The notes under the pieces were generated by a model. The model had not been told where the DNA came from and searched no databases. It worked only from the letters and a program-made list of their open reading frames with translations. From Candidatus Heimdallarchaeota archaeon (lineage in GTDB: Archaea; Asgardarchaeota; Heimdallarchaeia; Heimdallarchaeales; Heimdallarchaeaceae): a stretch of 41,762 nucleotides of DNA. Location of the stretch: contig JAAFKI010000199.1 in NCBI GenBank assembly GCA_021399345.1, positions 1-41,762 on the forward strand, in the 5' to 3' direction. Shown here piece after piece: positions 1 to 41,762 of the stretch (the stretch's first letter is position 1; each line of letters starts with the position of its first letter). A program made the translations under genes and the position numbers.

Positions 1-98
1 CAATAGGATTCTATCCAGGCGGAGCAGGACCAGTAGAAGACGAGCCAATAGGATTCTATCCAGGCGGAGCAGGTCCTGTCGAAGATGAACCAATCGGT
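1..98 (+). repeat. 45-bp coding tandem repeat, about 2.2 copies visible, cut by the window edge
   Basis: caataggattctatccaggcggagcagg occurs at 1-28 and 46-73; a third partial copy ccaatcgg starts at 90. Confidence 0.9.
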
Positions 99-128
99 TC
101 TCACGCAGTTAGCGCTTACGTGATCTAA
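1..128 (+). CDS. 3' end of a truncated ORF built from 15-aa tandem repeats (PIGFYPGGAGPVEDE)n, ending PIGSHAVSAYVI*
   Basis: Frame starting at nt 3 reads IGFYPGGAGPVEDE-PIGFYPGGAGPVEDE-PIGSHAVSAYVI-TAA (126-128). Differences between repeat copies are synonymous, which supports coding. Confidence 0.75.
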   Translation, partial: IGFYPGGAGPVEDEPIGFYPGGAGPVEDEPIGSHAVSAYVI

Positions 129-493
129 TTACGCTGACATAATTAAAACTAAGAATCGCCAGAAAACCCCACCCCCTTTCCTCAAATTCTCGGCGAATAA
201 AGGAATTTGGAGACGTCCGTGAGGTCGTGACGTCCCTCCTGATTTCCTTTGGAAAGGTCCTGGCACACCAGTTTAACCGAACTCAAAAACAAGGGGTCAA
301 ACCACAAGAAACAATATTTAGAGGTCTAAATGGGTTCTCTCAACTGGGGAAAAAAGAGAGGAGCTTGTACAAGATTTCGCATGTTGTATCTACTATACAT
401 ATATGCACTTCTTGTATAACTTCCTACTTTTCGTTCCTGTTGTTTCTTGCACTTAAAAAAAACTACATACACAATGAATAAAGAGGAACTAAA

Positions 494-1888
494 ATGGATC
501 AACTGAACATACTTGATCAAAAAATCTTAAATGTGTTGCAAAACCATACACTTGAACCATACTCTAAACAAGCTGAAAGACTTGGTATTTCACCGCAGAC
601 CATGATTCGTCGCGTTGAATCACTTAAGAAAAGAGAGATACTTCGTTTTCCAATTGCTTCATTTATTCCTGAAAGACTTTCCCTATCCAGATATGGTGTG
701 ATGTTCTCAATTTCTTCTCTCCACCAGTTTACATTGTTGCAGAACGCCCTATCTGAACACAAATACATCCGCGCATATAATCGCTTTTACGGGGAAAACT
801 TCGGAATTTATGCCCATTTTGATCTTCCACCAAATACTGAGGCAATTTTTACTAAATATCTTGAATATTTATTGAACGAAGAGTACTGTGATAGCTATTT
901 CATCATGAAATCTATGGGCTATCGTTTATCTCAACCAGAACCACCTATAAGCTACACTTCCGAACCTGAAAAGTTCGATGTAATCTCTTTTTGGGAAAAG
1001 AGACTTACCAAGAGTACCAAACTACCTAGATTACCTTCTGCTATAGATACCAACTTAATTGAGCCACTTCATTTCATGCTACTTAGAGACTTAACAACAT
1101 CTGTTAGAAATGGTATCACTATTGATATCCGATCAAAACAGACTGAACTTGTCAAACATTACAGGGATTATTACGAGAGTTTGGCAAAGAAGATTAAGTT
1201 AACAGATGCTGAAGAAGCCAGTCTTTACAATCTTAGTGCGTTTTTCGATACTAAGAACATGCCTAAAAATGGAAATGGCAAAACCATCGTCTCTGATGCT
1301 GCTAAAGTAGAATTCGGCAGAAAGTATTATAGCTTGGTTTTTAACAACCTTATCACTAATCCTCGATGGAACTTTAGTCGAAAACTGTCTGAACAACATG
1401 TTACTAGAGCATATTTTATTGAAAATATTCCTGAACAAGAAAAAGCACAACTTTTCCGCTTCTTAAATGAAGAAAAAATACCCTTCCAAACAGCTTTTGA
1501 ACTCTTTGACAAAGGAATATTCCTTAGGCTCTCAATGCCTCCTTACTATGATTCTAAGATAAATTACCTTATCTGGAGCTCATTTAAGGATTATAAGATA
1601 TACTCCCTAGATTTCTTTGGAAAACATGGATTGTATTATACCTTCGAATTTAACAGCTATGATTGGGCTAAAAAAGGTTGGAGAACAGATGATGAATGGA
1701 TGTACGAAAGTGTCATCGATAGAATCAACGATAAACTTTCAAACGGAACATTTGGTAACTACAAGAGGGATCAGGAAGCCTATCTCCGAAAACACATCGC
1801 AACCAATGGAAATGGTAATAGTAATGGTAATGGCGTAACTGCAACTACAACTCAACCACCACCTGAAGTAACTATAAGGGGCAGTTAA
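494..1888 (+). CDS. Large Lrp/AsnC-type winged-helix transcriptional regulator-like protein
   Basis: N-terminus LDQKILNVLQ...YSKQAERLGISPQTMIRRVESL fits an AsnC-type HTH. GAGGA SD lies upstream. The tail is low complexity (NGNGNSNGNG). Confidence 0.65.
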   Translation: MDQLNILDQKILNVLQNHTLEPYSKQAERLGISPQTMIRRVESLKKREILRFPIASFIPERLSLSRYGVMFSISSLHQFTLLQNALSEHKYIRAYNRFYGENFGIYAHFDLPPNTEAIFTKYLEYLLNEEYCDSYFIMKSMGYRLSQPEPPISYTSEPEKFDVISFWEKRLTKSTKLPRLPSAIDTNLIEPLHFMLLRDLTTSVRNGITIDIRSKQTELVKHYRDYYESLAKKIKLTDAEEASLYNLSAFFDTKNMPKNGNGKTIVSDAAKVEFGRKYYSLVFNNLITNPRWNFSRKLSEQHVTRAYFIENIPEQEKAQLFRFLNEEKIPFQTAFELFDKGIFLRLSMPPYYDSKINYLIWSSFKDYKIYSLDFFGKHGLYYTFEFNSYDWAKKGWRTDDEWMYESVIDRINDKLSNGTFGNYKRDQEAYLRKHIATNGNGNSNGNGVTATTTQPPPEVTIRGS

Positions 1889-2020
1889 GCAACAACACAA
1901 AAGATTGAATTGGAGAATATTCTCCTTACTGGAAACCTACTAGTCTACCTCTAAATGGGGGGTAGAATTAGCAAGTTAATGACAGTAGGACAGAGTATCA
2001 CAGGATATTAGGTAAGGTAT

Positions 2021-2635
2021 TTAGTTAACCTTAGAAAGATAAATGTGAATTAAACTAGATAATTCCTCTTTAGAACAGAAACCTGTTAGAGTATGATCTA
2101 ACTGCACTAAACCGAATTTAGTTAAATCATAATTATCCATTTTTGGTAGTTTAATTTTGTATCTCATATTGTTTTTTGAGATGATTATTTTCCCAGCTTT
2201 AGTTGTTATTATTAAATCGTTAAAAGTACTATAATGTTGAACTAGCCCTTGTTTTTGTAAATTTGTTAGCCATGTTTTGTTTTCAAAGATCATTGTTCCA
2301 CTAATATATGTTACCGAAAGATAAGATCCAAAGCCTATACACGCAAAAATAAAAGCATATACTGACCATTCTGGTAATACTCCATTAAATATCCTTCTTA
2401 TTCCTTCAGTATGTGCGGGTAATTCTATTGTGAAGATAGTCGCTTCATCTTGAAATTCTTGTGTAAAAATAGTAAAGGGTACTCTTGTATCTGAAGTACT
2501 AAAAGAAGCTAGAAAAACTATTAACAAGATTATAGATACCACTAGAATGGTATAGAGAATAATTTTCAGCCAATTCCTGGATATCCTTTTATCCGCCCTA
2601 AGTAATGATTGGGCTTCAGTAGTTCTCATCTTCAT
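2021..2635 (-). CDS. Hypothetical membrane protein (2 TM segments plus a C-terminal soluble domain)
   Basis: 204-aa ORF with two hydrophobic segments; overlaps the upstream ORF by 20 bp, suggesting an operon. Confidence 0.6.
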   Translation of the reverse strand: MKMRTTEAQSLLRADKRISRNWLKIILYTILVVSIILLIVFLASFSTSDTRVPFTIFTQEFQDEATIFTIELPAHTEGIRRIFNGVLPEWSVYAFIFACIGFGSYLSVTYISGTMIFENKTWLTNLQKQGLVQHYSTFNDLIITTKAGKIIISKNNMRYKIKLPKMDNYDLTKFGLVQLDHTLTGFCSKEELSSLIHIYLSKVN

Positions 2636-2984
2636 TTTTCTTCCCCATCAAATCATCTATCACTTTAAGGTAGTCCTTTCCATGTGTTTTAGCTAAGTCT
2701 ATTAGACGCTTAAGGAGATCATTTTCATGATTTAATCTAATGCTAGCCACCTTCGGAGTTAGTTTGTCTAGAAAGATCAGTTCTCTTTCTTGCAGATCAT
2801 CCAGTATTCCTCTATAGATTGTTCTAGCTTTCATCGAATATCCTAGTAGTGTGGATAATTGCGTTGCTGTTATGGCTTTTGGGTAGAGATGAGCTAGTAT
2901 TAGAACTGCTCTTATTTTGTTTGCGCCTAGAGTACTCAGTAATAGGAGTAGTTCGTAATCATTTTTCTCTACTTCAGAATCCAT
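2616..2984 (-). CDS. Small winged-helix DNA-binding protein
   Basis: KIRAVLILAHLYPKAITATQLSTLLG...ILDDLQERELI followed by a beta-wing-like segment. Confidence 0.55.
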   Translation of the reverse strand: MDSEVEKNDYELLLLLSTLGANKIRAVLILAHLYPKAITATQLSTLLGYSMKARTIYRGILDDLQERELIFLDKLTPKVASIRLNHENDLLKRLIDLAKTHGKDYLKVIDDLMGKKNEDENY

Positions 2985-3309
2985 CGGAATATCTAATGAT
3001 TGACCCTATATAAAATTTCCATCACAAACATATAGTGTTTATTGTGTCTTTAACTACACAAAATAATGTTTGGAGACGTTAAGACGAAAAATTAACTATT
3101 TTTACTCCTTCTCCAAAAATCTTGGTGTTTAAATACTTATTTCTTGCTTATCTAATGTTGATATGCTCCACATATCATAACTAGCATCCTCGCTAGTTTT
3201 TAACCACCAGCAGAGCTTACGGAAGGGTACCCCACCCTTCCCAACTCGTTTTCCTTTCTAGTTTATCCTACGCTAAATTTATATGAAGGAGCGTTATAAA
3301 ATCTATGAG

Positions 3310-4446
3310 ATGGCATCTAGTCCTGGTGAATTATGGATTAAACTTGCTCAAATGGGAATTATCTCTTTAATTTTAGGTTATTTCATGTATAGAAGATATA
3401 GGGATAAAATTACTGGTTTTACATGGTTTATTTGGTTATTCGGACTAGTAATCTTACAAGGTATATTTGAGATAATTATTTTCATTCTCTGGTATGTTTA
3501 TGGTTATCTAGAATATACTGACATTGTTAATGCAAGTTCCCTTTTCGAGATTCATATGATTCCTTCAGCAATCGCTTTGTTCGTTCTGTTTCTCTATCTG
3601 GAATTCATGCGTCATGAAAAACCGAATACATTCTTGCTAGCTACAGCTTCAACACTTCTTGGAAGTTATCTTATCGTGCTTATTCTTGAACTTGTTTTCA
3701 AACTAGAGTATGGTTTGATTGAACCTGAATATAGAGTCTCAAGAATTATCCTTAATATTTTCCAGGCTTTTGTTTTAGGTGAAGCGTTTTATGTTTATAT
3801 ACAAGATACAATACGTGCAGAATATAAGAAACTCAAACGTATCAGTTTTATCATTGCTACTGCTACAGGAATTGGCTTTATTGCAGCTTTTCTAAAGGTC
3901 TTTGAGCGATGGACACAAAATTTCTTTCAAGTTTATGGAGCTATCCCTTTCAGCTTGACTTTTGGTATTTTAGCTTTAGCTTTCATCTTCAATCCTTTCT
4001 ATGTTTATCTCTTACCTGCTAAAATTAACAAAATACTCATCTTCAATGATGCTGGTCTTTTACTTTATTCTGTAAGTATAGGAGCTAAAGAAAGTGAAAA
4101 AGCTTATCAAGACATTCTTGTCACTGGTACAATTACTGCTTTGAAATTGCTTATTTCTGAAACAACAGGTGCTAAAACGGACTTAAGAAAAGTTAGTTTT
4201 AGAGACAAAAAACTCATCGTTGTAGAGAATAAAGACAAAAATATCACTACCTTAATCATTGGTGATAGTGATGCCTGGATCCTTCAAACAGCTGCAAAGC
4301 ATTTTACAGAAAACTTCTGTGAGATGTTCAAATCTGCTATCAGCAGATTTGATGGTAATGTTGCACAGTTTGAAAAAGCAAATGATATAGTTCGTCAAGT
4401 TTTTCCCTTTGTTCCTCCAGAAGAGATAGTTAGAGATAGAGTCTGA
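3310..4446 (+). CDS. Seven-transmembrane protein with a C-terminal longin-like domain
   Basis: Seven hydrophobic segments, then ILIFNDAGLLLYS...LVTGTITAL...F..F..FDGNVAQF, a longin/roadblock-type pattern. ATG 3310 is preferred over 3283 because TTTATA at 3278-3283 lies about 30 nt upstream. Confidence 0.65.
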   Translation: MASSPGELWIKLAQMGIISLILGYFMYRRYRDKITGFTWFIWLFGLVILQGIFEIIIFILWYVYGYLEYTDIVNASSLFEIHMIPSAIALFVLFLYLEFMRHEKPNTFLLATASTLLGSYLIVLILELVFKLEYGLIEPEYRVSRIILNIFQAFVLGEAFYVYIQDTIRAEYKKLKRISFIIATATGIGFIAAFLKVFERWTQNFFQVYGAIPFSLTFGILALAFIFNPFYVYLLPAKINKILIFNDAGLLLYSVSIGAKESEKAYQDILVTGTITALKLLISETTGAKTDLRKVSFRDKKLIVVENKDKNITTLIIGDSDAWILQTAAKHFTENFCEMFKSAISRFDGNVAQFEKANDIVRQVFPFVPPEEIVRDRV

Positions 4447-4455
4447 AAGTATATC

Positions 4456-5565
4456 TTATTCAAAAGAGAAAGTATATTCCTTTAATCCTAGCTCATCTCT
4501 CATGGACACAAGATCTTCTTGAATGCTCCTACTCAATGGAACACCTCTTTCCTTAACTTCTTTTTCTGCATCAAATTCCTTTTCTCCTGCAGTGTAGATT
4601 CTAACTGCATCTGGTACTTTGTCAGAATTCCTTAGCCCTCTACAGATGCCTCCGGCTATTGATTTAAAGGTATTCAACCCCATGAAAAATTCAGGATCAA
4701 TTGCTATGAAGAAATGACCTACTTTGAAATGAACTTTGCTCCCATCTTTATCTAAACCAGACAGTTCTTTCAGGAAAACTCCCCCTTGTAAAGCTGCAGA
4801 TAAAATTTCTACTACTGTTGCATATCCATATCCTTTATGTCCAGATAACTCTTCCCCAGCTCCACCTAATGCTAGTAGAGCAGCTTTATTTTCAACAAAA
4901 TCCTTTAACAACTGAGCTGCATCTGTTCTACTCTGACCAGTTTCTCTATCGATAACAACTCCATCTGGTAAAGGAGTATTATCCCTTGCTGCAATTTCCA
5001 CTTTTCCTCTTTGGATAATTGATGTTGCACAATCTAGAACAAACGGAAATTCCTCATCAGTTGGAAAACCAAATGTCAGTGGATTAGTTCCATACATTGG
5101 TTCTCCCCCAAATGTTGGTGCAACAGCTGGACGCGCATTAGTTCCTGTTATCCCAAGACATCCTTCTTTGATTGCCATTAAGGGATAGTAACCCGCTATT
5201 CCATAATGAGTACTATTTCTAACAACGACCATTCCTACACCATACTTCTTAGCTTTGTCTATTGCTAATTTCATTGCTTGGTAGGAGATATAATGGCCAT
5301 TTCCATGTTTCCCATCAATTACAGCTGTTGCTTCTTTATCTTTGATTATTTCATAATCTGCAACAAGATGTTGTCCAGATTTAACACGGACATAATAATA
5401 TTTCAACCTTTGAACACCGTGTGAACGAATTCCTCGTAGATCTGATTCAATTAAAACATCAGCACTGACTTTAGCTTGTTCTTCAGGATATCCTAAACCA
5501 ACAAAAACGGCTTTCATAAATGAGTACAATTTATCTTTATCTATATAATGGTCTTCTGTGCTCAT
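4456..5565 (-). CDS. Ldh_2 family (malate/L-lactate/sulfolactate-type) dehydrogenase
   Basis: Motifs DLRGIRSHG, NSTHYG, GTNP, LDCATS and GHKGYG. Confidence 0.9.
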   Translation of the reverse strand: MSTEDHYIDKDKLYSFMKAVFVGLGYPEEQAKVSADVLIESDLRGIRSHGVQRLKYYYVRVKSGQHLVADYEIIKDKEATAVIDGKHGNGHYISYQAMKLAIDKAKKYGVGMVVVRNSTHYGIAGYYPLMAIKEGCLGITGTNARPAVAPTFGGEPMYGTNPLTFGFPTDEEFPFVLDCATSIIQRGKVEIAARDNTPLPDGVVIDRETGQSRTDAAQLLKDFVENKAALLALGGAGEELSGHKGYGYATVVEILSAALQGGVFLKELSGLDKDGSKVHFKVGHFFIAIDPEFFMGLNTFKSIAGGICRGLRNSDKVPDAVRIYTAGEKEFDAEKEVKERGVPLSRSIQEDLVSMRDELGLKEYTFSFE

Positions 5566-5622
5566 AGCTTATTCAAATGGCGATTATTTAGCTTAAATAA
5601 ATAGATTTCTGATAAAGAAGAA

Positions 5623-6138
5623 TTAGAGTCCAAAAGGAGAATCCCATTCAGCATATTGCACAGTTTCAATATTAATTGGAACTTTGAAAAGATAAAAATC
5701 TACCTTTAAGCCTACATAAATTGTTATTACGAAATCACCATCTTGAATTGCAAGAAGAGGAATAGAATAAGTTACTTGTAGGACAATATCATCAGCCCAA
5801 ATTTCTCCAGGATTAATATCCCCTAGAAGATTCTCTCCGCTAGCTAGAACAGCGCCATTCAAAGAGGATAATGAAAAATTTGCACCAATGACTATAATTG
5901 TAATATTCAGATCTCTTATTGAGTAAACCCCATTATTACTTATTTCAGCAGGAGTTGTTAGAGTTATAAAACCGATATATCCTTCGACAAAATCTGGTGT
6001 GATATCAAATGTTACAGCTGGACTACCAACTGAATAATCTACTTGCAAGTACGAGTAAAGTATTGTACCTCCAAAAGCTGCAATACCAAGTATAAGAGGA
6101 ATAAATACAATAAAGAAAATCTTTAACGCTTTTTTCAT
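5623..6138 (-). CDS. Hypothetical N-terminally membrane-anchored beta-rich protein (possibly LEA-2-like)
   Basis: Single N-terminal TM segment followed by a beta-strand-rich domain. Confidence 0.55.
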   Translation of the reverse strand: MKKALKIFFIVFIPLILGIAAFGGTILYSYLQVDYSVGSPAVTFDITPDFVEGYIGFITLTTPAEISNNGVYSIRDLNITIIVIGANFSLSSLNGAVLASGENLLGDINPGEIWADDIVLQVTYSIPLLAIQDGDFVITIYVGLKVDFYLFKVPINIETVQYAEWDSPFGL

Positions 6139-6333
6139 AATTACTCAAACTTTGAATAGTTTTTAAAGTTTCATCATTGTCAAACTAAAGCAAGATACTC
6201 ATTGTCAGAAAGTTGGATACTGATTAGTAAACAGAAGAAGTTTATAGATTTGATGTATACCATTTATGTTCAAAGTTGAGAAACTCAATAATGACTCAAT
6301 ATACATGATTAATTTAAAGAGAGAAAAAATGAA

Positions 6334-6885
6334 TTAATCCTTCATTTCCAACTGATTAACAATCCAACCAAAAGCTTCAACAACACCTCTACCATATAAG
6401 ATACTTGAGTCAAATACAGCAAAGGTTCGATCATGCATTTCAAGATGTAATCCCAATAATTGTATTAGAAGAGGAGCTTCTACCGCACCTTGAAGGTCTT
6501 GTTTGTTTGCTAAAATTAATACTGGAACTTTTTGAAGGGCAGGGTTATTGAAAACGTGAGTCTTGAAAATATCTCGTGCTTCAGGTAAAGTTTCAATATC
6601 AGCTGCGTCAATAACAAAGATGACTGCGGAAGTTCCTGGATAATGTGCATCCCACAAAAAGCGGAAATCTTGTTGTCCCGCTACATCTATGGTTGTAATT
6701 TTCCATCCTTCATGTTCCAAAGAATCGATATTTTGCCCTATTGTTGGGATTGTATCTGAAACAAATTCACCGTATCTTAGATATTTAGTCAGAGTAGTCT
6801 TTCCAGCAGAAGCTAAACCTAATATTAGTACTTTAGCTTTTTTTTCCATTTTTGTCCTAGAAAATAGATTCGCTAAGAAACTCAT
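6334..6885 (-). CDS. Arf/Sar-family small GTPase
   Basis: G1 GLASAGKT, G2 PTIG, G3 DVAGQ, FLWDAHY, G4 NKQD; amphipathic N-terminus MSFLANLFS. Confidence 0.92.
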   Translation of the reverse strand: MSFLANLFSRTKMEKKAKVLILGLASAGKTTLTKYLRYGEFVSDTIPTIGQNIDSLEHEGWKITTIDVAGQQDFRFLWDAHYPGTSAVIFVIDAADIETLPEARDIFKTHVFNNPALQKVPVLILANKQDLQGAVEAPLLIQLLGLHLEMHDRTFAVFDSSILYGRGVVEAFGWIVNQLEMKD

Positions 6886-7079
6886 TTTGGTATTACCCCA
6901 TTACCTAGAAGTGCTAGAAATTTTCTTCCCCACTAACACTTCTAGTTTAAGCATAAGTTGAAACGAACTATTTAACCTTTAGCATATTCCTAGTACAGAT
7001 ATCCACGAAAGAAAAATATTCTAACTAAGTTAAGTATGTGAAAAATGAATAAAAATTGAAAAAAAGAGAAAAAATCCGA

Positions 7080-9266
7080 TTATTGATTTTGCTCAATTAG
7101 CTCAATAATCTCAGGATAATCCATACCTAGTTCTTTGATCTTCTTTTTAGTTGGCACACCGTTTTTATCCCATCCTCTTCTTTTATAAACAGCGTTCTTG
7201 AGTTTCTCATAATTGCTTTCTCTAAATTTCCGAATAGTATTCATCTTTTCTGAAATACTCATTTCATCTGGATTAACTCCGATCTCCTCTTTCAATTGTT
7301 TGGAATAATACTCTTCTTCACGTGATAGAAATTCTTCCTTTGTTACCGGACCCATTGCTCTATAAGGGATAGAGTCTAGATCTCTGAAGTTTACACCAGG
7401 TGGAAGGAGCATTAAGTTAAGTGTTCTTTGGAAATTGTAAACTCTTTCACTCATACGGATATATTCTACTGAATCAATCTCATTACCAGTTACAGCTGTA
7501 TAGTATGTAACATAATTTTGAACGTGTTCAGGAATTTTTGCAGGATCAGCTAAATCATCTGGAACAAATGCCCCCTCCTTGCGTATTTTTCCTGCTGCAA
7601 AATCTCTATTATCTTCAGGAACAATGTCATTCCAAGGTAGCTTACATAACCCCAGAAGTCCAAATGAGGTTCTCCACATTGGGAACCAATGTAGTGCTTC
7701 TGCTTTTTTCTCAAAAGTTGGAAGATTCCCTCTAACCATATCTTCAAAGATTAACCAAGCTTCATCATGTTGCGCTCCTTTGAGTGCAAACCCATATCCA
7801 CCCTGCTGAGCTAAAGATTCTTTAGTCATATACTCACTAAACTCCAAACCTTTAGACTCCATACCAATATCATTTAGCAATTTAGAATCTCCACCAAATT
7901 TTTCTGCAAAGTATTTCTTCATTCTTAGAATGCCTTGACCTACAATCTTCCCAAAACCTTCATTCCTTGCCATTTGATGAATTAGTTCCATAGCAGCTTC
8001 TTGATTTCCCCAGTTGAGCTCAAGCCCTCCAGTTTTCTCCTTATCTAGAATGCCATATTCATAACATTCCATAACAAAGGCAATCCCTGTTCCTATAGAA
8101 ATTGTGTCTAATCCATAATTATCACAATAGAAGTTTGTTTCAATAATATCTTCAGGATCCCAAACATACCAATTTGAGCCAACACCAGCAATAGTTTCAT
8201 ACTCTGGTCCATCCACTGAAACCTTCTTACCTGCATAAGGTCCAGTTTTTGGTTCAAATTCATTAACACCGTGTGTACATGCAACCGCACAACCTTTCCA
8301 ACATGGATCAGGACCTTTCAAGAAAAGTTTTCTATATACTTCAGAACCAATTTTTATTGCTTGAGGATCGCGTCCATACTTGAAGTTTTTAGTTGGTAAT
8401 AAATCATACTCGTTCATTATAGGTACAAGGTGAGTTGTACCTACCATTCTCATTTCATTTTGTTTGGGGTCAAGATCTATCATTTCTTTAGTGTGCTTTT
8501 TACCTACTTCTTTCAATGCTTCTGGGTCAGCTGGATTATTAGTTCTAGTAACAACACCTATTTTTTTGACAACAAGAGCTTTCAGTTTTTTGTCTCTAAA
8601 GACCGTTCCAGTTCCACCTCGTCCTGCTTGTTTGTATCTTACATATCCTCTTCGCGGATCATAATAGCTAAAATTCAAACAGCCACATCGAGTATTTTTA
8701 GCTCCTGGTCCTGCTGAAACAACCGAAACATCTCGCTTGAATTTTTCTTCTCCACAATGCTTTTCTGTAAGAATCGTTCCAATCTTGTAGGTTTCTGAAG
8801 GAAGTTCTTCAGCTTCTTCAATTGTTATCTTTCCTTCTTCACCGTCAATGTAGATGTAAACCTCTTTGTCAGCTCTTCCTTGGATAGCAATAGCATCAAA
8901 ACCTGAATGCTTTGCATAAGGTCCGAAATAACCTCCGACATTAGAGTCAATTATTAAACCTGTAAGAGGAGATATAGCAGTTACTATACTCTTTCCAGAT
9001 CCAGGAAAGTTAGTAGTACCACCTAAAGGTCCCCCCGCAATGCACAAAACATTAGCTGAATCATCCCATTCTGTTCTCTCATATCTAGGAAGATATTTCC
9101 ACATGAGAAATAAATCAAACCCTTTTCCTCCAGTGAACTTCTTTTTCATATCATCTGTTACTTCTTCAGTCCTAATCTCATAATTATCTAAATTAATGTA
9201 AAGAGTTTGATTCGCATATCCTTTAGACATTTCAGGGACTTTGTATGTAAATTCCTTGATAACCAT
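7080..9266 (-). CDS. aor: Aldehyde:ferredoxin oxidoreductase (tungsten AOR family)
   Basis: SPLTG...SNVGG, AGRGG.G, CWKGCAVAC, GPEYET, DNYGLDTIS and RRGWD..G.P motifs. An AGGTG SD lies upstream. Confidence 0.9.
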   Translation of the reverse strand: MVIKEFTYKVPEMSKGYANQTLYINLDNYEIRTEEVTDDMKKKFTGGKGFDLFLMWKYLPRYERTEWDDSANVLCIAGGPLGGTTNFPGSGKSIVTAISPLTGLIIDSNVGGYFGPYAKHSGFDAIAIQGRADKEVYIYIDGEEGKITIEEAEELPSETYKIGTILTEKHCGEEKFKRDVSVVSAGPGAKNTRCGCLNFSYYDPRRGYVRYKQAGRGGTGTVFRDKKLKALVVKKIGVVTRTNNPADPEALKEVGKKHTKEMIDLDPKQNEMRMVGTTHLVPIMNEYDLLPTKNFKYGRDPQAIKIGSEVYRKLFLKGPDPCWKGCAVACTHGVNEFEPKTGPYAGKKVSVDGPEYETIAGVGSNWYVWDPEDIIETNFYCDNYGLDTISIGTGIAFVMECYEYGILDKEKTGGLELNWGNQEAAMELIHQMARNEGFGKIVGQGILRMKKYFAEKFGGDSKLLNDIGMESKGLEFSEYMTKESLAQQGGYGFALKGAQHDEAWLIFEDMVRGNLPTFEKKAEALHWFPMWRTSFGLLGLCKLPWNDIVPEDNRDFAAGKIRKEGAFVPDDLADPAKIPEHVQNYVTYYTAVTGNEIDSVEYIRMSERVYNFQRTLNLMLLPPGVNFRDLDSIPYRAMGPVTKEEFLSREEEYYSKQLKEEIGVNPDEMSISEKMNTIRKFRESNYEKLKNAVYKRRGWDKNGVPTKKKIKELGMDYPEIIELIEQNQ

Positions 9267-9354
9267 AATAACACCTTTAGTTAAGTGGAAAATGAAGTAT
9301 TAAAAATTTATTCCAAAAGTCATGGAATTCTTTAAAGAAAGAAATAGAAGGGGA

Positions 9355-9750
9355 TTATTTTTTTGGTGGTTCCCATAATTCTATCTTATTACCCTCAGGA
9401 TCCATAATCCAACCAAATTTCCCTTCTTGATGTTCTTCTCTCTCTTCGAAAACGTAGACTCCCTCTTCTTTCAAAGTTTGGAGTATTTTGTCAAGGTTAT
9501 CTACAGTGAAGTTGAACATGTAGTTTTTTTCACTAGGCTTGAAATATCCTGAATCCTCCTTAAATGGTCCCCAGAGAGTATATCCCTTCCTTTTATTATT
9601 TGCTTGATCTTCCCAATTAAAGATGACGTAGGATTCGTCTGATCCTTCTACAGCAACCGGAACCCCTAGGTGCTTAACATACCACTGTTTAAGTTTCTCC
9701 GGGTCTTTTGATTTAAAGAAAACGCCTCCTATTCCAGTTACTCTCTTCAT
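9355..9750 (-). CDS. VOC family (glyoxalase/bleomycin resistance-like) protein
   Basis: RVTGIGGVFF, NFTVDNLD and DPEGNKIELWEP. The ORF-track start at 9759 is GTG; ATG 9750 is preferred. Confidence 0.88.
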   Translation of the reverse strand: MKRVTGIGGVFFKSKDPEKLKQWYVKHLGVPVAVEGSDESYVIFNWEDQANNKRKGYTLWGPFKEDSGYFKPSEKNYMFNFTVDNLDKILQTLKEEGVYVFEEREEHQEGKFGWIMDPEGNKIELWEPPKK

Positions 9751-9770
9751 TCTAATCACTCACAATTGCA

Positions 9771-10178
9771 TCATATTCCAAAATCTTCATGCCCTTCTGG
9801 TCGCCCTTCCAAAGAGAAAGCTTGTATTTCTAAAGTATAACCTGTAGGATCAGTATAGAAAGCGTTGTAAATCTTATATTGAGCTGTTTCTTGAGGGTCT
9901 CTCGTTGGTGTAACGTTTTCTTCAATTAAATATTTGTTCCACTCATCAACTTCTTCTTTTGTTTCAACAACTACTGTCAAGCAAACTTGTTCAGGTTTTT
10001 CTATCTCTTTTTCTGTTTTACAGAAACCCCAATAACCATATTTTCCTATTTTAAATACAACACATCCACTTTGCTCTAAAGCTATTGGAAATTTGAGTAT
10101 ATTTTCATAGAAATTTCTAGTTTTTTTCATATCATTTGTTCTTAAGAACAACATAGGATAAGTAGGTTCTTTTGGCAT
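9771..10178 (-). CDS. VOC family protein
   Basis: FYENILKF...FYTDPTGYTLEIQ; clearly paralogous to 32418..32807. Confidence 0.85.
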   Translation of the reverse strand: MPKEPTYPMLFLRTNDMKKTRNFYENILKFPIALEQSGCVVFKIGKYGYWGFCKTEKEIEKPEQVCLTVVVETKEEVDEWNKYLIEENVTPTRDPQETAQYKIYNAFYTDPTGYTLEIQAFSLEGRPEGHEDFGI

Positions 10179-10226
10179 ATCTCAAGAAACTGTAATTTAC
10201 TATTTTAGTATTCGTATAGATAATAA

Positions 10227-10292
10227 TTATATTCCAAGAGCTTTCGCTGCAGTGTCCATTAAAGTTTCTTCAAAAATAGATGTTTCATAAAA
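10227..10292 (-). pseudogene. Orphan 3' end of a Rag-like GTPase gene
   Basis: Minus strand reads FYETSIFEETLMDTAAKALGI*, preceded by an in-frame stop. It aligns with the C-terminus IFETSIFEDSLLKTIEKTLK* of 11457..12041. Confidence 0.65.
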
Positions 10293-10386
10293 TTATTTTG
10301 AACCAATAATCTTGTTTTCTATCATCAGAGAGGGTTAGAGGGGATATTTAGCCAAAAGAAATATAAGTGCATCTAATTTTGGTTTA

Positions 10387-11415
10387 ATGATTGAGATGCA
10401 TAAATACAGGAAAATAACATTACCATTCTTGCTTATATTTCTAATATTATTCCTTAAATCTAATGAAGTATCACATGTAACAAGTGAAACCATGAGTGAA
10501 GTCAATGTATTAACAATACTCCATCCTGAACTTTCCACAACTGATTTTTTTGGAGTTGTTAATTATTTAACTAATTTAGAGTGTCAAATTACATATACAG
10601 GTTTTGTTAGTTCTGTATATTTAAGTGGAAAGAGACTCTACACAGACATTACTGTTTCTGAAGTTGATGTTAACGATTATGATATTTTTTATATAGCTGG
10701 AGGCTGGGCTGCTCAGACAATTTCTGAAGGGGAAAACAGTGCTGAAGCTTTCACTCTTGTTCAAAATGCGTACAATGCAGGTCTTCTAATGACTTCTGTT
10801 TGTGGTGGCGCATATATCTTTGCTGCTGCAGATATCGTCAATGGCACACAAATTACAGGATATGAAGGACTCGAAACAATAGTAGAAGCTGCAGGGGGAA
10901 CATATGTGGATTCAACTGTTGTTATTGATGGCCAATTTATTACAGCTCAATATGGTTACCATAATAATTTAGTGGAGACAATAGCAGATGTATTAGGTTT
11001 TTATGAGGAAACACCACCTTCTTTTGTCAATATAACCATCGAAAAGCTAGAAGATAAACAGTGTAATGTTACAGTAGAAACAATTGATGCTAGCTCAGTA
11101 AACAAAGTTACAATCATGATCTATCAGATATTAGAAGACAACCAGACAACTTTCATCAAAAGTGAATCATTATATAAAACATCAAACGAATATATTTTCT
11201 CGGAAATTATTAGTTTTACATCAGATGGCAACTATTCTCTTGATGTTTCCATTATAGATTGCTATAATAATTATGCTGTTGAAGCAAACATTGCAGAAAT
11301 AGAAATTGTCACTGAAATTAATACAAGTAAAACATACTCTACCCTTGTAATTTCATTAGCTTGTATAATCTGTTTTGCAGGGTTTACAACAATAAGAAGA
11401 AGGAATAATAGATAA
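10387..11415 (+). CDS. Exported, C-terminally anchored DJ-1/PfpI-domain protein
   Basis: Signal-peptide-like N-terminus, YDIFYIAGG, SVCGG nucleophile elbow, VVIDGQFITAQ, a beta-rich domain, then a TM segment and RRRNNR tail. Confidence 0.8.
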   Translation: MIEMHKYRKITLPFLLIFLILFLKSNEVSHVTSETMSEVNVLTILHPELSTTDFFGVVNYLTNLECQITYTGFVSSVYLSGKRLYTDITVSEVDVNDYDIFYIAGGWAAQTISEGENSAEAFTLVQNAYNAGLLMTSVCGGAYIFAAADIVNGTQITGYEGLETIVEAAGGTYVDSTVVIDGQFITAQYGYHNNLVETIADVLGFYEETPPSFVNITIEKLEDKQCNVTVETIDASSVNKVTIMIYQILEDNQTTFIKSESLYKTSNEYIFSEIISFTSDGNYSLDVSIIDCYNNYAVEANIAEIEIVTEINTSKTYSTLVISLACIICFAGFTTIRRRNNR

Positions 11416-11433
11416 AAGATTTAACTTTGTTAA

Positions 11434-11456
11434 CTTTTTTTGTTTTTTCATTTTTT
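11434..11456 (+). terminator. Oligo-T tract, candidate archaeal terminator between convergent genes
   Basis: Three consecutive T-runs directly after the DJ-1 gene stop. Confidence 0.4.
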
Positions 11457-12041
11457 CTATTTCAAAGTTTTTTCTATTGTTTTTAGTAAAGAATCTTCAA
11501 AAATTGAAGTTTCAAATATTTGTACTTCTGAATAATCTTCCAATTCGAAAATTTCAGATATAGTACTAACTGCTTTCGCTCTTACTTCTATTGGAATTAA
11601 ATCCATTTTATGAGCTAAAACAACAGTCTTTCCTTCAGGGCTATATTCATTAAGATTCCCAATAGCTCTTCTAAAATACATCTTTGCTGTTTCGAAATCG
11701 TCATGTTTGGAAGAATCCACTACAAAAAACAGAGCTTTAATCCTTGAGAATATACTCTCACGCAAATCAACAAAAGCTTCTTCTAAGTAGGTTATTTGTC
11801 CACCTACATCGTAAACATTCAGAGAAATGTCTGAAAAATCCACCAATTTTCTTCTTACTCCAACAGTTGCGGGTATTTCTGAAGTTGTTTCAGGAGCTTT
11901 ATTTTCGAAAACAACCTGAATTATCGAAGTTTTGCCTGTTTGAGCTAAACCTAAAAAGAGTAATTTAGAACCAAATTCACCTTTATCTAAATCTTTGATT
12001 AGAACATCTTCATCAGGTATTTCATTCTCAAGATAACTCAT
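11457..12041 (-). CDS. Rag/Gtr-like small GTPase (G domain only)
   Basis: GLAQTGKTS, PATVG, DVGGQ, HKMD and TSIF. HKMD and TSI are typical of the Gtr1/RagA family. Confidence 0.85.
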   Translation of the reverse strand: MSYLENEIPDEDVLIKDLDKGEFGSKLLFLGLAQTGKTSIIQVVFENKAPETTSEIPATVGVRRKLVDFSDISLNVYDVGGQITYLEEAFVDLRESIFSRIKALFFVVDSSKHDDFETAKMYFRRAIGNLNEYSPEGKTVVLAHKMDLIPIEVRAKAVSTISEIFELEDYSEVQIFETSIFEDSLLKTIEKTLK

Positions 12042-12146
12042 AATATAATTTTAACGTAAAGAAGAATAAAAGTGTTGCCTTTTTTCAACATTATATTATC
12101 TACATCAGCTTTTAATAGTAAAAAAAATTCAGTTATTCTGACCAGT

Positions 12147-13400
12147 ATGGATGATAATTCTGATATTAATTTCGAATTATGTGTAATTTGCAAAACTTCC
12201 AGAGGTTTATGCGGGAGGAAATCATGCCCTTTATTACAGAACTGGTCAAAACAATACAGTATTGAGCAGCCCAAAATCCAGAATCTTGATGAAACCTTTT
12301 CTCCCCCTTCCTTCTTTGTTGGATGGACAGGGTATCCTAGAATAAATGCAGGTCCCATGTTAACTGCAAATAGAGTTGCTTCTGATGTCATTGACAACTC
12401 TCGAAATTGGTTGAAGAAGTCTCAAGAAGATATTGTAAAAATGCGTATTTCTCTTATGAGAACTCATGCTAAAATTAATGTCAAGCGACCTCTTGATTCA
12501 GATATTGTTCAAAAAAGTCAAGAATTGCTTTTAGGAAAAAAAGCTATTGATGTAGAAGTTCAACTTGAAAGAAAGATTATCCCTAGAATTAGTCTTGATG
12601 AGAGAATGGCTCCACACGGACCTATAGTTCCTATAAAAACATTAGACATAACAGAAAATCAATCTCCGATTAATGCTATTGAAAAGAGCTATTATGATAC
12701 AGATCTATTAGCTACAGATGCTGTCACCTATATGGGGAAAGAGAAATTAGATGAAACTACTATTACCAGAGTCTTTTCAGCTGGTATGATAGGACGAAAG
12801 GATAATCGCAAACTTGTTCCAACCAGATGGAGTATAACAGCTGTAGATGATATTCTTTCAAAACAAAATGTAGAGAAGGTAAAACTTCTTCAAGAATTAG
12901 GAGAATTTAGGGTTTTTACCTACAACTTCTTTGGAAATAGATTTGTTATTATTCTAATTCCAGATGTTTGGTCTTATGAGATGATAGAAACTTGGTTCAG
13001 AGGAGCTTTCATGAATCCTAGTGATAAAGATATAGCAGTCGAAGATTGGGAAGGGTATAATGGTCGTACAGATTATGCCTCAAACATCACTGGGGCTTAC
13101 TATGCTGCAAGATTAGGTGTAACTGAATATTTACTTAAGATCAAGAGACAATCTCAAGCAATCGTTTTAAGAGAAATTTCTGACGAATACAGATTCCCAC
13201 TAGGGGTTTGGGTTATCAGATTAGCTGTAAGAGAAGCAATGAAAAGAAAATACAAGGTTTTTGATAGTATAGATTCAGCTTTTGAAGTTGCAGAGAAAAT
13301 GTTCGATTATCCTCTCAAGCATTGGAAATATAGATCTAAACTCTATGATTTAAACAAAAGACAAACAAAATTAGATACTTATCTACAGGAGCTCAGATGA
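12147..13400 (+). CDS. nreA: Archaeal DNA repair protein Nre (NreA) with C-terminal PIP box
   Basis: CVICK...LCGRKSCP Cys cluster, SPPSFFVG..GYP, RKLVPTRWSITAVDD, GAYYAARL and terminal QTKLDTY PIP motif. ATG 12147 is preferred over GTG 12072. Confidence 0.9.
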   Translation: MDDNSDINFELCVICKTSRGLCGRKSCPLLQNWSKQYSIEQPKIQNLDETFSPPSFFVGWTGYPRINAGPMLTANRVASDVIDNSRNWLKKSQEDIVKMRISLMRTHAKINVKRPLDSDIVQKSQELLLGKKAIDVEVQLERKIIPRISLDERMAPHGPIVPIKTLDITENQSPINAIEKSYYDTDLLATDAVTYMGKEKLDETTITRVFSAGMIGRKDNRKLVPTRWSITAVDDILSKQNVEKVKLLQELGEFRVFTYNFFGNRFVIILIPDVWSYEMIETWFRGAFMNPSDKDIAVEDWEGYNGRTDYASNITGAYYAARLGVTEYLLKIKRQSQAIVLREISDEYRFPLGVWVIRLAVREAMKRKYKVFDSIDSAFEVAEKMFDYPLKHWKYRSKLYDLNKRQTKLDTYLQELR

Positions 13401-13570
13401 TTAGGGATGGTGAATTAGCGGAACCTTTGATGAATGTCTCAATTGGAGGAAACATCTTTGAGATGTTAATGAATATTGAAGGAATGACTAAAGATCTAGA
13501 ATTATCAAACGGTTATATGCTAACACCAAAAATCAAAACAAGTGGTATAAACATCTCGACTCAAAAATAA
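13397..13570 (+). pseudogene. C-terminal fragment of a PmbA/TldE (TldD/PmbA family) protein, 57 aa
   Basis: Hand translation gives MIRDGELAEPLMNVSIGGNIFEMLMNIEGMTKDLELSNGYMLTPKIKTSGINISTQK*, matching the family's terminal I.dGe...P...isGn.felL.ni...tP pattern. Its ATG overlaps the nreA stop. Confidence 0.7.
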
Positions 13571-13637
13571 TTCTCTTCTTTTCCATTTTCTTTTTATATT
13601 TAAAAATAAGTGCTAGAATGTCAAATTTGCCCAGCTG

Positions 13638-14870
13638 GTGATTTATATCTCTGATTACAACATACATGAAATATCTCTTAGTGATATACAAAAAGTAGCA
13701 GTTGTAGGAACTCATCTTCACAGATGGCAAGGAGAAGATAATGATTCTATTCCACATGTAATCAGACAACAAGCTATGGTCCAACTCGATCCTTTAAACC
13801 CAGCTGGAAGAAATCACGATATATTTTTTCAGAGCAGAATTAGTAGCTATGATATAAACAAATTTCAGAAGACTGTATACCCTAATAAATTGGTTTTTGA
13901 AGCATATTACCCAAACTTAATGGCTATTTCCAAAGAGCATTTTCCTATATTCTTACCTCAAATGAAGAAGGAATTTTTACACAAATATTATCAGTCGCGA
14001 ATAGAGAAAATTGAAAAATTGCATGTAGGAATTCTTGATGAAGCGGTCAAATTCCTTTCTGAAAATGGTCCATCAAAAGCTGTAGATATTGGAGAAATGG
14101 CAAACATAAAACCAGATTTCTCCTTTTGGAAGACTAGTAATCTAGCAGGCATGGTTCTTGAGATGTTGTGGCTTCTAGGAAAAGCAGTTATTTCTGATAG
14201 AGATGAAAACTGGAGAAAAATTTACAATTTAACTGAGGAATATTTCGACTCAGAAATACTAGAAAAGACAGATTTAACACATGAAGAAATTAGTTATAAG
14301 AAATTTCTTATCAAACAGAAATCTTATCCTTTGATTACTCTAGGCAAGGTTTCAATTTCAAAAACTGGTTCATTACTAATTGGAAAAAGGAAAAGAATCT
14401 CACCAAAATGGTTTAGAACAAATTATTCTGATAAGGCCTCTCACATTTTGAAAACAGAAGGAGAACAATGGGGCGTAGCTGTTCCCCATAATTGGAAAGA
14501 TTTTCTTAAAGAAGACTTAGATGATAATATGAGAGCTATAGCTCCGCTTGATCCTTTAATTTGGGACAGAGATTTAACTCTGAAAGTATTTGATTTTGAT
14601 TATGTTTGGGAAGTTTATAAAATTCCTAAAGATAGAAAGTGGGGGTACTATGTTTACCCATTACTTTTCCAAGGCAAACTCATTGGTAGAACAGAGGTTA
14701 AATTTGATAAAAAAACTTTGAACTTAGAATTCTTTAACTTACAATTAGAGGATAGTTTTGAACCAGATAATAGTACAGAAACTGCCTTTATTAATTTAAC
14801 AGAACGATGGAAAAACATGTTAAAAGCTAAAACAATAACTCCTGATAGAAGTATTAAATTCATGAATTAG
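13638..14870 (+). CDS. ycaQ: YcaQ/AlkZ-family (HTH_42) interstrand-crosslink DNA glycosylase, YcaQ-like
   Basis: VQLDP (Q-x-D) motif, APLDPLIWDR and YVWEVY..PKDRKWGYY. Confidence 0.85.
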   Translation: MIYISDYNIHEISLSDIQKVAVVGTHLHRWQGEDNDSIPHVIRQQAMVQLDPLNPAGRNHDIFFQSRISSYDINKFQKTVYPNKLVFEAYYPNLMAISKEHFPIFLPQMKKEFLHKYYQSRIEKIEKLHVGILDEAVKFLSENGPSKAVDIGEMANIKPDFSFWKTSNLAGMVLEMLWLLGKAVISDRDENWRKIYNLTEEYFDSEILEKTDLTHEEISYKKFLIKQKSYPLITLGKVSISKTGSLLIGKRKRISPKWFRTNYSDKASHILKTEGEQWGVAVPHNWKDFLKEDLDDNMRAIAPLDPLIWDRDLTLKVFDFDYVWEVYKIPKDRKWGYYVYPLLFQGKLIGRTEVKFDKKTLNLEFFNLQLEDSFEPDNSTETAFINLTERWKNMLKAKTITPDRSIKFMN

Positions 14871-14911
14871 AAGCCTTCTACGCTTTATTTCAGAAAAAAG
14901 ATTTTGAATAA

Positions 14912-14929
14912 GCAAAGATTTTATATAAA
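14912..14929 (+). promoter_or_regulatory. BRE/TATA promoter of biotin carboxylase (probably leaderless)
   Basis: Purine-rich gcaaaga followed by TTTTATATAAA (14919-14929), 21-31 nt upstream of ATG 14950. Confidence 0.55.
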
Positions 14930-14949
14930 TGTCAAGAGTTTATAGTTTC

Positions 14950-16452
14950 ATGCTTGGTACAGTGCTTATAGCCAATCGTGGAGAAATAGCTGTTCGAATA
15001 ATTCGAGCATGTCGTTTACTTAACCTCAAAAGCATAGTTATTTTTTCTAAAGAAGATTCTACTTCACTCCATGTAAAAATGGCTAATGAAGCATATAGTC
15101 TTGGCAAGGGTACAGTACAAGAAACTTATCTGAATGTAGAAAAAATAATTGAAATTGCTTTAGTTTCTGGTGCAGATGCAATCCATCCAGGTTACGGTTT
15201 TCTTAGTGAAAATCCAGATTTTGCTGAGAGGGTTGAGAAGGAAGGAATTGTATTTGTGGGACCATCTCCTACAATTCTAAGGAATTTGGGCGACAAAGTT
15301 GAATCAAAGAGAATAGCAAAGGAAATTGGTATTCCAACAATTCCTGGTTCTGATGGTTATGTATCGACACTATCTGAAGCAGAAAAAATTGCTGAAAATA
15401 TAGGATATCCAATTATCATAAAAGCAGCTTTCGGAGGAGGAGGACGAGGGATGGAGATAGTTGAAAATCCAGAAGCTCTTGAAATAAGTTTGTTAGGTTG
15501 TCAAACAATCGCTGATAAATTCTTTGGAAATAATAAAGTGTTTATTGAGAAATATATTTCCTCTCCTAGACATGTTGAAATACAATTTCTAGCTGATAAT
15601 CATCAGAACTCAATTCATATTGGAGATAGAGAATGTTCCATCCAACGTTCTTATCAAAAAATCATTGAAGAAGCTCCATCCTTTCTTTCTGTTCGCAGAA
15701 GAAATAGCTTGGGTGACAAGATTTGCAATCTTTCTGAAAAGATTGAATATAGGAATGCTGGAACTGCAGAATTTCTATGGAAAGATGATAATATTTTCTT
15801 TAATGAAATCAATCCAAGAATTCAAGTTGAACATCCTGTTACTGAGATGATCACAGGAATTGACTTAGTTGTAGAACAGCTTAAGATAGCAAGCAATGAG
15901 GAATTATCTATAAATCAAAGAGATATAAAGTTTAATGGGCATGCTATAGAATTTAGAATCAATGCAGAGGATCCTCTGAAATCATTTTATCCCCAATCAG
16001 GAAGAATTACTGGATTAAACGTCCCTGGAGGAAATGAAGTTCGTTTTGATACCTTTATTTATCCTGAGTATGTTTTTCCAAATAGTTATGATTCTTTAAT
16101 GGGTAAGCTAATTGTCAAAGGCAACAATCGAAATGATGCGATAACTAAATCAAGAATAGCTTTGAACGAACTCTCAATTTCCGGAGTTACAACAAATATC
16201 GCTCTTCATAACGCTATCATTGCATCACCTGAATTTCAGCAGAGAATTATAACAACTGATTTTCTAGAGAAAAATAAAATTACAAAAATCTTGTCACATT
16301 ATGAGAAACTGAAGCTTGCAGCAATATTAAAAACTCAAAGCATCAATAAATCAAAACAGCAATTGTCACCAATCAAATTAGATGAATCAGTTAATGGAAC
16401 TAACAGATGGAGAGAGCAAAGTAAACGTGAACGACAAAAAAATTATCTTTAA
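14950..16452 (+). CDS. accC: Biotin carboxylase subunit of an acyl-CoA carboxylase
   Basis: ANRGEIA, HPGYGFLSEN, GGGGRGM, RECSIQR and EINPRIQVEHPVTE. ORF-track start is 14929; 14950 is preferred from the TATA position. Confidence 0.95.
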   Translation: MLGTVLIANRGEIAVRIIRACRLLNLKSIVIFSKEDSTSLHVKMANEAYSLGKGTVQETYLNVEKIIEIALVSGADAIHPGYGFLSENPDFAERVEKEGIVFVGPSPTILRNLGDKVESKRIAKEIGIPTIPGSDGYVSTLSEAEKIAENIGYPIIIKAAFGGGGRGMEIVENPEALEISLLGCQTIADKFFGNNKVFIEKYISSPRHVEIQFLADNHQNSIHIGDRECSIQRSYQKIIEEAPSFLSVRRRNSLGDKICNLSEKIEYRNAGTAEFLWKDDNIFFNEINPRIQVEHPVTEMITGIDLVVEQLKIASNEELSINQRDIKFNGHAIEFRINAEDPLKSFYPQSGRITGLNVPGGNEVRFDTFIYPEYVFPNSYDSLMGKLIVKGNNRNDAITKSRIALNELSISGVTTNIALHNAIIASPEFQQRIITTDFLEKNKITKILSHYEKLKLAAILKTQSINKSKQQLSPIKLDESVNGTNRWREQSKRERQKNYL

Positions 16453-16467
16453 ACTGGAGTTTTTATT

Positions 16468-16953
16468 TTGAAAAAGCGAGTGACTTATCGAAATCACGAA
16501 TATATTTTTGAAATCCTCCCAAATGGGGATTTAAGTATAGATGGAGAAATTTTCTCCACATCGGTTGATCAAGAGATTAATTCTGTTTACAAAGTCACCG
16601 TGAATGATCACACATTTACAGTAGAAGTTTCTTCTAAAGATTTTACAATAGATGGTGAAAATGTTGATATCTCAATTAAACCATTCATTCCAAAACGAGT
16701 CATTAACAATGGTTCTCAGAAGAAGAAAAAAATTAACCTTAAAGCACCAATTCCAGGTAAAATAGCGCAAATACTAGTAAAGGAAGGAGATACTGTGGAT
16801 AAAAATCAAGAACTTATGATTTTAGAAGCAATGAAAATGCGAAATCGGATTTTCTCTCCAGATAAGGGAATAGTGAAAAAGATTTGTGTTGAGGAAAATA
16901 CCCTTGTTGAACAAGATCAGAAGCTTCTGGAGTTTGAGATTTCGCCTAATTAA
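16468..16953 (+). CDS. accB: Biotin carboxyl carrier protein
   Basis: APIPGKI and EAMKM biotinylation motif. GGAG SD precedes the TTG start. Confidence 0.93.
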   Translation: MKKRVTYRNHEYIFEILPNGDLSIDGEIFSTSVDQEINSVYKVTVNDHTFTVEVSSKDFTIDGENVDISIKPFIPKRVINNGSQKKKKINLKAPIPGKIAQILVKEGDTVDKNQELMILEAMKMRNRIFSPDKGIVKKICVEENTLVEQDQKLLEFEISPN

Positions 16954-17707
16954 CCAAACATTGCTTAAAGAAATCAATTACATAATTTTTCATTTTTTGG
17001 AAATGAACTTTGTCTGAAAAATTGTGATCAGCATTCTCAATAATTTGGAAATCTTTATCCAAATCTACTGGAAGTTTTTTGAACCACTTTTCAATTTCTT
17101 CTACATCTAAAATCTCGTCTTTTGTTCCAGTAATCATTCGTATAGGACAGTTAAGCTGTTCTACTAGTTTATCAGGATTATAATGTGAAGATTGTTTTTC
17201 GAAAAATGATTTCAAATTCACTTTAGGAAAACGCATTTGTTTATCTAATTTCCACATTAGAGACAATCCATCAAATATCTTTAACTTTGGTATTTTTTTG
17301 GTATCATAAACTGGAGATCTTATTGCTAAACATTGTATTCTGTTATCTCTAGCTGCATGACACAAAGCCATAGCACCTCCAAAACTTTCTCCGAGAAGAG
17401 CAATTTTTGTAGGAAGAATTTTTGGATGGTGAACTAGATAAGAAATTATTGTATTGATATTTTCTTGAGAATAATAATATTCAAACAGACCAGTACTATT
17501 TCTAACTCCTGTATAATCAAAGGCATAATAGGCTATTCCAATACAATTTAGTTCCTGAGCAAACCTTTCACCTTCTTTTTCAGGTTCAAGACCAGGCATT
17601 CCATTTAGATGTATAACTAAAGGTACAGGATATTTGCTTTCAGGTAGATAAAGAACTCCGTTGATAGTTTCATTTCGAAAATTTATATCCGTATATTCAA
17701 TTTTCAT
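16946..17707 (-). CDS. Ser alpha/beta hydrolase, candidate thioesterase of the megasynthase
   Basis: GESFG nucleophile, GTKD acid and ADHNF His. The start overlaps the megasynthase stop (ATGA coupling). Confidence 0.8.
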   Translation of the reverse strand: MKIEYTDINFRNETINGVLYLPESKYPVPLVIHLNGMPGLEPEKEGERFAQELNCIGIAYYAFDYTGVRNSTGLFEYYYSQENINTIISYLVHHPKILPTKIALLGESFGGAMALCHAARDNRIQCLAIRSPVYDTKKIPKLKIFDGLSLMWKLDKQMRFPKVNLKSFFEKQSSHYNPDKLVEQLNCPIRMITGTKDEILDVEEIEKWFKKLPVDLDKDFQIIENADHNFSDKVHFQKMKNYVIDFFKQCLVN

Positions 17708-20700
17708 TTTCCATCCTCTGTCTTAATCTCACAATAACTTAGAGCATAGTTTTGGAATTTCTTATTGGTTATTTCAAAGGAGCTTGACTCATATGGTAGG
17801 GATTCTGCAATCTTGGTTGAAAAGTCTACTTTGTAAGAAGATTTCTTCTCATCTGAAGATATCTCAATATCATGTAAACTGAGATTCAATCCTTCGCCTA
17901 TAGCTTTGGTAATGGCTTCTTTAATTGTCCAGTAAACAGTTCCTAACTCAGCATTTGAAGAAATTTGATTAAGTTCTTTTTCTGTAAAAGCTTCTTTGTA
18001 GAAAGATTCACTTCTTTCTTCAATCTTTTCGATATCAATACCTATAGGACCTTCTCCTATTGCAGCAATGGCGAAATCACCAGAGTGAGTTATTGAAAGA
18101 TTCAGCTTGCTCTTTTCTTTCTTCCTCTTATCGTAAATGTATGGTTGACCCTTGGTTGTTTTTCTTATTTCAGTTGTCTGAATAACCTTAGCGTCTTTAA
18201 TTACCTCTTTGATAAGTTTTTTAGCAGCAAGCACTCCAGAAAGATATTCAATCTTCCTTTTTTTGTTTTTCTTTCTTTCAAATGATGATCTTTCTTCTGA
18301 AGATAAATATCTCATCACTACCTTAGGTTTAGTATCTAGATAATTAGAAACAGCTGCAGTTGGGATGATTTTCATCATATTGTCTGAAAAAGAGGTTGAG
18401 ATTTGCCAGTATTCTTTCAGTGTCTCAAGTTGTTTTATTCTTTCAGGATTTTCAGTAAAAGAAAACTGTATATGAATCATCCCTAAACCTTCTATAAGGA
18501 CGATTAAACGACCCTTTTCATCAAACACTTCGACATCAAAATAGCTGTAATTTGTATCCTTATCAATGAATTTCGATACAATATGATGTGGTTGTTTATT
18601 GCTATGTATTGAAAGTTTTGCTATATTAGACGGTAACGAAGATTCGTTATTAACGATTATATCATATAACCCCGCAGTTTGTAGAGCTGCTTCTATGGTG
18701 AGAGGATTTATCAGCACTTTACTTTTACTTTCAAAGAACAAATCATCCTCAGGAATTTTAACAAGTGTAACTGCAGTTTCCTTTGAAACATCTAGTAATT
18801 TATCCAAAACTTGGAAACGTTTTCCATGGAAGAATACTTCATAAATTTCTTCTTTTGACATCAATTGTAATTCTGAATCTTCAGATTGGAAGCTTGATTT
18901 TCTTTTCCTTCCTTTCTTTACATTACTACCTATATCTAACTTGAAATGCTCAATTTCTCTTCTTAGTTTTTCATCGTTTTTCGGAATAAAGATAGATTTG
19001 AGAATCATCTCTTCTTTTGAAGAATCATATTCAACAAAGATGTTCTTAGGCACGTTTTTCGGAAGTTTTAATGCAGACGAAAACTCAATTTCTTTCAAGA
19101 TGAATGGTTTTGAGTTTGATACTAGATGGTATACTTCAGAAAACATTTCCAAACCCATCACACCTGGGAAGATTGGTACATCCTGTATTTGATGATCCAG
19201 CATGTATAGATCTGAATCTGTGGATAAAGTATGATATACTCTAAACTTTGAATCGATATACTCTAGACTATTTATCATAGGGTAATTTTTGTTCGAGATT
19301 TGCTGATCTAGAATATGCGCTTCTTCGAATGGTCCTAATCCATTTGATACAACAACTTCCTTTCCAATCTTGTTTAGAAATAGTTTTACAAATACTTCAG
19401 TTCCAGTTTCTAAAGGTATGGGATTTATTCCAAAAGAGCTTAGAATTTGCATTATTGAACCTCTTGTTGCCATCCCTACTCCGCCCCAAGCTGACCAATC
19501 ACATGCTATTGCTGGGATTCCTTGTTGATTGAGCATCCAACATAAACGAGATAGATAACCATTAGCAAAGGAATAATCTATTTGTCCTCTATTACCAAAT
19601 CTTCCTGCTATAGATGCGAAACAAACAACTCTCTTTAGCTTACTTTTATCTAGAGAATTTAGTATATTCCATATTCCTTCAACCTTAACTGATACTATCA
19701 ATCTAGAAAAATCGAATTTCTTCTTCTTGAAGGATTTAGATTCTTCCAACCCTGCTCCGTGAACAATGTGGGTTACTTTTGATTCCATTTGTTTTTCAAT
19801 TTCATCTAAAGCTCTTTTTACCTCCTTCTTTTTTGTCACATCAACTCTATGATATTGTGCTTCAATTTTCAACTTCTTGAGTCTCAGAAGATTTTTCGAA
19901 ACTTCCAAGCCAAAAATGAAATTATTCCATTTTCTATCAATCATGACAGGAGTAACTTTTTCTTCTGTAGCTTTTAGATTTTCAATCATTTTTTCTTTAT
20001 GTTCTTTTAATTCTTCTTCAGAAAGAGCTAAAAGTTCAGGAGTACAATAGGAAATATCCTCAATTCCCATAATTGCAACTTTGGGTTTGACGATAGTACA
20101 TAGAGCTTCAATGCATTTGAATGTGATTCCTCTTCCTCCACCAGTAACTAATAGCAAATCATCGTTCTTAAGATCCAATTTTGATGTTTTGGTAATAACT
20201 TCTGTAATATCAGAGGAAACGAGTGTATATCTTATACCCTTTTGATAAGATATTTCTGTAAAATTATCCCAATACTCTAATTCTTGTAGAATTTCTTTGT
20301 TATTTGATGAATATAAGTGTTTGACTTTCATTTCAAATTCTAATCCAAGAGTTTTAACAAATCCAGAAATTCCTCCAGATATAGGAACTGCATCTGACTC
20401 ATATCCAAAGAATTTCTCTGAAGAAATAGCTATGATTCTTTGGTTAGAATTTAATTCAAGTGATTGAAATAGCTTGAACATATTATTGTAAATCTCTTGG
20501 TCAACATAACCAGGTTTAGATTTTTCATCAGGCAGAATTATAACAAAGGAATCAAATTCCTTATCCTTCAAATCAGAAAGTGAATCATTGAAAATATTGT
20601 ATTCATGATATTGTAAATTCTTATTCGAGAATTCCTCTAAAATTGAGATTATTCTAGACGATTCAAGGTTAATTACTAGAGAGGATAGATTTGATAAATC

Positions 20701-23700
20701 CAGTTTTTCAGCCTTTTCTTTGTTTAAGCTAGCAGGTGATACAATTATTTTATCTATTCTAACGTCTCTCTCCATCTGTATTGACTTCTTAATCTCTGAA
20801 CCAGATTTCACATCTTTTGAGATTGTACTATCTATTACTGCATGCTTGGAGACGTAATTAGCAATATCTTGGATTGATCTGAATTCTGCTAAGCTTACAG
20901 TTTCATCTAGAGGAATATCGTATATTTCTCGTATCTCCCCAAAGATTTCAGCTTGCTTGATGGTATCAATTCCCAAATCTTCTTCTAAATCCATATCATA
21001 TTCAATTAAATCAGGTTCATATCCAGTTGTTTCGGAAACAATTTCTCTTATTCGGACTATAAGACTGGAATCATCAATAGATTGAGAAACAGCTGTTTTC
21101 TTGGAACTTTCTTCTTTATGATCCTGCGGAAGTTTCTCCAGAATATAAGACACTATTTTGTTTGGTGAAGTAAATTCAGCAAGACTAAGTGTTTCATCCA
21201 ATTCAAGATCCCATTTATCTCTAACAATACCAAAAACCTCAGCTTGCTTTACAGTATCAATCCCTAAATCCTCTTCTAAATGCATATCAGCTTCAATTAA
21301 ATTAGACTCATACCCAGTTATCTCTGAAATAATGTTGGTTAGTTCTGAAAGAATATTGCTTGATCCGACCGAATGGAGTACAGGTTTCCTTCCAAGTTTT
21401 TCACCTGTAGAATCTATCTTTCTTGGTTTTGTTCTCATCTTTAGAACTCTACCATCTAGAAATGTGCTGTCAAGACTCCCATTCAGCTGATTCAGCCAAT
21501 TCTCATGATAAATCAAATCATATCGGTCTTCATGAGTATTCAATCTAAATGCTGTAAAAGCAATCTGAGAACCAAAACCTGCAGCTAATCTTATTGCATA
21601 TTTAGCCCTTTTATTTTCTCCTTTTGAAAAGCTTAAACCATTAAATGCTGGATCAATTTGGGAGTAATTTGCAATAGGTGGAATAATACCTCTCTCCATA
21701 GATTTTATAGCCACGCATTCCTCCACACCAGCTCCCATTGCATGACCAGTATAACCTTTTGTATTTACGATAATCAGCTTGGATACATCTGTTCCAAATA
21801 CTGATTTTAGAGCTTCAATTTCAGCTTCAGCACTACCTCCTCGAGCTGGCGTATAAGTTTCATGTGAAACAAAGATACCATTTTCTGCAATTTCCTTTCT
21901 TGAGATATTGTAATTCTTTTCAACTTTATTAATAAAATTCTCAAATACTTGTGTTATGTTCTTAACATCAAGTCTAGAACCATGGAAAGCACTGTTTGTA
22001 AATTGTGAACCTATTAAGTCGACAATAGGTTTAACTCCTCTTTTTTCATAAGCAGATTCTTTTTCAATTATTAATCCTGCAGCTGCTGATCCAATAATCA
22101 GACCATGTCTATTTTTACCAAAAGGCAATGCAGCTTTTTCTATTTCCCCTTCTGTTGTAACTCCTCCAGCAACCAAAAATCCTGAACCAATCCAAGGAAG
22201 TAAGTTCTCACCAGCTGCATCATCAGCAGCGATAACTATAACTCTGTTACATCTACCTGTTTTAATCCAATCCTCTGCAATGCCAATTGCCTGAGTAGTA
22301 GAAGCACAAGCAGCATTTATTTGAGTGTTTGGTCCTTTTGCCTTAATCATTTGTGCAAACTGTGCATGCCCCAATGAAAGAATTTTGAATAGAAAATTCC
22401 GACTGAAACCTCTTTTTTCCCCAGATTCTTGATATTCACTAATTTCTTTAATTAGATTATCATACCCTGGAAAAGCTGAAGCAAAGACGATCCCTGTTTC
22501 TTCCTGTAACTCCTCTGGAAGAGCCCATTCTCCCTCAAGAATCTTTCCTGTAGTAGTAGTTATTGATGATTTTACCAAAGGAATTCCTGCATCAGTTAAA
22601 GCTTCCAAACCTGCACAAATAGCAAGAGTAAACGTGATGTCTAGAGATTGTAAAAATTTCTCATTTAGACCAAAATCATTGATAGGATCAAATTTGCCTA
22701 TTTGTCCAGCTAAACTGATTACTTGAGTTAAATCATTTATTTCTTCAAATGATGCAGAACCATCAGCAGATTTTACTAATCGATTAATGTTTTTATCAAG
22801 AATTTGTTGCTTTATTTCATCTTCAACAGTATCGATGAAATTGTGCCCAGAGAGAATCAAATCTATGTTCTCGTCATCAAATACATTTTGACTCTTTCCT
22901 GGTAACCCTATTCCAACTCCAGTAATACCAATTAATTCTTCACTCAAAGAAGAAACACTTCTGGTTTCAGTTGGTGCTTCAGACTTACCCAAATAAGTTG
23001 TATAGATTTCATGTCCTGTTTTTAAGAAATTTTCTAACAAACTTGGGTTTCTTTGAATGAATGATTCAAAATCTGATTTTTTGGAAGCAAAAACTGGTAT
23101 CTCTTTTTGTACTATAGAATGTTCAAAGCTTTGATCCAAAGTACTGAAATCTATTCCACCATTTTCATAACCAGCTTGAATGATTTTGTTTACTGTATCT
23201 TTGATTTTATTGATATCATCATCCTTTGCACTTAGAGTATTGAAAACGTTTATGTCAGCCTTATCTTTGAGAATATCTTTAGCAAAAGAGAATAATGCTT
23301 TCTTAGGTCCAACTTCAACGAAATATCTAGCTCCTGCTTTATACATGTTTTCTACTTCATCAACCCATCGTACAGATGAACTTATTTGTTCCACCAGAAG
23401 ATTCCTCATTAATGAAGGATCATTTGGATATGGAAGGCTTGTTACATTACTATAAACAGGAATAGAAGGGCGTTTAAATTCTATTTTTGATAGTACTTTT
23501 TCCATTTCTTCTTCTACATTTTTGACAATTTGAGAGTGAAATGCTGTTGATACATTAAGTCTTATGGCTTTTACTCCTCTCTTCTTAGATATCTCTAATA
23601 CTTCCTCAACACTCTCAATATCACCTGAAACAACTGTTTGAGATTTTGAATTATAATTTGCAATAGTCAAATAGGTTTTTTTAACTTCATCCACTATTTC

Positions 23701-26700
23701 TTTCACTATATCAATTGGAGCAAGTACAGCAGCCATCGCACCAGGCACAGTATTTCCTGCCCTACTCATTGCTCTACCGCGCTCTATCACTGCCCTTAAT
23801 CCATCTTCAAAAGATAATGAACCCGCGATCACTAATGCCACATATTCTCCTAGACTATGTCCAGAAACAATATCAGGTAGTATACCTTCTTCAGATAGAA
23901 GTCGTGCTATAGCTATATCTACAATGAATAAAGCTGGTTGAGTAAATTTAGTATCAGTTAATCTTTTCTTATTAGCTTCATTAGATAGTTTTTCCGAACC
24001 AAATATTATTTCCTTCAGACTATAGCTATAATAACTGTACCAGATTTTTTCTGCTTTCTCAAAAGTTTGAGCTACAATTGAAGAATTTTCATAAAGATGT
24101 TTAGCCATGCCTAAATATTGACTGCCTTGTCCAGTAAACATGAAACTTAATTTTGGTTTAATACTTTGAAGGGATATTTCATCTTTGGAAGTCAGAACAG
24201 ATGTTTCAGCAACAGGAAGAGGGCTTTCGTCAAATATATATTCTACTTTTTCAGGTGAGTATTCTTCCAATATTGTGTGAAAATTAGTTCCGCCAAAGCC
24301 GAAAGCAGATAAACCAGCTCTTCGAAGAATCCCTTTCTCTACATTCCAATCAATGGGTTCAGTATTTACTTTTAAATTTGATTTATCCCAATCAATTTTT
24401 GGGTTAAGTTTTTGAACATTTATTGAAGGTGGTAATATCTTATTATAGATGGTAAGTGTTGTTTTTATCAGAGACGCAATTCCAGCAGCAGCCTTTAGAT
24501 GACCTATTTGGCTTTTTATAGAACCTACTGCAAGTTTTTTTGTATTTTTACGGTCTTGAAAAACTTCTTTTAGAACATTTAATTCTACAGCGTCACCTAC
24601 AATAGTTGATGTACCATGAGCTTCAATGTAATCAACATCATCTATTGTTAAATCTGCTAAACGGAGAGCCATTGAAATAGCTTGTTTTTGTCCCTCTGGA
24701 TTTGGAGCGGTTATACTTTTCCCTTTACCATCTGAAGATGAACCAATAGCTGGGATGACAGCATATATTTTATTTTCATCTCTAATAGCATCCTCCAATC
24801 TTTTCAAGACCATAAATCCTGCACCTTCTCCCATAACAAAACCATCAGCACTTTCATCAAAGGGACAAGAACCTTTTGCAGAGAGAGCTCCAATCTTACT
24901 AAATTTCACATAAGAAGCAACATCCATAGATCTATCTGCACCACCTACCAAAGCTGTATCGAAATCACCAGATGTTAATGATTTAATAGCTGTATCTAAA
25001 GCAGCTATACTTGAAGCACAAGCTGCATCAGTAGTCATAGACTTACCTGTAAGATTAAACACATTAGCAATTCGACCGGATATAACATTAGACAATTCTC
25101 CAGGCATTGAATCTTCAGTAATTGAAGGATATTTTTCATCATAATTTTCTTTTAGATTTTGTAAGAGGGAATTCTGTTCTTCTTCACCAAGTGATTTGAA
25201 AACTGCATTATTTTCTAGCTCAAAAAGGAATTCAGGAACAAATAATCCTCTGTTAGTTGTTCTTTGATTTTCACCACCTAAAGCATTACCAATAATTACT
25301 GCAATTGGAAGTCTATTCTTTCCATCTGTAGAGATACCTGCATCATCTAAAGCTTGTTTTGCAGCGTCAAGAGACCATTTTTGAACTTCATCCATACTAT
25401 TTGCTATTTTAGGTGGAATTCGATAATTGATAGAATTAAATTTGTAATCTTTTACAAAAGCCCCTATTTTAGAATAGCTTTTATTTTGAGCTGTTTTATC
25501 TTCGTCAAAATGGATGTTTTTATCCCATCTTGAATCTGGAACCTCAGTAATTGAATATTTTTTGGAAGTTATATTAGCCCAGTATTCACTAATATTTGCA
25601 GAGTCTGGAAAAATACATCCTAAACCAATTATCGCGATTCTATTTTTTGATGATAATTCCGAAATTTGAATTTTTGGAACATCAATAACCACATCTCTTG
25701 TTAACATCCTTTCAATTGAATTTCTTGTATTTCTGAATAGTTCTTTTCCAGATACTACGATATCATAATGAAGATCTTTAATCTGAACAACATTACGCTT
25801 CAAACTGATAATTTCGCCTGCCATGAAACATCCTAAAGAAATATGGTCTTTTTCATCAACTAAATTAAATTGTGTTAAATCTCCTTCTGGTACATAATCC
25901 TCATTCCAAATCTCGGCTTTTGCAGCAATTCTGAGAGCTCCCAGATTATCTTTCTCATAGAGTTTCTTTCTTTCGCTGATAGGTAACCCTTCTTTAATCC
26001 AAATTCGTTCGTTTTCAATTGTTTGAGATACAAATTCAGAGGGTATAACGCGAGCACGTGTATTAACTGTAGAACCTATGACTTTAGTGATATTTGAATC
26101 AAGAAGTTTTTCTTGATATAATGAAGTGAGAGCTTTTGTTTTTACAATCTCATCAGTGAAAAGATAAGCTGTTCCCATCTGAATCCCAGGATTTATCAAA
26201 TCTAGGTGATTTCCAATCATTCCAGCTATCATAGCAGCTCCAAGTTCATCTCCAATACCACCAGCAAATACAACATTGGTTTTTTCAGATATCTGATTTG
26301 CATTTTTACTGAGATACTGTAAAATTGATTCCCAGAGAGTTAAAGATGTAAAAATGCCTATATGTCCCCCACATTCAGAGCCTTCTAAAATAACATGTTT
26401 GTGACCATATTTTATGGCTTCCTTGAATAAGCTTAAAGCTGGAGTATGAATGATAGTTTTCATCCCCATTTTTTGAATTCTAGTTGCTAGTTGAATAGAT
26501 CCTGCTGCAATTAGACAGATGGGAGTTTTGTTCTTAGCCATTAGAGAGATATGAGCTTCTCGTCTCTCTTTCATCACCTCTAAACCGATAATACCTCCTG
26601 CATAATTCTGGTTTTTGGGAAATTTCGAGTTGAATTCTGCGAATAGTTCTTCAGCTTCTTCTATCAAGAGTCCTCCCATAGCTAAAACTGGCAATGCCCC

Positions 26701-27777
26701 TTCTTCTGCTACTTTTATTGCAAAATCAGTCTTATCTGTAATATTGGCCATAGGACCTTGAATGATAGGAAATTTAATTTCTAGGCTTTTTGCAAATTCG
26801 CTTTCTTCTTCAAATGGCCAGTTAGCTGAAACTGTTTTGACTTGTTCTTGAATGATTTCTTGAATTGAAGTTAGAAATGATCTTAAATCATCGAAAATTT
26901 CTTTTATAAAGGGAGCAAAACTTAAACCTATATCACAAGGCAAGAATGAATGTTTCATTTCTTCTGAATCAAAGAAATGAGATTTACTTGAGAGTTGTTT
27001 CAAAAATTCTAGTAGTCCTTCTTCTCCTTTATCAGAGTTTTCTTTCTCAAATTTCTTTAATTCTCGAATAGAATTATTAGCAATTTTACCTATCAATCTG
27101 TATTTGTTAGAATAGCTTTCTCCTGCGATGTATGTATCGTTCTCATCAAGCTTTTCGAGGTATTCTTTGGTCAACAAACTAAGGGGACATTCAGGAAGAA
27201 GAAAAAGTTGTCCTTCTAGAACTACGCCTAGTGCTCCCCCTACTATAGCTGTAACTATGTTGTAGACACCAAAACCTCCTTGAATAATAAAAGGAAATCC
27301 AGCTTTATTGAATTCTTGAATCAAAATAAAAGATGTTTGATCACTTATTTTCCCTCCTGATTCAAACCCTTTTACTAAAAAGAAATCTACCCAGTCTGTT
27401 CTTTCTTGAGCCTCATCTAAATTTACAACTTCAGCAACTTTCCATTTAAGCTTTGAAACTAGTTTTACTAAATCATCTTGTCCTATTTCAAAAGCTATAA
27501 TTCCAATAGGTATTGAGTCTACTTCAGACAGAACCGATAAAGATTCTACATCAGGGAATCGAACTCCCCATAGTTTGTCAGAAGGAATCTTACTTGAACA
27601 AGTCTCAATTATTTCTTTCGAAACACTTTCTTCTAATCCTTCAAGATCGATTAAACCAATTCCACCTTTCAATGAAAGTTCAATCGCTAATTTAGGATTA
27701 CTTATTCCCTTTGGAGAATAACCCCATATTATTTCGTTTAATCTAAGTTCTTTTTCTAATTGTTTCTTAGTTTTCAT
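17704..27777 (-). CDS. Type I iterative PKS/FAS-like megasynthase: pseudoER-ER(FabK/PfaD-like)-KS-AT-KS-ACP-ACP-KR-DH-PPTase
   Basis: ER: PIIQGPMA, EGSECGGH, FAGGI, QMGTAYL. KS1: DAACASS (C920), EAHGTST, IGHLK. AT: GQGSQ, GHSLG (S1308), AFHS. KS2: NAACAST (C1824), SHETYT, TGHAM. ACPs: LGIDTVK, LGIDTIK. KR: TGGGRGI, GQIDYSFAN. DH: LDHQIQDVPIFP (H2862). PPTase: SITHS, GIDIE, WTIKEA. An AGGTG SD lies upstream. Confidence 0.93.
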   Translation of the reverse strand: MKTKKQLEKELRLNEIIWGYSPKGISNPKLAIELSLKGGIGLIDLEGLEESVSKEIIETCSSKIPSDKLWGVRFPDVESLSVLSEVDSIPIGIIAFEIGQDDLVKLVSKLKWKVAEVVNLDEAQERTDWVDFFLVKGFESGGKISDQTSFILIQEFNKAGFPFIIQGGFGVYNIVTAIVGGALGVVLEGQLFLLPECPLSLLTKEYLEKLDENDTYIAGESYSNKYRLIGKIANNSIRELKKFEKENSDKGEEGLLEFLKQLSSKSHFFDSEEMKHSFLPCDIGLSFAPFIKEIFDDLRSFLTSIQEIIQEQVKTVSANWPFEEESEFAKSLEIKFPIIQGPMANITDKTDFAIKVAEEGALPVLAMGGLLIEEAEELFAEFNSKFPKNQNYAGGIIGLEVMKERREAHISLMAKNKTPICLIAAGSIQLATRIQKMGMKTIIHTPALSLFKEAIKYGHKHVILEGSECGGHIGIFTSLTLWESILQYLSKNANQISEKTNVVFAGGIGDELGAAMIAGMIGNHLDLINPGIQMGTAYLFTDEIVKTKALTSLYQEKLLDSNITKVIGSTVNTRARVIPSEFVSQTIENERIWIKEGLPISERKKLYEKDNLGALRIAAKAEIWNEDYVPEGDLTQFNLVDEKDHISLGCFMAGEIISLKRNVVQIKDLHYDIVVSGKELFRNTRNSIERMLTRDVVIDVPKIQISELSSKNRIAIIGLGCIFPDSANISEYWANITSKKYSITEVPDSRWDKNIHFDEDKTAQNKSYSKIGAFVKDYKFNSINYRIPPKIANSMDEVQKWSLDAAKQALDDAGISTDGKNRLPIAVIIGNALGGENQRTTNRGLFVPEFLFELENNAVFKSLGEEEQNSLLQNLKENYDEKYPSITEDSMPGELSNVISGRIANVFNLTGKSMTTDAACASSIAALDTAIKSLTSGDFDTALVGGADRSMDVASYVKFSKIGALSAKGSCPFDESADGFVMGEGAGFMVLKRLEDAIRDENKIYAVIPAIGSSSDGKGKSITAPNPEGQKQAISMALRLADLTIDDVDYIEAHGTSTIVGDAVELNVLKEVFQDRKNTKKLAVGSIKSQIGHLKAAAGIASLIKTTLTIYNKILPPSINVQKLNPKIDWDKSNLKVNTEPIDWNVEKGILRRAGLSAFGFGGTNFHTILEEYSPEKVEYIFDESPLPVAETSVLTSKDEISLQSIKPKLSFMFTGQGSQYLGMAKHLYENSSIVAQTFEKAEKIWYSYYSYSLKEIIFGSEKLSNEANKKRLTDTKFTQPALFIVDIAIARLLSEEGILPDIVSGHSLGEYVALVIAGSLSFEDGLRAVIERGRAMSRAGNTVPGAMAAVLAPIDIVKEIVDEVKKTYLTIANYNSKSQTVVSGDIESVEEVLEISKKRGVKAIRLNVSTAFHSQIVKNVEEEMEKVLSKIEFKRPSIPVYSNVTSLPYPNDPSLMRNLLVEQISSSVRWVDEVENMYKAGARYFVEVGPKKALFSFAKDILKDKADINVFNTLSAKDDDINKIKDTVNKIIQAGYENGGIDFSTLDQSFEHSIVQKEIPVFASKKSDFESFIQRNPSLLENFLKTGHEIYTTYLGKSEAPTETRSVSSLSEELIGITGVGIGLPGKSQNVFDDENIDLILSGHNFIDTVEDEIKQQILDKNINRLVKSADGSASFEEINDLTQVISLAGQIGKFDPINDFGLNEKFLQSLDITFTLAICAGLEALTDAGIPLVKSSITTTTGKILEGEWALPEELQEETGIVFASAFPGYDNLIKEISEYQESGEKRGFSRNFLFKILSLGHAQFAQMIKAKGPNTQINAACASTTQAIGIAEDWIKTGRCNRVIVIAADDAAGENLLPWIGSGFLVAGGVTTEGEIEKAALPFGKNRHGLIIGSAAAGLIIEKESAYEKRGVKPIVDLIGSQFTNSAFHGSRLDVKNITQVFENFINKVEKNYNISRKEIAENGIFVSHETYTPARGGSAEAEIEALKSVFGTDVSKLIIVNTKGYTGHAMGAGVEECVAIKSMERGIIPPIANYSQIDPAFNGLSFSKGENKRAKYAIRLAAGFGSQIAFTAFRLNTHEDRYDLIYHENWLNQLNGSLDSTFLDGRVLKMRTKPRKIDSTGEKLGRKPVLHSVGSSNILSELTNIISEITGYESNLIEADMHLEEDLGIDTVKQAEVFGIVRDKWDLELDETLSLAEFTSPNKIVSYILEKLPQDHKEESSKKTAVSQSIDDSSLIVRIREIVSETTGYEPDLIEYDMDLEEDLGIDTIKQAEIFGEIREIYDIPLDETVSLAEFRSIQDIANYVSKHAVIDSTISKDVKSGSEIKKSIQMERDVRIDKIIVSPASLNKEKAEKLDLSNLSSLVINLESSRIISILEEFSNKNLQYHEYNIFNDSLSDLKDKEFDSFVIILPDEKSKPGYVDQEIYNNMFKLFQSLELNSNQRIIAISSEKFFGYESDAVPISGGISGFVKTLGLEFEMKVKHLYSSNNKEILQELEYWDNFTEISYQKGIRYTLVSSDITEVITKTSKLDLKNDDLLLVTGGGRGITFKCIEALCTIVKPKVAIMGIEDISYCTPELLALSEEELKEHKEKMIENLKATEEKVTPVMIDRKWNNFIFGLEVSKNLLRLKKLKIEAQYHRVDVTKKKEVKRALDEIEKQMESKVTHIVHGAGLEESKSFKKKKFDFSRLIVSVKVEGIWNILNSLDKSKLKRVVCFASIAGRFGNRGQIDYSFANGYLSRLCWMLNQQGIPAIACDWSAWGGVGMATRGSIMQILSSFGINPIPLETGTEVFVKLFLNKIGKEVVVSNGLGPFEEAHILDQQISNKNYPMINSLEYIDSKFRVYHTLSTDSDLYMLDHQIQDVPIFPGVMGLEMFSEVYHLVSNSKPFILKEIEFSSALKLPKNVPKNIFVEYDSSKEEMILKSIFIPKNDEKLRREIEHFKLDIGSNVKKGRKRKSSFQSEDSELQLMSKEEIYEVFFHGKRFQVLDKLLDVSKETAVTLVKIPEDDLFFESKSKVLINPLTIEAALQTAGLYDIIVNNESSLPSNIAKLSIHSNKQPHHIVSKFIDKDTNYSYFDVEVFDEKGRLIVLIEGLGMIHIQFSFTENPERIKQLETLKEYWQISTSFSDNMMKIIPTAAVSNYLDTKPKVVMRYLSSEERSSFERKKNKKRKIEYLSGVLAAKKLIKEVIKDAKVIQTTEIRKTTKGQPYIYDKRKKEKSKLNLSITHSGDFAIAAIGEGPIGIDIEKIEERSESFYKEAFTEKELNQISSNAELGTVYWTIKEAITKAIGEGLNLSLHDIEISSDEKKSSYKVDFSTKIAESLPYESSSFEITNKKFQNYALSYCEIKTEDGK

Positions 27778-27787
27778 CTATAACACC

Positions 27788-29365
27788 TTAAACAGGAGAA
27801 ATTCCATGTTTTCTTTTGGGAGACTGTTCTCTCTTATTTTGAAGTAAATGTAAAGAAGCAACAATTTCACTTCTAGTTTCTTCGGGAAAAATTACTTTGT
27901 CAATATAACCTAATTCTGCTGCTTGGTAAGGGTTTGCAAATTCTTCTTTGAATTTGTGAGTGAATTCCTCTAGAACTTTCTCAGGTTCCTCTTCTTCTTT
28001 CAATCTGTTTCTATAGAGAATTCGAACTGCCCCTTCTGCTCCCATAACAGCTATCTGAGCTGAAGGCCAAGCTAGATTAATATCTGTTCCTAGGTGCTTG
28101 GAACTCATCACTATGTAAGCGCCTCCATATGCTTTTCGTACAATAATAGAAATCTTTGGAATGGTTGCCTCTGAATAAGCGTAGAGTAGTTTTGCACCAT
28201 GTCTGATTATCCCTTCATGTTCTTGTTTGACACCTGGTAGAAAACCAGGAACATCAACAAATGTCAATATTGGGATGTTGAAAGAATCACAAAAGCGAAT
28301 GAATCTAGAAGCTTTATCTGCAGCATTATAATCAATTGCTCCTCCCAAGAAAAGAGGTTGATTTGCAATAATTCCTACAGCAAATCCTTGCATTCTAGCG
28401 AAGCTTACTATGATGTTTTTAGCCCAATCTTCATTCAATTCTAAAAAACTATCAGAATCAACAATTGTTCCTATGATGCTTTTCATATCATAAGGTTCAT
28501 TCTCTTCATCTGGTATTAATTCGCGAAGCGAGATCTGTTCACTTACGTCTCTTACTTCTGGGTCAAATGGAGGATCATTCAAATTGTTTGAAGGTAGAAA
28601 AGAAAGTAGTTTTTTAGCTAAGTCCAAAGTTTCTTCTTCACTTTCACCAACTAAATGACTTACACCTGTTTTCTTGCTATGAACACCACTTCCTCCTAAA
28701 TCGTAAAAGGATATTTCCTCCCCTGTAACAGCTTTTACAACTTCTGGACCAGTAACAAACATAAATGAATTTTCTTTATTCATTAAAACAAAATCTGTTA
28801 AAGCAGGCGAGTAAACCGCTCCTCCTGCACATGGTCCAAGAATAATAGAAATCTGAGGGATCACTCCAGATGCTTGAATATTTCTGAAGAAAATATCTCC
28901 ATAACCAGCTAATGATGCAACTCCTTCTTGAATTCTTGCTCCACCTGAATCCAATATTCCAATAATTGGATTTCCAGTTTTAATTGCAAGCTCCATTAAT
29001 TTGCAAATTTTTGTTGCTTGAGCTCTCCCTAGACTTCCTCCAAAAACTGTGAAATCTTGACTGTAAATGAAAACTTGTCTCTCAGCAATAGTGGCATGAC
29101 CTGTTACTACTCCATCCCCTAATGGCTTGTTGTTTTTAAGATTAAACTTTGTAGATTGATGTGTAACAAAAGAATCCATTTCGACAAAAGAGTTCTCATC
29201 AACAAGTAATTCAATTCTTTCTCTTGCTGTAAGTTTGCCTTTTTCATGCTGATTCTTAACCCTCTTTTCTCCCCCTCCTTCCAAACTTTTTTTTCTCTTA
29301 TCATGGAGTTTAGAATAGATCTTTTTTTCTCTATCACTAGCACTATTCTTATGATTCTGATACAT
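27788..29365 (-). CDS. pccB: Acyl-CoA carboxylase carboxyltransferase subunit (PccB-type)
   Basis: GKLTARERI, QDFTVFGGSLG, DSGGARIQEG, GPCAGGAVYSPA, DVPGFLPG and RKAYGGAY. It ends 10 bp before the megasynthase start. Confidence 0.93.
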   Translation of the reverse strand: MYQNHKNSASDREKKIYSKLHDKRKKSLEGGGEKRVKNQHEKGKLTARERIELLVDENSFVEMDSFVTHQSTKFNLKNNKPLGDGVVTGHATIAERQVFIYSQDFTVFGGSLGRAQATKICKLMELAIKTGNPIIGILDSGGARIQEGVASLAGYGDIFFRNIQASGVIPQISIILGPCAGGAVYSPALTDFVLMNKENSFMFVTGPEVVKAVTGEEISFYDLGGSGVHSKKTGVSHLVGESEEETLDLAKKLLSFLPSNNLNDPPFDPEVRDVSEQISLRELIPDEENEPYDMKSIIGTIVDSDSFLELNEDWAKNIIVSFARMQGFAVGIIANQPLFLGGAIDYNAADKASRFIRFCDSFNIPILTFVDVPGFLPGVKQEHEGIIRHGAKLLYAYSEATIPKISIIVRKAYGGAYIVMSSKHLGTDINLAWPSAQIAVMGAEGAVRILYRNRLKEEEEPEKVLEEFTHKFKEEFANPYQAAELGYIDKVIFPEETRSEIVASLHLLQNKREQSPKRKHGISPV

Positions 29366-29481
29366 TAGTATTGCTTATATACAGTTGAATAAAAACTCAT
29401 CTTCTTTCATGACAAAATAATGAAAGAAACTTTATAACATACCAATTCTGATGCGGTCTTGTGACATACAGAATAGGTTAT

Positions 29482-30210
29482 ATGAACACTGTTCATTATG
29501 AAAAGGTATCTTCAACAATGGATGTAATAATTGAGCACCTTCAGAATGATATAGATCACCCAATTCTAGTTGTGGCTAAACAGCAAATAGAGGGGAGGGG
29601 AAGGCAGGATTCAGACTGGTTTTCACCAGAGGGAGGTTTCTATGGTACTTTTGCATTCCCACTATCATCCAAATTGCAACCAAAACAGTATAGCTTCTTG
29701 CACTATGCTGCAGCTCTAGCTATTCAACAAACTATTAAGAAAAAATATGGACCTGAAATCTTAGTAAAATGGCCAAACGACATAGTTTTTCAAACTAGAA
29801 AATTAGGTGGAATTTTACTTGAGTTAGTATCTTTACACTCAGAATATTTGCTATTGGGAATAGGAATTAATATTGAGTTAAAAGAAGAAAATACTCTAGC
29901 TTTTGAACGGTTAAGAGCTACTAGTTTAGAAGAAGTTACTGGAATTCAAATTCAGAAAAATGAATTCACTAACATCCTCTCAGAATTTATATTTGAATAT
30001 GTTAATTTAATAATGGAAGAGAATCACGAGAAAATAATTTCTTTGTTTAAAATGAACTCACTCAACATGAATAAAAAACACTCGTACAAATCTGAAGTGT
30101 ATTTATGCAGAGGAATTTCTAATACTGGGGAGCTAATACTTGAATCACCTGACAAAATGCGAGTAGATGTTCATATAAATGAATCAAATAACTTGATAAT
30201 CATAAACTAG
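29482..30210 (+). CDS. birA: Biotin--protein ligase
   Basis: SSTMD, GRGRQ, KWPND, KLGGIL and GIGIN; no N-terminal HTH. The ORF-track start is GTG 29461. Confidence 0.92.
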   Translation: MNTVHYEKVSSTMDVIIEHLQNDIDHPILVVAKQQIEGRGRQDSDWFSPEGGFYGTFAFPLSSKLQPKQYSFLHYAAALAIQQTIKKKYGPEILVKWPNDIVFQTRKLGGILLELVSLHSEYLLLGIGINIELKEENTLAFERLRATSLEEVTGIQIQKNEFTNILSEFIFEYVNLIMEENHEKIISLFKMNSLNMNKKHSYKSEVYLCRGISNTGELILESPDKMRVDVHINESNNLIIIN

Positions 30211-30279
30211 CGACATTAATTCTCCAACATAAAAGTTTAAAAATGTATATGATTTTCTTTGGGTAGGTGTTAGATAACA

Positions 30280-30447
30280 ATGGCTCCAATATTCATCCCA
30301 ACAATATTTAGTGTTTTCATAGTAATTGGCTTCTTTGGACTTTTATCTGGTTTTGTTTTATGGGGTGTCCGAAAACTGAATACAGGAATTACCAATAGAA
30401 GACTTAGACGAAAATTATCTACAACAACAATGGGAAATCAAGAATAA
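30280..30447 (+). CDS. Small single-pass membrane protein (55 aa), not in the ORF track
   Basis: MAPIFIPTIFSVFIVIGFFGLLSGFVLWGVRKLNTGITNRRLRRKLSTTTMGNQE*. An AGGTG SD and a TTTAAAAA box lie upstream; the basic tail fits the positive-inside rule. Confidence 0.6.
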   Translation: MAPIFIPTIFSVFIVIGFFGLLSGFVLWGVRKLNTGITNRRLRRKLSTTTMGNQE

Positions 30448-30534
30448 CATTCACCTCTCACCTCTCACTTTTTGCATCTACTCTTTTTAAAATGGTAAGT
30501 AAACTTTAAAATGTGTAAATTTTTACATTAATTG

Positions 30535-32079
30535 ATGAGTACTAAAAGAAAATTACTTGTTATTACATTAATATCGATTTTTATAATGCCAGCTTCAGTC
30601 CAGTTCTTTCAAGTATCAGCTGCAGAAATTTATCCCAAAGAGGTACATCTTAGTTGGCAAAATGACACTAGCACGACCATGACAATTAGTTGGAAAACAT
30701 CTGAAAGCACTTTGTCTATTGTACAATATGGACTCGATAGCTCTTATGGTTTAGAGGAAATAGGATCTTCAGAACTGTATCACGTAATTGAGCTAACAGG
30801 TCTAGATCCCAATACAGCATATCACTTTAGAGTTGGTAATGGAGAGTCTTGGAGTTCAGATCGGAATTTTAAGACAGAAAACATAAACAATCATGTAACA
30901 TTTATTGCTATGGGAGATTCTCGACACAATCGAGCAGATAGAGCATTTTCAGCGAAGCAAATGTCACAAATATCGGCGGATTTTGCTGTATTCGGAGGAG
31001 ATTTTGTAGATAGTGGTCTAGATGCAAATCAATGGACAAATTGGTTTAGTGATTTTAAACCTTTACTGAATGAAATTCCTTTTATGCCAGTACTAGGTAA
31101 TCATGAAAAAAACCATTCAAATTATTATAATAATTTTGCACTTCCTGGAAAAGAAGAATATTATTCTTTTAACTATGGACCTATTCATTTTGCAGCATTG
31201 CATAGTTGTGTACCCGATTACGGTGGAACATTTGATGAACAAATAGATTGGTTACACGCAGATTTACAAGCACATAATGGCTATGAATGGAAGATTGTGA
31301 TTATGCACAGACCTGCCTTTGCTTCGTCGCCAAGATATAACGATGGAGATTATGATGATATAAAAGCGTTGTTAGTTCCAATTTTTGAGCAATACAATAT
31401 TACTATGGTTGTAAGTGCTCACGACCATTTCTATGAAAGACTAGCAAATAATAATATTACTTATATAGTTGCAGGTTCAGTTGCTGCTCCTCTTTATGAT
31501 TTCAATCCATATTATCGAATTAACCAGTCAATAATTGGAGAATCAACCTATCATTTCACAGTGATAGATGTACATCCTAATCAGCTGGATTTTAGAGCTT
31601 ACAGAACAGATTATAGTCTATTAGATGAATTTACTTTCAATAAAGAAGATAAACCAGATCTTAGAGTAGAAGTTGTTCAAAACAAGTATACAGAATATTA
31701 CAATGAAACTCAAGAAATAAAAATTAGAGTCACCAACATAGGAGAACAAAACATTTCTGAAACAACAGCAGCAACAATAGAAAGCGATTCTAGTGTGCTT
31801 CAAACTTTTGATGTTCCTGCACTAGATGTGAGAGAATCATATGAATTTCAGTATAACTGGTCAGTTTCTGAATCTGGAGCTTACAATATTACCGTAAATA
31901 TTGATATCAATGATATTGTAGACGAAATTGGTGAAGGTAACAATGAAATAGTTTTGTTTTTTACAGCACTTGAAATTCCAAAAAAAACAAGTTACACATC
32001 GAATCTCTTAATGATTGTCTCCTTTGTTCTGATGTTAATAATACCCGCAGTGATAAGAAAGAAGAAGAAGGAATTTTAG
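30535..32079 (+). CDS. Surface-anchored purple-acid-phosphatase-like metallophosphoesterase (FN3 + MPP + CARDB-like + TM)
   Basis: Signal peptide, VHLS...MTISW FN3-like domain, GDSR/GDFVD/GNHE/MHRP/AHDH motifs, PDL...N.G...DE..E.NN CARDB-like domain, then TM and RKKKK. Confidence 0.85.
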   Translation: MSTKRKLLVITLISIFIMPASVQFFQVSAAEIYPKEVHLSWQNDTSTTMTISWKTSESTLSIVQYGLDSSYGLEEIGSSELYHVIELTGLDPNTAYHFRVGNGESWSSDRNFKTENINNHVTFIAMGDSRHNRADRAFSAKQMSQISADFAVFGGDFVDSGLDANQWTNWFSDFKPLLNEIPFMPVLGNHEKNHSNYYNNFALPGKEEYYSFNYGPIHFAALHSCVPDYGGTFDEQIDWLHADLQAHNGYEWKIVIMHRPAFASSPRYNDGDYDDIKALLVPIFEQYNITMVVSAHDHFYERLANNNITYIVAGSVAAPLYDFNPYYRINQSIIGESTYHFTVIDVHPNQLDFRAYRTDYSLLDEFTFNKEDKPDLRVEVVQNKYTEYYNETQEIKIRVTNIGEQNISETTAATIESDSSVLQTFDVPALDVRESYEFQYNWSVSESGAYNITVNIDINDIVDEIGEGNNEIVLFFTALEIPKKTSYTSNLLMIVSFVLMLIIPAVIRKKKKEF

Positions 32080-32417
32080 TTGTTCTTTCTCATTTTTGTT
32101 TTTTCTTCATTTCAGCTTAATAATATGTTTTTAACAAATATATCTATCTGATTTCAAAGATTCTTAACCTTGATTTTAAGGTCTCCTTCTTGGTAGGAGA
32201 CGTTTCCAAGAAGGGAGGGGGTTTAAATGGAGCAAGTAAGGCTATCTATCATTTTTCCCGATATAAATCGTTTAACGTGCGTTTGCATGCCTTACATGCC
32301 AAAATTCTGCATAGGACCTTATCAGATGAGTAGCTTATTCTTCCTCAAAAATATGGTTTTGAGAAAGATTGAAATTAGAAAGAAAACAAGAGTAGAATTG
32401 AAAAGGAGTTTTAGTAA

Positions 32418-32807
32418 ATGAAGAGACCAGATCTTATTGAAAACAAAGTAGAGAAACTCATTACCTTTATCTATTACAGAGATTTACAGAAAGGAATTGA
32501 CTTTTATGAGAACTTCCTTGGTTTCCCAATGGAAATTGATCAAGGCTTTTGTAAGATCTATCGCATATCTGAAGCAGGTTATGTTGGAATAGTGGATGAA
32601 ACCAAGGGAATGCATAATTGGAATGAGATTAAACCAGTCCAAATTTGTTTAAGGGTACCAGATGTAGATGCATTCTATGAATACTGCAAGGAAGCTAAAG
32701 TAGATGGGTTATCTGAGATGTTCGTCAATAAGGAACTCAGAATCAAAGCTTTTGTCTTCAATGATCCTGAAGGGTATCAGATTGAGATACAAGAGTCATT
32801 AAACTGA
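32418..32807 (+). CDS. VOC family protein
   Basis: FYENFLGF...VPDVDAFY...DPEGYQIEIQ; AGGAG SD upstream. Confidence 0.87.
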   Translation: MKRPDLIENKVEKLITFIYYRDLQKGIDFYENFLGFPMEIDQGFCKIYRISEAGYVGIVDETKGMHNWNEIKPVQICLRVPDVDAFYEYCKEAKVDGLSEMFVNKELRIKAFVFNDPEGYQIEIQESLN

Positions 32808-32844
32808 AAATTGAGATAAAAAGAAAGAATAGTAGAAAATAGAT

Positions 32845-34131
32845 CTACTTTCTGTGATAAATTGAAGATAAACACATTAAAGATACTAGAGTCAAGATTG
32901 AGACTATAACCGTACTAATTTGTATTGATGTTGAATCAGTTGGAGTTTCAATTGGAGGACCAGTTGGATAGAGATCTTTGGCTTCACTCCTGCCATCAAT
33001 CTGATAATAAACTTCACTATAATCGTAATCGAACCAGTAATTTCCAATGTGTTGTTCCTCATTATACCACATATTTTCTTCTCCTTCTAGTGTATGTCCA
33101 AAGTAAGCACATTGTGCTGTGTAACCTTCTGAAATACCTTGAATAATATTATCAGTGAAGTTATTTCCGTAGATTAAACAATTTGTGGGATATGTTTTTA
33201 ACCCAACTATTGCATACCATGGGTGACCCCAAGTACTTGATGGATCATAATAATAGTCTGACAGATCTATTGCATAGCCCATGTTGCCTAGAAATAGATT
33301 ATTGTTAATTGAGATATTATTACATCCTGAGATAAAAATTGCAGGAACAGCTCCAAGCCCGAAACCATACTTATCTACACCAATGAATTCATTATCTTTT
33401 ATGATTCCCACATCTACCAAACCTACCATCAAACCTCTACCATTAATAAAATCATTATTTTCAATATTAAGATCATAACATACCAATAATATGCTTGTAA
33501 TAAGAAACCAATCATCAATGGACTCAATGTGATTATCAATGATGTTTACATATCTTACATCAATAAGGTAAACACTTGTATTACCAAAGAAATTTCCACT
33601 TATTGTAAGATAGTAGGAAAGTTGTATATACAAGTTCGCATTGTCTTCGAAGAGATTGTTCTGGATTGTTAAGTAACTTGATAAATTGAAGAACATTGTA
33701 TTCATTATCGAACCCATAAAGGAATTTTCTTCAACTAATATACCATCAACAGCATCAGTGTATATTGGTGTATCACAATCAATAAATTTGCAGTCTCTTA
33801 TAGTAACTGTATCTGAATCGATATCTTCTAAGTAAATACCGATATTTTCTCTTGTGAAATTACATTTTTCCAAAACAAAGTATTCAGTTGTTCCAGCCAC
33901 ATACAAAGTTACATCTTCTGTTGAGTCAGAGTATTCTACGCTAATTACATACGGAGCACCAATTGTTCCTGCACCATCAATGGCAGCATTAGCCAATTCT
34001 ATATCACCTACTATAGATTTTCTTATATCATAAGCAGGAGGAATGTCACCAGAAATATTGACAGATGTTTGTGTTTGAAAATTAGAGAATACAATTAGCA
34101 TTGTAAAGAAAAATATGGTTTTCAGTTTCAT
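32845..34131 (-). CDS. Secreted/surface parallel beta-helix (NosD/pectin-lyase-like) protein
   Basis: Signal peptide, G.GT..APYVI, repeated I.NN.F units, GNYW.DY, D.YP and a C-terminal TM. Confidence 0.8.
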   Translation of the reverse strand: MKLKTIFFFTMLIVFSNFQTQTSVNISGDIPPAYDIRKSIVGDIELANAAIDGAGTIGAPYVISVEYSDSTEDVTLYVAGTTEYFVLEKCNFTRENIGIYLEDIDSDTVTIRDCKFIDCDTPIYTDAVDGILVEENSFMGSIMNTMFFNLSSYLTIQNNLFEDNANLYIQLSYYLTISGNFFGNTSVYLIDVRYVNIIDNHIESIDDWFLITSILLVCYDLNIENNDFINGRGLMVGLVDVGIIKDNEFIGVDKYGFGLGAVPAIFISGCNNISINNNLFLGNMGYAIDLSDYYYDPSSTWGHPWYAIVGLKTYPTNCLIYGNNFTDNIIQGISEGYTAQCAYFGHTLEGEENMWYNEEQHIGNYWFDYDYSEVYYQIDGRSEAKDLYPTGPPIETPTDSTSIQISTVIVSILTLVSLMCLSSIYHRK

Positions 34132-34188
34132 GCAAAGTTCGATGAATTATCATATAAATACTTTTCTCACCAAATTTCAATCAATATT

Positions 34189-34779
34189 CTACTTATTGTC
34201 TAAGTTAATAGAGTTATAATCACAAGATGGTTCTATGTATTTAATAGAACACTCTGTACATTCTAGATAAGGTGAGTCTCCTCTGAGTACATTGTAAAGA
34301 AATACACCAGGTATCAATAGAAGAAAAAGTGCAATCTGAATTAGAATAGTAAAATTACCTATTCGTGAGGATAGATTTGAAACCTGAACAATTATTGCAG
34401 TATATGCCCCTAGACCTATACCCAAACTAAATCTAAGAAGAACTTTAATCAATTTGTTGTTTGGTTTTAGAAAAACTTGTGTTAATGCCATTGCTACCCC
34501 AAAAGCTGCAAATATCCCATTAACATAAGGAAAGCTTGTGAAGAAAGGTAACATAGAAAAAAATACTATTGTATAAGAAATGAATGCTAGAAAAACGCTA
34601 GTACAGCCTAAACATAAGAATAAGGATCCAATTCTAAAAATATGATTGTTAAATTTATCACAAACAGGATGATGTGCTAAGTACAACATCGAAAAAATAC
34701 GAACCCTATAGCTGAAATTTTTATCCTTCTTTGAAGAAACTGATTGTTTCTCTTCAGGTTTTGAAGAATTTGACACCAT
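34189..34779 (-). CDS. Hypothetical 4-TM membrane protein with His/Cys clusters
   Basis: HHPVC..H, LCLGC and a C-terminal CTEC...C flank four hydrophobic segments. Confidence 0.6.
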   Translation of the reverse strand: MVSNSSKPEEKQSVSSKKDKNFSYRVRIFSMLYLAHHPVCDKFNNHIFRIGSLFLCLGCTSVFLAFISYTIVFFSMLPFFTSFPYVNGIFAAFGVAMALTQVFLKPNNKLIKVLLRFSLGIGLGAYTAIIVQVSNLSSRIGNFTILIQIALFLLLIPGVFLYNVLRGDSPYLECTECSIKYIEPSCDYNSINLDNK

Positions 34780-34793
34780 TAATTCTTTCCCTA

Positions 34794-35552
34794 CTAAATT
34801 CTGAATTCACTGAGATAAAAATAATTATTACTTTCCACATCAATTTCAATTAATGCGCCGTTTCTTAATCTCTCTGTTGGTTGCCCTAGTGAAGGTAGAG
34901 CACTTGAACTAACTACTATTGAGTCTTCAGTCTTATAGAGTTTCATGGTAAAATAAAGTGGATCTTTTCTGTAGAACACACCCACCCACGCTTTTTTAGG
35001 AGAAACCAATATGAAATTTGCAGCAGTATAATCCCAATATTCGAGGACATCATCAATAACTGGTTTGTTGAGGGCCCACTCATTTTTACCCATTTCAGTA
35101 AGTAGTGAGTAAAAATATTTTTCAGAATCAGTTGTTCCTCTAAGGAAAAATTTTCGATCATCATAGTTCTTAATTTGACTCTTTATGGTTCCATTATGAC
35201 CAAAAACATATTCGTCCCCATTATACCAATAGAAAGGATGATTATTTTTGAGATTGACTTCTCTCTTAGGTGATGCTTGTCTAGCGTGTGTGAAGAGGAC
35301 ATTTGTTTTTAATTTCATAAGCTCTTCAGATGGATTTCTTTCAAAGATTGGTTCACGAAATCTTCTTAGCTCGAAATGATCATCTTTCACAAAAGCATAC
35401 CCGTATCCGTCTTTGTGTTGTTCTAGTTTGGTTTCGTTTCTCTCATGAACGTCTAGTTTTAATCCACCAACATAATCTGAACACGATCCAATAAACTCTT
35501 CATAAGTAGTTTCAGAAACAGTTTGTCCGATATTGAGGAAGAGTCTACACAT
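34794..35552 (-). CDS. Class II glutamine amidotransferase (YafJ/EgtC-like Ntn hydrolase)
   Basis: MCRL N-terminal Cys, HKDGYG, HARQAS, NNHPF, HNGTI and GTTDSE. The start must be ATG 35552 to place Cys at position 2. Confidence 0.9.
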   Translation of the reverse strand: MCRLFLNIGQTVSETTYEEFIGSCSDYVGGLKLDVHERNETKLEQHKDGYGYAFVKDDHFELRRFREPIFERNPSEELMKLKTNVLFTHARQASPKREVNLKNNHPFYWYNGDEYVFGHNGTIKSQIKNYDDRKFFLRGTTDSEKYFYSLLTEMGKNEWALNKPVIDDVLEYWDYTAANFILVSPKKAWVGVFYRKDPLYFTMKLYKTEDSIVVSSSALPSLGQPTERLRNGALIEIDVESNNYFYLSEFRI

Positions 35553-35657
35553 TGCGTTCCACAAATAACAAAAGAGAAGAAGTATTTAATTTTAACTCTT
35601 ATCATAATTAAGTTAATAACCTCAAAACTTTTTAAAGTCGCATACAACTGCTGATTC

Positions 35658-36953
35658 ATGCCCAAACAAACTTTCATCTACGCAAGTAAAGTTACACCTA
35701 GCGAAGAAACTATCAAACTTCGTGGGTGGGTCTATCGTATCCGTAAAATGAAAGATAAAATCTTTGTCATTTTACGTGACGCTTCTGGCATTATCCAATG
35801 CATAGGATCTGAAGCTCAACTTACTTCAGAAGCTTGGAATATGTTAAATGAAGCTGCAATTGAGAATTATATTACAGTTGAAGGTAAACCAGTAGAGGAT
35901 AATAGGGCAGTGAATAATGTTGAAGTGAAATTAACCAATTTCGCAATTAAGCATAAAGGAGAAATCTTCCCTATAGCTAAAGATCAAAGTAAGGAATTCA
36001 TGTTAGACAATACTCACTTGTTTGTAAGAAGCTACAAAGCAACTAACGTCTGGAAAGTTAAAGCTTCAGTCTTACGTGCAGCAAGAGAATGGTTCTTTGA
36101 AAATGATTTCTATGAGACAACTCCACCTATACTCACAGGTTCAGCTTGTGAAGGAGGTTCAACACTATTTAGTTTGAAATATTTCGATCATACAGCTTAT
36201 CTCAGCCAAAGCATTCAACTTTATCTTGAAGCTCTCATTTATAGTTTAGAAAAAGTCTATGCGATAACTCCTAGCTTCAGAGCTGAAAAAATGAGAACTA
36301 AAAGACATGTCAACGAATTTTGGCATATTGAAGGTGAAGAAGCCTTTGTAGACTTTGAGGAAAATATGAAAATCCAAGAAGAACTAGTAGCTTACATTGT
36401 TCAATATGTTCTCAAACATAATGCTAAGGAATTCAAAGAGCTGAAGAGAGATACCTCTGTTCTTGAAACAATTAAAGCTCCTTTCAAGAAAATAAGTTAC
36501 AAAGAAGCAATCGATACTTTGAACGAAAACGGTTTCAACTTGAAATGGGACGAAGATATGAAAACAGAAGAGGAAAGAGCATTATCTACAATTATAGGTG
36601 AACCTTTCTTTGTTCGAGACTATCCATCTAGTCATAAACCATTCTACGTAAAACTACATGAAGATGATCCAAAATGGTGTTATTCAGCTGATCTGATGGC
36701 ACCTGAAGGTTTTGGTGAACTTATTACTGGTGGTCAGAGAGAAGATGTTCTTGACACATTAATCAGACGTATCAAGGAAGAAGGATGGGAAGTGGAAGAT
36801 TATGCGTGGTATATCGATCTCAGAAAATATGGATCTGTTCCTCATTCAGGATTTGGACTTGGAGCTGAAAGGTTAACTTGGTGGTTATGTGGGTTAGATG
36901 CTATTCAAGAAACATTACCTTTCCCAAGAACAAGAAATAGGGTCTATCCCTAA
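35658..36953 (+). CDS. asnS: Asparagine--tRNA ligase
   Basis: OB fold GWVYRIR..F..LRD, ACEGGSTLF, FRAEK..T.RHVNEFW, GGQRE and YGSVPHSGFGLG.ER. TTTTTAAA lies about 25 nt upstream. Confidence 0.88.
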   Translation: MPKQTFIYASKVTPSEETIKLRGWVYRIRKMKDKIFVILRDASGIIQCIGSEAQLTSEAWNMLNEAAIENYITVEGKPVEDNRAVNNVEVKLTNFAIKHKGEIFPIAKDQSKEFMLDNTHLFVRSYKATNVWKVKASVLRAAREWFFENDFYETTPPILTGSACEGGSTLFSLKYFDHTAYLSQSIQLYLEALIYSLEKVYAITPSFRAEKMRTKRHVNEFWHIEGEEAFVDFEENMKIQEELVAYIVQYVLKHNAKEFKELKRDTSVLETIKAPFKKISYKEAIDTLNENGFNLKWDEDMKTEEERALSTIIGEPFFVRDYPSSHKPFYVKLHEDDPKWCYSADLMAPEGFGELITGGQREDVLDTLIRRIKEEGWEVEDYAWYIDLRKYGSVPHSGFGLGAERLTWWLCGLDAIQETLPFPRTRNRVYP

Positions 36954-37007
36954 TTTTTCTTTTTATTTGGATAAGTTTATAACAATATCTTGAAAACATA
37001 GCAGCAG

Positions 37008-37538
37008 ATGTCAAAAGATGATCCAATTGGTTTTGAGGTTATATACTTCAAAGAATCCTTAAGAACATGGTATGAGATTAAAGATATATCATCAAACAAA
37101 CCAGTATTTGAGGTTAATGTTATAAATAGTCGTAAACCCGGATATTACCTACAAGATTCAAAAGGGAGAGAAATTTTAGCATTAAAGAGAATTTCAAGTA
37201 GATCAAATGTTTATAGGTTTTTTCAGAATGACGTTAGATATGCAACGTTCTCTTATTCAACAAGTTGTTGCAATACAAATTATGAGATTCAAACAAAGAT
37301 GAAGACATACATAGGATCAGGATTCATAGGTTCAACCTTTCAATTTGTGAGTAAAAACGGAAAGGTATCATTTGAAGTATACAAAGGTTTCAGAGGTTTT
37401 AGAAATAACAGTACAATAGAAGTTTATGATAGTATTGAACCAGAAGTAGCAATATTGGTTGCCATATTACTTGATCAACTTGCTCTGAAACAACAAAGAA
37501 ATCGGATGTCAGATACCCAACTACACCATCGTATATGA
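37008..37538 (+). CDS. LURP-one/Tubby-C/scramblase-like protein
   Basis: Repeated beta-hairpin pattern (Y.I.D...F.V; LQDSKGREI) with a hydrophobic C-terminal helix ending in D (VAILVAILLD). Confidence 0.65.
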   Translation: MSKDDPIGFEVIYFKESLRTWYEIKDISSNKPVFEVNVINSRKPGYYLQDSKGREILALKRISSRSNVYRFFQNDVRYATFSYSTSCCNTNYEIQTKMKTYIGSGFIGSTFQFVSKNGKVSFEVYKGFRGFRNNSTIEVYDSIEPEVAILVAILLDQLALKQQRNRMSDTQLHHRI

Positions 37539-37602
37539 AATAAAATGAATTGTCTTCTTTTTAGCTAGATATATAATAGCTTACTTACTATTATTAAATG
37601 AG

Positions 37603-38121
37603 ATGAGGGAAAAAGTACCACACGGATTTGCCATCTATCCTCAAATGTCATTATTCAAATTGTCATACGATATTGTAGATCTTGCTAATGATAAGAAGAT
37701 GTTTACAGTTAAGAAAGATGGATTCATTAATGCTATCATTCATATTTATGATTATGAAGGACAGGAGATAATACGTGCAAAGAAAACTTCGTTTTGGAAA
37801 AATAGATACGTAATAGAAAAGAAAGGATTTCATATTGCTACTTTATTATTTACAAACAGTTTATGTGATAACAGAATCTATATTGATACTGATTCGGAAA
37901 GATTCATTGGTACAAGAATAAAAGGTAGATCATATCAATTTCTAGACTTGAAAGGAAATCTTGTTTTTCATTATGAAAGAAATGACTCATCATTTCACAA
38001 CGAATATCTGTTGGAAGTATATGATAGTATTCAACCTGAGATAGCTATATTATCAGCAATTATCATAGACATTGTTTTTAGAGGCCAACGAACAGCAATT
38101 ATAGCTGCACCAAGTTCTTGA
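37603..38121 (+). CDS. LURP-one/Tubby-C/scramblase-like protein (tandem paralog)
   Basis: Same pattern; shares EVYDSI.PE.AIL with the preceding ORF. Confidence 0.68.
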   Translation: MREKVPHGFAIYPQMSLFKLSYDIVDLANDKKMFTVKKDGFINAIIHIYDYEGQEIIRAKKTSFWKNRYVIEKKGFHIATLLFTNSLCDNRIYIDTDSERFIGTRIKGRSYQFLDLKGNLVFHYERNDSSFHNEYLLEVYDSIQPEIAILSAIIIDIVFRGQRTAIIAAPSS

Positions 38122-38196
38122 TTTGTGTTGAGCAATAATTTTTCATAAGATTTGAAAAGGAAAAATGAAGGAAAAAAAATCTTTCCTTAATTACGT

Positions 38197-39030
38197 TTAT
38201 TGTTTTTCATGTGCTTCATCAAAGAAATGTACTTTGTGTAGGATCTTTCCATCCTTACCATGTGGAGTTCTAATCATATGGTCTGTGGCTTTTTCTAATT
38301 CTCTGACTTCATCAGCGAGAAGACCAGCTTGTCTAACCATTTCATGAGCTCCAGCAACTTTAATCAGTGCTTTCTCTCTATCTTTTTCAACAAAACATCC
38401 ATTTACGTTTAAACTAGCTGCATGTTGAAGCATTGTTAAGGCAGCTAATGCTTTAGGTCTTGCATAAACATTAGAAAATGGATATGTTGTTGCTACACCT
38501 ATTGCTGACATATTGCGTGTGGGCAATTTTGGTTTTTCACCAGTTTTTAATTGCTCTATAACACCATCCATTAGTTCATTGATATATGCAAAGACACCAC
38601 AAGTACTGAAAGTTGTAATTATGTATCCGTTGAATAAACACATTTCTGTTGCATCAAGAAAATCTCTTTTAGCACCAATCATAGGATCAAATGGAACAAT
38701 AATATAGCCAACGCCATCTTCTTTCCATTTTGCTCTCACTTCTTTATCTCCACCATCTGAAACAACGATAAGTGGATACTTGTCTTTATATCTATCAATA
38801 ACAGATTGAGGTCCTTTATCATTGGCATTCGGAGAAATCATAACCATAAGATCTGTTTCAACTTGGTCAATTAAAGGAAAAATTCTTTCTACAGCATCAG
38901 GCTTCATTTTGGTTGATGAACTTATGACAGTAGCTTCAATATCTGTTCTACTAGCTCTCTCATCTAACATTATGTCAATTAATGTTGTTAGAGTGATATT
39001 TCCTATTTTAACAAAAGTTATCTTAACCAT
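38197..39030 (-). CDS. mtd: F420-dependent methylene-H4MPT dehydrogenase
   Basis: VKI..VKIGNI, LDERA.R.DI, ISPN, D.MIGAKR.FLD.TEM..FN, AHEM.R.A, RE.EK..D...RTPH. The ORF-track start is 39039. Confidence 0.92.
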   Translation of the reverse strand: MVKITFVKIGNITLTTLIDIMLDERASRTDIEATVISSSTKMKPDAVERIFPLIDQVETDLMVMISPNANDKGPQSVIDRYKDKYPLIVVSDGGDKEVRAKWKEDGVGYIIVPFDPMIGAKRDFLDATEMCLFNGYIITTFSTCGVFAYINELMDGVIEQLKTGEKPKLPTRNMSAIGVATTYPFSNVYARPKALAALTMLQHAASLNVNGCFVEKDREKALIKVAGAHEMVRQAGLLADEVRELEKATDHMIRTPHGKDGKILHKVHFFDEAHEKQ

Positions 39031-39152
39031 TGTAATCACGCTATCAGTTTCATGTACCCTTTATATATTATATTGTACGGCATTATTTCTCAACATTCAA
39101 AAATAAATAAATCGTAACGTTTTATAATGTCCTTTGTTTTATCTACTTCAGA

Positions 39153-39872
39153 ATGAAAAGAGACTCCCTAGTAATAGCTACTGCTTCAGTGATGATACTG
39201 GCGTTTACGCTGTCTTTGCTTAACATCTATGTCTTTCCAGATATTTTCTTTAACACTAAAATAGAATACAATACTCAAAGCGATACTTTACTTGGGCTTT
39301 TACATCAAGCAGAAAATATAGGGGTAAATTCCGATCTCTTTGAAAATATGAACATCACTTATCTTCTTTATGATGCTCCTGAAAATGCTTTGGTGAACAT
39401 TTCACTTATAATTTCGTCAATAGAAAGTAGAGTTTCAGCTGTTTATGATTTCCCAGAGTTGATGCCCAGAAGAATGACGCTGAATTATAATGGAACAATA
39501 CTTGGGGTTTCCAGCAATTCTTCACTGTATGAAGACTGGATAGAAACAGTCTTTGATAATGGTGAGGGGGGAACTTATTTCAGCTACTGGGATAATGTAA
39601 CAGAAGAATATATCAGTCATTCTAGACATGAAAATTTGAATGTAACTGATTATACTATAGAAGATGCAAAAAACACTTTAGCAACAATCTTTCAAGACGA
39701 GAATAGAAGACCAGATTTCGTAATCTATCAATTTGTATCTTACACAGAAAGCAGAGGGCTTTTCAATAGGTATTCTACAGATTTTGAAAGAATCATTTTC
39801 GTTGAAGCTGGTGGTTCAGTTACTTTTTTTATGTCAAATGAAGGTATATGGAAAAAACCTTTTCTCCTATAG
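39153..39872 (+). CDS. Hypothetical N-terminally anchored exported protein
   Basis: N-terminal TM segment, several N-x-S/T sequons, and TTTTATAA about 28 nt upstream. Confidence 0.6.
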   Translation: MKRDSLVIATASVMILAFTLSLLNIYVFPDIFFNTKIEYNTQSDTLLGLLHQAENIGVNSDLFENMNITYLLYDAPENALVNISLIISSIESRVSAVYDFPELMPRRMTLNYNGTILGVSSNSSLYEDWIETVFDNGEGGTYFSYWDNVTEEYISHSRHENLNVTDYTIEDAKNTLATIFQDENRRPDFVIYQFVSYTESRGLFNRYSTDFERIIFVEAGGSVTFFMSNEGIWKKPFLL

Positions 39873-39927
39873 AACATTTAGTTTCCTTTTACACAACTTT
39901 AAAATATAGAATCATCAAATTGAAGAT

Positions 39928-40431
39928 ATGGCACAATCAAGCACTCCATTTGGTTTTAAAGTAACACAAAGAATATTTACTTTAAGATCAACTTATGATA
40001 TTTTTGATGTAGTTACAGATAATAAGGTCTTTATTGCTAAAAAACGAATGTTTACCTGGAGACCCACAATAATTATAGAAAATATCCAAGGGCAAGAAGT
40101 AGCTAAAATAACAGCAAATTACTTCTTCCAAAATAAATGGAAAATCACTGTGGGATCAGACTTAATTGGAGAAATAGAATTCCCAATAATAAAATTCTGT
40201 GGTATAAAATTTGATATTATGCTTGCTGGAAACCACTATACTGCTTCTGATGTTTTTGGATGGTCTTTTAAAGCAGTAGGCAGAGATGGAAGTATAGGTT
40301 TTACTTTAGATAAGAAATTTTTCAGAATTAAGGATACTTATAGAGTAGATGTCTATCCACCACTAGAGCCCATATTCGGGCTTGCAGCAGTTCTTGCAGT
40401 TGATTCTAGATACTATCGATCAAGTCGTTAG
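39928..40431 (+). CDS. LURP-one/Tubby-C/scramblase-like protein (third paralog)
   Basis: QRIFTLRSTYDI, KKFFRIKDTYRVDV and terminal LAAVLAVD are typical LURP-one-related features. Confidence 0.75.
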   Translation: MAQSSTPFGFKVTQRIFTLRSTYDIFDVVTDNKVFIAKKRMFTWRPTIIIENIQGQEVAKITANYFFQNKWKITVGSDLIGEIEFPIIKFCGIKFDIMLAGNHYTASDVFGWSFKAVGRDGSIGFTLDKKFFRIKDTYRVDVYPPLEPIFGLAAVLAVDSRYYRSSR

Positions 40432-40486
40432 ATTCTCCTTTTTTTCTTTTGAAAGATTTTTAAATACTTACTTTTTCTCATTATTA

Positions 40487-41353
40487 ATGAATAAGAAAAG
40501 GAAAGAATATGTTTTGCCTTTAGTTTCCCAATTTGAAAAAGAAGCAAAGCCACTTGATGTGATGATGTCAGATAATACTACAATTAGAGTTTTTACAACT
40601 AAGGCTCCTGCAGATAAAAGAAATGGTTATACATTATTTATTATTTCAGGATGGGGGACAGTCTTACCGTCGTGGAATGAGCTTCTTATTGATGCTTTCA
40701 AGGATTTTGATATAGTATATTTTGAATCAAGAGAGAAAGGCTCAAGCAGTTTTACTCGAAAATCTGATCGTGGCATGTACAGAATGGCATTGGACATTAA
40801 AGACACTATTACAAATCTTAAGTTAAATGAATCAAAACTTGTTCTTTTTGGATCTTGTATTGGAGCAACAACTATTGTTTATGGTATGGTTGAAGAGATG
40901 TATAATCCTTATATGCCAGTGTTGTTGGCACCTCCTGGAAGATTCGAAGTTCCTCCTGTTTTAAGTTATTTAATACCTATTAGTCCTACTTTTCTCTGGT
41001 CAATTGCTAAACCTATTCTTCGATTCTGGGTCAATAAATTCAAGACAGAAGATCAAAAACAAGCTGCTAAATATTTACGAACTATCGAAGAAGCTGATGC
41101 TAAACGTTGGAAGAGATTAGGTTTGAAAATTGTCTTTAAGAGATATTGGAAAACCTTCCCAAAAGTAAAAAATCATGTACTTCTTATCGCTGCGGAAAGA
41201 GACAAAATGCATGATGCTGAAGATACTATGAAAGTTTCCAAGATGATCAAAAATTCAACTTATCTTAATCTTGAAACGAATAGTAATACTCACTCAAGTG
41301 TTATGGTTGATACGATAAGAGAATATTTACCAATATTTGAAGGAAAAAACTAA
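40487..41353 (+). CDS. Alpha/beta hydrolase with Cys at the nucleophile elbow
   Basis: ISGWG, GSCIG, AERD and NTHS. TTTTTAAATA lies 21-30 nt before ATG 40487; the ORF-track start 40382 overlaps the previous gene. Confidence 0.75.
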   Translation: MNKKRKEYVLPLVSQFEKEAKPLDVMMSDNTTIRVFTTKAPADKRNGYTLFIISGWGTVLPSWNELLIDAFKDFDIVYFESREKGSSSFTRKSDRGMYRMALDIKDTITNLKLNESKLVLFGSCIGATTIVYGMVEEMYNPYMPVLLAPPGRFEVPPVLSYLIPISPTFLWSIAKPILRFWVNKFKTEDQKQAAKYLRTIEEADAKRWKRLGLKIVFKRYWKTFPKVKNHVLLIAAERDKMHDAEDTMKVSKMIKNSTYLNLETNSNTHSSVMVDTIREYLPIFEGKN

Positions 41354-41397
41354 TTACTTGAGTTAAGATTTAAATAGAAATTCTTCTATTTCTTCTT

Positions 41398-41762
41398 GTG
41401 AAAATCAAATCGTTAGGTCTAGAAAATGTATTTTCTGTTGAATGGATAGCAGAAAAGAATGCTATACAGTTAATCGATCAAAGGCTTATTCCTTTTGAGA
41501 TTAAATTCAATATCTACTCCAATGTTTTGGATATTTGTGAAGCTATTAAAACAATGGTCGTTCGTGGTGCTCCTGCAATTGGAGCAACAGCGGCTTATGC
41601 TACAGCTCTTGCAGTTAAGGAAATAGAAAACATACCAGTTTGTGACAAAAAAGAAAAGTTAGAGGAAAAATTGGATATGATTCAAGCAACTCGACCAACA
41701 GCTGTTGATTTGAAAAATTACTCATTTCTAGTCTATCAAGCAGCCTTGGAAACAAATTTCTC
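41398..41762 (+). CDS. mtnA: Methylthioribose-1-phosphate isomerase / eIF2B-family protein, 5' part (runs off the window)
   Basis: From GTG 41398 it reads ...LIDQRLIP...AIKTMVVRGAPAIG...TRPTAVDL. TTTAAATA lies about 25 nt upstream. Confidence 0.85.
   Translation, partial: MKIKSLGLENVFSVEWIAEKNAIQLIDQRLIPFEIKFNIYSNVLDICEAIKTMVVRGAPAIGATAAYATALAVKEIENIPVCDKKEKLEEKLDMIQATRPTAVDLKNYSFLVYQAALETNF

What the first reader, a model, noticed from the sequence alone, without database searches (positions are those of the whole stretch)
14950..30210. Complete ACP-dependent fatty-acid/polyketide system in an apparent Asgard archaeon
Seen in sequence: accC-accB on +; pccB-megasynthase-hydrolase on - with a 10-bp gap and an ATGA overlap; birA divergent. 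One locus therefore encodes biotin loading, extender supply, self-priming (PPTase), condensation, a full reductive cycle (KR/DH/ER) and probable release. Established: archaeal membranes are isoprenoid ethers, and archaea generally lack ACP-based FAS/type I PKS. Inference: this lineage may make acyl chains de novo, which bears on the archaeal-to-eukaryotic lipid transition. The genes carry archaeal TATA and GGTG signals, look as AT-rich as their neighbours by eye, and have no adjacent mobility genes, so the cluster appears long resident.
Basis: partly seen in the sequence, partly recalled or inferred. Interest (0 to 1): 0.95.

Follow-up and report, generated by a model that had tools for sequence, protein, structure and literature searches.

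The report
Heimdall archaeal fatty-acid megasynthase cluster
A Heimdall-group Asgard archaeon carries a native, long-conserved gene cluster for one giant self-activating fatty-acid-type synthase with its own malonyl-CoA supply, in lineages where I could not find a key archaeal membrane-lipid enzyme, so whether these relatives of eukaryotes make bacterial-style lipids becomes directly testable.

Summary
accC-BCCP (+), carboxyltransferase-megasynthase-hydrolase (-) and birA (+) are all there, with the 10-nt gap and the ATGA overlap. The 3,357-aa protein reads ER'-ER-KS-AT-KS2-ACP-ACP-KR-DH-PPTase. All catalytic residues checked are invariant across the family, and dN/dS is about 0.15.

The cluster is native. 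Its composition matches the genome. The same gene order recurs in independent Heimdall assemblies down to about 50% identity. It is present in 24 of 28 genomes of the family.

It belongs to the uncharacterised two-ketosynthase family whose core matches "Type R" (Shulse & Allen 2011). The Asgard form adds a fused ER pair and a fused PPTase, and all such forms make one clade.

Unexpected findings:
- Every carrier domain has Thr where the phosphopantetheine Ser should be. This is a family-wide signature.
- Heimdall families with the synthase lack a detectable GGGPS and always have PlsY.
- Hodarchaeales show the reverse pattern.
- PlsY abuts the cluster in two closed genomes.

The product is unknown. 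This scan reported the same family earlier in other Heimdall and Marine Group II genomes. A 2020 paper mentions a Heimdall PKS only in passing.

The parts
14929..16452 (+). accC, biotin carboxylase subunit of an acyl-CoA carboxylase
   Evidence: CPSase_L_D2 225 bits, Biotin_carb_N 150 and Biotin_carb_C 118. NF006367 scores 598 bits against a cut-off of 597. Syntenic in relatives.
16468..16953 (+). Biotin carboxyl carrier protein (BCCP), TTG start
   Evidence: Biotin_lipoyl 66 bits. The EAMKM biotinylation motif is read in the translation.
16946..17707 (-). Alpha/beta hydrolase, the probable chain-release enzyme; its start overlaps the megasynthase stop (ATGA)
   Evidence: Hydrolase_4 and Peptidase_S9 hits. 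GESFG...D...H triad, with S108, D197 and H228 invariant in 40 homologs. AF2 pLDDT 95.6. Nearest folds are a lipase (TM 0.83), esterases, and the polyketide-pathway hydrolase GrgF and thioesterase DcsB. Named homologs are all Asgard-labelled, and at least 11 homologs match a megasynthase homolog in longest-contig length.
17704..27777 (-). 3357-aa iterative type I synthase: ER'-ER-KS1-AT-KS2-ACP-ACP-KR-DH-PPTase
   Evidence: dN/dS 0.15.
26818..27777 (-). aa 1-320: degenerate FabK/NMO-like domain (ER')
   Evidence: TIGR03151 FabK 35.8 bits over aa 25-250. Present in all Asgard-type homologs. dN/dS 0.15-0.31.
25924..26799 (-). aa 327-618: FabK-type (FMN, TIM-barrel) enoyl reductase
   Evidence: PF03060 NMO 76.7 bits. 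TIGR03151 75-101 bits.
24415..25644 (-). aa 712-1121: ketosynthase 1 (Cys920, His1054, His1093)
   Evidence: ketoacyl-synt 256 bits and Ketoacyl-synt_C 156 bits. Both His are invariant in 106 family members. Cys920 is read in the window; its column was not tallied across the family.
23233..24144 (-). aa 1212-1515: acyltransferase, malonyl type (GQGSQ, GHSLG, AFHS)
   Evidence: Acyl_transf_1 175 bits. FabD TIGR00128 241 bits. Q1217, S1308 and H1414 are invariant.
21556..22932 (-). aa 1616-2074: second, complete ketosynthase (Cys1824, His1972, His2012), annotated 'CLF' in Type R clusters
   Evidence: PF00109 48.6 bits. FabF 144 bits. The triad is invariant in 106 of 106.
21142..21345 (-). ACP1 (aa 2144-2212) with Thr2175 at the phosphopantetheine site
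   Evidence: PP-binding 22.4 bits. LGIDT motif.
20851..21054 (-). ACP2 (aa 2241-2309) with Thr2272 at the phosphopantetheine site
   Evidence: PP-binding 38-45 bits. The Thr aligns to the Ser of the DS motif in AcpM and PigH.
19483..19893 (-). aa 2629-2765: ketoreductase (Ser2722, Tyr2735)
   Evidence: PF08659 97 bits. The PfaA model matches this region at 172 bits. Residues are invariant.
18478..19248 (-). aa 2844-3100: PKS-type dehydratase (His2862, Pro2871)
   Evidence: PKS_DH_N 35 bits and PS-DH 31 bits. Residues are invariant.
17731..18321 (-). aa 3153-3349: Sfp-type 4'-phosphopantetheinyl transferase, the only PPTase found in the genome
   Evidence: ACPS 63 bits and AASDHPPT_N 30 bits. 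The PF01648 search of the own genome finds only this copy. D3248, K3286 and E3287 are invariant and E3250 is nearly so.
27788..29365 (-). Carboxyltransferase (PccB/AccD/MmdA type, fused alpha-beta), 10 nt upstream of the megasynthase
   Evidence: Carboxyl_trans 621 bits. TIGR01117 751 bits, below its cut-off of 999. 64-96% identical and syntenic in relatives.
29461..30210 (+). birA, biotin-protein ligase without a repressor domain, divergent from the synthase operon
   Evidence: TIGR00121 125 bits against a cut-off of 83. Syntenic in all full loci.

Best explanation
This is a native, vertically inherited and functional lipid-synthesis cluster of Heimdallarchaeia.

Proposed mechanism (steps inferred from domain identity):
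1. BirA biotinylates the BCCP. AccC plus the carboxyltransferase then make malonyl-CoA.
2. The C-terminal PPTase of the megasynthase primes its own two carrier domains.
3. The AT loads malonyl units and the two ketosynthases condense them.
4. KR, DH and the FabK-type ER reduce each beta-keto group fully, so the enzyme iteratively builds a saturated, or mostly saturated, fatty-acyl chain.
5. The translationally coupled alpha/beta hydrolase takes the chain off.
6. The most likely fate is esterification to glycerol phosphate by the PlsY acyltransferases that always accompany the cluster.

Shown here: the domain set, conserved catalytic residues, purifying selection, native composition, synteny, phylogenetic coherence, co-occurrence with PlsY, and physical adjacency to PlsY in two genomes.

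Inferred: enzymatic activity, chain length, priming on Thr, the release chemistry and the destination of the product.
For: All catalytic residues tallied are invariant in the 62-106 family members aligned, including a full Cys-His-His triad in KS2. dN/dS is 0.15 overall and 0.07-0.31 for every domain.

The cluster is native. GC is 0.336 against 0.335 for the genome, the tetranucleotide distance lies at the 65th-84th percentile of genome chunks, and codon usage is typical.

Independent assemblies reproduce both borders with the flanking archaeal genes (Nre, AlkZ-like, purple acid phosphatase). Synteny holds down to about 50% identity, including two closed genomes.

The synthase was found in f1 24/28, f2 1/1, f3 10/11, f4 2/3 and f6 11/11. 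All ER-fused proteins form one clade (SH-aLRT 98), apart from the bacterial clade.

The only PPTase in the genome is the fused one. No FabA/FabZ and no other KS were found, so there is no type II system to compete with it.

Different lineages attach different enoyl-reduction solutions: a fused FabK pair here and an acyl-CoA dehydrogenase gene in the Solirubrobacteraceae locus. That suggests full reduction matters to the product.

PlsY is in every genome of f1-f4 and f6. One copy passes the PlsY equivalog cut-off and lies near a DegV/FakB gene. A PlsY gene abuts the cluster in G109 and G065.
Against: No biochemical data exist for any member of the family; Type R products are uncharacterised.

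Both carriers have Thr where all characterised carriers I know of have Ser, so priming is unproven.

The DH is PKS-type with a Glu in the usual Asp position (read by eye, not tested).

The route from the synthase to PlsY is incomplete. No PlsX, no PlsC and no FakA-sized Dak2 protein were found in this 88.6%-complete MAG, so the route to acyl-phosphate and the second acylation step are unexplained.

G1PDH and two CarS-like genes are present, so an isoprenoid-lipid pathway with an unrecognised GGGPS is not excluded.

The hydrolase fold does not separate thioesterase from esterase or acyltransferase.
Confidence: 0.6

Rival explanations
1. The synthase works as described, but it makes a specialised 'secondary' lipid or polyketide, for example a very-long-chain, hydroxy or polyene lipid, or a signalling or protective compound. 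Bulk membrane lipids remain archaeal isoprenoid ethers made with an unrecognised GGGPS.
For: The family was defined as 'secondary lipid synthases'. The nearest curated model is PfaA, and the PfaA-like single-KS proteins are the sister clade. G1PDH and two CarS-like genes persist in this genome and G1PDH persists across f1-f4. The one cultured Lokiarchaeon showed archaeal lipids, as cited, while some Loki-labelled genomes carry the synthase.
Against: Conservation is near-universal across five Heimdall families. The cluster has its own dedicated ACC and BirA. A complete reductive set is present, and no FabA-type isomerase was found for cis double bonds. Distribution is complementary to GGGPS with two different queries, closed genomes included. 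PlsY is adjacent in two genomes.
Confidence: 0.25
2. The carrier domains are not conventional. Either Thr cannot be phosphopantetheinylated, so the protein works without a swinging arm (for example on CoA thioesters), or it is inactive.
For: Thr replaces the attachment Ser in both ACPs and in nearly all two-KS proteins examined. I found no report of Thr-linked phosphopantetheine in the held library.
Against: The carrier domains and the PPTase are under purifying selection (dN/dS 0.09-0.25). The PPTase catalytic residues are conserved. The rest of the carrier motif is canonical. Ser and Thr interchange at this exact position within the family: P0290 is all Ser and nested among Thr types, and P0355 is mixed. 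Tandem carrier repeats are maintained in 2 to 6 copies.
Confidence: 0.07
3. The carboxylase genes serve central metabolism, such as propionyl-CoA handling or a carbon-fixation cycle, and their position next to the synthase is incidental.
For: The carboxyltransferase matches best a methylmalonyl-CoA decarboxylase/propionyl-CoA carboxylase-type model (TIGR01117, 751 bits, below its cut-off). Substrate specificity was not determined.
Against: A 10-nt gap with a GGTG joins the carboxyltransferase to the synthase. The whole five-gene arrangement around the synthase is kept from 96% down to about 50% identity. Unrelated bacterial members of the family also sit by ACC genes: Koribacter and Solirubrobacteraceae. 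The AT has malonyl-type motifs.
Confidence: 0.05
4. It is an artefact: a bacterial contig binned into an archaeal MAG, a chimeric assembly, or a very recent bacterial insertion.
For: The genome is a MAG (88.6% complete, 2.8% contamination). Bacterial homologs exist at 41-50% identity. I could not lay reads.
Against: Archaeal and Asgard marker genes lie on both sides on the same contig. The same borders appear in independent assemblies and in closed chromosomes. Composition and codon usage are native. Identity falls with kinship. All Asgard-type proteins form a clade apart from the bacterial ones.
Confidence: 0.02

Closest known systems
'Type R' secondary lipid synthase cluster (Shulse & Allen 2011, PLoS One 6:e20146, PMC3098273; Koribacter, Solibacter, Elusimicrobium, Roseiflexus)
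   Same: It is a single pfaA-like gene with the order KS-MAT-second KS ('CLF')-tandem ACPs-KR, accompanied by a PPTase. In Koribacter an ACC gene is present too. The product is uncharacterised. The same core order is seen here and in about 100 homologs.
   Different: Here the PPTase is fused to the C-terminus, two FabK-like domains are fused to the N-terminus, and a PKS-type DH follows the KR. A dedicated hydrolase, a full ACC and BirA are clustered with it, and the host is an archaeon. The 'CLF' has a complete Cys-His-His triad. I could not place the named Type R reference sequences in my trees, so membership rests on architecture, not phylogeny.
PfaA subunit of bacterial PUFA synthases (TIGR02813) and Schizochytrium OrfA
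   Same: PfaA is the best-scoring curated model (844 bits). It shares the KS-MAT...tandem ACP-KR-DH layout and the ACP motif LGID(S/T)(I/V)K. PfaA-like single-KS proteins are the sister clade.
   Different: The score is below the model cut-off of 1010. A second KS lies between the AT and the ACPs. Thr replaces Ser in the carriers. No PfaB or PfaC partners and no FabA-type dehydratase/isomerase were found in the genome. The ER is FabK-like and only faintly PfaD-like (24.6 bits).
Enediyne polyketide synthase PKSE (KS-AT-ACP-KR-DH-PPTase)
   Same: It is an iterative type I synthase with a C-terminal fused PPTase and a discrete release enzyme encoded alongside (from my knowledge of the family).
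   Different: PKSE has one KS, one ACP and no ER, and it uses a hot-dog thioesterase. Here there are two KS domains, two ACPs and an ER pair, and the neighbour is an alpha/beta hydrolase. No phylogenetic test against PKSE was possible.
Two-KS megasynthase operon of Marine Group II and other archaea
   Same: It has the same KS-AT-KS2-ACPn-KR-DH(-PPT) core and the same Thr carriers. The PPT-only type is the nearest clade to the Asgard type.
   Different: According to those notes, that type has no fused ER and uses a separate FabI gene. The clustered ACC, BirA and hydrolase are also not reported for it.
ACP-independent archaeal fatty acid synthesis (ketothiolase/DUF35 complex; bioRxiv 10.1101/2024.07.05.601840)
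   Same: It addresses the same question, de novo fatty acids in archaea, and notes many KT/DUF35 pairs in Asgard genomes.
   Different: That system is thiolase-based, works on CoA esters and has no carrier protein. [quoted passage not shown]

Membership tests
Type R secondary lipid synthase (Shulse & Allen 2011) | One pfaA homolog with the order KS-MAT-CLF(second KS)-ACP(n)-KR | tested here: met
   The domain order is established. It differs in having 2 ACPs (3-6 in the paper) and a complete catalytic triad in the 'CLF'.
Type R secondary lipid synthase (Shulse & Allen 2011) | A PPTase encoded immediately downstream | tested here: met
   The PPTase is present but fused to the C-terminus (aa 3153-3349). 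Homologs with the PPTase fused or absent both occur in the family.
Type R secondary lipid synthase (Shulse & Allen 2011) | KS groups phylogenetically with the named Type R references (Koribacter, Solibacter, Roseiflexus, Elusimicrobium) | not tested
   No named reference sequence was available to me. I only showed one well-supported two-KS clade that includes bacterial proteins from Actinomycetota and Anaerolineae.
PUFA synthase PfaA (TIGR02813) | Score at or above the curated cut-off of 1010 bits | tested here: not met
   844.5 bits in 4 stretches.
PUFA synthase PfaA (TIGR02813) | Partner genes with FabA-type dehydratase/isomerase domains (PfaC) and PfaD | tested here: not met
   PF07977 was not found in the genome (88.6% complete). 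Nothing of the kind lies in the window. The PfaD model scores only 24.6 bits on the ER.
Phosphopantetheine-dependent carrier domain (PF00550) | Conserved Ser in the (D/H)S(L/I) motif as the attachment site | tested here: not met
   Thr2175 and Thr2272 align to the Ser of AcpM and PigH. The same holds in all 106 family proteins first examined.
Phosphopantetheine-dependent carrier domain (PF00550) | Match to the family profile above its cut-off, with a cognate PPTase | tested here: met
   The two ACPs score 38-45 and 22.4 bits against a cut-off of 20.8. A PPTase is fused in the same protein.
Enediyne PKSE | KS-AT-ACP-KR-DH-PPTase with a single KS, no ER, and a hot-dog thioesterase neighbour | tested here: not met
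   There is a second KS and an ER pair, and the neighbour is an alpha/beta hydrolase. Phylogeny against PKSE was not done.
Type I FAS (animal; fungal/CMN) | Characteristic domain order: animal KS-MAT-DH-ER(MDR)-KR-ACP-TE; fungal/CMN AT-ER-DH-MPT-ACP-KR-KS-PPT | tested here: not met
   The order here is ER'-ER-KS-AT-KS-ACP-ACP-KR-DH-PPT. Only the FMN-type ER and the terminal PPTase recall fungal FAS. The reference orders are from my own knowledge.
Biotin-dependent acyl-CoA carboxylase with ligase | BC, a BCCP with MKM lysine, a carboxyltransferase and a BirA that passes its model cut-off | tested here: met
   accC scores 598 against 597, birA 125 against 83, the carboxyltransferase 621 bits on PF01039, and the BCCP carries EAMKM. 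Acetyl- versus propionyl-CoA preference was not tested.

The most novel reading that the evidence does not exclude
Non-Hodarchaeal Heimdallarchaeia have swapped the hydrophobic half of their membrane lipids. Having lost GGGPS, they build membranes from fatty acyl chains made by this megasynthase and esterified by PlsY. In the window's order that would be onto glycerol-1-phosphate, since G1PDH is retained, giving ester lipids on the archaeal backbone. In family f6 it would be onto another backbone, since G1PDH was not found there either. The synthase would also carry its intermediates on phosphopantetheine attached to threonine, a linkage I have not seen described for any carrier protein.
Probability: 0.25. 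Interest if true: 0.95.

Novelty: new variant of a known kind. Interest (0 to 1): 0.82.

Why it matters
Eukaryotes descend from Asgard archaea yet have bacterial-type fatty-acid ester lipids. How and when that switch happened is a long-standing open question.

Work in the held library noted PlsY and PlsC homologs in Asgard genomes, but with no source of acyl chains. A 2025 paper still predicts archaeol-based bilayers for Heimdallarchaeia.

This cluster supplies the missing acyl-chain source. It comes with a concrete, testable gene set: the synthase, a hydrolase, ACC, BirA and PlsY. It also comes with a lineage pattern in which the synthase and GGGPS exclude each other.

The result cuts the other way too. 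Hodarchaeales, the proposed sister of eukaryotes, keep GGGPS and lacked the synthase in those searched. Any link to eukaryogenesis therefore needs loss, transfer or a different placement of eukaryotes.

Separately, a carrier-protein family hundreds of cluster representatives strong, with Thr at the attachment site, would extend basic FAS/PKS enzymology if the Thr is really modified.

Tried and rejected
- **Read-level continuity and expression.** The look-up of sequencing runs listed 20 runs from 12 studies that hold part of the gene (marine sediment, seawater, cold seep), including one metatranscriptome with 0.15 of the words. I therefore have no read-level evidence for continuity, habitat or expression.
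- **Named reference sequences for trees.** I could not obtain named PfaA, PKSE, FAS or Type R sequences. The first homolog search was swamped by multimodular PKSs whose scores add up over modules. I used unnamed single-KS PfaA-like proteins and modular PKSs as outgroups instead.
- **Stand-alone ACP.** The 80-aa ORF on contig C125 scores below the ACP model cut-off and has no clean DSL motif. I do not count it.
- **FakA.** Only short Dak2 open frames (213-228 aa) were found, a size I read as the DhaL subunit and not the longer FakA. The 509-aa gene between PlsY and DegV has no family hit. The fatty-acid-kinase route to acyl-phosphate is therefore suggested only by the DegV neighbour.
- **GpsA.** Only weak N-terminal NAD-binding hits of 20-37 bits were found. 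No G3P dehydrogenase is established.
- **Promoter and Shine-Dalgarno claims.** I read them but did not test them statistically.
- **Complex prediction.** Not used. KS-KS or ACP-PPTase pairs would pass by likeness to solved structures and would not change my odds.
- **Literature searches with no relevant result.** Searches for 'Asgard + PUFA synthase' and for Thr in place of Ser in carriers found nothing. A search on Heimdallarchaeia plus fatty-acid-biosynthesis and ketosynthase terms returned no paper that mentions Heimdallarchaeia.

Full report
**1. The observation**

The window is one whole 41,762-base contig (C147) of a 3.27-Mb MAG in 199 contigs, 88.6% complete and 2.8% contaminated. The junctions read as described:
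- TAA-ggtgttatag-ATG lies between the carboxyltransferase and the megasynthase.
- An ATGA overlap joins the megasynthase stop to the hydrolase start.

Family assignments are strong:
- accC scores 598 bits, just over the cut-off of 597.
- The BCCP carries the EAMKM biotinylation motif.
- The carboxyltransferase is a 525-aa fused type (PF01039, 621 bits).
- birA scores 125 bits against a cut-off of 83.
- The hydrolase is a 253-aa alpha/beta hydrolase with a GESFG...D...H triad.

**2. Anatomy of the megasynthase**

Pfam and NCBIfam scans of the whole protein and of its pieces give this order:

| Residues | Domain |
|---|---|
| aa 1-320 | degenerate FabK-like domain (ER') |
| aa 327-618 | FabK-type ER |
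| aa 712-1121 | KS1 |
| aa 1212-1515 | malonyl-type AT (GQGSQ, GHSLG, AFHS; FabD model 241 bits) |
| aa 1616-2074 | second KS (KS2) |
| aa 2144-2212 | ACP1 |
| aa 2241-2309 | ACP2 |
| aa 2629-2765 | KR |
| aa 2844-3100 | PKS-type DH |
| aa 3153-3349 | Sfp-type PPTase |

In alignments of 62-106 homologs the following residues never vary: the KS1 histidines, the KS2 Cys-His-His triad, the AT Ser, His and Gln, the KR Ser and Tyr, the DH His and Pro, and the PPTase Asp, Lys and Glu. The PPTase Glu3250 varies in one sequence. KS1 Cys920 is read in the window, but its column was not tallied across the family. The second KS is thus a complete ketosynthase, not a Cys-less chain-length factor.

Against two orthologs (96% and 92% identical), dN/dS is 0.15 overall and 0.07-0.31 in every domain.

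**3. Is it really archaeal, and is it resident?**

- **Neighbours.** On the same contig are an Arf-family GTPase, archaeal Nre, methylene-H4MPT dehydrogenase and AFOR.
- **Names.** Related loci in the named collection are Candidatus Heimdallarchaeota MAGs. AB_125 is in the same genus, and close homologs are labelled Heimdallarchaeaceae.
- **Composition.** GC is 0.336 against 0.335 for the genome. The tetranucleotide distance is at the 65th-84th percentile of ordinary 10-kb genome chunks. Codon usage of the cluster genes is typical.
- **Borders.** Three independent assemblies (L011, L013, L016) between them reproduce both borders with the same flanking genes: purple acid phosphatase on one side, AlkZ-like and Nre on the other.
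- **Synteny.** The order birA | carboxyltransferase-megasynthase-hydrolase | BCCP-accC holds at about 50-59% identity in other genera, and in two closed chromosomes.
- **Kinship.** Identity falls with kinship, from 96% to 45%.

A chimeric contig, a bacterial bin or a recent insertion is therefore very unlikely.

**4. Distribution**

Among 301 Asgard genomes sampled:

| Group | Genomes with the synthase |
|---|---|
| f1 (window's family) | 24 of 28 |
| f2 | 1 of 1 |
| f3 | 10 of 11 |
| f4 | 2 of 3 |
| f6 (another family of the class) | 11 of 11 |
| f5 | 0 of 21 |
| f7 | 0 of 2 |
| f14 (another class) | 5 of 68 |
| f27 (another class) | 3 of 7 |
| f11 | 0 of 76 |
| f17 | 0 of 19 |

Family f5 is Hodarchaeales. 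Its GGGPS loci carry the record titles Ca. Hodarchaeota, Ca. Hodarchaeum mangrovi and B3_Heim.

**5. What family is it?**

The best curated model is PfaA, at 844 bits and below its cut-off of 1010.

Searching with the unusual second-KS region retrieves a large set of 2,900-3,800-aa proteins with the same core order. They fall into three types:
- **Asgard type:** fused ER pair and fused PPTase.
- **PPT-only type:** some are labelled Methanobacteriota.
- **Core-only bacterial type:** Actinomycetota and Anaerolineae.

A deeper-branching pair with a fused PPTase and a faint ER'-like N-terminus includes a Thermoplasmatota-labelled protein.

This core matches the 'Type R' cluster of Shulse & Allen 2011. 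That cluster is KS-MAT-CLF-ACP(3-6)-KR plus a PPTase gene, has an ACC gene in Koribacter, and has an unknown product. I verified the description in the paper, but I could not put the named reference sequences in a tree.

The trees give the following (FastTree on 114 rows; IQ-TREE on 59 rows):
- Single-KS PfaA-like proteins are sister (100) to the two-KS family (99).
- All ER-fused Asgard proteins form one clade (98).
- That clade sits inside a 100-supported clade with the PPT-only type.
- Both are separate from the bacterial core-only clade (100).

The sample is the top hits of two searches, labels are those of the depositors, and the direction of the ancient transfer between domains is not resolved.

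The closest bacterial locus I fetched is from a Solirubrobacteraceae MAG. It has the core synthase beside an acyl-CoA dehydrogenase gene and a multidomain ACC. Different hosts thus attach different enoyl-reduction and malonyl-supply solutions to the same core.

**6. The threonine carriers**

Both ACPs read LGIDT(V/I)KQAE. The Thr aligns with the phosphopantetheine-bearing Ser of solved carriers AcpM and PigH. All 106 family proteins first examined have Thr in their carrier motifs, whether archaeal or bacterial.

An exhaustive search of 1.84 billion cluster representatives with the ACP didomain found 426 proteins at E <= 1e-30. In the top 150, two-KS proteins carry Thr and single-KS PfaA-like proteins carry Ser. 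There are two informative exceptions:
- P0290 is a two-KS protein with five Ser carriers. It is nested among Thr types in the tree.
- P0355 is an Asgard-type fragment with both Ser and Thr carriers in one array.

The position is therefore evolutionarily interchangeable and under selection. That argues the Thr is a working attachment site, served by the co-inherited PPTase. This is inference. I found no report of Thr-linked phosphopantetheine in the held library. Earlier notes of this scan reported the same Thr in Marine Group II versions.

**7. The release enzyme**

Close homologs of the hydrolase that carry a name are all Asgard-labelled. At least 11 homologs match a megasynthase homolog in longest-contig length. 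The AlphaFold model is confident (pLDDT 95.6).

Its nearest solved folds are a lipase with a monoacylglycerol intermediate (TM 0.83), feruloyl esterases and monoglyceride lipases. Further down are two hydrolases linked to polyketide pathways, the thioesterase DcsB and GrgF. This fits an acyl (thio)ester hydrolase or transferase. It does not tell which.

**8. Lipid context in this genome**

| Gene or function | Result |
|---|---|
| PPTase | only the fused copy |
| Other KS | none found |
| FabA/FabZ | none found |
| PlsX | none found |
| PlsC | none found |
| PlsY | three homologs |
| G1PDH | present, 455 bits against a cut-off of 413 |
| CarS-like | two genes |
| GGGPS | not found |

The PlsY copy on contig C88 passes the PlsY equivalog cut-off (171 bits against 137). 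It lies two genes from a DegV/FakB-type fatty-acid-binding protein.

**9. Lipid context across the class**

| Families | Synthase | GGGPS (Pfam model) | GGGPS (Hodarchaeal query) | PlsY | G1PDH |
|---|---|---|---|---|---|
| f5 (Hodarchaeales) | 0 of 21 | 19 of 22 | 19 of 22 | 11 of 22, weak | 22 of 22 |
| f7 | 0 of 2 | 2 of 2 | 2 of 2 | 2 of 2, weak | 2 of 2 |
| f1-f4 (window's order) | present | one strong hit (G021) and a few weak ones in 46 genomes | only three weak hits (21-32 bits) | every genome | 44 of 46 |
| f6 | 11 of 11 | 0 of 12 | 0 of 12 | every genome, 4-13 copies | 0 of 12 |

The genomes without GGGPS include two closed chromosomes, G065 and G109.

In those same two closed genomes, which belong to a sister genus, a PlsY gene lies directly next to birA at the edge of the cluster. 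It is 60% identical to this genome's C125 copy.

These are few independent evolutionary events, the genomes are kin, and most are incomplete. This is a pattern to be tested, not a statistic.

Bacterial PlsY accepts both G1P and G3P, and a FakA/B-PlsY route from free fatty acid is established (PMC13400652). PlsY and PlsC homologs in Asgard genomes were already known. I found no paper in the held library that links them to a synthase or to a missing GGGPS.

**10. Most likely mechanism, and what remains open**

The cluster most likely makes malonyl-CoA and primes its own carriers. It then iteratively builds a fully reduced acyl chain with two ketosynthases, which may form a KS/KS pair or divide the chain-length range (inference). 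The hydrolase hands the chain off.

The best-supported destination is glycerol-phosphate esters via PlsY. Support comes from co-occurrence, adjacency in two genomes, and the absence of GGGPS. Three gaps keep that step at moderate confidence:
- The route to acyl-phosphate is unidentified.
- The second acylation step is unidentified.
- G1PDH and CarS-like genes are retained.

The main rival is a specialised secondary lipid made alongside ordinary archaeal lipids.

**11. Prior knowledge and novelty**

Chen et al. [quoted passage not shown] Database records name these proteins generically. Eme et al. 2023 does not mention lipids, fatty acids or polyketides in its main text. [quoted passage not shown]

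This scan has already reported the same family in other Heimdall genomes and in Marine Group II. My results agree, with one difference: G1PDH is present in this lineage and absent only from f6.

I class it as a new variant of a known but uncharacterised kind. It is of high interest for the lipid-divide question and for carrier-protein chemistry.

Noticed in passing
window 20851-21054 and 21142-21345 (-); proteins P0290, P0355: The two-KS synthase family has Thr instead of Ser at the phosphopantetheine site, always followed by (V/I)KQ. P0290 is all Ser and P0355 mixes Ser and Thr carriers in one array. Single-KS PfaA-like relatives are all Ser.
   Followed up: yes
G000 contig C88, locus L031 2315-5704: A PlsY that passes its equivalog cut-off is followed by a 509-aa gene with no family hit and then a DegV/FakB-type fatty-acid-binding protein. 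An alpha/beta hydrolase lies just upstream. This may be a free-fatty-acid-to-PlsY module whose kinase is unrecognised.
   Followed up: partly
L054 (G109:C1:561000-580999) 3168-3893 and L055 (G065) 3276-4001: In two closed genomes of a sister genus, a PlsY gene sits directly beside birA at the edge of the synthase cluster.
   Followed up: yes
L055 (G065:C1) 6499-19036: The megasynthase of this closed genome matches query residues 1-1486 and then 799-2334 in succession. That points to an internal tandem duplication of the KS-AT region, or an assembly artefact. The genome search also showed it as two open frames of 1510 and 2729 aa.
   Followed up: no
Class-wide genome searches: Family f6 has the synthase and 4-13 PlsY paralogs per genome, but neither GGGPS nor G1PDH was found. 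Hodarchaeales (f5) have GGGPS and two G1PDH-like genes and no synthase.
   Followed up: partly
window 6334-6885 (-): An Arf-family small GTPase (PF00025, 143 bits), a eukaryote-signature protein typical of Asgard archaea, lies 8 kb from the cluster.
   Followed up: no
window 30532-32079 (+): A purple acid phosphatase with a CARDB domain lies next to birA. It is conserved in that position in same-genus loci and duplicated in L016.
   Followed up: no
L020 (Solirubrobacteraceae MAG) 8348-22720: A bacterial two-KS synthase (2750 aa) is flanked by an acyl-CoA dehydrogenase gene and by ORFs with BC, BCCP, ACC_central and carboxyltransferase domains, which resembles a eukaryote-like multidomain ACC.
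   Followed up: no
L017 1729-2334 (-): A weak DegV-like match (52 bits, 24% identity) lies about 3 kb upstream of the cluster in another genus of the family.
   Followed up: no
G000 contig C125, locus L029 17334-17576 (+): An 80-aa ACP-like ORF lies next to an F420-dependent LLM oxidoreductase. It scores 46 bits (below the ACP cut-off of 70) and has no clean DSL motif.
   Followed up: partly
proteins P0173, P0187: Two full Asgard-type synthases are labelled Zixibacteria and Bathyarchaeia by their depositors, but they nest inside the Heimdall-type clade. These are probably binning or labelling errors.
   Followed up: no
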